Below are positions 1 through 57,014 of a stretch of 57,014 nt of DNA, piece by piece; within the stretch, counting starts at the first letter, position 1, and every line of letters begins with the position of its first letter. The DNA comes from Candidatus Nanoarchaeia archaeon. GTDB lineage: Archaea; Nanobdellota; Nanobdellia; Woesearchaeales; UBA12501. The translations under genes and the position numbers were made by a program. Where the stretch lies: the NCBI GenBank assembly GCA_035289005.1, contig DATDYN010000059.1, positions 1 through 57,014 of the forward strand. Direction: 5' to 3'. Below the pieces are notes generated by a model, which ran no database searches, was not told where the DNA came from, and worked only from the letters and a program-made list of their open reading frames with translations.

Positions 1-72
1 CTTCTTGAAGCTGCGAAAAGGCTTAAGAAAGAGATTGAGAAGTTCAGGAAGGATTTCGATAAGGAAGCCTGA
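1..72 (+). CDS. C-terminal end of an ORF starting upstream of the window; product unknown
   Basis: Frame 1 open from the window edge to TGA 70-72 (LLEAAKRLKKEIEKFRKDFDKEA*); only a charged helical tail is visible. Confidence 0.3.
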   Translation, partial: LLEAAKRLKKEIEKFRKDFDKEA

Positions 73-109
73 TAATCTCTTTAAGCGGCTGATTCTAAGA
101 GATTGCGCA

Positions 110-123
110 GCGATGTCCTGAAT
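110..123 (+). promoter_or_regulatory. Copy of the GCGATGTCCTGAAT motif upstream of the PRTase-prs promoter
   Basis: 14/14 identity to 30590-30603; ends 12 nt upstream of the TATA-like element 135-142. Confidence 0.6.
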
Positions 124-164
124 TCTACGCAAGATTTTTAACTTAATCTTCACTACCTGCTTCC

Positions 165-851
165 ATGCCCTTCACAGACAGAGGAGAGGCAGGCAAGCTG
201 CTGGCTGAGAAGCTCAAGCAGCACACAGGCAAGAAAGACAGAGTAATACTCGCAATCCCCAGAGGGGGTTTAGTGATAGGAAGAATTCTCGCGGACAGGC
301 TAAGACTGCCTTTAGGCATAATACTCACTAAAAAGATAGGCCATCCTTACAATCCTGAATACGCGATAGGGGCGGTGAGCATGTCAGGCAGGATGATCGA
401 TGAGCGCGCGATAGCCATCGAAGGGATACCTATGCAGTATATAAACGAAGAAAGCGAGCGCCTGCGGAAGAAGCTTAAAGAGAGATATGAAAGGTACAGC
501 GCAGGAATGCAGCCAACTGTCCTGAGAGACAAGATTGTGATAATCACTGATGACGGAATAGCTACTGGAAGCACTATCAGAGCGGCAATAAGTCTTGCGA
601 GGGAGGAAGGAGCTAAAGAGATTATAGTTGCCGTGCCTGTATGTCCTAAAGAGGTGATAGACAGCATCGCAAAGCTTGCTGATGAGGTGATCTGCCTTGA
701 GATTCCTGAATCATTCAGCGCCATAGGCCAATTCTATGAGAGCTTTGAGCAGGTCGAGGATGAAGAAGCCATCAGGCTGCTGCATGGTTCCGATAAGAAG
801 AATCATCAGAAAAAGATTTCCAGGAACAAGACAGGGAGAAGTGCGCGATGA
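165..851 (+). CDS. Stand-alone phosphoribosyltransferase-family protein (type I PRTase fold)
   Basis: 228-aa ORF; PRPP-binding loop KIVIITDDGIATGSTI; N-terminal FTDRGEAGKLLA motif typical of the predicted-phosphoribosyltransferase family; TATA-like element 135-142; ATGA start/stop overlap with prs. Confidence 0.85.
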   Translation: MPFTDRGEAGKLLAEKLKQHTGKKDRVILAIPRGGLVIGRILADRLRLPLGIILTKKIGHPYNPEYAIGAVSMSGRMIDERAIAIEGIPMQYINEESERLRKKLKERYERYSAGMQPTVLRDKIVIITDDGIATGSTIRAAISLAREEGAKEIIVAVPVCPKEVIDSIAKLADEVICLEIPESFSAIGQFYESFEQVEDEEAIRLLHGSDKKNHQKKISRNKTGRSAR

Positions 852-1705
852 AGATATTCGTCCTTAACTCAGCCAGGCACCTGCTGAAAGGCACGGGCAG
901 GCTGCAGTCCTCAAGATTCAGTGATGGCGAGATTTATGTGAGGATAATCGATGATGTCAAAGATGAGAGAATCATTCTTCTAGCGAATACAAATCCTCCT
1001 GCGGAGAATCTTCTTGAGTTGATCCTCGCTCTCGACGCTCTGCGAAGACAGAACGCAAAAGTGCATCTGATAATTCCGTATATAAGTTACGCAAGACAGG
1101 ATCGCGCAAGCATTGAAGGGGAAGCGGTAAGCGCTGAAGCTATGAGCAGGATGCTACGCCAATATAATCCTGCGAGCATAACTGTAATAGACGCGCACAG
1201 CGGCAGGCTGAAGAAATTCCTTGATTTCAACGATGTCAGCGCGCTCAGGCTGCTGCTCTCCAGACTGAGAGTCTCAGAACGCAAGAACATGGTGATAGCC
1301 GCTCCAGATAAAGGGGCTGTTGAGAGAGCGAAAAAAGCGAGCGAAATGCTTAAATGCAGCGTTGTGCTACTGGAGAAGCACAGGCCAGGCCATGATCTCG
1401 CGAAAATCAGAGCTGCGCACGGAGATGTGAAGAGAAAGAATGTGCTGATAATTGATGATATGATAGATACTGGAGGCACGGTCATTGCCGCGGCAGAATT
1501 CCTCAAGAAAGCCGGAGCCAGAGACATAATCGTCGCTGCGACACATGCTGTGCTCTCGGGGGATGCAGTAAAGCGCTTGGACGCTTCCAAGATAAAGAAA
1601 GTCCTTGTCACAGATTCGTTAAAATGCAATCCCGGAAGAAGATTCAGGATAGTGAAGCTTGACAAGAGCATCAGAGAGATAATCGGGGGTATCAACGGCA
1701 GATAA
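848..1705 (+). CDS. prs: Ribose-phosphate pyrophosphokinase (PRPP synthetase)
   Basis: 285-aa ORF; IPYISYARQDR motif in the N-terminal half and PRPP loop KNVLIIDDMIDTGGT in the C-terminal half. Confidence 0.93.
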   Translation: MKIFVLNSARHLLKGTGRLQSSRFSDGEIYVRIIDDVKDERIILLANTNPPAENLLELILALDALRRQNAKVHLIIPYISYARQDRASIEGEAVSAEAMSRMLRQYNPASITVIDAHSGRLKKFLDFNDVSALRLLLSRLRVSERKNMVIAAPDKGAVERAKKASEMLKCSVVLLEKHRPGHDLAKIRAAHGDVKRKNVLIIDDMIDTGGTVIAAAEFLKKAGARDIIVAATHAVLSGDAVKRLDASKIKKVLVTDSLKCNPGRRFRIVKLDKSIREIIGGINGR

Positions 1706-1844
1706 AACGTCTGTAGAGACTAGACATGATCATGGGTAAATATATATATCTTCGTAAGTGCCCGTCTTTACCTGAATAGCAAAAGACATATCGACTTACG
1801 ATTATTAGTGCCCTTGGCTATAGTTCTCGCATTGTCAGAACTAT

Positions 1845-2489
1845 TCACTTGCAGCTGTTGGATATGAATATCACGATAGCCCTGTCCTGGCAATAAGTCG
1901 AGCCCTGCACTGGAGAGATCTCAATCCTTGACAGGTTAGGGGACACTGGCGCAGGGATTATGAGCTGGTACTCGCTGCCTTTGTAGAACTTCATAAGGAC
2001 GTCCATCTTCTGCAGCAATTCCTTTCGCTTATCGCCTAACTCGACATAAATCCCTGAAAGGTTCTCAAACCCACTGTTGATCACAGAGAGGTTTATGCTG
2101 CCGTCTTCCATGACGAAACAGAAAGGAGGATGCGTCCCTATAGCGACTTCAGTGCCGCAATCGGCTGAAGTCAGTGATGAAGAGCCTGTATTCACCACAG
2201 GCTGCTGCGCAGGGGGTGTTTCTTCAGCAGGAGGTTCTGAAACATCAGGGGCAGAAGTATCATCCGCGACGGTTGAATTGGCGGCAGGTTCAGGCGGAAA
2301 GATATCATCAACTGTTGCTTCTGGCGTGACAGTATCATTCTTTGTCTCTTCCGGCTTGACAGAATCATTCTTTACGGCTTCAGGCTTGACGGAAGATTCA
2401 TTCACAGGCTGCTTCTTTGAGAGTAAAGAGCAACCAGAAATTAGAATTATGATTATGCAAAGAACCGCAGACAAAACGCGCTTATCCAT
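1845..2489 (-). CDS. Secreted lipoprotein-like protein with repeat linker and C-terminal Cys-framed beta-domain
   Basis: 214-aa ORF; MDKRVLSAVLCIIIILISGC signal peptide ending in a lipobox-like LISGC; 10-aa repeats VKPEAVKNDS/VKPEETKNDT/VTPEATVDDI; two Cys pairs frame the C-terminal domain; GAGGT SD upstream. Confidence 0.7.
   Translation of the reverse strand: MDKRVLSAVLCIIIILISGCSLLSKKQPVNESSVKPEAVKNDSVKPEETKNDTVTPEATVDDIFPPEPAANSTVADDTSAPDVSEPPAEETPPAQQPVVNTGSSSLTSADCGTEVAIGTHPPFCFVMEDGSINLSVINSGFENLSGIYVELGDKRKELLQKMDVLMKFYKGSEYQLIIPAPVSPNLSRIEISPVQGSTYCQDRAIVIFISNSCK
2323..2412. repeat. Three imperfect 30-nt tandem repeats inside the 1845..2489 CDS
   Basis: ggcgtgacagtatcattctttg / ggcttgacagaatcattctttac / ggcttgacggaagattcattcac starting at 2323, 2353 and 2383; encode the 10-aa linker repeats. 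Confidence 0.8.
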
Positions 2490-2580
2490 GATGAACCTCT
2501 TTTAGCTATGAATTAGAGTTGACGAACTGCGGTTTTTAAATATTACTATAATAATATATTTACATCCTCAGGAAAATAAA

Positions 2581-2664
2581 CGCCACGGCTCGGATTTGAA
2601 CCGAGACATCCCGAAGGAAACCGGTTTTCGAGACCGGCGCAATACCGGATTATGCGACCGTGGC
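2581..2664 (-). tRNA. tRNA-Ser (anticodon CGA)
   Basis: 84-nt cloverleaf on the minus strand: acceptor GCCACGG/CCGUGGC, anticodon stem CCGGU/ACCGG with loop CUCGAAA, 15-nt variable arm with UUCG loop, T arm CUCGG-UUCAAAU-CCGAG, discriminator G; no encoded CCA, no intron. Confidence 0.93.
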
Positions 2665-2716
2665 AAGTGTGATAGTGAGTTTTGATTAATATTGTGTTGA
2701 GTTATCGTTAGTGATT

Positions 2717-2742
2717 GCAGGGTCAGTCGCAACTGATCCTGC
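2717..2742 (+). other. Stable 11-bp hairpin in the unassigned region next to tRNA-Ser
   Basis: gcagggtcagt-cgca-actgatcctgc; contains one G-T pair when read on the plus strand (A-C mismatch on the minus strand), which weakly favours a plus-strand RNA. Confidence 0.4.
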
Positions 2743-2979
2743 TACGGGTACCTAATTCATATTTAATGTGCAATTTTGCAGCTTTATTCGGGAGATTCCG
2801 AGCATAGCGAGGACATCTCCCTAACGGCGAGATCGAGGAACAAGACCCTCGCTAGGGTGGCATCCCTGAGCCGGAATAGCGAATATGGCTTTAAGAAGAA
2901 AAAATAGGAAAAGGGATATAAAAAGGTTGTGAGAACTTAACTAAAATCTGTAAGAATTCTGAGAAAGAATGACTAGTTA

Positions 2980-3339
2980 TTAACTCTCCTCTTCAAAGCG
3001 CCTATTGAGCCTTCTTTCAATCTTCTCACGCATTGCTGCTTCAAGATAAGGATCGCGAATAATATCTATGTAGCTTTTACCTTTAAAATCAGGTTCGCGA
3101 CGTAGTTTTATGACTTTAGCATCTGAAACTTTAGAAGTAAGACCAGTGGATACTGTAAATATTATTTTATTCTTTTGTCTTCCTGAACTATCTCTATAGG
3201 TCACACGATCAGCCCAGACATCTTCTGATTCTGAAGAAACAGAGTGCGCAGAATATATCGATCGGATTTCTTTTTTTAGATAATTAGTGGCATGAGTAAT
3301 GTGTCTTAGAACGCTATTGACGACATCATCTATCCCCAT
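2980..3339 (-). CDS. Hypothetical protein (119 aa)
   Basis: ORF preceded by GGAGG 5 nt upstream of ATG; starts 15 nt after the stop of the upstream coiled-coil gene, so probably co-transcribed; no family recognised. Confidence 0.6.
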   Translation of the reverse strand: MGIDDVVNSVLRHITHATNYLKKEIRSIYSAHSVSSESEDVWADRVTYRDSSGRQKNKIIFTVSTGLTSKVSDAKVIKLRREPDFKGKSYIDIIRDPYLEAAMREKIERRLNRRFEEES

Positions 3340-3353
3340 TGCATCCTCCTTAT

Positions 3354-4712
3354 TTACCCTTCGCGTATGACTGCTGTCACTCTGAGCACAAGCCCTGCTG
3401 CGAAAGAGCCGACTGCGGCGTATACAAAATATCTCATGATATCCGCGCGCTCCAGATACCAGGCGCCGAAACCGCAGGCTATGAGCGCGAAAGAGAGCGC
3501 TAGGAAAAGACTAGCTATATGATACATCGATATCCCCGAGAATGCTCTCCTGATGAATCCAGGACCTTTAGGCCTGACATCAAGAGCTATTGTCTTGCCT
3601 TTGATCTCTTTCTTTGAGTTTGTGAGATTGATATTCAGCGCGGCCATCTGATTGCGCAGCTTATCAACTCTTCCGCCGAGTTCATACAATGATTTCTCCG
3701 CTGCTGTGCGCAAAGCGCGCTCTCTTGATACCTGCGAAGTCAGGCTCTCAACTTCGTTCTGAAGGTTCTCAATCTTTGAATTGGTCTCTGACATAGATTT
3801 CTCGTAGCTGCTTCGCGCTATTTTCTCCTTGGTGAGCTGCTTGATATCTCTCTCAAGAAGCTGCACATTCTCAATGTCTTCTTTGACAGTGTCAAATTCT
3901 TTATTGACATCTGCGATCATGCGGTTTATCTGCTGCTTTGTGACAAGACCTGAACTTGCAGTCCTGCAATCCTCGATCTTCGCGTCAATGCCTATTATCC
4001 TGCTGCTGACTGAAGTCTTGAAATTCTTCATGACTTCCCTGACATGTTCAAGAAGATCAGTATTGCGCTGACCGCTCTGCTCGGCAAGCTCCAGCGCTTT
4101 TGCCTGAACCATCACATTGGCTGCCTCGAGCTTATTATCAATCTCAGCCCTGAACTTGCTGATCGCGCCAGAAGTTATCTCTCCCCCTTCTTTTTCGAAT
4201 TCTGAAAGCTTGCGCAGCATCTGATTGAGCTCGGCGCTGACTTCCTTGGAGAATTTGGTTATGACTGCCTGAGTGACCGCTGTCTTGCCAGACGATTTCA
4301 GCTGCTCGACTTCCTCTTTAAGATCGTCTATCTCCCCAAGAACTGCTGATTTGCGCGAGGATGTCTTCTCCAATCCTTCAACGCGGGAGACAATCTCTTC
4401 AGAAAGCTCATTCAATGACTTCTCGATACGATCAAGGCGCTTGAGCTCCTCATTCATGTCTCCGATCTTTATCTTCAATGAATTGAGCTTTTCTACACCG
4501 ACATAATCCTTTCTTGTGTCTTCAAGCTCTTTGTGAAGCACTTTGACAGCATTGACCTGGAACATGATATCATTGCGGACCTCTTCAAGATCTTCGCGTA
4601 TGCCTGAGAAGGATAATCTTAAAGCTGCGTCAAGCTCATTCAGATTGCTGAATGCGCCTGACTGTGCATCTTCTGAAGAATGCTTTGGCTGTAAGTTGCG
4701 TCTGACCCCCAT
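3354..4712 (-). CDS. Coiled-coil protein with C-terminal membrane anchor (two hydrophobic helices)
   Basis: 452-aa ORF; about 380 aa of E/K/L/N-rich heptad-like sequence, then ISMYHIASLFLALSFALIACGFGAWY and YFVYAAVGSFAAGLVLRVTAVI; TATA box 4733-4744 about 25 nt from the ATG. Confidence 0.75.
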   Translation of the reverse strand: MGVRRNLQPKHSSEDAQSGAFSNLNELDAALRLSFSGIREDLEEVRNDIMFQVNAVKVLHKELEDTRKDYVGVEKLNSLKIKIGDMNEELKRLDRIEKSLNELSEEIVSRVEGLEKTSSRKSAVLGEIDDLKEEVEQLKSSGKTAVTQAVITKFSKEVSAELNQMLRKLSEFEKEGGEITSGAISKFRAEIDNKLEAANVMVQAKALELAEQSGQRNTDLLEHVREVMKNFKTSVSSRIIGIDAKIEDCRTASSGLVTKQQINRMIADVNKEFDTVKEDIENVQLLERDIKQLTKEKIARSSYEKSMSETNSKIENLQNEVESLTSQVSRERALRTAAEKSLYELGGRVDKLRNQMAALNINLTNSKKEIKGKTIALDVRPKGPGFIRRAFSGISMYHIASLFLALSFALIACGFGAWYLERADIMRYFVYAAVGSFAAGLVLRVTAVIREG

Positions 4713-4732
4713 GCGACAGAAAAAACGGAAAT

Positions 4733-4744
4733 GATATATAAATG
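4733..4744 (-). promoter_or_regulatory. TATA box for 3354..4712
   Basis: CATTTATATATC on the minus strand, centred about 25 nt upstream of the ATG at 4712 (leaderless-type spacing). Confidence 0.5.
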
Positions 4745-4859
4745 TTTGCGTTGGGTCAGCACTGAAGAGTAACTATATAGGGGTAAATATTATTAGCAAG
4801 AATGATTGCGCACCAGAACCCTGCAAAGAGGAAACTTCCATTCTCAAAGGGATTCTTCC

Positions 4860-5282
4860 TTAAGGAATGTTCTTCTTTACAGACTTGGATTTATGCACAA
4901 ACCGCATGAACTTCTTGCATTCAAGGCAATAATAAGATATATGCTTCACGCCTATCCTCACCCGGCAATTCGCTCCAGGGCGAAGGAATGAGTGACAGTG
5001 CTTGCAGTACTTGCGCCTGATCCCTGAAGGAAGGCGCAACCTGTATTTCATAGCTATACGCCTGGCCATTCCGACATATCTATCCGCAAATCTCTTGTCG
5101 CTGCTGAACACAGACTCAGCCTGACGCATTATCCCTGCGACCATCTCATGCGCGAGGATGACCTGCGCTGAAGGCTTTCGCTGGTAAGTGTTCTTCTTTC
5201 TAGACTGTTGAGGAGTTTTTACTGAAAGGCGCATGACGTCTCCACTAGCAACAGATGTGACTTGCTGAGAGGGTGATGCCAT
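4860..5282 (-). CDS. rnp4: RNase P protein component 4 (Rpr2/RPP21 family)
   Basis: 140-aa ORF; helix RFADRYVGMARRIAMKYRLRLP followed by zinc ribbon CKHC...CLEC (CKHCHSFLRPGANCRVRIGVKHISYYCLECKKFMRF), the Rpr2 layout. Confidence 0.8.
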   Translation of the reverse strand: MASPSQQVTSVASGDVMRLSVKTPQQSRKKNTYQRKPSAQVILAHEMVAGIMRQAESVFSSDKRFADRYVGMARRIAMKYRLRLPSGIRRKYCKHCHSFLRPGANCRVRIGVKHISYYCLECKKFMRFVHKSKSVKKNIP

Positions 5283-5303
5283 AGACTTCCAGAATCGATA
5301 AGA

Positions 5304-5316
5304 GTATAAATATTTT
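5304..5316 (-). promoter_or_regulatory. TATA box for rnp4
   Basis: AAAATATTTATAC on the minus strand, centred about 25 nt upstream of the ATG at 5282. Confidence 0.5.
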
Positions 5317-5355
5317 GCCGGTGAATACGCAATTCTAAAAAGCTTTCAGAAACAA

Positions 5356-6051
5356 CTATCTCGCTGCCAGATTATTGCAACTCTGGCTTGGAACAAGCAG
5401 CAGCGCGCAGTTCGGGCAGGCCTTATTGCCCTGCCGCGTGTATATCTCAGGGATGATTATTATCCTGTCAGCAGAACCGTACTTCTTTGCCCATCTAGGC
5501 ACTGGAAGGATGAATTCCCCGTACTGCAGGAATCTCAATGATTGGCTTATAGACTCATAATGGGCTTTGCCATCAATCTCTATGTTGAACCATAGACCTG
5601 TGATCTCTGTCTGGCCCTGATTCTTGAGTGTGACTACCGCATTGCCAGAAGTAAGATTATAGCAGGAATGATACCCTAGGATAATCTGAGTATCGTCGCA
5701 TCTCATCGCGTTAAGCTGGTTGCGCTCCTGAGACTCTATAGGTGTGTGCTCCTCAGTCCCGTAATACACCTTAGCGCCTGTTGAGGAAGTCTTTACTCCA
5801 GGTATCACAGAAGAGTTAGGAGCGGCTTTCTGGCCAGAAATGTTTTTAGGAATAGTGACCGTGCTGTCCTTCACTAAGGTTGAGGAATTGACCTCAGGGA
5901 TACTTGCAGCAGGTTTAGAAGGCTGCTGCGCCGCTGAAGGGGCTGGAGAGGCATAGATTGACTTGCCAGTGATATATTTGACCTGTGTCTCATTAGTTCC
6001 GCAGGAAGCGACAAGCATAAGAACCGCGATGATAAGCACGATATATCTCAT
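5356..6051 (-). CDS. Secreted lipoprotein-like protein, paralogue of 1845..2489 and 6229..6864
   Basis: 231-aa ORF; MRYIVLIIAVLMLVASC lipobox-like signal; Pro/Ser/Ala-rich linker; C-terminal domain with Cys pairs and the strand motif AVVTLKNQGQTEITGLWF. Confidence 0.7.
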   Translation of the reverse strand: MRYIVLIIAVLMLVASCGTNETQVKYITGKSIYASPAPSAAQQPSKPAASIPEVNSSTLVKDSTVTIPKNISGQKAAPNSSVIPGVKTSSTGAKVYYGTEEHTPIESQERNQLNAMRCDDTQIILGYHSCYNLTSGNAVVTLKNQGQTEITGLWFNIEIDGKAHYESISQSLRFLQYGEFILPVPRWAKKYGSADRIIIIPEIYTRQGNKACPNCALLLVPSQSCNNLAAR

Positions 6052-6228
6052 TCCACACCCAATAGTTTATCAGTCTTTATTGCCTGTCCTTTGCAGAAAC
6101 AGGGAAATAAGCAGATTTCTGCAATCCATCCCCCTTTTATTCAAGATTATATCAAAGACAGGATTATAACACTTCAGAACCCCTTTTTGAAGATACTAAA
6201 AAGAATAAAAAAATAAAGAGTTAAATTC

Positions 6229-6864
6229 TCACTTGCACAGCTTCATAGGCTGGAATGCGCGCTGATTGAGGCATTCTTTGAGAGCGCCTGTCTCAGAGTA
6301 TATTCCGATCTTTCGTTCGTTCTCAACGACTTTTCCTATAGCTCTGAGCTCAACGCTCGCAGCGTCTGTTGCTGTGAAATCGACATTGTACATCTGTTCG
6401 ACACCGACAAGCCTTTCATCGACCTTTGTGGCTCCTTCCATAGGAGTTGACAGTGTGCCTTCGCTCAAGACATTCTTGTCGATATCAAGCACATAGTATT
6501 TCAGGCCTTCGATTTTTGCTGCGCCGTAATGAGTGACGAGCACTTTTATTCCTGTAGCGGTCTTCTCACAGAATTCAGGCTTTGCGCCGATCGCTAAAGG
6601 CGCTTCACAGTAATTCTGGACTTCCAATTTAGAAGGAATTGCAGGCGCTACTGGAGGCTGTTCTGTAGGAGTTGTTGGCGGAGTGACTACCGGCTGTTCC
6701 GGGACTCCCTGCCTACCAGATCTCACTAACAGAATAAGTATGATAACCAATGCTACCGCACCGACTATCCACCATACCGTTGAACTTTTCTTCTGCGGAG
6801 CTGCTACAGCTTTCGCGTGCGCTCCCTTTTTAGCATGTCCTTTCTTTGCCATGTGTTTCCACAC
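6229..6864 (-). CDS. Membrane-anchored surface protein, paralogue of 1845..2489 and 5356..6051
   Basis: 211-aa ORF; basic N-terminus, single TM helix WWIVGAVALVIILILLV, Pro/Thr-rich linker, C-terminal Cys-framed domain (YCEAPLAIGAKPEFC ... ECLNQRAFQPMKLC); start could be 6852. Confidence 0.7.
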   Translation of the reverse strand: MWKHMAKKGHAKKGAHAKAVAAPQKKSSTVWWIVGAVALVIILILLVRSGRQGVPEQPVVTPPTTPTEQPPVAPAIPSKLEVQNYCEAPLAIGAKPEFCEKTATGIKVLVTHYGAAKIEGLKYYVLDIDKNVLSEGTLSTPMEGATKVDERLVGVEQMYNVDFTATDAASVELRAIGKVVENERKIGIYSETGALKECLNQRAFQPMKLCK

Positions 6865-7052
6865 CCCGCTTTGTTCATATTACCTAAGGAATGCGTACCA
6901 GTTAAGATACCCCCCTTTGGAGTTAGAGCGATAACAATCCGGTGGTATTTAAATGTTTCTGTCAAAAACAGTCATTAATTGGTTGTTACACTATAGGCGA
7001 TGCCCTGGATCTTTTATTGCTTGATGAGAATGTGATAATCTGCAAACGCGCT

Positions 7053-7952
7053 TCAGAACTCCCTTATGGTCCTGAACTCATGGAATCTCCGCTCAAGCTC
7101 TTCAGGAGTGAGAGAGGAAAGCCGCTGCAATGAGAACCCTTCAGCATTGAATGATGCGATCGCGCTGCCGTAGATTATCGCTTTGCGGATATTGTTCTCA
7201 GAAGTGTCTTTAGTCCTGGCGATATGGCCTATGAGGCTTCCGCCGAAAGTATCGCCGCAGCCTGTAGGGTCTTTGATGACCTCTAAAGGATATCCAGGAG
7301 CGTTGAAATGCTTGCCGTCAGAGAACAATAAGGCGCCGTGCTCCCCTTTCTTGATGATGACATACTGGGGGCCAAGAGCAAGGGCCTGCTTCGCTGCATG
7401 CACCAGATTGACAGTGCCAAAGAGCTGTCTCGCTTCGCCGTCATTCAATAACAGCAGGTCGACATTCTTTATCACTTCCAGAAGCTTCTCTTTCTTGCTG
7501 CTTATCCAATAATTCATGGTATCAAGGACTGTGAATTTCCTGCTCTTCATCTGCTGAAGGATTGCCAATTGGATGTCAGGATCGACATTCGCGAGGAATA
7601 AGTAAGGGATGTCCTTGAACTCTTCAGGAAGCGATGGCTTGAAATCAAGCAATGAATTGAGCTCGGTCTTCAGGGTTTTAGCCTCATTCATGTCAAACTC
7701 GTACATCCCTTCCCACCTGAAAGTCTTGCCAGTACGCTGCAGGCCTGAGAGATTGATGCCGCGCATTATCAGCATCGCCTCATGATGCTTGGGGAAGTCA
7801 GTGCCTACAATGCTGACAAGCGCTGGCTTGCTGAAGAATGACGCAGCGAAAGAGGCGTAAGTGCCGCTGCCCCCGAGAACTTCCTCTACTTTGCCGAACG
7901 GCGTCTCTATAGTATCAAGGCCTATTGTGCCTATTATCAGTGTATCAGTCAT
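7053..7952 (-). CDS. PfkB-family carbohydrate/nucleoside kinase (ribokinase superfamily)
   Basis: 299-aa ORF; N-terminal GG motif VLGGSGTYAS and C-terminal PfkB signature DPTGCGDTFGGSLIG; substrate not assignable from sequence alone. Confidence 0.88.
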   Translation of the reverse strand: MTDTLIIGTIGLDTIETPFGKVEEVLGGSGTYASFAASFFSKPALVSIVGTDFPKHHEAMLIMRGINLSGLQRTGKTFRWEGMYEFDMNEAKTLKTELNSLLDFKPSLPEEFKDIPYLFLANVDPDIQLAILQQMKSRKFTVLDTMNYWISSKKEKLLEVIKNVDLLLLNDGEARQLFGTVNLVHAAKQALALGPQYVIIKKGEHGALLFSDGKHFNAPGYPLEVIKDPTGCGDTFGGSLIGHIARTKDTSENNIRKAIIYGSAIASFNAEGFSLQRLSSLTPEELERRFHEFRTIREF

Positions 7953-7971
7953 AAAGGGAGGAAACTATGAA

Positions 7972-7984
7972 GGTTATTTAAAGG
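7972..7984 (-). promoter_or_regulatory. TATA box for the PfkB kinase gene
   Basis: CCTTTAAATAACC on the minus strand, centred about 25 nt upstream of the ATG at 7952; no SD in between. Confidence 0.5.
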
Positions 7985-8044
7985 TAGCGGGGGAATTGTT
8001 GGAGAAAGATTTTATCTGCGCCTAAAACAATAACTTTAAACATC

Positions 8045-8284
8045 ATGATGATTTACCTAGTTGTTATGACAAAAACTGGGAGGATGAGTAAAAGGCTTTT
8101 TATGGTATTGAAACGACGCAAGCTCTGTGATAACAAGAGATATACAGAAATCATCCTAGACTTGGTAGAAGCTTCTCAGGAAGTCAATAAGAAGACAAAG
8201 ATGGAGATTGAACAAGCACGCGCGGATATCAAGGCAGGAAGATATTTCAACCATGGACAAGTCAAGAAGAGGCTTAGTATATAA
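8045..8284 (+). CDS. Small protein with antitoxin-like C-terminal motif; start uncertain
   Basis: 79-aa ORF; the C-terminus EIEQARADIKAGRYFNHGQVKKRLSI resembles tails of some type II antitoxins as I remember them; no partner toxin ORF adjacent. Confidence 0.3.
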   Translation: MMIYLVVMTKTGRMSKRLFMVLKRRKLCDNKRYTEIILDLVEASQEVNKKTKMEIEQARADIKAGRYFNHGQVKKRLSI

Positions 8285-8343
8285 TGATGTCGGCTTCACA
8301 TTTTATGCTTAAATAGAGATAGTTCAAGAATGTATCTATCAGT

Positions 8344-8718
8344 CTAAATAAGATAGGGTAATACCTCGACAAACCATAAAGATAAAATGAATACTATTAG
8401 AAAGATTGCCAGAAGATAATAAGATAATTTAGTTTTCCCAAGATATAACAATTCATCTTGAGAATGATACCTATAGATCATATGGACGCTAAAAAGAGGG
8501 ATTTTAATGCTATAGTTGTAACAATAAATGATACAGAATATAAAATAGCTAATCCCAATCGCACATAGCAAGCTCAATAATATTCCACCACTTAAATACG
8601 CCCACCCATCTTGATACATAAAAACAAACAAAGAAGCAATCATTAATAAGACAACTACGACTCCCGCCATAAAATGATAAAAAAAGACTTTTTTAACATT
8701 TGATAGCAAATCTTCCAT
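8344..8718 (-). CDS. Small polytopic membrane protein (124 aa), F/Y/I/L-rich
   Basis: ORF with 3-4 hydrophobic helices in a visibly A/T-rich stretch; lies 25 nt downstream of the 1240-aa gene on the same strand. Confidence 0.5.
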   Translation of the reverse strand: MEDLLSNVKKVFFYHFMAGVVVVLLMIASLFVFMYQDGWAYLSGGILLSLLCAIGISYFIFCIIYCYNYSIKIPLFSVHMIYRYHSQDELLYLGKTKLSYYLLAIFLIVFILSLWFVEVLPYLI

Positions 8719-8743
8719 CTTTTTTCACCCTAAGATAAATTTA

Positions 8744-11700
8744 TCATTTAACCTGCGGCGGCCCGCCGTCAGTCCATTTGCCGCTCTGCATAGTTCCAGA
8801 GTATGTCGAGCCTGCAGGGGGCTGCGCGTCTCCATTGCCGCCCCAGATCACTGTCTCGCCGGCAGAATTCGTATAAGTATAGACTCTTATTGTTCTCCTC
8901 TTCTTCTCCCATTCATCCCTTATCTCATCAATCTTGCTTTTGCTCTGCTTTGAATTGTCAAGATTCTTCTGCGCTGCATTCACTGCGCTGGCTGCGTCAG
9001 CTGCTGCCTGATTTGCGGCATCAAGCGCCTGCTGCATCAGCTTCTTTGCCTCTATGCATTTCGGATCCTCAGGAGAGCCTTCAGAGAGCGCTTTCTCCAC
9101 TGCTGAGGACATCTTCTTCACTTTGTCAGCCATATCATTAATCCCTGACTGCAGCTTCTTCATGTCTTCAAGAGATTTCTCTCCTGACTTGATCGCATCT
9201 CCAGCATCATCAGCGATATCCTTGAGCTTTATCCCTCCCTCAAACCGTTCATTATTCCTTATCTGCGTTGCTTCAGATTCAAGTTTGTTCATCAACGCTT
9301 CCAGATCATCCATCTCAGTCAGCTTCTCATTCAGGCCTTTTAGCGAAGAAGCCATATTCTCTGACGCTTTCGCTGCCGCTCTCGCGTATTCCAGCGCTTT
9401 GTCGCAGCTCTTCTTCTGCTCTGCAGCGAGCTTAGCTTTCGCGAATTCAACAACGACTTCTGCTCTGTTGCCAGCGTCCCAGGCAACCATCACTGCGCTC
9501 CTTGAGTATTCCCAGTATTGTGAAGCTTTCCAGATCTTGCCTCTTTCACTATTGACGTCATTGATGATTTCTGAGCTGCCATCTTTAGGAGCGCAATTGC
9601 CAGGACATAAATCCAATGCCTGCACCAGCAGCGCTTTTGCCTCATCAGATTTACGCTTCGCCTCTTCACTCTTACTGCTAGCTGCCTGCGCTGCCGCTTC
9701 TGATTCTTTAGCTGCGGCTGCCGCCCTGTTCGCGGCGCCTACAGCGTCAGCTGTGCTAGTCGCGCTGTAAGAGTCTTCTGCCGCTTTCGCTGCGCGCTCA
9801 TTCGCCGCTCTCGCGTCATCATAAGCTTCTCTTGCTTCTTCAGTGAGGCTTTCCACTTCACTGACTAGCTTCTTTGCCTGCTCAACAAGAGATTTAGCCT
9901 TATCACACCCTTTCTTCGCCTCTTCGCACGCTTTTGTCTTCTTCTCTATATATCCTGGCTCTTTGTATTCGTTTATTGAATCATCAATGCTATCTATCCA
10001 TTTCTGCCTGACTTCAGGATCCATCTCCTGGGGATTTGGAACACTGGGCATCTTCCATTTGCAGAAAAGATCCCCTATGAATGCGACCCGCGAATCTCCT
10101 GCGTAGCCATAGATACACATGCAGAAGCTGTAGAAATTCAATGATGCTGAGACATCATCCGGTGATTTGAGAAAATCACGGAAATTCTCAAGACAAGAGA
10201 GTTTATCATCAGATATCCCTTTCACTGTCTCTCCGCCTTCATAGAGCTTTCTTATTATCTCGTATGCCTTAACCCATCCCTCTCCTTTAAGCTTAAGGAG
10301 CTCCCCTAGAGCGTCTCTCGCTCCGCTATCCACTTGCCCTTTGATCTCCTCGACTCCTGCGTTTGATATCTCTTCTGCTGCTGCTTCCAATATGTTCTCA
10401 TCAAGGGTTTCAGAAGTAGCTGAGAAAGTGACTGCTTTCACTCTGCCATTGATGTCAACGGGAGAATCTCCCATCATGACTCCATTGATTATAGGAGATT
10501 TAGAATCTTTCTGCGCTCCATCCGCTTCCTGACCTGAATATCTTATCAGTGTGACTTTCCCCTCATCTTCATTAGAGGATAATATGCCTACTGCGCTTCC
10601 CTGAGTGAACGCTTCTGTGAATGTGACAACTCCATCGCCATCGACTGTGGCAAGCTTCGGATCTGTTGTGCCATAATGATACTTTCCATCTGCCGCGATC
10701 TTTACCTGTTCTCCGGAAGAGACAGTCACAAGGCCGCCCATAGGCCCTGCTGAAGCGTATTCTTTCTTGTCTCCGCTGCCGAACAGCCCTGAGAAGAATC
10801 CGATCATCCCCCCGAAAAATCCTGTATTGGTCACTGTGACAGGAACAGACTGTGTTGAGGTCTTCACCCCTGAATCAGTCGTTGCTGTTATTGTCAGTGT
10901 CGCGATGAGATTTCCTGATCTCTTGAATGAATGGGTAGGATTCTGCTCTTCAGAGGCAGTTCCATCCCCGAAATCCCAGCTGTACTTCGCATCTGCGCTC
11001 TCTCCTGAAACAAGGAGATTGCTGAACTTGATCTTTGAGTCAGAGACTCTCTCCATTCCGATGACTGCTGGGTCTGCGATGTCTCTAGTTATGTCAATGC
11101 CTGTTCCTGCAGCCAATTCATCCACAGCATTGTAATCGAAAGGAGCGTCCGCAAGCAGAGAGAGGCCTATCTGAGGTCTTTCTTGCGCAGGATTTATCTT
11201 GAGCCAGTCATTTATTTTATAATTAGGGGAGTATTCATCCACTGAGTCAGTCGCTGGAATCAGAGAAGGAATATCCTGTTGAGAGGGGGTCTCATTGGCT
11301 GTTGATGTCTCATTCTTTGAGATCGTGATCCTCTGATTGCTCTCGTTCGTGAGTATTAGTCCATTGCCCCAGTCTCCTGTTTCGGAAGGCTTGATGATTA
11401 TCTTACCTCCGTCATATTTTAAGTCTATAGTCTCATGATTGTCAAAGATAAGAGTTGTGTGCGTCTTCCAGTCTGTATCGACCTCAAAAGAAAGACCGCT
11501 GAATATGCCTTCACCAGTATCCACATGAGAGGTGATGTCAATGTCATACTCCACTCTTGAAGTCGATGTTCCTATTGATATCCCTGAAGGATTATCGCTC
11601 CATTGATAGACTTTCATGTCTTCCTTGTTCATATCGCCCCAAGTGCCATAGTATTGCGCGTATTTCGGAGTCCAGGAGAGCTTTTTATCAGCGCCTGTCT

Positions 11701-12466
11701 GCGCGTCATTGAAGACTACCTCTTCTTTCCCTTTTTCGCCTGGATCCCCTATCTTCACGCCCATAGAATTAGAGAGGTATGTCTTGCCTCCGGATTCCCA
11801 AGTGTAGACAACGTAATAATATCCTTCATCGAGGTCGCTTGTTTTTAGCGTCGCGGAACATCTCTTGCCAGGATTGCTGCAGTCCTTCGCAGGATCCGCT
11901 ATTGATTCTGCCGCTCCCTCTTCATCGTCTTCCACAGAGTAGATTATGAATTTGCCAGGCAGGACAAGATTGCCATTCGCGATGAAATGAATATCCTCCC
12001 CTTCAGGGATCTCTGCAAGATTGTCCTTCACGCCGGCAGGCTTCCATTCCTGATTGACGATGAGGGGGTATTCCCAGCTCACTGTCGCTCTCTCTTTTCC
12101 TTCCCAGATATTCTCGCCGTCTTTTGATATCTCCTTGAGATAATACCATCCCTTGCCCCCGCCAAAATCGATCTGCATCAACGCACCAGTAGAAGAATAC
12201 TTGCTCGGTACGCTGGCTGTCGAGGCCACCTTGCCTACGCCCATAGAGTAAGTGACCATGAGATTAGAGCTCACATAACTCTGGCCTTTAGCTTTCTCAG
12301 CTATGTTCATGCCGTTGAGAAGGACAGAGCTGTCTTTGGCTTCGATAGTGATCTTGTCAGAAGCGGCAGGGGGAGCAGCGACAGAAGGAGCGTCGAGAGC
12401 TATCACTAAAGGAATCATTGCAAGAATAATGATGCAGAACAATGAGAATATAGAGACTGCGCGCAA
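8744..12466 (-). CDS. Large secreted protein (1240 aa) with PKD domain, Ig-like (Big_2-like) segment and a long Ala/Glu/Lys-rich helical C-terminal region
   Basis: TTG start gives signal peptide MRAVSIFSLFCIIILAMIPLVIALDAPS; PKD signature KYSWDFGDGTASEEQNPTHSFKRSGNLIATLTI (about 10829-11059); TDPKLATVDGDGVVTF Ig-like strand; residues ~840-1190 are A/E/K-rich with scattered Cys. Confidence 0.85.
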   Translation of the reverse strand: MRAVSIFSLFCIIILAMIPLVIALDAPSVAAPPAASDKITIEAKDSSVLLNGMNIAEKAKGQSYVSSNLMVTYSMGVGKVASTASVPSKYSSTGALMQIDFGGGKGWYYLKEISKDGENIWEGKERATVSWEYPLIVNQEWKPAGVKDNLAEIPEGEDIHFIANGNLVLPGKFIIYSVEDDEEGAAESIADPAKDCSNPGKRCSATLKTSDLDEGYYYVVYTWESGGKTYLSNSMGVKIGDPGEKGKEEVVFNDAQTGADKKLSWTPKYAQYYGTWGDMNKEDMKVYQWSDNPSGISIGTSTSRVEYDIDITSHVDTGEGIFSGLSFEVDTDWKTHTTLIFDNHETIDLKYDGGKIIIKPSETGDWGNGLILTNESNQRITISKNETSTANETPSQQDIPSLIPATDSVDEYSPNYKINDWLKINPAQERPQIGLSLLADAPFDYNAVDELAAGTGIDITRDIADPAVIGMERVSDSKIKFSNLLVSGESADAKYSWDFGDGTASEEQNPTHSFKRSGNLIATLTITATTDSGVKTSTQSVPVTVTNTGFFGGMIGFFSGLFGSGDKKEYASAGPMGGLVTVSSGEQVKIAADGKYHYGTTDPKLATVDGDGVVTFTEAFTQGSAVGILSSNEDEGKVTLIRYSGQEADGAQKDSKSPIINGVMMGDSPVDINGRVKAVTFSATSETLDENILEAAAEEISNAGVEEIKGQVDSGARDALGELLKLKGEGWVKAYEIIRKLYEGGETVKGISDDKLSCLENFRDFLKSPDDVSASLNFYSFCMCIYGYAGDSRVAFIGDLFCKWKMPSVPNPQEMDPEVRQKWIDSIDDSINEYKEPGYIEKKTKACEEAKKGCDKAKSLVEQAKKLVSEVESLTEEAREAYDDARAANERAAKAAEDSYSATSTADAVGAANRAAAAAKESEAAAQAASSKSEEAKRKSDEAKALLVQALDLCPGNCAPKDGSSEIINDVNSERGKIWKASQYWEYSRSAVMVAWDAGNRAEVVVEFAKAKLAAEQKKSCDKALEYARAAAKASENMASSLKGLNEKLTEMDDLEALMNKLESEATQIRNNERFEGGIKLKDIADDAGDAIKSGEKSLEDMKKLQSGINDMADKVKKMSSAVEKALSEGSPEDPKCIEAKKLMQQALDAANQAAADAASAVNAAQKNLDNSKQSKSKIDEIRDEWEKKRRTIRVYTYTNSAGETVIWGGNGDAQPPAGSTYSGTMQSGKWTDGGPPQVK

Positions 12467-12595
12467 GACGCTTATTGCCGAATAGTCAGTCCGTGCTATA
12501 CCAATGCACCTCGTTTAGGATGATGAACTGAACATTGTTTAAATATTTATTGGAATTTAGAATATGGTTACAACCTATCTTTGCCAACGCCTATC

Positions 12596-13399
12596 TCAAT
12601 CCTTCTCGATCCACCCATAACCTTTCTCTTCCAGATGGTCAACGAGCTCTGCGCTTCCTTGCTTGACTATCTTCCCTTCAGCCATTATGATGACAACGTC
12701 AGGCCTGACATGCTCAAGCAGCCGCTTGTAGTGAGTTATGAGCAGCAAAGTCTTGCCGCAGCTCTTCTTGAGATCAGACTTGCCGCTGCCCCGAACATCG
12801 GATCCGCCCTTAAAAGAGTTTATCCCTTTCGCCACCGCTTTCAGAGCGTCGATATCCAATCCTGAATCGATCTCATCAAGTATCGCGAGCTCTGGATCGA
12901 GCGCGAGCATCTGCACTATCTCTGCGCGCTTCTTCTCTCCGCCGGAGAACCCTTCATTCAGCGATCTCGAGAAGAACTCCTTGCTCATCCCGATCAGCGC
13001 GGCTTTCTCTTCAAGCATTTTGCTGAATTCAAGTATTGATAATTTCTTGCCTTCTCCGCGCACCGCATTGACTGCCGCGCGAAGGAAACTTGAGAACGCG
13101 ACTCCAGGGATCTCCACAGGATTCTGGAACGACAGGAAGATTCCTGCTCTTGCCCTCTCATCGATGCTCATATCAGCGAGATCCTTGCCGCAGTATTTGA
13201 TATTCCCTTTGGTAACTTCATATTTCGGACTTCCGATAAGGACATTGGCCAGAGTGCTCTTGCCTGAGCCGTTAGGGCCCATGATCGCGTAGGTCTTTCC
13301 GCGCTCAAGAGAGAAAGATATCCCTTTCAGTACTTCCTTGCCTTCGACCTTGACATGCAGATCCTTGACTTCAAGCATTGCCGCTTTCTTCACTGCCAT
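12596..13399 (-). CDS. sufC: Fe-S cluster assembly ATPase SufC
   Basis: Walker A GPNGSGKST, ABC signature FSGGEKKR, Walker B LAILDEIDSGLD, ITHY; ATG 13399 has GGAGG 5 nt upstream, so the longer track ORF (13450) is not used; ~15-aa insert GGSDVRGSGKSDLKKSCGK. Confidence 0.93.
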   Translation of the reverse strand: MAVKKAAMLEVKDLHVKVEGKEVLKGISFSLERGKTYAIMGPNGSGKSTLANVLIGSPKYEVTKGNIKYCGKDLADMSIDERARAGIFLSFQNPVEIPGVAFSSFLRAAVNAVRGEGKKLSILEFSKMLEEKAALIGMSKEFFSRSLNEGFSGGEKKRAEIVQMLALDPELAILDEIDSGLDIDALKAVAKGINSFKGGSDVRGSGKSDLKKSCGKTLLLITHYKRLLEHVRPDVVIIMAEGKIVKQGSAELVDHLEEKGYGWIEKD

Positions 13400-13427
13400 A
13401 ATTCCTCCGATCTGAGACTGATGATCA

Positions 13428-13823
13428 TTATGTCCTGGCTTTTTTATCACTTGCCGCTTTCTGCGCAGCTGCCTGCAAAGCTTCCAATGGGAGCAGCGCG
13501 CACTTCAGCCGCACAGGGCTGATATCTATCTGCAATAAAGAGATCACATCCTCTTTCTTGAGCTTCATGATCTCACTGACCTTTTTCCCTTTGACAGAGT
13601 CAGTCAGCAGTGACGCGGCGGCAGTATTTATCGCGCACCCGATACCATTGAACTTCACATCCTCGACCTTTCCGCCCTTGATCTTCAGTTGGATCGTTAT
13701 ATCATCGCCGCATAAAGGATTATGCGCTCTGTGCTCGCAAGTCGCTCCGATCAGCCTGCCTTTATTATTTGGATGCTGGTAGTGCTCCAGTATATTCTCC
13801 CTGTACATAGCCGCGTTATCCAT
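13428..13823 (-). CDS. sufU: Fe-S scaffold / sulfur acceptor of the IscU/SufU (NifU N-terminal) family
   Basis: 131-aa ORF with the three conserved Cys contexts NPLCGD, GIGCAI and RLKCAL. Confidence 0.88.
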   Translation of the reverse strand: MDNAAMYRENILEHYQHPNNKGRLIGATCEHRAHNPLCGDDITIQLKIKGGKVEDVKFNGIGCAINTAAASLLTDSVKGKKVSEIMKLKKEDVISLLQIDISPVRLKCALLPLEALQAAAQKAASDKKART

Positions 13824-13837
13824 GAGCCCTCAATGAT

Positions 13838-15244
13838 CTAATTCTTGCTTCCTTCTTTCCCGAAAATCTTCTTCGCGCTGATTATCGCTGCAATAAGCGC
13901 ATCAATGTCCTCAAGAGTATTGTAAAGGTAGAAGCTAGCCCTGCAAGTGCCGCTCAATCCCAGCTTATCCATGACAGGCATCGCGCAATGATGCCCTCCG
14001 CGCACACAAACTCCTTTGTCTGCCAAGAGGGAAGCGAGATCGTGCGGATGGATGCCTTTGATATTGAATGAGACAATGCTTGAGCAATGCTTCAAAGGGG
14101 GAGAATGTATCATCACCCCTGGAATGCTTTTAAGCTTCTTGAATGCGTAATCGAGCAATTCATGCTCCCATGCAGAAATATTCTTCAATCCTATGCGCTG
14201 AAGATACTTTATCGCCGCTGCCAATCCCACAGCGCCAGAGATGTCAGGAGTTCCTGCCTCGAACTTCATCGGCAATGCGTTCCATTCAGCGCTTTCATAG
14301 CTTACAGCGCTGATCATATCTCCGCCGAACAGGAAAGGAGGCATCTTCTGCAGCAGTTCCTTGCGGCCGTACAGAACCCCTATCCCTGTGGGCCCGAGCA
14401 TCTTGTGGCCTGAGAAAGCGAGAAAATCGCACTTGATCCTCTTCACATCGATAGGGATGTGCGGCACGCTCTGCGCCGCGTCAATTATCGATATCGCTCC
14501 GTTCTCACGCGCCAATCCGCACAATAATTCAACATCATTGACTGTGCCGAACGCGTTAGAGATATGGACTGCAGATACTATCGCTGCGCGAGAGGTTATC
14601 TTCCTGCGCGCGTCATCATAATCAAGAGTGAGATCATCATTCATCCTTATGAACTTCAGGATCATGCCTGAGCGTCTGGCAAGCTGCTGCCAGGGCACAA
14701 GGTTTGAGTGGTGCTCCATCTCTGTCAGGACTATCTCATTCCGCTTTCCTGACTGACTGCCATTTTCTTTAGGGGATTCACTCTCGCAGCAGCCGCTATC
14801 GCGGCATTCGCCAGAACCATCTTCACAAGAGCCGTCATCACACCTATCGCCGAATCCGCAATCATACTCTTTGCCTGCGCATCCGCACTCTTCCGCGCCG
14901 CAATCTTTTGCGAAGAGACTGCCTAAAGTGTAAGCGAGAAGATTTATGCTTTCAGTGGTGTTCTTCGTGAAGATGATCTCTTCAGGAGAGGCATTGATGA
15001 ACCTCGCTACGACCGCATGCGCCTCTTCATACTGCTTTGTGGCTTCTTCGCTCAAAAGATATACTCCCCTATGTACATTCGCGTTAGTATTCTCATAGAA
15101 TCCTGAGACTGCCTCAATGACCTCTTCAGGCTTCTGGGTTGTAGAGGCATTGTCGACAAAGATTATCGGCTTGCCATTTATCTTTTGACTGAGCAGAGGG
15201 AAATCCTTGCGCAGCTTTTTCGCGATCATGTCATTGAGCTTCAT
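13838..15244 (-). CDS. sufS: Cysteine desulfurase SufS (class V aminotransferase) with a Cys-rich insertion
   Basis: 468-aa ORF; HISNAFG, PLP-lysine motif FSGHKMLGPTG, catalytic-Cys loop RGGHHCAMP; about 55 extra residues (aa 113-168) between TTESINLLAY and IVLTEMEHHSN. Confidence 0.93.
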   Translation of the reverse strand: MKLNDMIAKKLRKDFPLLSQKINGKPIIFVDNASTTQKPEEVIEAVSGFYENTNANVHRGVYLLSEEATKQYEEAHAVVARFINASPEEIIFTKNTTESINLLAYTLGSLFAKDCGAEECGCAGKEYDCGFGDRCDDGSCEDGSGECRDSGCCESESPKENGSQSGKRNEIVLTEMEHHSNLVPWQQLARRSGMILKFIRMNDDLTLDYDDARRKITSRAAIVSAVHISNAFGTVNDVELLCGLARENGAISIIDAAQSVPHIPIDVKRIKCDFLAFSGHKMLGPTGIGVLYGRKELLQKMPPFLFGGDMISAVSYESAEWNALPMKFEAGTPDISGAVGLAAAIKYLQRIGLKNISAWEHELLDYAFKKLKSIPGVMIHSPPLKHCSSIVSFNIKGIHPHDLASLLADKGVCVRGGHHCAMPVMDKLGLSGTCRASFYLYNTLEDIDALIAAIISAKKIFGKEGSKN

Positions 15245-15265
15245 GAGTCCTCTCCTTGATCATAT

Positions 15266-16117
15266 CTATTCTTGCTTAGACTTCTTTGACGTAGATTTGG
15301 GATATAGGCTTGAATCTATCCATTCTGAAAGTATTCGCGAGAAAAGCGCGAGATGCGCTTGCTCCCGGTAAGTATGCGGAACTCCCGGAAGAACACTGAG
15401 CTGTTTCTTATTTCCTGGAATCTCTTCAAAAAGAACCTTCAGGTGCTCTAAAGGGGTTGAGTCATCCTTATCTCCGACTACAAAAAGCACTGGCATGACT
15501 ATGGCGTCTGACTGCTCGCGCAGATCGTATTTCATACGGTCTTCCATGTGGGACCATTTCAGGCGCTTCACTATTCCATGCCTGGCTTCGCTCTTCTCCT
15601 CAATCCATCCTGTCTTTCTACATTCAGCGGCAGTGTCCTTGTATTTGGCTGTCTCAAGGCTGAGTTTTCCTGAAACTACTGAAGAAAGAAGCGCAAGACC
15701 TGCGACTTTGTCAGGATGGCGCTCAGCGTACAAGCCGACGCAGATGCCACCAAGACTGTGGCCTGCAAGAACGAATCTTTCCTCATACCAGGACTGCGAG
15801 CCAGCCCACCTTATCACATCGACAAGGTCGCTGTAGTAATTAGTGACTGTGGCGTCTTCATACTTGCCCTCGCTCTCTCCGAAAGTGTTAGTGGTGTCAA
15901 ATCTGACGACAGTGTATCCTTTTGAGAGGAATACTTTCGCTGCTGCAATGATATGCGGCTGTTCTTTGTTGCCGCTAAGCCCGTGCATCACGAACGCAAG
16001 CCCTTTCTGGCGCGGAGATCTCTCTATCAGCACAACTACGCGCTTGCCTTCCCGGTTCTTTATGGTCAGTTTCTCTGATGCCAGTCTTTCAGCGCTTTTC
16101 TCAGTGATATTTGCCAT
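15266..16117 (-). CDS. Alpha/beta-fold hydrolase embedded in the suf operon
   Basis: 283-aa ORF; nucleophile elbow GHSLGG, acid VGDKDD, His in GVPHTY; same strand and tight spacing with sufD and sufS. Confidence 0.85.
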   Translation of the reverse strand: MANITEKSAERLASEKLTIKNREGKRVVVLIERSPRQKGLAFVMHGLSGNKEQPHIIAAAKVFLSKGYTVVRFDTTNTFGESEGKYEDATVTNYYSDLVDVIRWAGSQSWYEERFVLAGHSLGGICVGLYAERHPDKVAGLALLSSVVSGKLSLETAKYKDTAAECRKTGWIEEKSEARHGIVKRLKWSHMEDRMKYDLREQSDAIVMPVLFVVGDKDDSTPLEHLKVLFEEIPGNKKQLSVLPGVPHTYREQAHLALFSRILSEWIDSSLYPKSTSKKSKQE

Positions 16118-16180
16118 GTTATGTCCTCAATCAACATCGTATCTTATTAAATCTTATTGTAAAAACGGCTCTGTCCTGAA

Positions 16181-17473
16181 TCATCCTCTTCCCGTACGCG
16201 CGACCGCTGCCCTGACTGCGCTGAAGAGCAGGCTTCGCAATGAGATATCCGTAATCAATTCGATAGCTGGCAGGAGGAATCCTTCGACTATGAGCTGCGC
16301 CGCAGCTCTCTCATCAAGCCCTCTGCTCATGAGATACGCCATCCTTCCATCATCTATATCGCTTATGCTGACTCCGTGGCCGCATTTGACATCGTCATTC
16401 ATTATCTCAAGATTAGGCATAGCAGCCGCTTCCGCGCCTTTGCCTAACAATAAAGCGTCCTGCTTCTGGAATCCTTCAGAGCCTGAAGCTTCAGGATCGA
16501 TACGTATCAATCCTTTGCTGAAGACTTTTGATTCCTGCGCAAGCGCTCCACGAGTGAGCAATGAAGAGACTGTGAACTGAGACTTGTGCAGCGCTGAATT
16601 GCTGAGCATGAAGCGCTTCCTCTCCCCCACGATGAACGACGACACAGATTTAGTCGAGCTTCCTTTCTCTGCAAGTATAGATATGACCTCGCTCCTGCAG
16701 AAAGCTCCGCCGATGCAGACATCATCCCATTTCACTGCTGCCTGCTTCCCCTGCCAGGAAGTGCGGCGCTGAACTATCACTGAAGAATCATCCAAGGCCT
16801 GGACAGCTGTCACTTCAATCTCATTGTCTCCGACAGCGAAGACTCTTAAGTCTTCAGAGACATAGGATTGATTGCCTGAATAATTATGATCATCTCCTTC
16901 ATTGATCTTTCTGCCGCCCTCTCCGCTTTTCTTGACTTTCTGAACCGCTGATTTCTTTATCATGATAAGCTTCGCTGAGGATCCTTTCTCAGCGAGCACG
17001 AATATTGAAGCGAGCAAAGGCTTAGCTCCGCAGGAGTAGGTTATCAATATAGGCTTGCTGACAGCGCAATCCTTAGGGATGCGTATGAAAAGCGCATCAT
17101 TAGCGAAAGCCTGCTGATGCCATGCCAGAGCGTCAGCGTCATGCATCCAATCCTCTGTGAGAAATGCCTTGAAAAGAGCCGCGCTCTCCGCCGGCATTGC
17201 CTGAGAGACTTCGCTTGAGGAGAAGATGCTCACACCAGAACTCTTATCGTATTCGATAGCAACTGTGGAATCATGCCTTCCATTCTCAGGAGTAATATCT
17301 GAGAGCTCAAACTTCTCAGGAAAAGATATCCCTGAGAGCAAGCCCTGCCTGAAGTCAGGGATTTGAGCGGCGAGCATTCTGGCTAAAGCCGCTTTCCTGT
17401 GGTCCAGGAACCAGCCAGGCTCGCGCAGCCCTTGCGCGAAATCATTAAATTGTTCTTGTGAAGCGATTACCAT
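16181..17473 (-). CDS. sufD: Fe-S cluster assembly protein SufD
   Basis: 430-aa ORF; C-terminal SufBD core ...QKQDALLLGKGAEAAAMPNLEIMNDDVKCGHGVSISDIDDGRMAYLMSRGLDERAAAQLIVEGF; carries an internal charged insert (KKSGEGGRKINEGDDHNYSGNQ). Confidence 0.85.
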   Translation of the reverse strand: MVIASQEQFNDFAQGLREPGWFLDHRKAALARMLAAQIPDFRQGLLSGISFPEKFELSDITPENGRHDSTVAIEYDKSSGVSIFSSSEVSQAMPAESAALFKAFLTEDWMHDADALAWHQQAFANDALFIRIPKDCAVSKPILITYSCGAKPLLASIFVLAEKGSSAKLIMIKKSAVQKVKKSGEGGRKINEGDDHNYSGNQSYVSEDLRVFAVGDNEIEVTAVQALDDSSVIVQRRTSWQGKQAAVKWDDVCIGGAFCRSEVISILAEKGSSTKSVSSFIVGERKRFMLSNSALHKSQFTVSSLLTRGALAQESKVFSKGLIRIDPEASGSEGFQKQDALLLGKGAEAAAMPNLEIMNDDVKCGHGVSISDIDDGRMAYLMSRGLDERAAAQLIVEGFLLPAIELITDISLRSLLFSAVRAAVARTGRG

Positions 17474-17489
17474 GTTAGCATCAACCTTC

Positions 17490-18950
17490 TCAGCCGATCG
17501 ATCCTTCCATCTCCAGAGAGATGAGCCTGTTAAGCTCTACAGCGTATTCAAGAGGGAGCTCTTTCACTATCGGCTCGATGAATCCTGAGACTATCATCTG
17601 CGCTGCCGCCTTCTCATCAAGCCCTCTGCTGCGCAGGTAGCACACTTGCTCCTCGCTTATTTTTCCGACAGATGCTTCATGCGCGACAGAAGCTGAACGC
17701 TCGACAACATCAATCGAGGGATAAGTGTTCGAGACTGACCTTGCGTCTCCCATCAGGGCGTCGCAAGAGACGCTCGCTTTGGCGTTGAGAGCCCCTTTCC
17801 TTATGCTGAGCAGTCCGCGATAGCTTGTGATCCCTCCTTCCTTGCTGATTGATTTTGAACGGATCACTGAAGAAGTGTTCTTTCCGATGTGTATGACTTT
17901 AGACCCTGTATCCTGGTTCTGGCTCTTGCCTGCGAAAGCTATACCTAAGAAAGAAGTGCTGGAATTATCACCTGCAAGCACTGTCGCAGGATAGAGCATC
18001 GTCACCGCGGAGCCCATATTGCCATTCACCCATTCCATGATCGCCCCTTCGTGAGCTATCGCGCGCTTAGTGTTAAGATTGTAAGTGTTCTTGCTCCAGT
18101 TCTCAATGCTTGAATATCTCATCCTTGCGTTCTTCAGGACATGGATCTCTACACAGCCCGCGTGCAGCGCGCTCTCATCATAGCGCGGAGCTGAACAGCC
18201 CTCTATATACTGCGCTTCTGCCCCTTCATCGATTATTATAAGAGTGTGCTCAAACTGCCCTCCCCGCATGGCGTTCATGCGGAAGTATGCCTGCAATGGA
18301 GTTGTGAGCTTTACCCCTTTAGGGATATAGATGAATGTCCCCCCGCTCCATACCGCGGCATGAAGCGCGGAGAATTTGTGCAATGCCGCAGGAACGCAGG
18401 AAGTCATGAAATATCTCCTGAACATCTCAGGAAACTTCTTCAGCCCTTCATCGCAGTCAAGGAATATCACTCCTTGCTCTTCCCATTCTTTCTTGAGGTT
18501 GTGATAGACTATCTCGCTCTCATATTGAGCTCCCACTCCAGCGAGAGATTTGCGCTCCGCTTCAGGAATGCCTAACCTCTCAAAAGTGTTCTTTATATCC
18601 TGAGGGACATCTTCCCATCTAGTAGCGTTCTTAGAAGCGTCAGGCCTGAGATAGTATCTTATGCGGGAGAGATCAAGTCTTGATAATGAAGGCCCCCATG
18701 AAGGCAGCGGCTTCTGCAAGAAAATCTTTAAACCTTCAAGACGTTTGGCGAGCATCCATCCAGGCTCTTTCTTCTGCTTGGATATCTCGCGCACGATCTC
18801 TTCTGACAGCCCTTCAGGAAGCTGGAAGGAGAGATTCTCCTTGTTCTTCCGGTCATACTGCGCGCGCATGGCTGCAGGATGAGAATTCTTATTAGAACGT
18901 TCAGTGCGTAAGCGACGCGCAACTCTCCTGACAGGACGTTTATTGACCAT
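17490..18950 (-). CDS. sufB: Fe-S cluster assembly scaffold SufB
   Basis: 486-aa ORF; SufB core ...HIGKNTSSVIRSKSISKEGGITSYRGLL...CDALMGDARSVSNTYPSIDV...HEASVGKISEEQVCYLRSRGLDEKAAAQMIVSGF; the TATA box 27 nt upstream supports the 18950 start and the basic N-terminal extension. Confidence 0.93.
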   Translation of the reverse strand: MVNKRPVRRVARRLRTERSNKNSHPAAMRAQYDRKNKENLSFQLPEGLSEEIVREISKQKKEPGWMLAKRLEGLKIFLQKPLPSWGPSLSRLDLSRIRYYLRPDASKNATRWEDVPQDIKNTFERLGIPEAERKSLAGVGAQYESEIVYHNLKKEWEEQGVIFLDCDEGLKKFPEMFRRYFMTSCVPAALHKFSALHAAVWSGGTFIYIPKGVKLTTPLQAYFRMNAMRGGQFEHTLIIIDEGAEAQYIEGCSAPRYDESALHAGCVEIHVLKNARMRYSSIENWSKNTYNLNTKRAIAHEGAIMEWVNGNMGSAVTMLYPATVLAGDNSSTSFLGIAFAGKSQNQDTGSKVIHIGKNTSSVIRSKSISKEGGITSYRGLLSIRKGALNAKASVSCDALMGDARSVSNTYPSIDVVERSASVAHEASVGKISEEQVCYLRSRGLDEKAAAQMIVSGFIEPIVKELPLEYAVELNRLISLEMEGSIG

Positions 18951-18970
18951 GATTACTTAACGATTGTTAA

Positions 18971-18982
18971 CCTTTTTAAATG
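18971..18982 (-). promoter_or_regulatory. TATA box for the suf operon
   Basis: CATTTAAAAAGG on the minus strand, centred about 27 nt upstream of the sufB ATG (18950). Confidence 0.55.
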
Positions 18983-19015
18983 TTACGGTTTTCAGAGAGG
19001 AATATTCACCGCAAA

Positions 19016-19027
19016 GCTTTTAAACTT
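19016..19027 (+). promoter_or_regulatory. TATA box for the divergent HTH regulator gene
   Basis: GCTTTTAAACTT centred about 26 nt upstream of ATG 19047; both TATA boxes share a 96-bp divergent intergenic region. Confidence 0.55.
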
Positions 19028-19046
19028 CACTATCGTTAATATCCCC

Positions 19047-19412
19047 ATGCCGTCAATAATGCCGCAAGAGATCGAAGTATGGTACTTGCTCCCGGCGCTC
19101 AGGAGAGCGCTCTGCAGCGCGCTTGTGGATGAGCACAATCTGAGCCAGCGCGAAGCGGCTGACATTCTTGGAATCACAGAATCCGCAGTCTCGCAGTATC
19201 TCAAGAAGAAACGGGCGAGCAATGTGAAGTTCTCAGCTGCAGAGACCGCGCGCATAAGAAAAGCGGCAGCGATCATACTCAAAGACAAGAGAGCCGCGCA
19301 GCGGCAGCTGTACATGCTTTGCGAAGAGTTCAGAGGGGGAACATCGATGTGCAGGATGCACCGCAAGCATGACTCTTACCTGCCTAAGAAGTGCAAGATG
19401 TGCGTGAAGTGA
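19047..19412 (+). CDS. Small HTH transcription regulator with C-terminal four-Cys motif
   Basis: 121-aa ORF; helix-turn-helix SQREAADILGITESAVSQYL; Cys92, Cys102, Cys116, Cys119 (C-x9-C-x13-C-x2-C); divergent from sufB. Confidence 0.65.
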   Translation: MPSIMPQEIEVWYLLPALRRALCSALVDEHNLSQREAADILGITESAVSQYLKKKRASNVKFSAAETARIRKAAAIILKDKRAAQRQLYMLCEEFRGGTSMCRMHRKHDSYLPKKCKMCVK

Positions 19413-19513
19413 ATGACAATTAGGAGAGAATAATTCTTCAGAAGACGGAATAGTTCGAAGAAAGCTTTACTGCCAGACTTAGTAACTACTACTTAGTGGT
19501 TATGAACCAAAAG

Positions 19514-19525
19514 ATTTATAAATAA
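19514..19525 (+). promoter_or_regulatory. TATA box for 19544..20392
   Basis: ATTTATAAATAA centred about 24 nt upstream of ATG 19544. Confidence 0.5.
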
Positions 19526-19543
19526 ACATATCATTCTAAGCCT

Positions 19544-20392
19544 ATGGCTCACATAGAACTGCATGTCCACCCTTTCTTAGGAAGCAATACGATAAGTGAT
19601 GTAGTTCAAGCTATGGAAGAGAGGCAATTAGATGTTCTCGCGATGGAGTCTCTTGATTGTTCATTATTCCAGCATGTTGCGGAGAGGACAAAGGGATATT
19701 TCCCGACATCAGTCTGCGATAATTCAGGCATAAGACTTCCTAATGGAAGATATTTCTTGAATGCTAGAGAATATAATACTAAAAAGAATCTCCACATATT
19801 GACTGTCGGCTATTCGCTGGATGACGCCACCCCACATACTGAGATAAGAGAGATTATCGACAAAGGGCTTGCAAATGGAGCATTGATCCTTCTTGATCAT
19901 CCATTTGTGGATAATGGAAAGACAAGGACAGCAGGGCATATCTCTGAAGAGTTAGGGCAAGAATTGGAAAGTATATGCAAAGAATACTCAGGACAGGTGA
20001 CTTTAGAATGGAACAGTTATTGCGTTCCTTGGATAAGGCAAGGATTAAGGCAAGGATTGAACGCTGTCGGTCTTGATATAAGGTATCATGATGTGAATAA
20101 GAAAGTGGAAGAATTCTCAGAATCACTTAAAAAGCAAGGGTACAATGTCCCTATAATAGCGGATACAGACCTGCACGCGAGAACAAGAAGGCATTTGCAG
20201 CATATGGGAACTGCGAGGATAATAACAAATGTTCAAGGAGAGACCCCTGGGCAGATTGTCGCGTCGATGAGACGGAATATCTTCAAGGGAGAGTATGAGA
20301 ATGTCAAGAGATATGTGAGCTCACTTCATTTATTGGAGGCTTTTTGCGTGCCCATACTGCTGCCCAGATATTTTAAGAAGCCGCGTTCGTAA
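19544..20392 (+). CDS. PHP-domain-like metal-dependent phosphoesterase (tentative)
   Basis: 282-aa ORF; N-terminal HIELHVHP, internal LLDHPF and C-terminal IADTDLHA resemble the PHP His/Asp metal-ligand motifs. Confidence 0.55.
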   Translation: MAHIELHVHPFLGSNTISDVVQAMEERQLDVLAMESLDCSLFQHVAERTKGYFPTSVCDNSGIRLPNGRYFLNAREYNTKKNLHILTVGYSLDDATPHTEIREIIDKGLANGALILLDHPFVDNGKTRTAGHISEELGQELESICKEYSGQVTLEWNSYCVPWIRQGLRQGLNAVGLDIRYHDVNKKVEEFSESLKKQGYNVPIIADTDLHARTRRHLQHMGTARIITNVQGETPGQIVASMRRNIFKGEYENVKRYVSSLHLLEAFCVPILLPRYFKKPRS

Positions 20393-20445
20393 GTTTCAGG
20401 CCCATTTCTAATCTTTTAGATTGAATGTTCAATAAAAAAGTTAAT

Positions 20446-20457
20446 CTTTTATATAGG
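20446..20457 (+). promoter_or_regulatory. TATA box for 20476..21060
   Basis: CTTTTATATAGG centred about 24 nt upstream of ATG 20476. Confidence 0.5.
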
Positions 20458-20475
20458 ATGAGATTCTCTTGACTG

Positions 20476-21060
20476 ATGAAGAAAGGAGAGGCAGTATTGC
20501 AGAAAGGCTGGACCGATATAGGGATCCTTCTTGGCGGAGGGATAAGCGGGAAGCGAAGATTGCCTCACGATCCAAAAACCCGTGTAGAAAAAGCGTACCA
20601 TCTGCTAAAGGAAGGATATATCCAGTTCTTGATCCTCAGCGGAAGATGCTCTTATGGAAATCCGGAATTATCCGAAGCGAAGATATACTTTGATTATCTT
20701 ATAGAGAAAGGGATACCTAAAGAAAGACTGATACTGGAAGAAGATTCTCGCGATACTGTCGGAAACGCTGTCTTTTCCAAAAAGATATTCCTAAAGAATA
20801 AATTACCGCAGAAGAAGATTGTATTGATAACAAGCGACTACCATATGAAGAGAGCGCTTATGATATTCACCCATGTTTTTGGCAATGGATATTCATTCAT
20901 AGGAATCAGCAGTAGGCCATTCATCCTGCATAAGATTGCTCTGCTGCTGAAAGAATTCGAGCATAAAGAGATTGAGAGGCTTGTCTTTTCTGAAGTCCGG
21001 ATTGGAGACCATGATAAAGCTGAAGAGCTGATAAAGAGATATCTGCCGAGGTATAGATAA
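20476..21060 (+). CDS. YdcF/DUF218-family protein
   Basis: 194-aa ORF; ILLGGG, FLILSGR, EEDSRDTVGNAVFS and LITSDYHMKRA are the conserved DUF218 blocks. Confidence 0.8.
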   Translation: MKKGEAVLQKGWTDIGILLGGGISGKRRLPHDPKTRVEKAYHLLKEGYIQFLILSGRCSYGNPELSEAKIYFDYLIEKGIPKERLILEEDSRDTVGNAVFSKKIFLKNKLPQKKIVLITSDYHMKRALMIFTHVFGNGYSFIGISSRPFILHKIALLLKEFEHKEIERLVFSEVRIGDHDKAEELIKRYLPRYR

Positions 21061-21119
21061 TCAGACTGCACTTGACTCAGATAATAATATAAAAAATAAA
21101 CAAAAAATAATCAAGACCT

Positions 21120-21563
21120 TCAGAACATCTCCTCGCCGATGAGCTTCTTCTCAAGGCTGTACTTCTGCGCTCCGCGAGAGAGCAGCACAAGGAACGCCGC
21201 GATGAACAGCAAAGGCAATTCTCCTCCGTTCTTCAGAGGCATCCATCCTTTAGGGAAATGCACAAGAGCCAGCGCCGCAATCATGGTCGCAGTCCCTAAT
21301 ATCGCCATGAGCCTTGTGAAAAGGCCTAAAGCTATCGCGATGCCTCCTCCGAACTCGACAATCGCCACTATCACCGCGAATACTCCAGCTAAAGGGATTC
21401 CGAGATTTCCGAAAAAGCCGGCAGTGCCTGAAATACCTCCTCCGCCGAACCATCCTAAAAGCTTTTGCGAGCCGTGGAACGCGAACAGAACTCCGACTAT
21501 CACTCTGAAAATAAGGTAGAGCTCAGCGCCATAATCCTTTGAGAACTTCTCAAGATAACACAT
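21120..21563 (-). CDS. DoxX-family membrane protein
   Basis: FRVIVGVLFAFHGSQKLLGWFGG plus three more TM helices; start taken at ATG 21563 because the 40-codon upstream extension of the track ORF overlaps the DRG gene end and is not DoxX-like. Confidence 0.8.
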   Translation of the reverse strand: MCYLEKFSKDYGAELYLIFRVIVGVLFAFHGSQKLLGWFGGGGISGTAGFFGNLGIPLAGVFAVIVAIVEFGGGIAIALGLFTRLMAILGTATMIAALALVHFPKGWMPLKNGGELPLLFIAAFLVLLSRGAQKYSLEKKLIGEEMF

Positions 21564-21679
21564 ATTGCACCTCCTATCTGAATGATAAGTGAGTGTAACA
21601 TGACAGATATAAAAATCTTTGTAGATATGGATGAATAACTTGACGCGAAAACCGCAATTGGAGATAAGGCTCTGCTTGT

Positions 21680-22774
21680 TCACCTCACATTTATCTCAAC
21701 GATATCCCCATCCATGAGGATGTGCTTGAGCATCTGCTTCTGGCCTGGAAATTTCGCTGAGCCGCCCCAAACCCTGGCGAACTTGAATTTAGAAGCGAAA
21801 TCCTTGTGCAGCTTATTGCACATGTCATTGACAGTCGCTCCGCGCCGCATGATCAACGGCACATTGAGATCAGCTTCCTTGCCGACCTCTTTGCAGTAGA
21901 CCCTTATCATGTCAAGCTTGAGGAATATCTTCTTCTTCAGTTCTTCGATATTGACTTTCCTGTCAGCAGAGATGCAGATGTCAGGATTGAGCTCTTTGAC
22001 AAGCTGCTCAAGCCGCTCCTCAGGCACAACATCAATCTTGTTAAGGATGACTAGCGCGGGAATGTAAACTTTATTGGCCTCGACAGCGTCTATGAACTGG
22101 TCCACGTCTATATCGTCTCTAAGTATCACATCAGCATTGCTGGACCTGAACTCCTTGAGGATATTGCTTATCGTCTCCTTGGTTATCTTTGTCAGCTTGA
22201 CAGTGCTCGCGACATCAATGCCCCCTTTAGAGCGTCTCTTGATTATGATCTCGGGTTTCTTCTGGTTCAGCCTGAGCCCTGCTTCGCGTATCTCGCGCTG
22301 CAACGCGTCAAGATGCTCTGGATGGTTGACATCAATGATTATGATAGCAAGATCAGCGCCGCGCATGACTGCCAATACTTCTTTGCCCCTGCCCCTTCCG
22401 GAAGCCGCGCCGTAGACTATTCCTGGAACGTCAAGGACCTGTATGCGTGCGTGATTGAAATTCAACATCCCTGGGATGACATCAAGAGTCGTGAAATCAT
22501 AGCTGCCCACCCTGCTGCCCGCTCCGGTCAATGAGTTGAGAAGCGTTGATTTCCCCACTGAAGGGAAACCTATGAGTATGACTGTGGCATCGCCGCTCTT
22601 CCTGACGGAATAACCCTCAGTCTTCTTGCCGCCGCCGCTGCGCTTGACTTGGGCTTCTTTAAGGCGGGCGATCTTCGCCTTGACCATCCCTACGTGCATC
22701 TGTGTGCGCTTATTGTAGTCAGTCTTTTTCAGCTCGTCCTCTAGAGCCTTGATCTCTGATTCATAGTCTGGCAT
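21680..22774 (-). CDS. DRG-type (Obg-family) GTP-binding protein with C-terminal TGS domain
   Basis: 364-aa ORF; G1 GFPSVGKSTLLNSLTG, G3 DVPG, G4 NKID; C-terminal TGS-like segment (VYCKEVGKEADLNVPLIMRRGATVNDMCNKLHKDF). Confidence 0.92.
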   Translation of the reverse strand: MPDYESEIKALEDELKKTDYNKRTQMHVGMVKAKIARLKEAQVKRSGGGKKTEGYSVRKSGDATVILIGFPSVGKSTLLNSLTGAGSRVGSYDFTTLDVIPGMLNFNHARIQVLDVPGIVYGAASGRGRGKEVLAVMRGADLAIIIIDVNHPEHLDALQREIREAGLRLNQKKPEIIIKRRSKGGIDVASTVKLTKITKETISNILKEFRSSNADVILRDDIDVDQFIDAVEANKVYIPALVILNKIDVVPEERLEQLVKELNPDICISADRKVNIEELKKKIFLKLDMIRVYCKEVGKEADLNVPLIMRRGATVNDMCNKLHKDFASKFKFARVWGGSAKFPGQKQMLKHILMDGDIVEINVR

Positions 22775-22794
22775 GATAAAACAGATGCAAAGAA

Positions 22795-22807
22795 GGTATT
22801 TAAAGAT
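22795..22807 (-). promoter_or_regulatory. TATA box for the DRG gene
   Basis: ATCTTTAAATACC on the minus strand, centred about 26 nt upstream of ATG 22774. Confidence 0.5.
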
Positions 22808-22863
22808 TTGGAATGCTGTCTGAATATTCTACTAATAACTCTTTGTTACAACATCGATAGAAA

Positions 22864-23457
22864 TCATCTCAATACCGCTTCGATAGAATCAGCCAAGAGA
22901 TCCGCGAATTCTGGCCTGTACAGCAAAGGCTTCTTTATAGGATGGCTCATCGTTGATGCCTTTATCACAGAAGGGTCATACTCAGGCATTTGCGCAATGA
23001 ATCCATGCATAACTGGACGTACTCTTTCTGACATTTCATCTCCAAGATTTGTCTTGCTGAAATCCAGATTTCCATCAGACAACCCTCTAATAAGAGACCT
23101 GAAGAAGTAAGAGCTAAGACCAATCTCCCGCTTAAGGCGTTCTTGAACTATTCCAAGAGAACTTCCTGCTGCCAAGAACTCCAAAGCTAGAATATCACTG
23201 TCATACTTTCCAGCTGGATGACCCACAAACTTCTCTCCTCTGGCTATTGCCCAGGTCTTTCCACCAAACCGATATAATCCTGCGCTCTCATAACCCATAT
23301 AGCCATATCTTTTCCTATGCCAGTCAGAATCTTCTGTAATCTCAGTATACGCCTTATCTGGAAAGACAATCTGCTGAGGATTATGCCGTTCAGACAATAC
23401 AGAACACACGCTCTCCAATAACTGCCTTACGTCTAACCCTTCAGGGCTGTTCGCCAT
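22864..23457 (-). CDS. Hypothetical protein (197 aa), no family recognised
   Basis: Clean ORF with a TATA-like element (23476-23492) about 30 nt upstream and the GGCGATGTCCTGAAT motif further upstream. Confidence 0.6.
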   Translation of the reverse strand: MANSPEGLDVRQLLESVCSVLSERHNPQQIVFPDKAYTEITEDSDWHRKRYGYMGYESAGLYRFGGKTWAIARGEKFVGHPAGKYDSDILALEFLAAGSSLGIVQERLKREIGLSSYFFRSLIRGLSDGNLDFSKTNLGDEMSERVRPVMHGFIAQMPEYDPSVIKASTMSHPIKKPLLYRPEFADLLADSIEAVLR

Positions 23458-23522
23458 AAAATGTATAATGCCTCAGAACTATAAAAATATTTCTATGCTC
23501 GAGTAGTTACTATGATATAAAA

Positions 23523-23562
23523 GATTCAGGACATCGCCTCAGCCTCGGCTCTGCCCTGAATC
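23523..23562. promoter_or_regulatory. Imperfect inverted repeat containing one copy of the GGCGATGTCCTGAAT motif, followed by a T6 run
   Basis: gattcagg (23523-23530) pairs with cctgaatc (23555-23562); attcaggacatcgcc at 23524-23538 is the reverse complement of the motif at 30589-30603; tttttt at 23569-23574. Confidence 0.6.
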
Positions 23563-23645
23563 CCCCACTTTTTTGCCGTTGCTTATATAATTGAGGGCAT
23601 AATTCTACTTAAAATATTCTTTTCAAGCAACGACAAAGAAGTTTT

Positions 23646-23870
23646 ATGTCAAAGATTCATGACAGAGCCTCAGCTATCACAACATTTATAAAATCCGCGC
23701 GATTAATCAGCAATATGACAAGATACAGGTGCGGCAACTGCAATTATACATTCACGCCGAAAGCGCAAGTGCGCGCCCCTTCCCGCTGCCCTTACTGTTC
23801 TGAAGAGGGAAGCCTCGCTCAGGAGCGCTCTATTATAGATGAAGTCAACCAAGCGAGAAGCAGGCAGTGA
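23646..23870 (+). CDS. Small zinc-ribbon protein
   Basis: YRCGNCNYTFTPKAQVRAPSRCPYCSEEGS = CxxC...CxxC ribbon; the true start may be ATG 23715 (MTRYRCGNC...). Confidence 0.5.
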   Translation: MSKIHDRASAITTFIKSARLISNMTRYRCGNCNYTFTPKAQVRAPSRCPYCSEEGSLAQERSIIDEVNQARSRQ

Positions 23871-24026
23871 GGCTTCATTTTAGGAGAAATTCTTTATATA
23901 GGCATTCAGAGTTCTGAAGACGCGCTTTCCCTCTTCCAGAAAGAGCTTAAAGCATATTTCCAATGCGTATGTTCAAGATACAACTATCTTTAAGAACAGC
24001 CACGATTCGCTCATCAAAGGAAGAGC

Positions 24027-24659
24027 GTGATAACTATTGTCTTTAGAACACTGAGAGAGATCTCCTGCCAGTTATGCGGTAGCGCGGCCATAGGCAACAA
24101 GAAAGCAAAGTATTTATGCAAAACCTGCTTTGTGTACTTCGAGGATACAATGAACGGCCTTCTGATCGGAAGATTCCAGCCATTCCATAAAGGGCATCTT
24201 GAAGCTGTACGGAAAGCCGCGGCAAAAGTTGACAAATTGATAATCGTGATAGGCTCTGCGCAGCATTCCAATACTATAGACAACCCGTTCAGCGCTGAAG
24301 AGCGCAAGAAAATGATTGAAGCCGCGCTTTATGAAGCTCACATCACAAACACGATCATCATTCCAATAAATGACATACTTCTCGATGAGGAATACGCAGA
24401 TCATGTCCGCAGCCAGGTTCCTCATTTCAAGAAAGTCTTTGCCGGAACTAACGCTCTTGTAGCGAAACTGTTCAGTGACGCAGGATTTGAGATTGAGACA
24501 ACTGCCCAAGAAGATAGGTTCAAAGACATCGACGCAACAGAAGTCCGGCGCAGGATGCTGAAGAATGAGGACTGGAGATCATTAGTGCCTAAGAGCGCAG
24601 TGCAGATTATCGAAGAATTTGAAGGCTCGCAGCGGATAAAAAGACTGTTTTTCCATTGA
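24027..24659 (+). CDS. nadM: Nicotinamide-nucleotide adenylyltransferase, archaeal type (core starts at ATG 24150; possible GTG-initiated zinc-ribbon extension from 24027)
   Basis: MNGLLIGRFQPFHKGHLEAVRKAA...IIVIGSAQ = (H/T)xGH nucleotidyltransferase motif and archaeal NMNAT layout; upstream in-frame 41 codons contain CQLC-x13-CKTC. Confidence 0.9.
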   Translation: MITIVFRTLREISCQLCGSAAIGNKKAKYLCKTCFVYFEDTMNGLLIGRFQPFHKGHLEAVRKAAAKVDKLIIVIGSAQHSNTIDNPFSAEERKKMIEAALYEAHITNTIIIPINDILLDEEYADHVRSQVPHFKKVFAGTNALVAKLFSDAGFEIETTAQEDRFKDIDATEVRRRMLKNEDWRSLVPKSAVQIIEEFEGSQRIKRLFFH

Positions 24660-24722
24660 GAGGAAATGACTATGCCCCAGTGCTACTAAAAGTTTATAGA
24701 ATACTCTTCCTAAACAGGGATT

Positions 24723-24917
24723 ATGGCAGAGGATGACGTGCTTTTCGCTATAAAGACAAGCTTCATCGTGAGCTCTATCGTTCTCGTGCTTGTCTATATC
24801 TTCCTTTCTTTATACCTCAAGACGATCTACCGCAACCTGAATGCGCACATCGACGAGAACAGGAATAGGGTGCGCAGGATTGAGGAAAAAGTTGATATCC
24901 TGATGAGAAGAAGATAG
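24723..24917 (+). CDS. Small single-pass membrane protein (64 aa)
   Basis: TM helix IVSSIVLVLVYIFLSLYL; TATA-like AAAAGTTTATAGAAT about 25 nt upstream of the ATG. Confidence 0.4.
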   Translation: MAEDDVLFAIKTSFIVSSIVLVLVYIFLSLYLKTIYRNLNAHIDENRNRVRRIEEKVDILMRRR

Positions 24918-24969
24918 ATTGCAGAAAGCGCATTCTGAAACTAGATATTTATAAGATAAAAGATACTAA

Positions 24970-24981
24970 CATTTATATAAT
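24970..24981 (+). promoter_or_regulatory. TATA box for 25001..25816
   Basis: CATTTATATAAT centred about 25 nt upstream of ATG 25001. Confidence 0.5.
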
Positions 24982-25000
24982 TCTTGAACATCATCAGCTT

Positions 25001-25816
25001 ATGCCGCCACTCGACGCAGCCCTTGACCGGTTTCTAGCGACGCTAGACCGCGCGGAGAAAGGGATTCCGGCGCCAAACAGCGCTAAACAAGCCATTATCG
25101 AACAAAAATCTCAAAATCAATCAAAAAGCGTTCTAGATCAGGCAAAGAACCTCTCTCCGATACTTGACTTCAAGAGGAACAAGCAGGATTATTATTCCGC
25201 ATCAGCTGACAGCGCTCTCAAAGAGATAAAGAAAGAGCTTTGGGCTCTCGCTCCGGCCGCGGACAAGAATGACGACACGCTCATAGACCTATTGCTGTTG
25301 TTCAGGGAGCTTGAACGCAAGCGGAAGAATGCCATTGAAGCCAGTGAGGTTATTAGGAAGATGAAATCCCTGAACAGCACTCTCACATCCTCAAGAACTG
25401 CTGTTGCAACATCGATTCCGAATATCTCATTCAGAATGCCTTCACTTCCTGCCGAGATCTCAAGCGAAGTCAGCGCTGATATCAAAGAGATTGAGAAAAG
25501 CTTCAATGCAGGGCTGTACAGGAGCACAGTGATACTCTGCGGAAGAGTGCTTGAGACCTGCCTTCACAGGAAATACTTCGAAGCCACAGGCAATGATCTC
25601 CTCGAGAAGAGCCCAGGGATAGGGTTAGGCAACATGATAGCCAAGCTGAAAGAGAAGAACATAGAGCTTGACCCTGCTATAACGCAGCAGATCCATCTTG
25701 TAAATCAGGTGAGGATATTCTCGGTGCACAAGAAGCAAGTCCCTTTCTGCCCTTCAAGAGAGCAGGCTCATGCCATGATATTATACACCCTGGACATAGC
25801 TGGAAGGATGTGGTGA
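25001..25816 (+). CDS. Hypothetical protein with DUF4145-like C-terminal helical domain (tentative)
   Basis: 271-aa ORF; the C-terminal block AGLYRSTVILCGRVLETCLHRKY...GLGNMIAKLKEKNIELDPAITQQIHLVNQVRIFSVHKK resembles the DUF4145 pattern as I recall it. Confidence 0.55.
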   Translation: MPPLDAALDRFLATLDRAEKGIPAPNSAKQAIIEQKSQNQSKSVLDQAKNLSPILDFKRNKQDYYSASADSALKEIKKELWALAPAADKNDDTLIDLLLLFRELERKRKNAIEASEVIRKMKSLNSTLTSSRTAVATSIPNISFRMPSLPAEISSEVSADIKEIEKSFNAGLYRSTVILCGRVLETCLHRKYFEATGNDLLEKSPGIGLGNMIAKLKEKNIELDPAITQQIHLVNQVRIFSVHKKQVPFCPSREQAHAMILYTLDIAGRMW

Positions 25817-25877
25817 ACTTTTAAAAGAATACTGTATATCTAGACATGATCTGCCAGACCAAGCCATTAACTGCCAA

Positions 25878-25890
25878 ACATTTATATACC
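25878..25890 (+). promoter_or_regulatory. TATA box upstream of the structured element / response-regulator operon
   Basis: ACATTTATATACC; a second TATA-like TTTTTTATACATAG lies at 25898-25911; the next start codon is about 200 nt away at 26089. Confidence 0.45.
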
Positions 25891-25935
25891 TCTTTGCTTT
25901 TTTATACATAGATAAAGATTTTCAAGCAGAATCAG

Positions 25936-25981
25936 AAACCCAACCGCAGCAAGCTGCGGAGCATGATTGACTTGGGTTTTT
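25936..25981 (+). other. Nested hairpin ending in a T5 run (candidate small RNA or 5' leader/attenuator)
   Basis: aaacccaa (25936-43) pairs with ttgggttt (25972-79); inner hairpin ccgcagc-aa-gctgcgg at 25944-25959; T-run 25977-25981. Confidence 0.45.
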
Positions 25982-26088
25982 GGTATTTGTGATAGGTCAT
26001 TGCAAGCAACGAAGTATATCCCCATCACGAATAATCAAACATCAAGGCAACCATAAGCATTCAGCTGGATCAAAAGAGAGGGCAATAG

Positions 26089-26451
26089 ATGGCTGGTAAG
26101 AGAAAGATATTAGTGGTTGATGATGATCTTGAAGACCTTAAACTCATCACTGCTATCCTTAAAAAGAACAAATTATCAGTGCATTCTGCCACTAACGGCA
26201 AAGAAGCGCTTATCGCTGCGCAAAAAGCGCATTATGATATCATACTCATAGATCTTCTGATGCCTACGCTGTCAGGCTATGATGTAGTGAATCTTCTGCA
26301 TGAAAGGATCAATCATGGAACCCATATAATCTTCATATCAGTGATACCTAAGAATAAAGTCGACCTGAAGAATGTCGATGGATTCATACAGAAGCCTTTC
26401 AGCCCTGAAAGCATCATCAGGGGGATTAAAGAAGCGCTAAATAAAGCATGA
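26089..26451 (+). CDS. Stand-alone response-regulator receiver (CheY-like)
   Basis: 120-aa ORF; acidic pocket VVDDD, phospho-acceptor context IILIDLLMP, conserved Lys in QKPF; no output domain. Confidence 0.88.
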   Translation: MAGKRKILVVDDDLEDLKLITAILKKNKLSVHSATNGKEALIAAQKAHYDIILIDLLMPTLSGYDVVNLLHERINHGTHIIFISVIPKNKVDLKNVDGFIQKPFSPESIIRGIKEALNKA

Positions 26452-26825
26452 GGCAGAAGGATAATATGGCAAAGAAGATAATGGTTGTGGATGATGACGC
26501 GGATATCCGCTCCACGCTCAAGACCGTTCTTGAGAAGAACGGGTTTAAAGTCACTCTCGCAGTGAATGGTGATGATTGCCTGAAAAAGCTCAAGACAAGC
26601 AAGCCTGACGCGATCCTCAGCGATATCATGATGCCCGGAACCCAAGTCAGAGAGATGGTCAAACAGATCAAGAGCGTCCCTATCGCGTTCATAAGCGTTG
26701 TCCGGATGAGCGATATCGAGAAAGAAGAGCTGGGCAAGCAAAAAAACGTGAAAGATTACATACAAAAGCCTTTTGACTTGGATGACCTAATAAGAAGAGT
26801 CAAAAGATTAGTTGAAAACGAGTAA
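26448..26825 (+). CDS. Second stand-alone response-regulator receiver
   Basis: MVVDDDAD, AILSDIMMPG, IQKPF; ATGA overlap with the first receiver gene (alternative start ATG 26466). Confidence 0.88.
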   Translation: MRQKDNMAKKIMVVDDDADIRSTLKTVLEKNGFKVTLAVNGDDCLKKLKTSKPDAILSDIMMPGTQVREMVKQIKSVPIAFISVVRMSDIEKEELGKQKNVKDYIQKPFDLDDLIRRVKRLVENE

Positions 26826-26843
26826 AACAACAGATGTGCACTC

Positions 26844-27398
26844 ATGGATATAATAAAAGAACTTAAGAAAAACCAGACGATACTGCTGCTGGTTCCGGAT
26901 ACAGACTATAGCGAGGTAATCATCCAGATATCCAGGCAGCTGGCCGCGAAGAAGAACGTCTGCTATGTCACGCTGAACAAGACTTTCAATTCGCTGAAAG
27001 AGACTCTTGATAAGAAAAGAGTCAAGATCAAGCATATAGTATGGGTGGATGCTATCTCACGCACGATCACCGAGCGCCCGCCACAGACTGAAGGATGCTA
27101 TTTTGTCAGCTCTCCAAGCGCGCTCACAGAGCTCTCGCTGACGATTGACAGGTTCCTCAAGCACCATTTCGATTACCTGCTCTTCGATTCTGTCACAAAC
27201 CTGCTCATTTATCAGGACAAGGCCCCAGTCGCGAGATTCCTCTCGACTATCGTCAACAAGATAAAGGCCACAGACTGCAAAGCGATATTTTTCGCCCTGA
27301 AAGTTAAAGAGCATGAGACTTTAGTGCAGGAAGCAGGGATGTTCGTTGACAAAGTGATAGACCTCAGCAAGAGCTCTGGCAAAAGCAAGAACAAATAA
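26844..27398 (+). CDS. KaiC/RecA-superfamily-like protein lacking a Walker A motif (tentative)
   Basis: 184-aa ORF; strand-helix pattern LLLVPDTDYSEVIIQISRQL...VCYVTL...YLLFDSVTNLL...AIFFALK looks like a KaiC-like core, but PDTDYSE replaces GxxGxGK(T/S). Confidence 0.5.
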   Translation: MDIIKELKKNQTILLLVPDTDYSEVIIQISRQLAAKKNVCYVTLNKTFNSLKETLDKKRVKIKHIVWVDAISRTITERPPQTEGCYFVSSPSALTELSLTIDRFLKHHFDYLLFDSVTNLLIYQDKAPVARFLSTIVNKIKATDCKAIFFALKVKEHETLVQEAGMFVDKVIDLSKSSGKSKNK

Positions 27399-27480
27399 GG
27401 ATTGTAGAGCTATATTGAAAATGCTGAAGATATCCGATTATTGAACATAAAGAATTCTTCTGAGGAGAAAGAGGGATCAC

Positions 27481-28878
27481 ATGAAACTCAGCACAATACT
27501 CATGTTGGCTTTCGTCACATTGACCCTCATAAGCACCGCAGGATTCTACACCTCTTTCAGACAGAGCGAAAACATCGCCATAGAGATTGTGCAGAAAGAC
27601 GCCATAGTGCTTGCCATGGAGATAGCTGACAAGATAGATCAGTTCATCTACCACCATATCGAGAATTTCAAGACATATTCCAAGTATAGGCTTTTGCGCC
27701 AGGAGATCATGCGATCAAACGAGGAATTTGAACACATGCAGAGCAGAGAAGCTTCCATCGCCTTGCAGGATGAAGCGTGGAAGAATGCCCCTAAAGATAA
27801 TATAACAAGCCTCATGAAGGATCTTCTGGATAATGACCTTTCAAAAGAATTGAAGGGCAGAAAGGATTTCTTAGAGAAAGAGCACGGCCATGCTATCTAT
27901 GGGGAGATCTTCGTGACAAACAAGTACGGCGTGATTGTCGGCCTCACAGGAAGGACAAGCGACTATCTGCAGAGCGATGAAGAATGGTGGCAGAAGACAA
28001 TGAAAGAAGGATTATTCATCAAAGATATAGGATATGATGAGAGCGCAGGAATTTATGCTGTGAACCTGCACCTGAGGATTGACAATGAGAGCGGAGAGCC
28101 TATCGGAGTGTTGAAGGCAGTCCTAAGCATCGATGAGATAATAAATATGCTTGAAGATATCGGTAACGTTGAAGAGCATAAGATAGAAGGGAGATATTTC
28201 TGGGTCATCAGTGAGGAAGGGGTGCTGATCGTCTCAACCGATCCAAGAGCGTTCTTCACGACAGAAAAGCCTGAGCAGTTCAGCAGCCTCAAAGACACAG
28301 AATTATTCAGAGGATTGACTGAAGAGCGAGGGATAATGACCATCGCAGGACATGAAGATGGAGGGGAAGAGGAACGCCTTGCTTATTCAAGAACAACAGG
28401 ATACATGGAGTTCAAAAGCCTGAGATGGATAATAATAGTGGAGAATAAAGGCAACGTGTTCTTTGAAGCGATAAATGCTCTCGAGACAAGGACTGGAATT
28501 ATAGCTCTCTGCGTGATCATTCTCAGCATAATAGTGGGTATAGCCACTGCAAGAATCGTCTCGAATAATCTCAAGAAGATAACTTTCGCTGTCGATGAGA
28601 TAAGCAAAGGGAACTTCTACATCAATCTACAGAAAGGTGGCATTGAAGAGGTAAACGCGCTGATAGACTCAATGTCTAGGATCATGATCACGCTGAAGAT
28701 ATCTGTGCTGCGAACTAAAGGAGTGGAGCAAGAGGAGAAATCTCCTGAAATCTCTGGCAAAGAGGCTACGGATAAGATCAAGAGTTCTGGAGACAAGACA
28801 GGAGATACTGCGCTGGAATATCCTTTGACCCAATTAAAGAAAAGTGTAAAGAAGACACTCGCTAAAAAGCGCAGATAA
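27481..28878 (+). CDS. Membrane sensor: N-terminal TM, Cache/PDC-like extracytoplasmic domain, second TM, HAMP domain, no recognisable output domain
   Basis: 465-aa ORF; TM1 LSTILMLAFVTLTLISTAGF; Cache-like YGEIFVTNKYGVIVGLTGRTSDYLQSDEEWWQ; TM2 IIALCVIILSIIVGIATARIV; HAMP-like NNLKKITFAVDEISKGNFYINL...EVNALIDSMSRIM; about 70-aa charged tail. Confidence 0.7.
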   Translation: MKLSTILMLAFVTLTLISTAGFYTSFRQSENIAIEIVQKDAIVLAMEIADKIDQFIYHHIENFKTYSKYRLLRQEIMRSNEEFEHMQSREASIALQDEAWKNAPKDNITSLMKDLLDNDLSKELKGRKDFLEKEHGHAIYGEIFVTNKYGVIVGLTGRTSDYLQSDEEWWQKTMKEGLFIKDIGYDESAGIYAVNLHLRIDNESGEPIGVLKAVLSIDEIINMLEDIGNVEEHKIEGRYFWVISEEGVLIVSTDPRAFFTTEKPEQFSSLKDTELFRGLTEERGIMTIAGHEDGGEEERLAYSRTTGYMEFKSLRWIIIVENKGNVFFEAINALETRTGIIALCVIILSIIVGIATARIVSNNLKKITFAVDEISKGNFYINLQKGGIEEVNALIDSMSRIMITLKISVLRTKGVEQEEKSPEISGKEATDKIKSSGDKTGDTALEYPLTQLKKSVKKTLAKKRR

Positions 28879-28935
28879 GCAAAGATTAGTTCTTATTGGA
28901 TCAGCATATGCCAAAGATAGTTATCAGGGGCAGAA

Positions 28936-29502
28936 TCAGGGGATCCTTCTGAGCCTGCGCAGCATGTAATTCTGCGACGCGTCATGCTCTGTTTTTCCGT
29001 CTCTGCTGTCACCGCTTATCGCTCCTAGAGATAACGGCTTCTGGTCAAGCACGACTGCCTGCGCTTTCTCTCTCTGGAAATCACCGATCTTCTTGCATTC
29101 CTCTTTAAGCTGCAACTCTGAAGTGTTCATCTCTTCCTCAGAGAGCTGTTTCGGCTGCCACTGGAAATTCAGGCCATCGCCTTCTCTCCTAGGGATAAGA
29201 TTGACCATGACATGCGCGGCTTCCTGGCCTGCGGCAATCCCGTTCGTTATGAGGACATTAGTGCCGTGGGCGCGCAGCCTGTCGAAAAGGACTGTGGATA
29301 TCTTATTCATTGCGGAAAACATTGAAGCGACAATGAAATCAGGCACTTGCTCAAAGATAGGATAATGATGTTTAGGCATCACAAGGATATGGCCGAGCGC
29401 GGCTGGAGCTGGCTCAAGGATAGCGACGCAATACTCATCTTCGTAAAGCTTGCGCACATTCTGCGCGCGTATCAGGTCGCAAAATACGCATCCTTCAGCC
29501 AT
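28936..29502 (-). CDS. HIT-superfamily-like protein with degenerate histidine triad (HVMVNLI)
   Basis: 188-aa ORF; CVFCDLI...VAILEPAPAALGHILVMPKHH N-terminal HIT fold motifs; the triad position reads AAHVMVNLIPR (29194-29214). Confidence 0.8.
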   Translation of the reverse strand: MAEGCVFCDLIRAQNVRKLYEDEYCVAILEPAPAALGHILVMPKHHYPIFEQVPDFIVASMFSAMNKISTVLFDRLRAHGTNVLITNGIAAGQEAAHVMVNLIPRREGDGLNFQWQPKQLSEEEMNTSELQLKEECKKIGDFQREKAQAVVLDQKPLSLGAISGDSRDGKTEHDASQNYMLRRLRRIP

Positions 29503-30535
29503 TGTCCCTCCCGAAAGGATTCACTCCGAACAATCCCGCGATCTTATCAAGGTCTGAAAGCTCTTTGCCAGTAGCGTCCTCATGCTCAGGCTCTTGTCCG
29601 GGACTGCCTTCTTCACTCTGAAGAGCATTCTGCGACGAGGATTTTCCAGAAGATTGCGGAACCTGCTGAGACCTAGAACCTTGCTCTGAGTCTCTCGCGC
29701 CTGAATTCTCTGTTCTTGACTTTGGTCTCGCTGATGAAGAGCCGCTGATCTTCTCCTCAAGCTTCCCTTCATCGGGCTTTTCCTCGGCATTGTCTGGCTG
29801 CTCTGTATTGATCTCATCAGAATCCTTACCAGAATCTTTATCTCTCCCCACCACAGAATCTTTATCGCTCTTCTTACTAGAATCCTTATCGCTTCCTTTA
29901 CTCATATCCTTATCTGATGCGGAATCTTTAGCTGCTCCATGTCCTTGTCCTGATTTCACTTCCTGCTCAGTCTGCCTGCTTTCAGGATTCTTCAAACCGA
30001 ACGCCGTATCTATCGCATCCTTGAGCGCGTCATCAACCTGCTTCAGCTGCTCAGGAGGTATCTGCTTATGGGGGGTCCTAAGGACTTCAACGCCGTCCTT
30101 CTCTTTCCTGGGGATGATATGGATCATGACATGAGGAGCGCGCTGTCCAGCGATTCCTCCATTCGCGATGAAAATACTGGTTCCTTCAGCCTTGAAGGCT
30201 CTCAGGCAGGCATGCGAGATCCCTTTAGTGACCATGGCGAGATGCCTGACAAGATCATCAGGAAGCTGAGGCATAACCATTACATGCTCTCTCGGAAGAA
30301 GGAGCACATGGCCGGGATTCGCGGGATTGATATCAAGCACAGCGACGCATTTATCGTCCTCAAATACTCTTTTAGCGGGGATCCTTCCAGTAATTATATG
30401 GCAGAATACGCAATTCTTCTTCTGGAGCTCAGCTATCTGCTCAGCAGACATATTCTGCAATTCAGCCTCTGTGAGTTCCGCCATCATCCCTCTTTTGGCA
30501 GCAGCGCTTGCATTTACGGCAGCCGCCTTATTCAA
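29495..30535 (-). CDS. HIT-superfamily-like protein with degenerate histidine triad (HVMIHII) and ~160-aa disordered Ser/Asp/Lys/Glu-rich tail
   Basis: 346-aa ORF; CVFCHIITGRIPAKRVFEDDKCVAVLDINPANPGHVLLLPREH; the triad position reads APHVMIHIIPR (30113-30133); 8-nt overlap with the downstream paralogue. Confidence 0.8.
   Translation of the reverse strand: MNKAAAVNASAAAKRGMMAELTEAELQNMSAEQIAELQKKNCVFCHIITGRIPAKRVFEDDKCVAVLDINPANPGHVLLLPREHVMVMPQLPDDLVRHLAMVTKGISHACLRAFKAEGTSIFIANGGIAGQRAPHVMIHIIPRKEKDGVEVLRTPHKQIPPEQLKQVDDALKDAIDTAFGLKNPESRQTEQEVKSGQGHGAAKDSASDKDMSKGSDKDSSKKSDKDSVVGRDKDSGKDSDEINTEQPDNAEEKPDEGKLEEKISGSSSARPKSRTENSGARDSEQGSRSQQVPQSSGKSSSQNALQSEEGSPGQEPEHEDATGKELSDLDKIAGLFGVNPFGRDNG
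29815..29935. repeat. Irregular short repeats (gaatcyttatc units) inside the HIT tail coding region
   Basis: Units at about 29820, 29832, 29856, 29880 and 29921 encode repeated DKDS/KDSD peptides. Confidence 0.5.
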
Positions 30536-30562
30536 ACAGACTTAAACTACTAGGGGGCAAGA

Positions 30563-30575
30563 CTATTTATTAAGG
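30563..30575 (-). promoter_or_regulatory. TATA box for the HIT-like gene pair
   Basis: CCTTAATAAATAG on the minus strand, centred about 30 nt upstream of ATG 30535. Confidence 0.45.
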
Positions 30576-30588
30576 TTGCGCTTAAAAA

Positions 30589-30632
30589 GGCGATGTCCTG
30601 AATGCTTAATAAGAGGGATTCAGGACATCGCC
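30589..30632. promoter_or_regulatory. Perfect 15-bp inverted repeat (GGCGATGTCCTGAAT-N14-ATTCAGGACATCGCC) between the divergent HIT and giant-gene promoters
   Basis: Arms at 30589-30603 and 30618-30632; each arm ends about 14 nt from a flanking TATA box; the same 14-15-mer recurs at 110-123 and 23524-23538. Confidence 0.75.
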
Positions 30633-30646
30633 CTATCCATCAAAAA

Positions 30647-30658
30647 CTTTATATATAC
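30647..30658 (+). promoter_or_regulatory. TATA box for the giant surface-protein gene
   Basis: CTTTATATATAC; about 70 nt upstream of the GTG at 30727. Confidence 0.5.
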
Positions 30659-30726
30659 TCGTCCCGACTAGCTCACTGACGGAAGCACGTCTACAAAGAT
30701 GTGAGAGCGATTCCTTCAATAGAACA

Positions 30727-33700
30727 GTGCGAGGAAGCAGCTTGAAAGGGGCAAAAAGGGGAAGGGATACATTGAATAGTAGACATAAGCTTCTTGCAGC
30801 TCTCTTTCTTGCTATCATAAGCATGTCATTATTCTCTATATTCGCGCAGTCCGCGAACATAATGCTCGCTGAGCTGATAAGCAGCGAGAGCAATAAAGAA
30901 TCTGAGAACCCCGCCATAGCAATAGACAATATTGATCGTCTTCATATGGTATGGGAGGAGTCTGGAAGCACGTCCTCATCCCTGACAGGACAGCAAGGGC
31001 TGCCTGAGACAGGTCATGATAGCGACATATTCTACAAGTACAAGAAGAACAGCTCTCTGGCCGCGAAGACCTACTCAAGCACAGAAGGAAGGATTGTCGG
31101 AGGACTGCAGATAGTCAGCAATGACAGCGCGATGCAATCGCAACGCCCTGCAATCGCGACAGATTCAAGAGGGCTGGCGCACATCGTCTGGGAAGAGCTT
31201 GCGCAGCCTATTAAGATAATAGCTGACGCTAACACTACATTCTTAGTGAGATTTGACGGTTCCACTGACGCTAATTATTCCGCAGGGACAGACGTCCCAT
31301 CTGTCCAAGAGGATATCACTTTCAACAATGACGGAGCGATCAATAAGAGCGTGACGATCTCTACACTGACTGGAAGATTAGTGTATCCCGCGAGCGGCAA
31401 TGTGAATAACAACATAGGCACTGTGGAATTCTGGTTCAGGCCTGAATACACAAGCAAAGATCACGGGCTGCTCTCCTCGACAGTATTGTTCCAGCTATAC
31501 AACAGCGACACAGAAAAGATAACTGCCCGTCTGATCATCTCAAAGAATAGGTTCTACCTTAAGACATCGATAAACAATGACAACGACAATGGCTTGCTCT
31601 TCGCTCCTGCCGACAGATTCTTTCCCTGGAGCAAGAATGAATGGCACCATTTCGCGCTGACTTATGATTTTGACGCTAACAGGTACAAGATGTACGCCGA
31701 TGGGGACCTTATAGCGCAGAACCTGTCCGCGATATTCATCCAGCCAGCATTGAGCTCAGGAAATATAACTCTAGGAAATACTGTCGGAAGGAACGCCGGA
31801 ACTAAAACCACAATTGATGAATTCAGGATAATGAGCAATGTGCTTTCCGCCGCGGAGATAAAGGAAGACGCCTCTAACAGGAGTATACAGTACAAGAGAG
31901 TGAACATCAGTGATGACGAGAAAGGCCCTCAATGGTCAGCTCAGGAACAGGTCTCTCTCCCTTCAGACACTAATCTGTCTTATGCGCCAAGCATCGCTCT
32001 GGGAGCTGATAACTCGATATATGTGGTATGGAATAGCATGCATAATACCTCTTCCATGGATGTCCTTTACAGGCGCAAGAACACGACGTCCTGGTCGAAT
32101 ATAGAAGTCGTCTCAAATGTCAGCAAGATCGCTTTGATGCCTGATATCGCTGTCGACAATAGGAACGCGTCGCTTGTCGTCTGGCAGGATTTCACTAACG
32201 CATCATTGTCATTGAGTATGATCGTGTTCGCGAACAGGAGTTCGACAGGGGTGTGGAGCGATTATGAGAATGTAAGCAATGTCTCTCACGCGAGCGATGA
32301 TCCGGCTGATATCATCAATTGGGTGGAAGAGGCGCAAACAACAACTATATCAAAGCCGCGCATAATCCTTGACAATCAGAGCAGGGTGCATATCGCATGG
32401 TCAGACACCAATATCTATCCCAGAGACAACCTTATATTCTTTGCGCCGTATGATAGAGATTTCAACGCCACAATAGCTGGAGGGAATGGCACCGGATTCA
32501 TATCTTCAGGCACAACACCAGATATTCTCAGAGGAAGAAACGCGACGGAATATAACATCGTGAATTATGATTCGCTGAACGGCGCATTCATCAATGAGAC
32601 AGACTATCTCAATTATTCAAGCGCGGGAAATTTCAACGCGTCAATGGGAGCTATTGCTGCCTGGATAAAGCTTGACTGGAACGCTTCCATGTCATTGACT
32701 GACCTGAAAACCCACACGATACTAGCGGCACAGTCAGAAGATACCTCGATATCAGACAGCAATATATTTCAGTTCGGCATTATCGCGAATTCAGGCACGC
32801 TTTATCTCCTGATGCTGATAAGAGACAGTTCAGGCACTGCGTTCGCGGTGTCAGGAGGAAATTCAAACCTGTCTGAATGGAACTATAGAGAATGGCATCA
32901 TGTGGGAGCGTCCTGGAACGTCAACAATAGCTTAGGGCAGCGTGAGATTGACCTCTTTGTTGACGGAGTCGAAGTGACTAATGTGAGCATAACCCCTGAC
33001 AGCACTGCCCCTATAGATATCCTGCAACCGACAAGACTAATCATCGGCGCGGATTATGATAAGGATAACGAACTTTACCGTAATCAGCTGAATGGGACGA
33101 TCGATGACCTTATGATATTCAACACTACAATGGAGGCATGGCAGTTCAACGCATTGAAAGACCATCTTCCAGTGATATTGCATAGGCGGAAAGACAACAC
33201 AGGATGGTCCAGGGTCAATCTTGTGAGCAACCAGAGCAAATACGCGGCGCTTGTCCCGAATCTCGCAGAATCAGGGAATAGGATATACCTCACTTGGGCT
33301 GAAGAGTTCTCCCCTTACACGTTCAATAGCACGGATTACCGCTATGGGGGATTCTCAAAGATACAGTATGCTATCTACAACAAGACAAGCGCGAGAATCA
33401 CAAATCTAGGGACACTGAATGATGAAAGCCTGAAAGACGCCTCAAATCCTGACATCACTGCGAATGAGAGCAAGATCTATTTCATCTGGGAGGATGACAG
33501 CGAGATAATGGGCACTGACTCAGATATATACTTTAGGGAGATCACCAACACATCACTGCCATTGGTTGCTGTAGGATATCCTGCTGGGGGAGAGACATTC
33601 ACTGGAGATTTCATAGTTAACGCGACAGCGGCAGATGAGGATTCAACCATAAACAATCTGACTTTCTATTATACAGGGAATAACGGCCTCAATGGGGAAT

Positions 33701-36700
33701 TCATCTGCGATGACGCAACGAGCCCTTACTCATGCACGTGGAAGATAGCTTCAGTATCAGAAGATTATTATTCTGTCAAGGTCATCGCGAACAGCGATGA
33801 TGGAGGAAGAGGGACTAACATCAGCAAGCTTTCCTATATAGACAGCAATCCTAATGTGAGGTTATACAGGATCAATGAGTCAGGGAATACTCTTGGAAAC
33901 CACAAAGCATTCCAGAGAGGATATCTTGAGGCTAATGAGACCAAGGCGAACATAAGCTTGGGCACAGAGATGGGCTCTGAAGCCTCTCAGCAACAGCTTA
34001 CTGCTGCCTCATCCTCGGATGCAAATTACTGGAACACCTCCCTGAAACCTACATCTTGCCAAGGGCAGTTTTATTATTATAATAATCAGATCTTCAAGTT
34101 CATCATCAATGAGAGCGCTGATGATATCAGCAGCATGAAGATGAACTGGAGAGGGTACGGACAGATCAACGGCTTATTATCTGACATGAACACATCGATC
34201 TTCATCTGGAACAGCGCTTCAGGGATATGGGAGCTCATCTATGAGGAGCTGCCCACTGAAGTGAAAGACATAGCTGTCTCGCATACAATCTCCTCTAATT
34301 TCGGGAATTACCTCAACGGGACAGATAACGCGTTCTTCATACTCGCGCAGACAAGGGAATGGGCGCTCTGCATAGGAGGCGGTTGTCCAAGATATTCTTC
34401 CTGGAACAGCATCACTGGAAAATATGAATTTGAGAGCGATGGAATCATAGGCATGCTCAACAGCAAGATGAATAAGAAGACTTACGACAGGCTGGATATG
34501 CTCACTGCTTCACGGAAAGCTGTTGAAGAGCATGGGAAGAAGGATGACGCATCAGAAGAAAAAGAGGCCAATCCAGAGAATGACTCTGACAAGATAAGAA
34601 TAATGATAAGCGAGAACGCTCCTGAGACGGCGTTCATGGATTATTCCTCGCTGATCATCGCGACACATCCTGAAAGGACTCAAGTCCTGCTGGACAGCTC
34701 AGGAATCCCCCATACGATAAGAGAAGAGGATATACAGGGAGTTCAATGCAGAGATAAGGCAAGAAGAGACTGCACTGCGCTTGTGGCTTCAGCTGATGAC
34801 AGGCCAAGAATTGCGGCTCCATCCACTATGAATGGCCTTGCTGGCGGAAGATCCCCTGCAGACATCCATCATTCAGAGAAATCCTGGGTCAGCGATATCT
34901 CATCGATAGATCCTTGGAAGACGGCAAGCGAGGACAATGGTAAGAAGACATCAGAGGAAGAGGGTTCTTCAGTCGAAGATGATGGGCTTGAAGATTATAT
35001 AGAGATAACTCTTCCTGAGAATCGCAGAAACAGTAAGATGGCTAAACTCATCGTCAGCGCAAGCGAAACAGGATTCAAGAGCTTCGCTGAGAATGAGATC
35101 GCAGAGATATTGAAGAAAGTATTAGGATATGGCTCAATAGGGCTAGCTTATTCCCTGCAGGAAGAGGAGCCTTACGCAGGCATTGTCCGCAGTCAGGTGC
35201 GGCGGTCAAACATGATGAGCATAAAGATGAAAGACGAGGAAGAAAGATGGATGCCTTATCCCGGGCTTGAAGAGGGAGCGAGCGATTACAAGACTATGGT
35301 CTTCCCGATAAACCTTTCTTTGCTAAATGATGATAGGCTAAGGATACAGACTGGAACATTGACTCATTATATCGATCATGTAGGGATAGATTACGCGCCT
35401 GATGAAGAAGTGACTCTGAAGACCGTACAACCAAGACAGCAGGAACTTTCAGAGATGGATGACAGGAAAGAGATCATCATAAGCTATCCTGACAGCATCG
35501 GGCTGGTCTTCGATCCGCCACAGGTTCTGGATGAGGAAAGAAGCAAATCAAGAACTTACTTCCTTGCCACAGCCGGATATTATCATCCCGGAGAACTGGA
35601 AAGCCAGACTGATAATGATGAGAATCTGATATCAAAATCTGTGGCCAGAGCCAAAGCTCTTGCCGCGCTGCTCAAGAACAATCTTTCCCGCAGGATGATA
35701 CTTGAGGATTCTTTCGGAGAACGCTACCTGCTTGACAGGTATATCCATCTGAAGAATGCAAGCTTCAATATGTCGTCAAATCCTGAGAATGCGAGAATGA
35801 ATACGATGTACACGAACATGATCAGCGTTGTCGTGTCGACATGCACTATACCTTTTGACGGCATGACAATCGCGCAGAATACCTCGTTATGCCCAGGGAT
35901 ATACAACATACCTAATGATGATCCGATAAATAATCCTGCGGTCGTGAGGATAACAGGCAAGACCGGCCTGAGGCTCAACTGCAATGGAGCAACGCTAATC
36001 GGAGGATGCACAGAACCTGAGAAAGGGCAATGCGCAGGCAGCGGAGTGGGAATAGGCATCAACTATTCTACTGATATAGAGGTCACGAACTGTAATATAA
36101 CTGGATATGAGATCGCGATAGGCGCAAACGCCTCTTCAGGGATAATGATAAAAGACAGCGAAGTCAGAGGCAATTATGTCGGGATAGGATTTGAGGGGAC
36201 AAACTCGAGCACTGTCAGGAACAATACGATAAGCGAGAGCGGATATGTGGGGTTCGGAGGGGTTCTCTACAATTACAATGATATCGTTATCAATAATTCT
36301 TTCTTCAAGAATTTCGTCGCCATAGGGATAAGCAACACCTATTCAAGCGCTTTCGAGAACAATTATATCAACCAATCCTGCGACAGGATCTCTAGCGGAG
36401 ACTATGCCTGCTCAAGGTCAACAATAGTGCCAGTAGGCGCGATAGCTGTGCAGAAGAATTCTAATGGGAATACGATAAAGAACAACACGATATTCGGAGG
36501 CCTGCTAGGCATAGGCCTTGTAGACGCTTCGATAATCATCCCAGGGAGCGAAAGCCTTCCTTCGGGAATCGACAACAATTTCAGCAGGAATGCTGTCAAT
36601 GGCACAGCGCTGTTCGGGATAGGGATATTGAGCGCATACAACCAGGATTACTATAACTATTTCGGACAGGACAATACGGTGAATGGGGAGATCACCCATT

Positions 36701-39700
36701 ATTATTACAACACGCACGGCACAAGCGCCTCTTACACCAACATATGGAACCTGACGCTCACAGGCAAGACAAATGAGGGCGACGGCACAGGGTACTTCAT
36801 AGGAAAAGTGACCATAGTGAATTCAAGCTTCATCAATGTAGGGAATAACACTCTCGCGAATAATTTCTATGGGGTGCTGATAATAAACTCAAGCAATATC
36901 ACCGTATGGGGCAATAAGCTGCAGAATAACAGCGCGGTCATCGCTCCTTCATTCGGTGGAGCTGGATTATTCGTGATGGACTCGCGGAAGATAGACATAT
37001 TCAATAATAATGCCTCGCTGAACATGATGGGATATTACCTTAAAGACTCGACACTGGTCAATCTGACGAACAATACTGCCATCCTGAACAAATACCGGGA
37101 AGATGTTGATATTGACAACTTATGGAATTACGGCCAGGGATTCCGAGCTTCGAATGTCAATGACTCTTACTTCCTGAACAATACCGCTGATTCCAACAAC
37201 GCTTCAGGGATGCTTTTCACTGATGGAAGCAATACCAGCGTTAATGGGAACACCGCATTGAGGAATCTTTACGGGATACAGCTTGACTCTTCCAATGTGA
37301 CGTTGATATCGAACACGATGACTGAAAATACGATGGCTGGACTTATGCTGAAGAACACTGAGAATAATACTTACAGCGATGATTATGGGAACGTGATATT
37401 CAACAACACAGGGGCGGGAGTGCTGTTCTTCTCAGCGGCCAATTCCAACATCTCCTCATTGATCTCTTATAACAACAGCATAGGATTCCATTACTATGAC
37501 AGCATAGGACTCATATCCTACAACCTCAACGCGAGCCGTAACGCTTTCGGCTATCTCTTCAATACCTCTTATGACAATAAAGTGCTGCAGTCAACAGTGA
37601 TAAACAGCACAGAGGCGGATTTCTACTTCAGCACAGCGATGAACAACACGATCATAGATTCGTACACCATAAATAATGGGACTGGCAATGCGACTTTCTC
37701 AAGGGACGCCTCAAGCAATACCCTGCTCAATGTCACTTTCAACAAATCCTCTTATGGGTTCGAGGACGATGATTCTAACCTCACTGTAAGATGGCATCTT
37801 GATTTCCTTGTGCAGGACAATGAGAGCGTGCTTTACGGGATGAATATCCCCATCTCAGGAGTCAACATAAGCGTAGTCAGTGCTCTAGGAGTAGCAGAAT
37901 CCACGTTCACCGACGCTTATGGTTATGCCTTCCTCAACGCGACTGATTATGTGCAGAACAAGAGCGCGAAGCAGAACATGAACAATTATACCTGGAATGT
38001 CTCAAAATCAGGTTACAACTTCACAGGAAATCTTGCTTCTCCCTATGTTGTCAGTGCAAATATGACAATAAACCGAGCCTTCAATCTCAGCATGCTGCTC
38101 GCGGGAGGGGTAGAGGATGTTGATCCACCTACAGCCCCTATAGTTGTTGATGGTCCCAATTATGTCGATCTTGATTGGACAAGCAACAGGACAGCGCTGA
38201 CAGCTTCCTGGTACAATTCCACTGACAGGAGCCTGATATTCTATTCTTACAGGATATTTGACAATGGGACATGCCTCACAGGATACTGTGGAGAGACGAG
38301 CGCTTCGCAGAGCACGCAAGTGACCGTAGGAGGCCTCACGCTGCAGGAAGGCCACAACTACACTTTCGCTGTGCGCGCAAGAGACACGAAATATTTCTTC
38401 TCCCCTTACACATTCTCAGATGGGATAACAGCGGATTTTACTGCCCCTAATGTCACAGTGAACAGCTCGACGCACCCGAATGAATCGCAATGGTACTCCA
38501 ATAACAATGTCACCCTGATATTTTCCGCCACGGACGCACTGTCTGGAGTGGAGACATTCAGCTATCTGCTTGACGCGAGCAACGGCACAGGGCCTGATTT
38601 TGTCGCTGAGACTGTCGCCCCTCAATCATTGAAGACGATGAAGAACACAGGAGACAAGATAACCCTTAAGACGAACGGCACAGGGACTGCGCGAGCGATA
38701 TTCATAAGATTGATAAATAATCTTACTGTCGGAGATGTGTTGTCGCTCTCTTTCGCGGCCACTGAAGACACGCAGGATACTACTGACAAGATGACTGTGC
38801 TCGCTTACGCGATTCCCGGAACCACGACATTGGCTTCAGTGGATCATTCAAGCCAGGCGATAAGCCAGATAACGAACATGACAGCAGACATCACAAGCAG
38901 GGCTTACAGGACAGCGGACACTTACACCGCAGATATAACAATCACTACAGCGCTCAACGGCTCATTCTATGTCGTGCTCGCGGGATCAAGCGTTGATGAT
39001 GATAACACCTATAATCTCTCGCTCGCCGCGTCAACGACAGATCTGGATACAAGCGTCGAGAAGACAATGTGCATAGAATCAGGAGGGTGCAGCAATATAA
39101 CCTCGACAAGAGATGTCGCTGTATCGATCAACCTGAAGAGCAACGCAAGCACACGCACAAAGACCTATACGAATCTCGCTGATGGCGAACACTGGTTCCA
39201 TGCGCGCGCGCAGGACAAGGCAGGCAATTGGGGAGAGCCGCGGCATTTCAGATTAGGGATAGACGCGGTCAATGGAACCCCAATATTCACACTGGTAAGG
39301 CCTAGAGGGTTCATAGCGACAACCTCCCCGACATTGACAGCGGTATTGAGCGAACGGACAACTTGCTATGCTAACACGACAAACGCCTCAGGAGTGAGGA
39401 TGACCTCTTTTGACGGATTGAGGCATGAGCTTGATCTCTCCCTTTCTGAAGGCACGCACACTTACGGATTCAACTGCACTGACACTGCAGGCAACAGGGT
39501 GTTCAATACAACGACATTCACGATAAACCGCACAGTGATTCCTGATACTATAACCATAAGCGCGATAGGGATAGTGCCTGCGCTCTCAGCAGTCAGCGCA
39601 ACGATAAACGCATCAAGAGTGTTCGAAGGGTCAGGATACGGAGTCGGAGAGCTCGCGAAGAGCTTCACTTTCAACATCACTAATTCCAGTTCAGTCACCA

Positions 39701-40290
39701 CAGCCATATTCGCGACAGTGGTTGATATGGGTGAAGGGATCTACAGAGTGACTTTCCTCGCTCCTTCCACAGCAGGAGATTACACATTGCGCGCAGCAGT
39801 GAACGGGATAACAGACACTGAAGACTTCACTGTGGCATCCTCAACGCTGACTATAAAATTCACAAAGACCCTTCCGGGACCTAACAAACAGGCACGGCTT
39901 GCGTTCTCAACGATAGGCAAAGACTACACGGTAGGTTTAGGGTCTGATGAGTATTCAGCGTCTACAACAGGAACGACAACCTCTTTGCTCAAGCTCGCTT
40001 ACGCTCCGGCGAATGGCAACGCGTTCATAATAGTCACTAACTCTTTGGGGGATGTAGGGAAAATCGCTGAATTCCTCAATGATGCTTCGTTCCTTGACCT
40101 GAGCGAGCCTGCTTTCGGATACGCTCTCACAGACCTGGAGAACACCGCGATGGCTGCGCTCTCTTATGACCAGATAGACATAATCGGCAGCGAAGACTTG
40201 CCTCCAGGAAGGCATTCCCTGCTTGTCAAGAACTCAGGGGTCAACTCGACTTCAGGACGCACGATGATAACTGTCAGCGCGATATCTTAA
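30727..40290 (+). CDS. Giant (3187 aa) N-terminally anchored surface protein: blade-repeat region with two nested LamG/ConA-like domains, Ig-like modules, long parallel beta-helix (PbH1) region, transthyretin-like and FN3/Ig-like C-terminal modules
   Basis: Uninterrupted 9.56-kb ORF; hydrophobic N-terminal helix LLAALFLAIISMSLFSIFAQSA; motifs are quoted in the findings. The track start is GTG 30727; in-frame alternatives are TTG 30742, TTG 30772 (gives MNSRHKLLAALF..., a classic signal peptide) and ATG 30823. Confidence 0.9.
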   Translation: MRGSSLKGAKRGRDTLNSRHKLLAALFLAIISMSLFSIFAQSANIMLAELISSESNKESENPAIAIDNIDRLHMVWEESGSTSSSLTGQQGLPETGHDSDIFYKYKKNSSLAAKTYSSTEGRIVGGLQIVSNDSAMQSQRPAIATDSRGLAHIVWEELAQPIKIIADANTTFLVRFDGSTDANYSAGTDVPSVQEDITFNNDGAINKSVTISTLTGRLVYPASGNVNNNIGTVEFWFRPEYTSKDHGLLSSTVLFQLYNSDTEKITARLIISKNRFYLKTSINNDNDNGLLFAPADRFFPWSKNEWHHFALTYDFDANRYKMYADGDLIAQNLSAIFIQPALSSGNITLGNTVGRNAGTKTTIDEFRIMSNVLSAAEIKEDASNRSIQYKRVNISDDEKGPQWSAQEQVSLPSDTNLSYAPSIALGADNSIYVVWNSMHNTSSMDVLYRRKNTTSWSNIEVVSNVSKIALMPDIAVDNRNASLVVWQDFTNASLSLSMIVFANRSSTGVWSDYENVSNVSHASDDPADIINWVEEAQTTTISKPRIILDNQSRVHIAWSDTNIYPRDNLIFFAPYDRDFNATIAGGNGTGFISSGTTPDILRGRNATEYNIVNYDSLNGAFINETDYLNYSSAGNFNASMGAIAAWIKLDWNASMSLTDLKTHTILAAQSEDTSISDSNIFQFGIIANSGTLYLLMLIRDSSGTAFAVSGGNSNLSEWNYREWHHVGASWNVNNSLGQREIDLFVDGVEVTNVSITPDSTAPIDILQPTRLIIGADYDKDNELYRNQLNGTIDDLMIFNTTMEAWQFNALKDHLPVILHRRKDNTGWSRVNLVSNQSKYAALVPNLAESGNRIYLTWAEEFSPYTFNSTDYRYGGFSKIQYAIYNKTSARITNLGTLNDESLKDASNPDITANESKIYFIWEDDSEIMGTDSDIYFREITNTSLPLVAVGYPAGGETFTGDFIVNATAADEDSTINNLTFYYTGNNGLNGEFICDDATSPYSCTWKIASVSEDYYSVKVIANSDDGGRGTNISKLSYIDSNPNVRLYRINESGNTLGNHKAFQRGYLEANETKANISLGTEMGSEASQQQLTAASSSDANYWNTSLKPTSCQGQFYYYNNQIFKFIINESADDISSMKMNWRGYGQINGLLSDMNTSIFIWNSASGIWELIYEELPTEVKDIAVSHTISSNFGNYLNGTDNAFFILAQTREWALCIGGGCPRYSSWNSITGKYEFESDGIIGMLNSKMNKKTYDRLDMLTASRKAVEEHGKKDDASEEKEANPENDSDKIRIMISENAPETAFMDYSSLIIATHPERTQVLLDSSGIPHTIREEDIQGVQCRDKARRDCTALVASADDRPRIAAPSTMNGLAGGRSPADIHHSEKSWVSDISSIDPWKTASEDNGKKTSEEEGSSVEDDGLEDYIEITLPENRRNSKMAKLIVSASETGFKSFAENEIAEILKKVLGYGSIGLAYSLQEEEPYAGIVRSQVRRSNMMSIKMKDEEERWMPYPGLEEGASDYKTMVFPINLSLLNDDRLRIQTGTLTHYIDHVGIDYAPDEEVTLKTVQPRQQELSEMDDRKEIIISYPDSIGLVFDPPQVLDEERSKSRTYFLATAGYYHPGELESQTDNDENLISKSVARAKALAALLKNNLSRRMILEDSFGERYLLDRYIHLKNASFNMSSNPENARMNTMYTNMISVVVSTCTIPFDGMTIAQNTSLCPGIYNIPNDDPINNPAVVRITGKTGLRLNCNGATLIGGCTEPEKGQCAGSGVGIGINYSTDIEVTNCNITGYEIAIGANASSGIMIKDSEVRGNYVGIGFEGTNSSTVRNNTISESGYVGFGGVLYNYNDIVINNSFFKNFVAIGISNTYSSAFENNYINQSCDRISSGDYACSRSTIVPVGAIAVQKNSNGNTIKNNTIFGGLLGIGLVDASIIIPGSESLPSGIDNNFSRNAVNGTALFGIGILSAYNQDYYNYFGQDNTVNGEITHYYYNTHGTSASYTNIWNLTLTGKTNEGDGTGYFIGKVTIVNSSFINVGNNTLANNFYGVLIINSSNITVWGNKLQNNSAVIAPSFGGAGLFVMDSRKIDIFNNNASLNMMGYYLKDSTLVNLTNNTAILNKYREDVDIDNLWNYGQGFRASNVNDSYFLNNTADSNNASGMLFTDGSNTSVNGNTALRNLYGIQLDSSNVTLISNTMTENTMAGLMLKNTENNTYSDDYGNVIFNNTGAGVLFFSAANSNISSLISYNNSIGFHYYDSIGLISYNLNASRNAFGYLFNTSYDNKVLQSTVINSTEADFYFSTAMNNTIIDSYTINNGTGNATFSRDASSNTLLNVTFNKSSYGFEDDDSNLTVRWHLDFLVQDNESVLYGMNIPISGVNISVVSALGVAESTFTDAYGYAFLNATDYVQNKSAKQNMNNYTWNVSKSGYNFTGNLASPYVVSANMTINRAFNLSMLLAGGVEDVDPPTAPIVVDGPNYVDLDWTSNRTALTASWYNSTDRSLIFYSYRIFDNGTCLTGYCGETSASQSTQVTVGGLTLQEGHNYTFAVRARDTKYFFSPYTFSDGITADFTAPNVTVNSSTHPNESQWYSNNNVTLIFSATDALSGVETFSYLLDASNGTGPDFVAETVAPQSLKTMKNTGDKITLKTNGTGTARAIFIRLINNLTVGDVLSLSFAATEDTQDTTDKMTVLAYAIPGTTTLASVDHSSQAISQITNMTADITSRAYRTADTYTADITITTALNGSFYVVLAGSSVDDDNTYNLSLAASTTDLDTSVEKTMCIESGGCSNITSTRDVAVSINLKSNASTRTKTYTNLADGEHWFHARAQDKAGNWGEPRHFRLGIDAVNGTPIFTLVRPRGFIATTSPTLTAVLSERTTCYANTTNASGVRMTSFDGLRHELDLSLSEGTHTYGFNCTDTAGNRVFNTTTFTINRTVIPDTITISAIGIVPALSAVSATINASRVFEGSGYGVGELAKSFTFNITNSSSVTTAIFATVVDMGEGIYRVTFLAPSTAGDYTLRAAVNGITDTEDFTVASSTLTIKFTKTLPGPNKQARLAFSTIGKDYTVGLGSDEYSASTTGTTTSLLKLAYAPANGNAFIIVTNSLGDVGKIAEFLNDASFLDLSEPAFGYALTDLENTAMAALSYDQIDIIGSEDLPPGRHSLLVKNSGVNSTSGRTMITVSAIS

Positions 40291-40382
40291 GCTGCTTTTT
40301 GATCACATCAGCCATGATCGCTGCGACGCGGATAGCAATAAGAAGGGATAATGGGTAATGACCAATATATGGAGGATTACGG

Positions 40383-40913
40383 ATGCGATTGTTCAGAAGC
40401 CGGAAGTCGCAGCTTTATCTCCTTGCGGTCCTGATAATATGCATAGCGGTATTCACAGTAGTGCAGACATTCAGCAGGACAACCAAAGAGCGGTCAGATT
40501 TCGCTGATATCGCTGAGAATTTCATGAGCGAAGCGCCGCAGATGGTCGACGGATCACTCGCGTCAGAGCATAATCTGACTGAGGACATGGTGAGGTTCAC
40601 AGACAGGTTCATAGCGCACGCGAAGGCAAAGAATATAAACCTTGAGATACTCACGCTGCTTGTGAGAGACAGTTCAATCATGATAAATAACAGGATGCTA
40701 TCCTCTGTCAACGTGACAACAGCAGCAGGAACAACCGTATTGACAAGCATGAACATAACCTCAATAAGCACGTCATCTGTGATAAGCAATGTCCTGAAGA
40801 CCGTGGCTAAAGGGCAGGCTTACCAGTTCACGATCACTGAAGGAGCGCCAGAGTTCAAGGCGGTGATATCAGCGACACACCTCAATCAGACAGATGTGAG
40901 GGTTTACGGCTGA
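40383..40913 (+). CDS. Pilin-like small protein (basic N-terminus + hydrophobic helix)
   Basis: 176-aa ORF; MRLFRSRKSQLYLLAVLIICIAVFTVV (possible cleavage before Q); GGAGG 7 nt upstream of the ATG, 92 nt after the giant gene stop. Confidence 0.55.
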   Translation: MRLFRSRKSQLYLLAVLIICIAVFTVVQTFSRTTKERSDFADIAENFMSEAPQMVDGSLASEHNLTEDMVRFTDRFIAHAKAKNINLEILTLLVRDSSIMINNRMLSSVNVTTAAGTTVLTSMNITSISTSSVISNVLKTVAKGQAYQFTITEGAPEFKAVISATHLNQTDVRVYG

Positions 40914-40973
40914 TCGCTCTGATCAGAGAGAGCAAGAAAGATTTAGTCGTGCCATAGAAATTCGGAGAATGTC

Positions 40974-41504
40974 ATGAATCGCGGAAATAACAATAGAGAT
41001 GCGTCAATCCTTGACGAGATTAGATCGCTCGCCAATTCAAAGAGGGGGATAACTCCCTGGATTTCCTGGATAATACTTGTCACATTCGTGATATTTGTAG
41101 GCGCGCTGGTCTCTACCTGGATGAAAGACCAGGTCAATGACTCTGTGGACACTCTCAAAGATAAAGCTTCCCTGACAGAGAGCTGCGATGGCGCAGGAAT
41201 CGATGTGAGAAATATAGTCCAGAAGAGCTCTCAGACTCTTGAGATGATAGTGATAAACACTTATGATACCAGGATAGACCAGCTGGTGATAACTGCCTAT
41301 ACAAGCGGGAAAGGGGTGGTATCTACAGGCACATCAAATGTTACTATAAGGCCTAACAGCAACAAGACCGTGCTGTTCAGCGCGAACTCAACCACAGCTA
41401 TCCTGAAAATCATCCCTGTCTATTTCGAGGACAAGGAAGGCAGCGACAGGAAAAGAAGAGTATGCTCAGACAAGGCAGTCGAAAGGAATATCACGGCAGG
41501 ATAA
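40974..41504 (+). CDS. Pilin-like protein with class III-type signal and Cys-framed beta-domain
   Basis: 176-aa ORF; NSKRG/ITPWISWIILVTFVIFVGALV; globular part with strand motif LEMIVINTYDTRIDQLVI and Cys near both ends. Confidence 0.6.
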   Translation: MNRGNNNRDASILDEIRSLANSKRGITPWISWIILVTFVIFVGALVSTWMKDQVNDSVDTLKDKASLTESCDGAGIDVRNIVQKSSQTLEMIVINTYDTRIDQLVITAYTSGKGVVSTGTSNVTIRPNSNKTVLFSANSTTAILKIIPVYFEDKEGSDRKRRVCSDKAVERNITAG

Positions 41505-41648
41505 GGAATGTTCTCTTGAAAGCAAGAAGATATCAATATTCAGAAGAAAGCCAGCCAAACAACAAGATATATAAATAAGAAAGCATTTTTCCTCCCAAAT
41601 AAGGCGCATAAACGCCTCAATCCCATAATAAGCTGTCAAATCTTAAGA

Positions 41649-41990
41649 TTGTCAGAGAGAAAAAGAGGTGTATTATTGAGCGGTAAAGAGCTGCTTCCTA
41701 TAGAGAGGGAGATAATCGAGCTTGAGCTTGAGAAATCACGCATTGACAGGGAGAAATCGATGCTTGTCCTCAATAAAGGGCTGTTCTTATACTTCTGCTT
41801 CCTTTTCGTCGCGGTGATAGGTTTCGTGAACGGGTTCATCAGCAAAGACCTTCTCAATATCCTCATAATCATGAGCTTATGCGTGATAGTTATCGCCACT
41901 CTGCCTTATATCAGGATAATGCACCGTGAAGAGCGCAAGCTTGTCAATCTCATAGAGCATCTGAAGGCGAAAAAGAGGGGAATGGTATGA
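41649..41990 (+). CDS. Small two-TM membrane protein with N-terminal charged helix
   Basis: 113-aa ORF (TTG start in the track; alternative TTG 41676 lies 6 nt after GAGGTG); TM helices LFLYFCFLFVAVIGFVNGF and ILIIMSLCVIVIATL. Confidence 0.5.
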   Translation: MSERKRGVLLSGKELLPIEREIIELELEKSRIDREKSMLVLNKGLFLYFCFLFVAVIGFVNGFISKDLLNILIIMSLCVIVIATLPYIRIMHREERKLVNLIEHLKAKKRGMV

Positions 41991-42586
41991 AGAGCGCAAA
42001 AATAGCGGGCAGAAAAAACTGCGGCAGATCAGGAACGGATCATCATTCCCAACCCATATTCTCAGTCAGGATACCACGGATAGGCATACTTCCAGCAGGC
42101 AAGAGAGGGGTTTCTCCGCTCATCGCCACAGTGCTGCTCATAGCTTTCGCGGTCGCTCTAGGCGCGGTAGTCATGAACTGGGGAAGAGGATATGTCGAAG
42201 AGACCCAGGATTTCGCGAGCCAGACCTCAAGGAGAGAGATCAAATGCAGCATTGACATAACCATGGAGATAATCAAGATAGGGGGCAGGAAACAGATATG
42301 CCTTGACAACCAGACGAACACTGTCAATTTCACGCTGCAGAACAGCGGGCCTGTCGATATCAAAGGGATACGTATCCAGGCGCTCAGCAATTCATCATCG
42401 ATAGTCAGCAATGAGCTTAATGAGACTTTCGAGACCGCAGTCCCCAAGAGGAGATACATAAATTATTCCTACACAGGAAATGGCAGTGTCTCGCAGGTCA
42501 GATTCACCCCATTGATAGAGATTGAAGAGAAGAAATCATGGTGTGCGCAGAACGTCCTGAAAGTAGAGGACATATCGATCTGTTAG
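41987..42586 (+). CDS. Archaeal type IV pilin (class III signal peptide, pilin N-terminal helix)
   Basis: GKRG/VSPLIATVLLIAFAVALGAVV is the canonical archaeal prepilin/flagellin-like N-terminal motif; unusually long ~40-aa leader; C-terminal Cys-framed domain with VNFTLQNSGPVDIKGIRI; ATGA overlap with the upstream gene. Confidence 0.85.
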   Translation: MKSAKIAGRKNCGRSGTDHHSQPIFSVRIPRIGILPAGKRGVSPLIATVLLIAFAVALGAVVMNWGRGYVEETQDFASQTSRREIKCSIDITMEIIKIGGRKQICLDNQTNTVNFTLQNSGPVDIKGIRIQALSNSSSIVSNELNETFETAVPKRRYINYSYTGNGSVSQVRFTPLIEIEEKKSWCAQNVLKVEDISIC

Positions 42587-42598
42587 CGCGCGGACTTT

Positions 42599-43030
42599 AT
42601 GGCTGAGCAGCACAGGAAAGTCACGCTTTATCTTTTCCTTCTTGCAGTCTTCCTTTTCCTTGTCGTGATAATAGTCACAAGAGGATATAAGGAGACCAAA
42701 GCGAGCACTGAATACTCGAATGCGACCACAAAATCTGTGCTCCAATGCAATTTCTTCTCGTTCTCAGTATCAAAAATGAGTTACGGCAGCGGGACGCTGC
42801 AGCTATCGATCAGCATAAGAGTGACAGACGAGAGCACCGCCCCTAAGAATTTCGTGATAAAGACCAGTGACCAGCAGCGGCGCATAAATATCCCTTATTA
42901 CCTGGATTTCACAGCCCCAGTGAAGATAGAGGATTTCATAATCGATGACAGGTTCACAATATATCCTGAAGATTGCCCACAGAACAGGAAAGAATGCGAT
43001 ATACAGCAGAAGAGCTGCGTTGTAGCATAA
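42599..43030 (+). CDS. Pilin-like small protein
   Basis: 143-aa ORF; MAEQHRKVTLYLFLLAVFLFLVVIIV N-terminal anchor; Cys-framed C-terminal domain (QCNFFSF...EDCPQNRKECDIQQKSC). Confidence 0.5.
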   Translation: MAEQHRKVTLYLFLLAVFLFLVVIIVTRGYKETKASTEYSNATTKSVLQCNFFSFSVSKMSYGSGTLQLSISIRVTDESTAPKNFVIKTSDQQRRINIPYYLDFTAPVKIEDFIIDDRFTIYPEDCPQNRKECDIQQKSCVVA

Positions 43031-43075
43031 CGAATTGCGCGGCTCATTCTGAAGAGCTCTAAAAGGTGAAGGATC

Positions 43076-43783
43076 ATGCTGAATATAATTCCGCAAGGGA
43101 AGAAAGCCCAGATCTGGGAGTCCGCTATACTCTACCTGCTTATAATCTCAGTAGTCATCGCGATAGTGCTTGAAGCCGGAGTGCCTATGATGGACAATCT
43201 CAGGGATAAGTCAGTAGTCATGCAGATCAGGGACAGCTTCATCAATCTTGACCAGCACATAAGGGAGATCAGCACAGCTGGGCCTGGCTCCCAGAGAGTC
43301 GTGCCTTTAGAGACGAAGAAAGGGACTCTTAAGGTCGATGACGGAAGGATATTGTGGAGCATGGACACTGAAGCGCAGATAATGCAGCCAGGGACAAGTC
43401 AGAAGTTCGGGAACATAAGGGTAGGAGTCAACGCTGACGTCAAGGCTTCAGAGACTTCCAACAGGTTCATCATCAGCAACAGCTTTGTGAGAGGGGTATT
43501 CAACAAGATAGGGAATTCATCGCATTATGTGCCGATAAACTCTTCATCGCTGATAAACCATCTCCAGTCTTTAGATACCGGAGCGACTGTGAACGGCACC
43601 TGGTCTTTCGAGATCGATGACGCTGAGATAGAAGGCAATGGCTATACTGCAATGCTTGACAAAGGCAATGACCTGCAGGAAGGGAGAGTGCTCTATCATC
43701 TCAATCTTAGCTCTGGGACAGAGCATGATCTCACGCTGATCCTGAGAGCCAACAGTGATTTCTTCATCGTGGAGATGAGGTGA
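43076..43783 (+). CDS. Pilin-like protein (largest of the set, 235 aa)
   Basis: GKKA/QIWESAILYLLIISVVIAIVLEAGV: basic residues, small residue, then Gln and a hydrophobic helix; AAGGTGA SD upstream. Confidence 0.6.
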   Translation: MLNIIPQGKKAQIWESAILYLLIISVVIAIVLEAGVPMMDNLRDKSVVMQIRDSFINLDQHIREISTAGPGSQRVVPLETKKGTLKVDDGRILWSMDTEAQIMQPGTSQKFGNIRVGVNADVKASETSNRFIISNSFVRGVFNKIGNSSHYVPINSSSLINHLQSLDTGATVNGTWSFEIDDAEIEGNGYTAMLDKGNDLQEGRVLYHLNLSSGTEHDLTLILRANSDFFIVEMR

Positions 43784-43805
43784 GGGAGAGAAAATAAAGA
43801 TATAT

Positions 43806-44549
43806 TCATGGAGCATATAACCGTGATACGGCTTCTTCCATTCCTTTTCTGTCCAGATTAGGATTTCTAAGAACTGCAAGAGTCTGCTCTAGTGTCGGTC
43901 GCGCAATTATTGAAGGCGTAATTTTTTTAACGACTGCGCCTCCGGCGCCTACCCCGACGAAGCGCCCAAAAATGTCAGAGTTGCGGTTGCCATCGAGGCC
44001 GTTACTGTAGTTGCTGAGATACGCCAGGCGCCCCTTTGGTTGCTTATTGTTAAAATCGACATCGTTGATCCTATGATAGCTTCCAACCACAGTCCAACCT
44101 TCTCCACCTGTTTCTTTCTTTCCAAAAAGCATTTTAGCCAAAGCTTCCCTGCAATCTGGAGAGCCAGCAATCATCAGAACTCTATCATCCTTCATAAATG
44201 AATCATAACCTAATTGTCCAGCAGGATTGATCACAAATTTATCTTTGTCTAATCTTGCAGAGATGCAGTAAGGAGTTCCAGGAATCGGGACCTTGCCTTT
44301 CCTTGCGTCTTCAAGATGCACTCTGACAATCTCCTTGCCAGCATACTGGCCTTTCTCGACAGCAACCCACTCATCATCAGGAATAAGCATGAAACCATAC
44401 TCTCCAATCTTAGAGAATGCCTTTTTCAAACCTTCAGCAGTAGCAAGAGAGCCGACAGAATGCCACGCTTCATAAGAACGATCTTCACCTCTTAACCCCT
44501 GATACTCCCCAGTGACTGTGTCAGCCCCATACCTGTCTGACTGCTTCAC
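43806..44549 (-). CDS. Hypothetical protein (247 aa), no family recognised; GTG start in the track
   Basis: Clean ORF convergent with the pilin-like genes (22 nt between stops); overlaps the upstream 65-codon ORF by 29 nt in the +1 frame. Confidence 0.6.
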   Translation of the reverse strand: MKQSDRYGADTVTGEYQGLRGEDRSYEAWHSVGSLATAEGLKKAFSKIGEYGFMLIPDDEWVAVEKGQYAGKEIVRVHLEDARKGKVPIPGTPYCISARLDKDKFVINPAGQLGYDSFMKDDRVLMIAGSPDCREALAKMLFGKKETGGEGWTVVGSYHRINDVDFNNKQPKGRLAYLSNYSNGLDGNRNSDIFGRFVGVGAGGAVVKKITPSIIARPTLEQTLAVLRNPNLDRKGMEEAVSRLYAP

Positions 44550-44718
44550 GAATTTTAGGCTGATTATTCATGGACTGGATCAATAAAGGCATATCAACAA
44601 CAGCAAGACCATGCTCCTTGACTAACTGTTCAGCTTGAAATCTTGCGTCAACATATCCTATCCTGTCCGTGATTGCTACAAGCACAGGAGACTCAGCTTG
44701 GTTGATTATATGTGGCAT
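44521..44718 (-). CDS. Hypothetical small protein (65 aa), or the N-terminal part of a frameshifted longer gene
   Basis: ATG 44718 preceded by GGAGGT 8 nt upstream; the ORF ends inside the start region of 43806..44549. Confidence 0.45.
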   Translation of the reverse strand: MPHIINQAESPVLVAITDRIGYVDARFQAEQLVKEHGLAVVDMPLLIQSMNNQPKIREAVRQVWG

Positions 44719-44796
44719 AGTAAATGACCTCCATTATATACCTTATTCCTTATGTATTTAGGAGTGGGGGTAGTAAACCGTTGAGGCCTCGGCTAT

Positions 44797-44820
44797 CCCA
44801 ATCGCAGCAAGCTGCGGGAC
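44797..44820 (+). other. Hairpin copy 2 of the CCrCAGCAAGCTGyGG family
   Basis: cgcagc-aa-gctgcg at 44803-44816, extended by tcc/gga; embedded between gcctcg (44785-90) and cgaggc (44827-32). Confidence 0.5.
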
Positions 44821-44888
44821 TTTACGACGAGGCAAATCAATAAGGGGGATTGATTTTCGCCACAACATAAGAGATTATAGGTTACAAA

Positions 44889-44904
44889 CCACAGCAAGCT
44901 GTGG
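44889..44904 (+). other. Hairpin copy 3 of the CCrCAGCAAGCTGyGG family, with a compensatory change
   Basis: ccacagc-aa-gctgtgg: G-to-A in the 5' arm is matched by C-to-T in the 3' arm relative to 25944-25959. Confidence 0.5.
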
Positions 44905-44945
44905 GGATTTAAACCCAATCTACATTTAAATATTTCGTTCATATG

Positions 44946-44961
44946 ACTACTATAGAGTAGT
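44946..44961. promoter_or_regulatory. Palindrome ACTACT-ATAG-AGTAGT just downstream of a TATA-like element (44923-44934)
   Basis: Read directly; resembles the AGTTACTT..TAG units 140-270 nt further on. Confidence 0.4.
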
Positions 44962-45084
44962 TTTGACATACTGTCCCACGCACACCCATATGAATGATGA
45001 GAGAGCTATTCCTGAGGAGGATCAGCATCATATAGGGACCATCTAACGCACTGCATAAAGCCCAAGTTATTTCTAATCACCATT

Positions 45085-45100
45085 AGTTACTTATAGTAAC
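45085..45100. promoter_or_regulatory. Operator-like near-palindrome AGTTACTTATAGTAAC
   Basis: GTTACT / AGTAAC arms around TAT; first of three AGTTACTT units upstream of the RHH-ATPase operon. Confidence 0.45.
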
Positions 45101-45180
45101 TCTGCCCCTAAAGGCAGGACTGGATACCGACGGAGAACTACCCGACAGCCATTCTCCAGAGAGGCAGCCGCGCACCAAAA

Positions 45181-45192
45181 CATTTATAAAGG
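45181..45192 (+). promoter_or_regulatory. TATA box upstream of the RHH/pilus-ATPase operon
   Basis: CATTTATAAAGG; followed immediately by two AGTTACTT units; the ATG of the RHH gene is about 110 nt downstream. Confidence 0.45.
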
Positions 45193-45194
45193 AA

Positions 45195-45226
45195 AGTTAC
45201 TTCTAGTGCAGTAATAGTTACTTTAG
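45195..45226 (+). promoter_or_regulatory. Two direct AGTTACTT-N-TAG units overlapping the predicted transcription start
   Basis: AGTTACTTCTAGT at 45195-45207 and AGTTACTTTAG at 45216-45226, 21 nt apart (about two helical turns). Confidence 0.5.
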
Positions 45227-45301
45227 GTTACCTTACCGGGAGTAGAGAACGGCATTAATGGATCATAATACGATCACAAACAAGCGAAGGTCTGACAACT
45301 C

Positions 45302-45544
45302 ATGGCTGTAATCAAGATCGACGACGAGCTGTACGAGAAGATAAAGAAGCTCATAAAGGAAGGAGATAACCGCTTCGATTATCCGACAGTCAAGGCCTTT
45401 GTCGACAAGGCGGTGTTCGCCGCTCTGAAAAACAATCCTGAAGAGCATCAGGCAGCAGAACAGCAGCAGGCAACAGGACAGAAACAACCTGCAGGACAGA
45501 GACCGCAATCAAGGCAGAAGAACGCCAAAGGCGGTGATCGCTGA
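45302..45544 (+). CDS. Ribbon-helix-helix (CopG-like) small protein with Gln-rich tail (tentative)
   Basis: 80-aa ORF; MAVIKIDDELYEKIKKLIKEG...YPTVKAFVDKAVFAALK fits a strand-helix-helix pattern; its stop overlaps the ATG of the ATPase gene. Confidence 0.55.
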   Translation: MAVIKIDDELYEKIKKLIKEGDNRFDYPTVKAFVDKAVFAALKNNPEEHQAAEQQQATGQKQPAGQRPQSRQKNAKGGDR

Positions 45545-47232
45545 TGGCTTTTGAGAATTTCTTGGGAAGGATGAAGCGCGGAGTCAGATGGTTCGTCAGC
45601 GGCGAGCCTAAAGAGGAGAAAAGCATCCAGGAGCTTCTCGCTGATACGAAATCAGAGATCCCTGAATCTGAGAAGAAGAAAGTGATCTTCGCGCTTGACG
45701 CTAAGCCCACGCTGCAGGAGCTGCCCTCTTCTGATGATCCAAGGCTGATAGATGTGAGATATCCTTTAGTGCCGCCTTACGCTTTCGCGCACATCTACTG
45801 GGACACAGAGATGAACGAGCTTGTCTACATGGTCGAAGAGCCGCCTCTGAATGACATTGAGCGCAACCTGCTGCAGCTCATACAGCTTGGATTGGAAGAG
45901 ATGATAAATGTCAGCTTCATAAAAGCGAAGAAATCCAATCTCGTCATGCAATATCTTGAGAGAAATGTTCAGGCGATACTTGTCGAGGTAGGGGCGAAAG
46001 TCTCCCAGGAATCCTACCTCAAGCTCCTGTACTACATCTACCGCGACGCGGTAGGCATGAATGAGATAGAGCCAATGCTCAGCGATTACTTCATAGAGGA
46101 TATAGAATGCAATGGGGAGGATTTCCCTATCTACATCGTTCACAGGAAATACCAGAACCTGAGGACTAATGTGATATTCACAGAGCTCAAACGCATCACA
46201 GACTTTGTCGAGAAGCTCGCGCAGAAATCAGGAAGATATGTCTCGTACGCCAGGCCTTTGCTTGACGGAACACTGCCTGACGGAAGCAGAGTCAATGCCA
46301 CTTACACAGGAGATATCACTACCAGAGGGCCGACTTTCACGATAAGGAAATTCACAAAAGAGCCCTGGACCCCAGTCCATCTCACACAGCTCAACACCGC
46401 GACAGCGGAACTGTTCGCTTTCCTCTGGCTCGCGATAGAGTACAAGTTCAACATAATGGTCATAGGAGAGACCGCTTCAGGAAAGACGACATTCCTCAAC
46501 ACATTATTGCAGTTCGTCCCTCCAGAAGCACGCGTCTGCTCGATAGAGGACACCAGAGAGATAAATATAGTGCATGACAACTGGCTGCCTGCTGTGACTC
46601 GTTCAGGATTCGGGATACCTAACCTGGCGGGAGTGCAGTACGGAGAGGTCAATCTCTTCGACCTGCTCAGGGAGACCTTCAGGCAGAATCCTGATTATGT
46701 GGTTGTGGGAGAGGTCAGGGGTAAAGAGACTTACGTCTTATTCCAGGGAATGGCTTCAGGGCATCCTTCATTCTCGACATTCCATGCCGGATCTGTAGAG
46801 ATGCTGACGAGAAGGCTTGAGACAGCTCCGATCTCATTGCCGCCGTCGCTAGTGGAATCTCTGGATATAGTATGCATAATCGGCCATGTCAAAGGAAAAT
46901 CCAAGAATCTCAGGAGAGTGACCGAGATAGACGAGATAATCCGAGTGAAACCAGGAGTCGGCCAGGTAGAGACTAACAAGATATTCACCTGGGATCCTGT
47001 GAATGACAGGATAACATTCAATGGGAAGTCATTCATATTCGAGAAGATACGCTCACGCACAGGGATCCCTGTGGAGACTATTGAGGAGGAGTTCAACGCG
47101 CGCACAGAATTCATCGAGATAATGGTGAAGAAAGACATAAAGGATCTCACGCAGTCAAGCGACCTGATACACAAGTACATGAAGAACCAGAACGCGCTCC
47201 CTAAGGATATGCAGGTAGGGAAGATAAAATGA
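45544..47232 (+). CDS. Type IV pilus / archaellum-type secretion ATPase (FlaI/PilB/TadA superfamily)
   Basis: 562-aa ORF; Walker A VIGETASGKTTFLNTLL, Walker B NPDYVVVGEVRG, His-box GMASGHPSFSTFHAGS, conserved RPLLDGTLPDGSRVNATY. Confidence 0.93.
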   Translation: MAFENFLGRMKRGVRWFVSGEPKEEKSIQELLADTKSEIPESEKKKVIFALDAKPTLQELPSSDDPRLIDVRYPLVPPYAFAHIYWDTEMNELVYMVEEPPLNDIERNLLQLIQLGLEEMINVSFIKAKKSNLVMQYLERNVQAILVEVGAKVSQESYLKLLYYIYRDAVGMNEIEPMLSDYFIEDIECNGEDFPIYIVHRKYQNLRTNVIFTELKRITDFVEKLAQKSGRYVSYARPLLDGTLPDGSRVNATYTGDITTRGPTFTIRKFTKEPWTPVHLTQLNTATAELFAFLWLAIEYKFNIMVIGETASGKTTFLNTLLQFVPPEARVCSIEDTREINIVHDNWLPAVTRSGFGIPNLAGVQYGEVNLFDLLRETFRQNPDYVVVGEVRGKETYVLFQGMASGHPSFSTFHAGSVEMLTRRLETAPISLPPSLVESLDIVCIIGHVKGKSKNLRRVTEIDEIIRVKPGVGQVETNKIFTWDPVNDRITFNGKSFIFEKIRSRTGIPVETIEEEFNARTEFIEIMVKKDIKDLTQSSDLIHKYMKNQNALPKDMQVGKIK

Positions 47233-47356
47233 AGGAACGCATCACGCTTTACAGACCCTGCCCTAAGAAACCCCTGTAGAGGACCACACACAACCGCAGA
47301 GAATAGACAGGCAGAGAAGAAGCAGACAGAATAAAAGAAAGCGCGCAGCGATTAGA

Positions 47357-47647
47357 ATGACGCTGCGCTACAGAAACACCCCCATGACGCAGAACATAAG
47401 CGAGGATCTCAGGCGCAATGTGAAGAAGATAGAAGCGCTAGCGGAGTTCTATGACGGCGTAAGCAGAAGGAATCCTGCTGGCGCCGGAGAACGCTCTGAG
47501 ATCCGGATAAAGAAAGAGTACGCCAGAGCTCAGATAAGGCAGCTATGCGCCAACACCCAGGAACTGCTGCATGAGATAGAAGTGAAACTTGTAGCGGAAG
47601 GGATGCAGAGCGAAGACATACTCGAGCTACAGGCAAAGACAGGATGA
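47357..47647 (+). CDS. Hypothetical small helical protein (96 aa)
   Basis: ORF between the ATPase and platform genes on the same strand; no family recognised. Confidence 0.45.
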   Translation: MTLRYRNTPMTQNISEDLRRNVKKIEALAEFYDGVSRRNPAGAGERSEIRIKKEYARAQIRQLCANTQELLHEIEVKLVAEGMQSEDILELQAKTG

Positions 47648-47755
47648 GCATGCAGAGTGAATACCGATCCTAAGAATGCTGCCTCGGACTGCGCTGATGA
47701 CGCGAATGATCCATGACGCTGATGAAATCCAGGAAAGATATCGCAAAGGAGAAAG

Positions 47756-49972
47756 ATGAAAGACCATATAACCGCGATGACAGGGCAGGCGTTGCGCCTG
47801 ATCGAAGAGATAGAGACTTATGAGTTCCACAAGCACACTCTCCTGAACACCCTAAAAAGGCTGCATAAGGACTATGAAGGAGGGATATTCAACTATCATG
47901 ATTATGAGAGGCTTCTTGCTGAGACGCTCAAAGGCAGATCGCGCAGAGAATGGATAGGGCATTACAATTCGATAATATTCTCCCTGCTCCGCAGGATTGA
48001 GCCGATAATGGCGCAGGCTTCGATGCTCACAGCGAGAGACATCCCCCCTTCTGTCCTGACTTCTGAAGAGCTCGCGGCAAGACATATCATCTCAGTCAGT
48101 GAACTGAAGCGCGAATCGGCGAGAGAGGGAGTTCAGTCACAGAAAGCGCGGCAAGAGCTTAAGCTTCCAGAACAGCAGACGCCTCTGCCGATCGCGACAG
48201 CTGTCACTGAGAGAAGACAGACAAATCTGCCTGCGATCATGAAAGAAAGCCAGAGAATGCCGCAGAGGATCGCTGAAACGGCAGGCAAGCCTTCTGAAAG
48301 CATAGAACAAGGCTTCTCAGGATACAGGATGCAAGGATCTTCAAGGCAAGAACAAGCTCCTGAGCGGAAACCCATCATTAAGAATCATGATGAGACGCTC
48401 CAAGCGACAACCGCTCCTGAACAACCGGACAAAGAGCTTGACAGGCTCGTCGAAAACATCAGGAAGATAGACAAGGAAGCCCCGATACTCTCGCCAGTCA
48501 AAGAATCGACAACAACCAATTACCTGCTGATAAGATTCAAGCTAGGGCTTGTAAGGCTCCATACTCTCCTGAAAGAGAGACAGGCGAAGAAGATCGCGAA
48601 GACACAGACTCCTGAAGAGAAAGCCTGGCACAGGATGAAAGAGGCTGAAGAGAGCAAGAAGATCAAAGAGACTATGAAAGAGCTTTCAGTGACAGAGCAG
48701 AAAGAAGTCTCGCCGATACCGATGCCTTACACTGTGCCGAAAAAGATTGAAAGGCCTGCCGTCCGGATAGCTCCGCAAGAGAAAACGCGCAAACCTACCG
48801 ACATCCCTGAACCCAAGATAGAGCCTATAGTCGAGCGTACCAAAGAATTAGGGGAATTCACGCTCAGATGGGAATGGATAAAGAGATGGTACGCGCAGCA
48901 GGTGAAAGAGCAGAAGAAATTCCTCTCTCCGAAATCATCGATACCTCACTCGATGCAGGCTGAAGGGCTGAAGCACAAGATCCTTGAGGCGGCTGAAGAG
49001 AGCGAACCCAAATCCGCGAGACTGAAAGAAGAAGTCCTCAATATGCGCGCGCTTCTTGAAAAGCAGAAAGCTTTCAAGATATACGAGCCTTCATACCTCG
49101 GAGTGCTAGCTAACGTGCTGATAAGGAAATTCACTTTCATGCTTATAGATATGTTCCCTACGTTCTTCAAAGGGCTTTATGACTCTCTCAGGCTCGCGAA
49201 CATGCCAATACTGTCCAACACTTATGTGAACATAATGATCCTCAGCTCCGCGTTCACGGCATTGCTGGCGTCAGTGCTCTTCGGGCTGTTCTTCCTAGCC
49301 ACTGATAACCCTCTCGCTCTGCTCGTGCCAAAAACACTCTTCATGGCGCTCGTACTGGGCGGCATAGTGTTCATGATATTCACGATGTATCCTAAGATGA
49401 AGGCGCAGAGCAGGCAGACTGACATAAACACGAATCTTCCTTTCGCGATAAATCACTTTTCAGCAGTCTCAGGATCAGGCGTCCCCCCTACAAAGATGTT
49501 CACGCTGCTTGTGGAATCCGGAGAATACGGCGAGATAGGGATCGAGTTCAGCAAGGTTGTGGAATATGTAGAGCTGTTCGGCTATGACTTGCTCACTTCG
49601 ATAAGGACAGTGGCGCTCACAACCCCTTCAGCGATGCTGAAAGAGTTCCTTGAAGGAGTGATCTCGACAATAGAATCAGGAGGGGACATAAAAGATTACC
49701 TCAGGGAGAAAGCTGACAGCGCAATGCTGAACTACGAGCTTGAGCGCCAGAAATACCTTGAGAACATAGCCACTTATTCAGACGTCTATACAGGGATACT
49801 CATCGCCGCGCCGTTGTTCTTCATAGTGGCTCTCTCGCTTGTGAGCATGCTTGGAGGGACTATAGGCGGAATGGATGTCAATACGTTGATACTCATCGGA
49901 GGATACTTCGTGATCCCTCTGCTGAATGTCGCGTTCCTGATATTCCTTGAAGCGACACAGCCATCGCTCTAA
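47756..49972 (+). CDS. Pilus platform protein with one T2SSF (FlaJ/TadC-type) domain and a ~430-aa charged cytoplasmic N-terminal extension
   Basis: 738-aa ORF; T2SSF block NLPFAINHFSAVSGSGVPPTKMFTLLVESGEYGEIGIEFSKVVEYVELFGYDLLTSIRTVAL...ESGGDIKDYL flanked by TM helices; GGAGA SD. Confidence 0.85.
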   Translation: MKDHITAMTGQALRLIEEIETYEFHKHTLLNTLKRLHKDYEGGIFNYHDYERLLAETLKGRSRREWIGHYNSIIFSLLRRIEPIMAQASMLTARDIPPSVLTSEELAARHIISVSELKRESAREGVQSQKARQELKLPEQQTPLPIATAVTERRQTNLPAIMKESQRMPQRIAETAGKPSESIEQGFSGYRMQGSSRQEQAPERKPIIKNHDETLQATTAPEQPDKELDRLVENIRKIDKEAPILSPVKESTTTNYLLIRFKLGLVRLHTLLKERQAKKIAKTQTPEEKAWHRMKEAEESKKIKETMKELSVTEQKEVSPIPMPYTVPKKIERPAVRIAPQEKTRKPTDIPEPKIEPIVERTKELGEFTLRWEWIKRWYAQQVKEQKKFLSPKSSIPHSMQAEGLKHKILEAAEESEPKSARLKEEVLNMRALLEKQKAFKIYEPSYLGVLANVLIRKFTFMLIDMFPTFFKGLYDSLRLANMPILSNTYVNIMILSSAFTALLASVLFGLFFLATDNPLALLVPKTLFMALVLGGIVFMIFTMYPKMKAQSRQTDINTNLPFAINHFSAVSGSGVPPTKMFTLLVESGEYGEIGIEFSKVVEYVELFGYDLLTSIRTVALTTPSAMLKEFLEGVISTIESGGDIKDYLREKADSAMLNYELERQKYLENIATYSDVYTGILIAAPLFFIVALSLVSMLGGTIGGMDVNTLILIGGYFVIPLLNVAFLIFLEATQPSL

Positions 49973-50020
49973 GCAGGATATTGCACTAAAAGGATATAAG
50001 ATGGAGGGAAGAAGAAAACA

Positions 50021-50929
50021 ATGAAATTCGAGAAAAGGCACGCGACTGCGATTGTCATCGGAATAGTCATACTCCTCATAGACCTTTTCTTCTTCATAGG
50101 GACGCCCTGGCTCATACCACTCATAGCTGTCGCCATCACATTCGGATGGAGCCAGTTCTGGATCGATTTCTTCGTAAATCTCCAAAGGCAGAAGAACATG
50201 GAAGCGAGATTCCCTGACTTCGTCAGATACCTTGTCGGAGCGATAAGGTCAGGGATGCCTGTGTCGAAAGCGATAATACATGTTGCCAGCACTGATTTCG
50301 GAGACCTCTCGCCGTATGTCAGGAAACTCGCCAACCAGGTGGAATGGTCTATCCCGGTGCATAAGGCGCTCAAGACTTTCGCGAAAGACACTGACAACGC
50401 TGTGATAAAGCGGGCTATCGCGACAGTCATAGAAGCGGAGCAGGCGGGAGGGAACATCGAGGATGTCCTTGAGAGCGTGACACAGTCAGTCATAGACATA
50501 AAGAAGATCAGAGAGCGGCGCAGGGCAAGCATCCATTCGCAGACAGTGCAGAGCTATGTCATATTCATCGTGTTCCTGATAATCATGGTAGTAGTGCAGA
50601 ATCTCGTGACTCCTTACGTATCGAACATAACAGGGAGCGCTGTCGATCAGTTCGGAGGGGAGCAGGAAAGCATAATCCGGCCTGTCAGCGGAGGGCTGAA
50701 CGAGAAAGTGTCTATCGATTTCTCCTCAGCTAGCACTTTCGCCAAGACACTGAGCGAATGGTTCATGAGCCTCAGAGGGGTGCTGCTGATGATAGGATTA
50801 TTGCAGGGATTGTTCACAGGGATGGTGATAGGCAAGCTCGCTGAAGGCCAGATCTATCCAGGACTGAAGCACTCGCTCATACTGATGACTATGGCTTTTT
50901 TCGTGATCACTCTCTCGCAAGGGATATGA
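50021..50929 (+). CDS. Second pilus platform protein with one T2SSF (TadB/TadC-type) domain
   Basis: 302-aa ORF; RFPDFVRYLVGAIRSGMPVSKAIIHVASTDFGDLSPYVRKLANQVEWSIPVHKALKTFA...EQAGGNIEDVL plus N- and C-terminal TM helices. Confidence 0.85.
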   Translation: MKFEKRHATAIVIGIVILLIDLFFFIGTPWLIPLIAVAITFGWSQFWIDFFVNLQRQKNMEARFPDFVRYLVGAIRSGMPVSKAIIHVASTDFGDLSPYVRKLANQVEWSIPVHKALKTFAKDTDNAVIKRAIATVIEAEQAGGNIEDVLESVTQSVIDIKKIRERRRASIHSQTVQSYVIFIVFLIIMVVVQNLVTPYVSNITGSAVDQFGGEQESIIRPVSGGLNEKVSIDFSSASTFAKTLSEWFMSLRGVLLMIGLLQGLFTGMVIGKLAEGQIYPGLKHSLILMTMAFFVITLSQGI

Positions 50930-50990
50930 TGGATAGGGCAAAGATCATTGCGATAAAGAGACAGATAATGACAAAGAATAATATGGAACT

Positions 50991-51836
50991 ATGACAATGG
51001 ACAAATGCAAAAACGCGCTGCAGATGATCAAGAGGATGCGCCCTGTCAGAAGCTCAAAGCATAAAGGGGATTACGGCAGAGTCCTTGTCATTGGCGGCAG
51101 CGAAGAATACGCGGGAGCGGCGATGATGGCTGGAGCCGCAGCTAAAGCGGTGCTCGCTGGAGGGGCTGACATAGTCACTGTTGCCGCTCCTGAGAAAGTG
51201 GCTTGGGCGATCAACACTCTCGCTCCGGAGATAATGACTATAAAACTTAGAGGGAGAATCATAGGGAAGATGCACATCCCTGAACTGTTGAAGAGGGCTG
51301 AGAGGTTCGATGTTATCGCGATAGGCAATGGCATCGGAAAGAAGAGCAATCCGACTGTCCGAGAGCTTGTCAAAAGATTATCAATGAAAGGTAAACTATT
51401 GGTGATAGACGCTGACGCGCTGAAAGCTGTGCGGCTGCAGGACTGCAGGAACGCCATACTCACCCCTCACGCTGAAGAGCTGAGAATTCTCCTGAAGAAC
51501 AGCGGGATAAGAGAGACAGGAAAGGCGGCAATCAAGAGAGCCAGAAAACTGCTGGATAATGATGTGATCCTAGCGAAAGGGCAGAAAGACAGGATACTTT
51601 CAAGAGCCGCGGAAGCTGTGAACTCTTCAGGCAATGCGATAATGACTAAGGCGGGAACCGGAGATGTGCTCGCGGGATTATGCGCCGGATTCCTCGCCAT
51701 GACAAGAGAAGTCTTCATCTCGGCATGCGCGGCGGCCTATGTCAATGGCGCTGTAGGAGACCTGCTGTTGAAGAAGAAAGGCCGCACATTCACCGCGACA
51801 GACATGATAAAGAACATATACAGAGTCTATAAATGA
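50991..51836 (+). CDS. nnrD: NAD(P)H-hydrate dehydratase (YjeF C-terminal / carbohydrate-kinase family)
   Basis: 281-aa ORF; HKGDYGRVLVIGGSEEYAGAAMMAGAAA, LTPHAEE, and the C-terminal GTGDVLAGLCAGFLA signature. Confidence 0.88.
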   Translation: MTMDKCKNALQMIKRMRPVRSSKHKGDYGRVLVIGGSEEYAGAAMMAGAAAKAVLAGGADIVTVAAPEKVAWAINTLAPEIMTIKLRGRIIGKMHIPELLKRAERFDVIAIGNGIGKKSNPTVRELVKRLSMKGKLLVIDADALKAVRLQDCRNAILTPHAEELRILLKNSGIRETGKAAIKRARKLLDNDVILAKGQKDRILSRAAEAVNSSGNAIMTKAGTGDVLAGLCAGFLAMTREVFISACAAAYVNGAVGDLLLKKKGRTFTATDMIKNIYRVYK

Positions 51837-51900
51837 CAGTTGATCCCATAAAAGAGACATAGAGATAACTGAACAAGAACCGCAAAAGCATACAGAATAA

Positions 51901-52038
51901 CGAAAATCAGCCGCTCGGAGCTATCCTCGGGCTAAAGCCCGAGGTTTTACGCTCCTCGCCAAAAGGCTGATTTTCGGAATTAAAAATCGCGAAAATCAAA
52001 AGATTTTCGGGATGCTCGGAAATGCAAGACATTTCCGA
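51901..52038 (+). repeat. Hairpin cluster upstream of the antiporter gene
   Basis: 12-bp long-range stem cgaaaatcagcc (51901-12) / ggctgattttcg (51965-76) enclosing cctcgggc-taaa-gcccgagg (51925-44); then cgaaaatc-aaaa-gattttcg (51990-52009) and tcggaaatg-caaga-catttccga (52016-38). Confidence 0.7.
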
Positions 52039-52100
52039 CATTGCGCCATAAATGGTGGGGTATCACACCCAGCGCAATTTTTAATGACAAAGGAACAATA

Positions 52101-53846
52101 ATGGAAATCTTCATACAGATAGGATTGATATTCATTGTCGCCGCTGTAGGCGCGTACCTGGCGAGATTGCTGCGCCAGCCGCTCATCCCAGCGTACATAA
52201 TCGCGGGAGCTCTTCTAGGGCCAGTGTTCGGGCTTGTGACAAGCGAGAATATTATAACGACTTTCAGCGAGATAGGGATAGCGTTCCTTCTCTTCACTGT
52301 AGGACTAGAGCTGGACCTTAAGAAGCTCAAAGGCAGCGGCAACACGATCATAGCTGTAGGGATGATCCAGATGGCGGCGCTCTTCATTGTCGGATTCTGG
52401 ATCTCACTGCTGTTCGGACTATCCATGACAGAATCGATAGTTCTAGGCATAGCTGTCGCATTATCCTCAACAATGGTTGTCGTGAAGATACTTTCAGACA
52501 AGCGAGAACTCGAGACGCTGCACGGAAGGATAATTGTAGGAATACTTCTATTGCAAGACGTAGTCGCGATCATAGCGCTCTCATTGCTGAGCAAGACTCC
52601 TGCGACAGGAATAACCGCGTCTGCCGAGAACGTGCTGAAAAGCATCACTGGAGAATATATAGCCAGCGCGCTCCCTTTCATCCTGCCCCTGATCAAGGGC
52701 GCTGGGATGGTCGCTATCGCTGTCATTCTGGGAAAATATGCATTCCCTAGACTTTTCACATACGCAGCGAGATCACAGGAATTGCTCATACTTCTCGCGC
52801 TCGCAGTGTGCTTCTCATTCTCTTTAGGGATATCAGCGCTAGGGCTTTCAATAACTATCGGCGCGTTCATAGCCGGAGTGAGCCTTGCGCATCTCTCTTA
52901 CAATCTTGAGATAATAGGAAAAGTGCGCTCATTAAGGGATTTCTTCGCGACACTGTTCTTCGTCTCTTTGGGAATGGCGCTCGGGCTTGACAATATGGAG
53001 AACCTCATACCTACAGCTCTGGCGCTGCTCGCCGCAGTAGTCATACTGAAGCCTTTGATCGTGATGTCTTTGCTCGCGCTGCTAAGGTTCACAAAAAAGA
53101 CCTCATTCATGACAGGATTCTCCCTAGCCCAGATCTCTGAGTTCTCGCTGATAATGGCGGCGCAAGGGCTTGCTGCTGGATCGCTCTCAAAAGATGTCTT
53201 CACTCTCACAGTGCTTATCGCTGTCGCGAGCATAGCGCTAACTTCTTACTTCATCAGCTTCGAGCAGCACATATACAGGATAGTCTCTCCATTGCTGGAC
53301 GCGCTTGACATAAGCACCTCAAAGCACAGGCTGCAGTACACTCCTGGAGAATTGGAAGGGGATGTGCTCCTGATAGGCTATGACCGCATAGGGTATTCCA
53401 TCTTCAAGACAATAACTCAGATACATAAGTCTTTCCTAGTCATAGACTACAACCCAGACATAATCAAATCATTGGTGAGCAGAAGAATCTCCTGCCTTTA
53501 CGGAGACATCTCAGACCCTGAGATCCTTGAGAGGATAAACCTGCGAAAGACGGAGATGGTGATCTCGACAGTTCCGGCGATAGAGGACACGATCTACCTG
53601 ATAAGGAGGGTCAAATCCCGCAATCCGCACGCGAACATATTCGTTACCGCCTCAACAGTGGCTGACGCGATGCACGCTTACAAAGAAGGGGCGGATTATG
53701 TCATACTACCTCATCTGCTCGGAGGGGAGAAAGTCGCGGACCTTATCAAGGAGACGCATCATGACAAGCGCAGGATAAATCTTAATAAGCTCTCGCACAT
53801 AGACCAGATGAAGCAACGCATCGAGACTATGGGAGAGCGCACTTGA
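52101..53846 (+). CDS. CPA2-family cation:proton antiporter (Kef-type) with C-terminal RCK/TrkA-N domain
   Basis: About 12 TM helices (MEIFIQIGLIFIVAAVGAYLARLLRQPLIPAYIIAGALLGP...) then the Rossmann-like DVLLIGYDRIGYSIFKTI; start taken at ATG 52101, since the 20 upstream codons of the track ORF lie in the hairpin region. Confidence 0.9.
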   Translation: MEIFIQIGLIFIVAAVGAYLARLLRQPLIPAYIIAGALLGPVFGLVTSENIITTFSEIGIAFLLFTVGLELDLKKLKGSGNTIIAVGMIQMAALFIVGFWISLLFGLSMTESIVLGIAVALSSTMVVVKILSDKRELETLHGRIIVGILLLQDVVAIIALSLLSKTPATGITASAENVLKSITGEYIASALPFILPLIKGAGMVAIAVILGKYAFPRLFTYAARSQELLILLALAVCFSFSLGISALGLSITIGAFIAGVSLAHLSYNLEIIGKVRSLRDFFATLFFVSLGMALGLDNMENLIPTALALLAAVVILKPLIVMSLLALLRFTKKTSFMTGFSLAQISEFSLIMAAQGLAAGSLSKDVFTLTVLIAVASIALTSYFISFEQHIYRIVSPLLDALDISTSKHRLQYTPGELEGDVLLIGYDRIGYSIFKTITQIHKSFLVIDYNPDIIKSLVSRRISCLYGDISDPEILERINLRKTEMVISTVPAIEDTIYLIRRVKSRNPHANIFVTASTVADAMHAYKEGADYVILPHLLGGEKVADLIKETHHDKRRINLNKLSHIDQMKQRIETMGERT

Positions 53847-53931
53847 GGAAAATATGCGGAGAGCATCAGATACACATGTCAAAAACTCGCACCCACCATC
53901 AGTCATAGACCGATGGCATGCTCATCACCTT

Positions 53932-54122
53932 AAGACGCTGAAGGCGTCTTGAGGTTCCGAAAATCGCCATGCTGATTTCCGATATCATGGAAATCAAAGA
54001 TTTCCGGGATACCCAAAAATCGCCTTGCTGATTTTTGGTACTTCGGGATTCGGAGTGCTCGTTTTCGAGCATCTCTTTATACCACTAGACCACCAATGAA
54101 TACATTGGTGGTATAAAGAGAT
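53932..54122 (+). repeat. Hairpin cluster downstream of the antiporter gene
   Basis: Six consecutive hairpins: 53932-51, 53959-82 (one mismatch), 53990-54006, 54014-39 (9 bp), 54057-72, and 14-bp tctctttataccac/gtggtataaagaga (54073-86/54109-22), which competes with ccaccaatg/cattggtgg (54091-99/54104-12). Confidence 0.7.
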
Positions 54123-54204
54123 ATAAACTGACAGATACGCGCTTAAACCAGGAAATCCCAATGCAAAACATAGCACAGGGATTAGAAGACAGATTGGAGG
54201 AATC

Positions 54205-54573
54205 ATGCGAAGACCAATAAAAGACAATGATAAGGTAGCGGCCGACGCGGTGACATATGCAGAAGACCGCAATATGCTGAAGATAAACCCTAAAAGGAGA
54301 AGATTCCTGCGAGCGCATTTCAATACGCAGGATGTCGATCTCAGAGTCGGGAAGTCAGGGATCACTCAGGGATTCATCGGTGAGCTGAAGCTGCAGCTTG
54401 AGAAAAGAGAGATCGTCAAAGTCAAGCTGCTGAAGAGCGCTATAGGAGAGAGCGACAATAGGAAGATGTTCGGGGAACTCGCGGCCGCGACAGGAGCGGA
54501 GATCATAAAGCGCACAGGGCTTACAGTCACTTTGCACAAGAAACGGCAATTACAGAACAAGTTCCGCAAATGA
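54205..54573 (+). CDS. YhbY/CRM-domain RNA-binding protein
   Basis: 122-aa ORF; RRFLRAHFNTQDVDLRVGKSGITQGFIGELKLQLEKREIVKVKLL fits the CRS1/YhbY domain; GGAGG 5 nt upstream of the ATG. Confidence 0.8.
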   Translation: MRRPIKDNDKVAADAVTYAEDRNMLKINPKRRRFLRAHFNTQDVDLRVGKSGITQGFIGELKLQLEKREIVKVKLLKSAIGESDNRKMFGELAAATGAEIIKRTGLTVTLHKKRQLQNKFRK

Positions 54574-54642
54574 GTTCACGGACAAAAAGATGGCCTGACA
54601 AGGAAAATATGACAGTTGATGAAGCGATAATCCCCTTCACAA

Positions 54643-54654
54643 ACTATTTAAACT
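54643..54654 (+). promoter_or_regulatory. TATA box for 54719..56182
   Basis: ACTATTTAAACT; ATG 54719 is the first ATG downstream and is preceded by AGAGGG. Confidence 0.45.
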
Positions 54655-54718
54655 AGAAATAGAGAAGATCAATAAAAGACTGTTGAGCAAAGCTTCAGAA
54701 AAAGAAAAAAGAGGGTTC

Positions 54719-56182
54719 ATGGCAGCGAAAGTCACTGACTTCGGTTTCAAAGAGGAGACAGCGGAAGAAGTGCTCCATAAAAGCCTGAAGACCAACTGGC
54801 CTGAGCCGCATACCCGCTTCCGCATGTCTTACGAGGCGGAGAATAATTCCATAGAAGGTATATATTTCTGGGTGCTCAATGAGCTCAGGGAAGAGGAAGG
54901 ATACACCCATTTCGACAAGATAACAGACATATTCGCGGCTTCAGAACAGAGCTCATTCTTCGGAGCCGCGCAGCAACGGCTTGGCCTGCAGCAGGATAAA
55001 GTCAGCCAATTCCTTGCGACTATCGGAAAGATGGTCAAGGAATTATTCCAGCTTGTGCGCGAGCTGAGGATAATCGATGAGCGCCTTGACCTTTACAAAA
55101 AGAGCAATGACGGAGACAAGCCTGCCGAGATCAGCCTTAAAGGTTACTGGATAGACCTTGTCGAGGGCGGAGCGAAGAATCCAGCCTCAGTCTATGGGAT
55201 GTCGAGAGAGCTCGGATTCGTGACACTGCCAGACCTTTTCTTTGACGCTCCACCGATGAAATCAGATAATGTGCAGAGACACATCGATAAATTATTGTTC
55301 AATAAGAAGGTCAAGGAAGTACTCATGCGCAAATTAAGCGTCTTCCTGATATGGAAAGAGCGCACTTTCCAGGAGATGAGCAACAGGAAACTATTCACGC
55401 TGAGATATCTCAGGCAGCATTATGAGATTATCCGAATGTACAGCACATGGGTGAAACCTTATCTCAGAAACATAAAGAAACTCACTCTTGACCCTGAGAA
55501 GATGGACGCGGCGGAGCTTGTCTCATCATTCGAAGGCTCGCTTGTCGAGATAGAAGTGATAGCGAGAAGGCAGTACGGAGAGAACACTTTCGCCTGCCTC
55601 AGCCTGCATTTCGATTACCGCTCAAGGCCTGAACTGAAGTTCATGCAGGAAGGATATCAGCGAGGCCCGATCCATGTAGGAAGGACTATAATGACTATGC
55701 GCAGCTATATCTGGACTAAAGCGAAGATGCACAAATACAAGAGATTCAGGAAGCGCGAAGAATTCGACATACTCGCCGGAATCGACTCTTCAGTGCAGGC
55801 AGCGTACACTGCGCTAGGAGAAGACCTTGAGAAGTATCTTTATGAAGCGGGAGAGAAGGATCTTGCTGAATTCAAGAAGAAAGAGAAGCATGAAGAGCGC
55901 AGATCAACGATATTCGGGACATTCCTTGCGCCGATAAAAGGGGTCGGAGAGCTGTTCGGAGCGCTAAAGCCGCATAAAGAAGAAGCGGTATGCGAAGAAT
56001 GCAAGTCTGAAGTCGAGCGTGAAGAGCGCTTCTGCCATAACTGCGGTCACGAGATGCGCAAACCTTCAAAGAAAGAAGCTCTTGAAGATCATGAAGATGA
56101 GAAGAAAGCGAAAGAGTTCCTTGACAAGACGATATTCAATGCGATCAAGAGAGTGAAGGCAGCGCACGGATTCGTGTACTGA
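54719..56182 (+). CDS. Hypothetical protein (about 487 aa) with C-terminal zinc ribbon; no family recognised
   Basis: Long clean ORF; CEECKSEVEREERFCHNCGHEM near the C-terminus; start taken at ATG 54719 rather than the TTG 54683 of the track. Confidence 0.7.
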   Translation: MAAKVTDFGFKEETAEEVLHKSLKTNWPEPHTRFRMSYEAENNSIEGIYFWVLNELREEEGYTHFDKITDIFAASEQSSFFGAAQQRLGLQQDKVSQFLATIGKMVKELFQLVRELRIIDERLDLYKKSNDGDKPAEISLKGYWIDLVEGGAKNPASVYGMSRELGFVTLPDLFFDAPPMKSDNVQRHIDKLLFNKKVKEVLMRKLSVFLIWKERTFQEMSNRKLFTLRYLRQHYEIIRMYSTWVKPYLRNIKKLTLDPEKMDAAELVSSFEGSLVEIEVIARRQYGENTFACLSLHFDYRSRPELKFMQEGYQRGPIHVGRTIMTMRSYIWTKAKMHKYKRFRKREEFDILAGIDSSVQAAYTALGEDLEKYLYEAGEKDLAEFKKKEKHEERRSTIFGTFLAPIKGVGELFGALKPHKEEAVCEECKSEVEREERFCHNCGHEMRKPSKKEALEDHEDEKKAKEFLDKTIFNAIKRVKAAHGFVY

Positions 56183-56244
56183 TATGATGATAAGACAGAG
56201 TATAGTCGCGTCTTTTAAACCTGCCTCATTTGTCAGGCTTTTCG

Positions 56245-56256
56245 CACATTTATAAG
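56245..56256 (+). promoter_or_regulatory. TATA box for 56292..56894
   Basis: CACATTTATAAG about 40 nt upstream of the ATG, with GGGAGA SD in between. Confidence 0.45.
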
Positions 56257-56291
56257 TAAAAATTTAAGAATTAGGGAGATATCCCAGAGAT

Positions 56292-56894
56292 ATGGGAGAC
56301 CTTGACGATCTCAAAAACCTTTCACTGGACAGGAGGAAAAGCAAGCTCATAGAGATTGAAGAGCGCGCAAGGCAGGAGATTGAGGAAGCGCGGCAGAAGA
56401 TAATAACGGCGGCGAGAGAGGAAGAGAAGGCTAAGAACGCTAAAAGAGCGGCAGCTAAAGAAGAGGAAGCCGCGACAGCGCGCTCATTGCTTGAACAAGT
56501 AGAACGTGAGATGCTGAACGCGCAGGCAAAGACTCCAGCGCAGCTCGTTGAGACAGCGAAAGAGAGCGCAGAAAGCAAAGAGGCCGTGAAGAAAGAGCAG
56601 GAAACCCCTCTTGAGCAGATGGTCGCGACAGACTCAAAGAACAAGAGCATTGAAGATGAATCAAGATTCAAATCACAGTACAAGACCAGTCTCAATGAAG
56701 ACTCGGCTGCAGGCAAAGTCTACCAGCGCAGCCAGACCATGAGCGAGGAGAACGCCTCTCTGTATCAGCAGCAGAAATCGCTCGATAATGAAGGAAAACA
56801 GAAAGACATGTACCATCACACTATGGGCGATGAGATCAAAGAGTCAGGGATGCTCTCAGAGCAGATCCAGAAGAGGTTCAAATACCAGAATTGA
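56292..56894 (+). CDS. Charged coiled-coil protein (200 aa), function unknown
   Basis: E/K/A-rich heptad-like N-terminal 100 aa; polar low-complexity C-terminal half. Confidence 0.6.
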   Translation: MGDLDDLKNLSLDRRKSKLIEIEERARQEIEEARQKIITAAREEEKAKNAKRAAAKEEEAATARSLLEQVEREMLNAQAKTPAQLVETAKESAESKEAVKKEQETPLEQMVATDSKNKSIEDESRFKSQYKTSLNEDSAAGKVYQRSQTMSEENASLYQQQKSLDNEGKQKDMYHHTMGDEIKESGMLSEQIQKRFKYQN

Positions 56895-56906
56895 GGGGAA
56901 CCAAAA

Positions 56907-57014
56907 ATGATGTTCAATGCTCCGCAAAGATACGCGTACAGCAGCTCTATGGACAGGGGCTACACTTCAAACGCGGAGTTCGATAATCCTTCTGAGAACG
57001 CTTACACTGGAGCT
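56907..57014 (+). CDS. 5' end of an ORF running off the window (36 codons, MMFNAPQRYAYSSSMDRGY...)
   Basis: ATG 56907 lies 12 nt after the previous stop, with GAGGGG upstream; open to the window edge. Confidence 0.4.
   Translation, partial: MMFNAPQRYAYSSSMDRGYTSNAEFDNPSENAYTGA

Follow-up and report, generated by a model that had tools for sequence, protein, structure and literature searches.

The closest described systems are the euryarchaeal 'clade 2' type IV pili (T4P) of the PilA type, represented by PilB3/PilC3 and PilA of Haloferax volcanii and by the Archaeoglobus GspE (PDB 2OAP), and many clade 2 loci carry a pair of tadC-like genes together with additional surface proteins (Makarova, Koonin and Albers 2016, PMC4858521). 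The clade 1, or Epd, loci of Methanococcus maripaludis and its relatives contain two TadC-like genes and at least five pilin-like genes, and the large LamG-type (DUF2341) proteins of archaeal T4P loci have been proposed to be PilY-like pilus-tip adhesins (PMC4858521). For cluster 2 DPANN, with Woesearchaeota named among them, conserved T4P loci appear in the relevant passages of Hamm et al. 2024 (PMC11291902) and in Fig. 2A of Makarova et al. 2019 (PMC6393860), and the passages on Mia14 link LamG genes to T4P loci (PMC5498576). A preprint claims that DPANN genomes lack T4P components (10.1101/2020.05.14.094862).

The window, that is, the whole 57,014-nucleotide stretch of Woesearchaeales DNA analysed here, contains the parts of an archaeal T4P, namely a secretion ATPase, a T2SSF platform and a pilin with a class III signal; no FlaH, FlaF, FlaG or archaellin family match was found in the cluster (Pfam and curated models), which argues against an archaellum. 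The segments at 30.7-43.8 kb and 45.5-50.9 kb probably form a vertically inherited DPANN T4P cluster of a Woesearchaeota type, whose gene one encodes a giant modular adhesin, and this cluster, which recurs in many uncultured Woesearchaeota, is a well-founded candidate for an apparatus that attaches the cell to a host or a surface. The features read in the first-pass annotation (a HIT-like pair, a perfect 15-bp repeat, a 3187-aa protein, pilin-like genes, an ATPase and two T2SSF proteins) are real, and the labels of the homologues are DPANN, in keeping with the small-genome archaeon that it supposed. Its statement that no system of such composition is described was too strong, since archaeal and DPANN T4P loci have been published (PMC4858521 and, in the passages cited above, PMC6393860, PMC11291902 and PMC5498576). 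The cluster is of an already described sort and not a new system.

The window shares with the DPANN loci of those passages an ATPase, a TadC/TadB-type platform, PilA-like pilins, unannotated signal-peptide proteins and 'specific surface proteins'. The same passages (PMC11291902, PMC6393860, PMC5498576) stress coiled-coil proteins or give a sketch only, and they contain no description of a giant protein whose C-terminal module is conserved and whose gene is always the first. Compared to clade 2 loci, the differences are that all the pilins, a two-TM protein, a ~75-aa protein and the giant protein stand in one fixed operon-like order, and that five of the products (s1, s3, s5, s6 and the ~75-aa protein) fall into no described family. 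In these clusters the protein with the C-terminal module is 3-5 thousand residues long.

Assembly motor and small genes

The ATPase gene (45544-47232, plus strand) encodes a T4P assembly enzyme of the archaeal FlaI/PilB/GspE type (T2SSE, E 7e-30), with Walker A (GETASGKTT) and Walker B motifs and a DYVVVGE stretch. Among solved structures, the enzyme is closest to AfGspE (2OAP; E 1e-112, 380 bits, residues 67-556), as would fit clade 2 pili, and it matches FlaI with 270 bits (E 2e-79) and CpaF with 141 bits (E 3e-40). It scores 403 bits against the FlaI equivalog model, under the cut-off of 550, and 146 bits against the TadA-family model, whose cut-off is 373. The best of its 7841 homologues are all DPANN, and the PilB3_C domain is present in relatives, a further likeness to clade 2. 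By these scores, AfGspE and FlaI are the nearest characterised ATPases found, not bacterial Tad, and the label 'Epd/Tad-like' holds for the machine in a broad sense only.

The platform is encoded by two plus-strand genes with one T2SSF domain each. F1 (47756-49972; T2SSF, 2e-13) has predicted TM segments and aligns to FlaJ positions 4-248 of 555. It also carries a charged N-terminal extension of ~480 aa, a further difference from clade 2, which varies in length and of which the first ~130 aa are conserved. F2 (50021-50929; T2SSF, 1e-16) aligns to FlaJ positions 195-380 of 465 and is 51-69% identical to its counterparts in relatives. F1 and F2 are, as judged from these alignments, the N- and C-halves of a FlaJ-like platform, and homology shows the predicted assembly motor to consist of the FlaI/GspE-type ATPase and this split platform. 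Bacterial Tad/Flp systems likewise have a platform divided into two single-T2SSF proteins and a distantly related ATPase; unlike them, the window has an ATPase much closer to archaeal enzymes and platform proteins that align to the halves of FlaJ, and it has no Flp-type short pilin, secretin or TadZ. Between the ATPase and platform genes, a small soluble protein (47357-47647, plus strand; 64-76 aa in relatives) keeps its position at 33% identity to its counterparts and has no family match (Pfam and curated models). No A24 prepilin peptidase (PibD/FlaK/EppA) was found among the 46 window ORFs (Pfam); in the relative L021, the s3-s4 pair has a Peptidase_A24 gene nearby, so that the peptidase is probably encoded elsewhere in the window genome.

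Six small genes, s1 to s6, precede the motor on the plus strand. The first-pass annotation assigned pilin-type N-termini to all six, and a single N-terminal hydrophobic segment of this type is present in five of them, the exception being s3 with its two TM helices. Shine-Dalgarno sites of the GGAGG type stand before s1, s2, s4, s6, F1 and F2, and an ATGA overlap joins s3 to s4, as had been read for several genes. The protein s4 (41987-42586) is the only small-gene product that passes a curated pilin model (TIGR02537, 28.5 bits, cut-off 20), and it also gives a UpsA-like match (E 9e-7). Its mature N-terminus, VSPLIATVLLIAFAVALGAVVMNWGRGYV, is nearly invariant and of the KRGVSPLIATVLLIA type seen in clade 2 pilins, and four Cys are conserved in the alignment. 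Full-length hhalign comparison pairs s4 with s2 (40974-41504; motif K[KR][GA]-[IV][ST]PWIS) at a probability of 98.8% and E 1e-16. Homology thus shows s4 to be a predicted archaeal type IV pilin and s2 its paralogue; the class III signal is identified in s4 by TIGR02537 and in s2 through this paralogy. Of the small-gene products, s4 is the best candidate for the major pilus subunit.

The N-termini of s1, s2, s4 and s6 keep a basic stretch, a small residue and a hydrophobic stretch across orthologues. In s1 (40383-40913), a predicted minor pilin, a hydrophobic helix comes after the conserved [KR]K[SA]-Q-[LF]Y, with Q at the predicted +1 position; in s6 (43076-43783), likewise a predicted minor pilin, the helix follows KK[ASG]-[QD]IW. 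The latter also has a conserved GPGSQR motif and occurs in all full clusters. Q at +1 is a hallmark of EppA substrates. Pilin-like proteins with this residue (s1, [KR]K[SA]-Q; s6, KK[ASG]-Q) and two TadC-like genes (F1 and F2) recall the Epd loci, whereas the window encodes neither EppA nor FleN/MinD and has no stand-alone major pilin of the short type (~70 aa), and its LamG matches are to Laminin_G_3 with no DUF2341 detected. The status of s5 (42599-43030) as a minor pilin is doubtful: this small protein has an N-terminal hydrophobic segment and conserved Cys residues, its residue at the predicted -1 position is atypical, and it is missing from some relatives. Neither s1, s5 nor s6 matches a pilin family (Pfam and curated models), and their structure models are unreliable (pLDDT 41-44), the single-sequence models of s1 and s6 being of low confidence.

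The remaining gene, s3 (41649-41990), encodes a small membrane protein, not a pilin, with TM segments at 46-64 and 70-88 after an N-terminal charged helix. Its start codon is uncertain, the database entry having 104 aa. It is highly conserved (73-79% identity to orthologues), and its 42 homologues are all unnamed or 'hypothetical', the labelled ones being Woesearchaeota/Nanoarchaeota, with no Pfam family. In L021 and L023, s3 and s4 occur as a pair on their own, apart from the other cluster genes.

The giant secreted protein and conservation in relatives

The giant surface protein (30727-40290, plus strand; 3187 aa) starts at the GTG at 30727, and the database entry, of 3182 aa, starts five codons later. 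Its layout comprises a Sec-type signal, beta-propeller-like repeats, two LamG domains, Big_7, a charged middle, a NosD/beta-helix region and C-terminal Ig-like domains. The Pfam matches at E up to 0.01 are confined to Laminin_G_3 (two stretches), NosD, Beta_helix, Big_7, Big_13 and Invasin_D3, the last of which is weaker and under the Pfam cut-off. Neither the PilY1 beta-propeller (Neisseria_PilC) nor DUF2341 was detected (Pfam), and no sequence match was found in the PDB. N-x-S/T sequons are in twofold excess (124 vs 56 expected).

Conservation is distributed unevenly along this protein. Orthologues are colinear end to end at 33-37% identity, with a variable N-terminal part of ~2400 aa and a C-terminal part of ~730 aa conserved across relatives; in more distant loci, conservation is limited to residues ~2457-3186. 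The head domains turn over, from LamG/beta-helix in the window to PQQ/fn3/Glug in L022 and SBBP/Big_3_3 in L025, and to a separate ORF of 897 aa in L024. Many-stretch matches also occur, and generic Ig-like repeats account for part of the C-terminal conservation.

Ten independent Woesearchaeota/Nanoarchaeota contigs, with ATPases 60-70% identical to that of the window, keep a fixed order: a large or giant protein comes first, then five or six small genes, the ATPase, the ~75-aa gene, the long T2SSF protein and the ~300-aa T2SSF protein. Order and one-to-one orthology were followed in L001/2/16, L003/4/13, L012, L014, L015, L019, L020, L022, L024 and L025, and both are kept in six of six look-ups from the ATPase side and in five of five loci from the giant side. 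The spacing between the giant gene and s1 is 92 bp in the window and ranges from overlap to 68 bp in relatives. Since the same order recurs in ten relatives, the core represents a single conserved unit, and an assembly chimera can be excluded for the giant ORF; the co-occurrence of the giant gene with pilin and ATPase genes, which the first-pass annotation had proposed as a check, is borne out. Its single unit is supported, as a conserved one, for the giant and small genes together with those of the ATPase and the T2SSF pair, and does not extend to the HIT pair or the RHH gene. GC content is flat across the block, the backbone genes downstream (NFACT, Carb_kinase, Na/H exchanger) are found again in relatives, and both flanks are shared with L021. 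The block is thus embedded in conserved chromosomal backbone and is not the island that had been suggested. As the flanking housekeeping genes are syntenic too, conserved order alone overstates functional coupling.

The HIT-like pair, the inverted repeat and the reverse-strand insert

Upstream of the giant gene, two minus-strand genes encode HIT1 (28936-29502; Pfam HIT, E 3e-17) and HIT2 (29495-30535; E 3e-21), whose reading frames share 8 nt and of which HIT1 is preceded by a GGGAGGG site. Despite the HIT domain, neither protein carries the catalytic H-x-H-x-H-x-x motif of HIT hydrolases: HIT2 reads HVMIHII and HIT1 reads HVMVNLI, and the central His of the HxHxH triad is missing in both. Met at this position is shared by the three HIT2 orthologues, and the three HIT1 orthologues have Met or Val there. 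The perfect 15-bp inverted repeat, GGCGATGTCCTGAAT (30589-30603) and ATTCAGGACATCGCC (30618-30632), has an A/T-containing spacer of 14 nt, and the TATA-like boxes of the divergent HIT2 and giant-gene promoters lie ~42 nt either side of it. By its position, the repeat is a candidate operator or bidirectional promoter element. With up to three mismatches, its arm has 11 matches in the window vs 1.8 expected, a number reached in none of 100 shuffles, and the CCTGAAT core occurs 25 times vs 11 expected; the other copies of the arm sit near other promoters. A search of 23 loci found the arm in none. A reading of the arm as a locus-specific operator was rejected, the motif being dispersed through the window.

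A segment of 1.5 kb (43.8-45.3 kb) with two minus-strand ORFs and ~580 bp of non-coding DNA, specific to the window and passed over in the first-pass annotation, breaks the block and divides the cluster into at least two predicted transcription units in the window genome. Consequently, co-transcription of the two halves is not required. Downstream of it, an 80-aa protein (45302-45544, plus strand) was taken for a ribbon-helix-helix protein in the first-pass annotation; it is a possible one, the RHH_1 match being below the cut-off (E 0.12; 12.8 bits vs 20.5) and confined to residues 4-21. Its gene and the ATPase start share 1 nt, as TGATG, and a TATA-like TTTATAAA lies ~110 nt upstream. Neither this gene nor the 247-aa reverse ORF has a counterpart in any relative examined. 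At most, the 80-aa protein may be a lineage-specific, local regulator of the ATPase and platform genes. The conserved unit does not include the HIT pair, the 80-aa gene or the 1.5-kb insert.

Placement of the giant protein and alternative readings

Based on the results presented above, s4 would form the major filament subunit, and s1, s2, s6 and perhaps s5 would be minor pilins that prime or cap the filament after processing by a prepilin peptidase encoded outside the window, while s3 and the ~75-aa protein may be lineage-specific accessory parts of the machine. The giant protein would leave the cell through Sec and carry N-glycans; the conserved ~730 residues at its C-terminus would dock it on the pilus (at a minor-pilin tip complex) or on the cell envelope, and the fast-evolving N-terminal LamG/beta-propeller-like/beta-helix region would bind glycans of a host cell or surface. 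PilY1 and MshQ proteins carry beta-propeller and/or LamG-type domains and belong to the tip-priming complex of type IVa and MSHA pili. The arrangement of adhesin and pilus would be analogous to that of PilY1 or MshQ with bacterial minor pilins, in that a large Sec-exported protein and minor pilins share one operon and the protein may be placed at the pilus tip (the analogy follows PMC4858521). Unlike those proteins, the giant protein is three to four times larger, shows no detected sequence homology to them and belongs to an archaeal machine without a secretin. The physical link between the giant protein and the pilus is one that we infer.

A more tentative proposal, which we regard as possible at best, is that the giant protein is mounted on the filament through its C-terminal ~730 residues and s1/s2/s6 and serves as a swappable-head adhesin that sets the host range of Woesearchaeales; the LamG/propeller/beta-helix head would be exchanged between lineages, and the docking module and machine would stay fixed. 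Woesearchaeota are among the most widespread uncultured archaea and are presumed to be host-dependent, and to our knowledge no attachment apparatus of the Woesearchaeales has yet been tied to genes. If true, the proposal would give a first molecular handle on how a DPANN order that is uncultured and very abundant finds its hosts and keeps hold of them, and s3, the ~75-aa protein and the C-terminal module would be three uncharacterised families in an archaeal pilus machine. In general, the window and ten related contigs point to a fixed, vertically inherited pilus operon headed by a giant protein whose tail is conserved and whose head can be exchanged, and they supply concrete targets, namely the pilin s4, the C-terminal module and s3 as a marker. 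General knowledge of T4P is unchanged, LamG adhesins in archaeal pilus loci and DPANN pilus loci having been published already.

An S-layer-like protein or a free surface fibre off the pilus, adjacent to the pilus genes through a shared surface role and co-regulation, would agree with the Sec-type rather than class III signal of the giant protein, with the undetected PilY1/DUF2341 domain and with the synteny of the surrounding backbone, and S-layer-like proteins are frequent extras of archaeal T4P loci (Makarova et al., PMC4858521). We nevertheless consider it unlikely: in ten of ten relatives the gene for the C-terminal-module protein stays joined to the first small gene, with overlaps or gaps of 1-70 bp, even where head domains and upstream neighbour change, and the giant protein lacks a C-terminal TM segment or any other recognisable anchor such as would fix an S-layer protein to the membrane. 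It is very improbable that s1-s6 form a short pseudopilus that drives the giant protein, once folded, across the envelope in the manner of bacterial type II secretion. T2SS pseudopili are built by the same superfamily, the first gene of the cluster encodes a protein of cargo size, and there are several minor-pilin-like genes and one clear major-type pilin only; however, archaea have no outer membrane or secretin, no secretin was found among the scanned window ORFs, and the nearly invariant, hydrophobic N-terminus of s4 is typical of filament-forming PilA-type pilins. We know of no archaeal precedent for a secretion device of the pseudopilus type.

That the whole 22-kb block, with the HIT pair and the RHH gene, forms one attachment island under control of the inverted repeat seems to us extremely unlikely and, as to the HIT and RHH genes, is largely refuted. 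No HIT gene stands upstream of the giant gene in L012, L013, L015 or L016, the four relatives in which this region is readable; the upstream neighbours there are a geranylgeranyl reductase/polyprenyl synthase fusion, rubrerythrin or uncharacterised genes. In addition, nothing links the HIT family to pili, both HIT proteins lack the central triad His, the repeat arm is dispersed in the window and absent from the 23 loci searched, the RHH gene and the 247-aa ORF occur in the window only, and flat GC and shared backbone flanks argue against an island. These points outweigh two observations in its favour. A HIT pair lies divergently beside pilus genes in three lineages, namely the window, L005-L007 (next to an s4-like pilin) and L021 (next to s3-s4), and at the equivalent site in L021, the HIT/s3 intergenic region contains CCTGAAT-N16-TTTCAGG, an inverted CCTGAAT core.

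Gene content of the block and its conservation in relatives

An open reading frame map and family scans of the window bear out most of the features that the first-pass annotation had listed for the block. On the minus strand, two HIT-domain genes (HIT1, 28936-29502, and HIT2, 29495-30535, the latter with a long acidic, serine-rich tail) overlap by 8 nt in their reading frames, and on the plus strand the gene for the giant surface protein (30727-40290; 3187 aa) is followed by six small genes, s1 to s6 (40383-43783). The block ends, in order, with an 80-aa gene (45302-45544), a T2SSE ATPase gene, a 96-aa gene and two T2SSF platform genes, F1 (47756-49972) and F2 (50021-50929); an insert of approximately 1.5 kb (43790-45300), absent from the earlier description, separates s6 from the 80-aa and ATPase genes. 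The GGAGG-type SD sites and the ATGA/TGATG overlaps are likewise confirmed. The remainder of the window is housekeeping in content (PRPP synthase, the SUF system, a cysteine desulfurase-type aminotransferase, a DRG-type GTPase and an NAD(P)HX dehydratase), and tRNA-Ser was the only noncoding RNA found in the whole window. Eighteen kilobases upstream (8744-12466, minus strand) lies a second large protein, of 1240 aa with a PKD domain, possibly a further surface protein of this organism. Immediately upstream of the HIT genes is a signal-transduction cluster (26089-28878) made up of two single-domain response regulators, a KaiC-like/DUF7504 protein of 184 aa and a dCache protein of 465 aa, a cluster not seen beside the pilus genes in relatives.

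By gathering relatives in four ways, through homologues of the ATPase, a conserved stretch of the giant, homologues of s3 and HIT2, and by running every window protein against their loci with tblastn, the conservation of the cluster could be followed. The ATPase has 7841 homologues at E values up to 1e-10; the best 120 of these are all 60-70% identical, and the named ones among them come nearly all from Woesearchaeota or Nanoarchaeota MAGs, which assigns the window to a DPANN archaeon of Woesearchaeota type. The gene order is kept in 10 independent relatives: a large or giant protein, five to six small genes, the ATPase, a gene of 64-76 aa, a long T2SSF gene (611-997 aa) and a T2SSF gene of about 300 aa, the large gene either overlapping the one that follows or standing up to approximately 70 bp from it. 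One relative, L019, is a locus on an 868-kb contig. The core genes show one-to-one orthology between the window and its relatives in tblastn, with identities of 33-42% over the full length for the giant (nearest relatives), 44-79% for s3, 33-65% for s4, 34-49% for s6, 60-70% for the ATPase and 51-69% for F2. The co-occurrence of the giant with the pilin and ATPase genes, which the first-pass annotation had proposed as a check, was found in 6 of 6 cases from the ATPase side and in 5 of 5 from the giant side. Two of the loci carry public labels that look wrong, since both have the Woesearchaeota-type cluster with ATPases 60-70% identical: L013 (contig CAYNHV010000011.1) is titled 'uncultured Methanosarcinales archaeon', and L025 (JAAGZO010000262.1) is titled 'bacterium'.

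Two other explanations of the block were weighed against this conservation. An assembly chimera, in which the giant frame would be an artefact, is rejected because independent assemblies contain orthologues colinear with the giant, and an entry of 3182 aa on a 47-kb contig is 100% identical to it. A horizontally acquired island is likewise rejected, since GC content is flat over the whole block and the backbone is syntenic. The right flank of the window (Carb_kinase, then a Na/H exchanger with TrkA_N) also occurs in L021, and NFACT comes next after F2 in L003, L020, L022 and L024, with one gene between the two in L019. We read these common flanks, together with the adjacency of the HIT genes, as more probably a conserved chromosomal backbone in which the pilus cluster sits at an old position than a functional tie.

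Pilus motor, pilins and proposed accessory genes

The ATPase scores 380 bits against Archaeoglobus GspE (2OAP), 270 against FlaI and 141 against CpaF, and by its sequence relationships it is classed as an archaeal pilus ATPase, neither an archaellum motor nor a bacterial Tad enzyme. An archaellum is rejected, as the score of 403 bits against the NCBIfam FlaI model is below the cut-off of 550 and no FlaH, FlaF or FlaG is present. F1 aligns with the N-terminal half of FlaJ and F2 with its C-terminal half, and thus the platform is split over two genes; F1 bears in addition a charged N-terminal extension of about 480 aa and variable length. Among the small genes, s4 passes the archaeal pilin N-terminal model, and its mature N-terminus, VSPLIATVLLIAFAVALGAVVMNWGRGYV, is nearly invariant, with four conserved cysteines; we take s4 to be the putative major subunit. 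The s2 protein is a paralogue of s4 (hhalign probability 98.8%). This homology shows that the cluster encodes the motor of an archaeal type IV pilus, together with two or more true pilins. The proteins s1 and s6 have a conserved [KR]K[SAG]-Q motif ahead of a hydrophobic helix and no family match, and for s1, s5 and s6 no homology to s4 was detectable beyond the N-terminus. Single-sequence models of s6 (pLDDT 41) and s1 (pLDDT 44) display just a long N-terminal helix followed by strands, and they were not used for a fold search because these values are too low. Of the six small genes to which pilin-type N-termini had been ascribed, s5 is doubtful as a pilin, and s3, with two transmembrane helices, is not one.

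The s3 gene, which overlaps s4 by ATGA, is the best conserved of the small genes, and the 42 homologues detected for it are without exception unnamed or 'hypothetical', the labelled ones belonging to Woesearchaeota or Nanoarchaeota. The s3-s4 pair stands alone in L021 (6995-10912) and L023 (334-1150), and s4 alone in L005 (9412-9930), in each case without the giant, the ATPase or the platform genes; the occurrence of such pairs apart from the remaining cluster makes s3 look like a partner dedicated to the s4 pilin. The L021 pair adjoins a HIT pair, and a Peptidase_A24 gene lies two genes away. This is a prepilin peptidase near s3-s4; the scan of 46 window ORFs turned up none.

The giant protein and its proposed role

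The giant has a Sec-type signal peptide and no C-terminal anchor. Pfam assigns LamG in two stretches, Big_7, NosD/beta-helix and Big_13, and a match to Invasin_D3 that is weak and falls under the cut-off; a P-x-I-A-x-D...h-V-W motif is present in five copies, which read like putative beta-propeller blades, and N-x-S/T sequons number 124 against 56 expected. No sequence match was obtained in the PDB. A search of the full-length giant against an index of 5.8 billion proteins returned its own protein alone, the word index being probably swamped by the N/S/T-rich composition, and orthologues were therefore sought by locus-based tblastn and by a full HMMER scan with the C-terminal 787 aa. The first 2400 residues are conserved at about 25-40% and the last 750 at 45-60%, and in the more distant loci the match is limited to residues ~2457-3186, a module that is always the C-terminal end of the large protein heading the cluster. 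The scan found this module in 1340 representative proteins at E values up to 0.001, a signal to which generic Ig-like repeats contribute in part; among the best 150 listed, many are longer than 1000 aa (up to 5817), often with the match at or near the C-terminus. The N-terminal domains are LamG/beta-helix in the window, PQQ_2/fn3/Glug in L022, SBBP/Big_3_3/LamG in L025 and WD40/DUF5122/LamG/beta-helix in the 4846-aa protein of L019; in L024, the C-terminal module is a separate secreted protein of 897 aa. As judged from these domain assignments, the giant is a modular protein whose predicted N-terminal domains vary by lineage. The giants of the window (30790-30900), L013, L015 and L016 share a short conserved motif, [ML]L[AST]E[LIVT][IV]S, after the predicted signal-peptidase site, its Glu being kept at nearly the same distance from the point of cleavage.

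The system belongs to a known kind, the archaeal and DPANN type IV pilus loci with large LamG adhesins. Archaeal loci with two TadC genes, at least five minor pilins and large PilY-like LamG-type adhesins were described by Makarova, Koonin and Albers (PMC4858521), and the split F1/F2 platform resembles the two-gene platform of many clade 1 and clade 2 loci in that work. A DPANN pilus 'dark-matter island' with an ATPase (printed 'FliI'), TadC, TadB, surface proteins and unannotated signal-peptide proteins has been reported (Makarova et al. 2019, PMC6393860), as have LamG genes linked to type IV pilus loci in a Micrarchaeon (Golyshina et al., PMC5498576), two conserved type IV pilus loci in cluster 2 DPANN including Woesearchaeota (Hamm et al. 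2024, PMC11291902) and flaI/flaJ/flaK in Woesearchaeota (Liu et al., PMC5994134). In the portions of this literature covered by the search, no description was found of the fixed layout that begins with a giant with a conserved tail, or of the s3 and ~75-aa families (the latter being the gene between the ATPase and F1).

Based on these results, s4 would polymerise into the filament, with s1, s2, s6 and perhaps s5 as minor pilins and with s3 and the ~75-aa protein as lineage-specific accessory parts. The giant would be exported by Sec and glycosylated; its conserved tail may be the docking part, and its variable head may bind glycans of a host or surface. This arrangement is the one proposed, by analogy with PilY1, for the large LamG-type (DUF2341) proteins of archaeal clade 1 loci (PMC4858521). 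The operon is probably a pilus-plus-adhesin unit; that the giant is physically mounted on the filament is a more speculative step, which we consider rather unlikely.

Neighbouring genes, the insert and repeated elements

In general, the first-pass annotation was largely right in what it observed, and its interpretation as one functional unit holds for the core but not for the HIT pair, the RHH gene or the island. No HIT gene lies upstream of the giant in L012, L013, L015 and L016 (2.3-2.8 kb read), where a geranylgeranyl reductase/polyprenyl synthase fusion, rubrerythrin or unknown genes are found instead. A divergent HIT2-HIT1 pair stands beside an s4-like pilin in L005-L007 and beside the s3-s4 pair in L021. 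Both HIT proteins of the window (28936-30535) lack the middle histidine of the HxHxH triad (HVMIHII and HVMVNLI), so they may be inactive or atypical paralogues; their orthologues (L005, 9986-11349; L021, 8615-9891) also have Met or Val at this position, and HIT2 orthologues have in common a long, acidic and disordered tail with a conserved LDxI motif at its end.

The 80-aa gene, taken for an RHH member of the unit, has no homologue in any relative by tblastn, nor has the 247-aa ORF (43806-44549, minus strand) of the insert. The 65-aa ORF (44521-44718, minus strand) has no counterpart seen in relatives, in which s6 and the ATPase are just 23-280 bp apart. Neither reverse ORF matches Pfam or PHROG, and the insert also contains about 580 bp of noncoding DNA, of which the stretch at 44.7-45.3 kb has no Rfam match. 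The 1.5-kb insert is, on these comparisons, lineage-specific.

The perfect 15-bp inverted repeat between HIT2 and the giant is confirmed (30589-30603 and 30618-30632, with a 14-nt spacer), with TATA-like boxes approximately 42 nt to either side, and by a rough estimate it is far beyond chance for a 190-bp spacer. Eleven copies of the arm with at most 3 mismatches occur in the window against 1.8 expected, most of them intergenic and several directly beside TATA-like boxes; another divergent intergenic region (23524-23561) holds a second inverted pair, and the core CCTGAAT is twofold enriched in the window. Because the arm is dispersed and mostly intergenic and its core enriched, the repeat looks like a general, genome-wide promoter-proximal element of the organism and not a locus-specific operator. 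It could be a transcription-factor site or a set of BRE-like elements on either side of a shared TATA box. None of the 23 loci searched has the full arm, nor was the repeat found upstream of giant orthologues; the HIT/s3 spacer of L021 has a degenerate core, CCTGAAT-N16-TTTCAGG, around an A/T-rich box. In the window, the dispersed motif GGC[GT][AC]TG[TC]CCTGAAT is found at 109-123, 6996-7010, 16167-16181, 23524-23538, 23547-23561, 23655-23669 and 30589-30632.

A second repeated element, the hairpin CCCAAyCrCAGCAAGCTGyGGG..., occurs in three copies (44800-44824, 44887-44911 and 25945-25960). The plus strand at 44740-44930 folds with z = -2.7 and has no Rfam match; the two copies near 44.8 kb differ by one base pair changed on both sides, and the element is possibly a small repeated RNA or a REP-like element.
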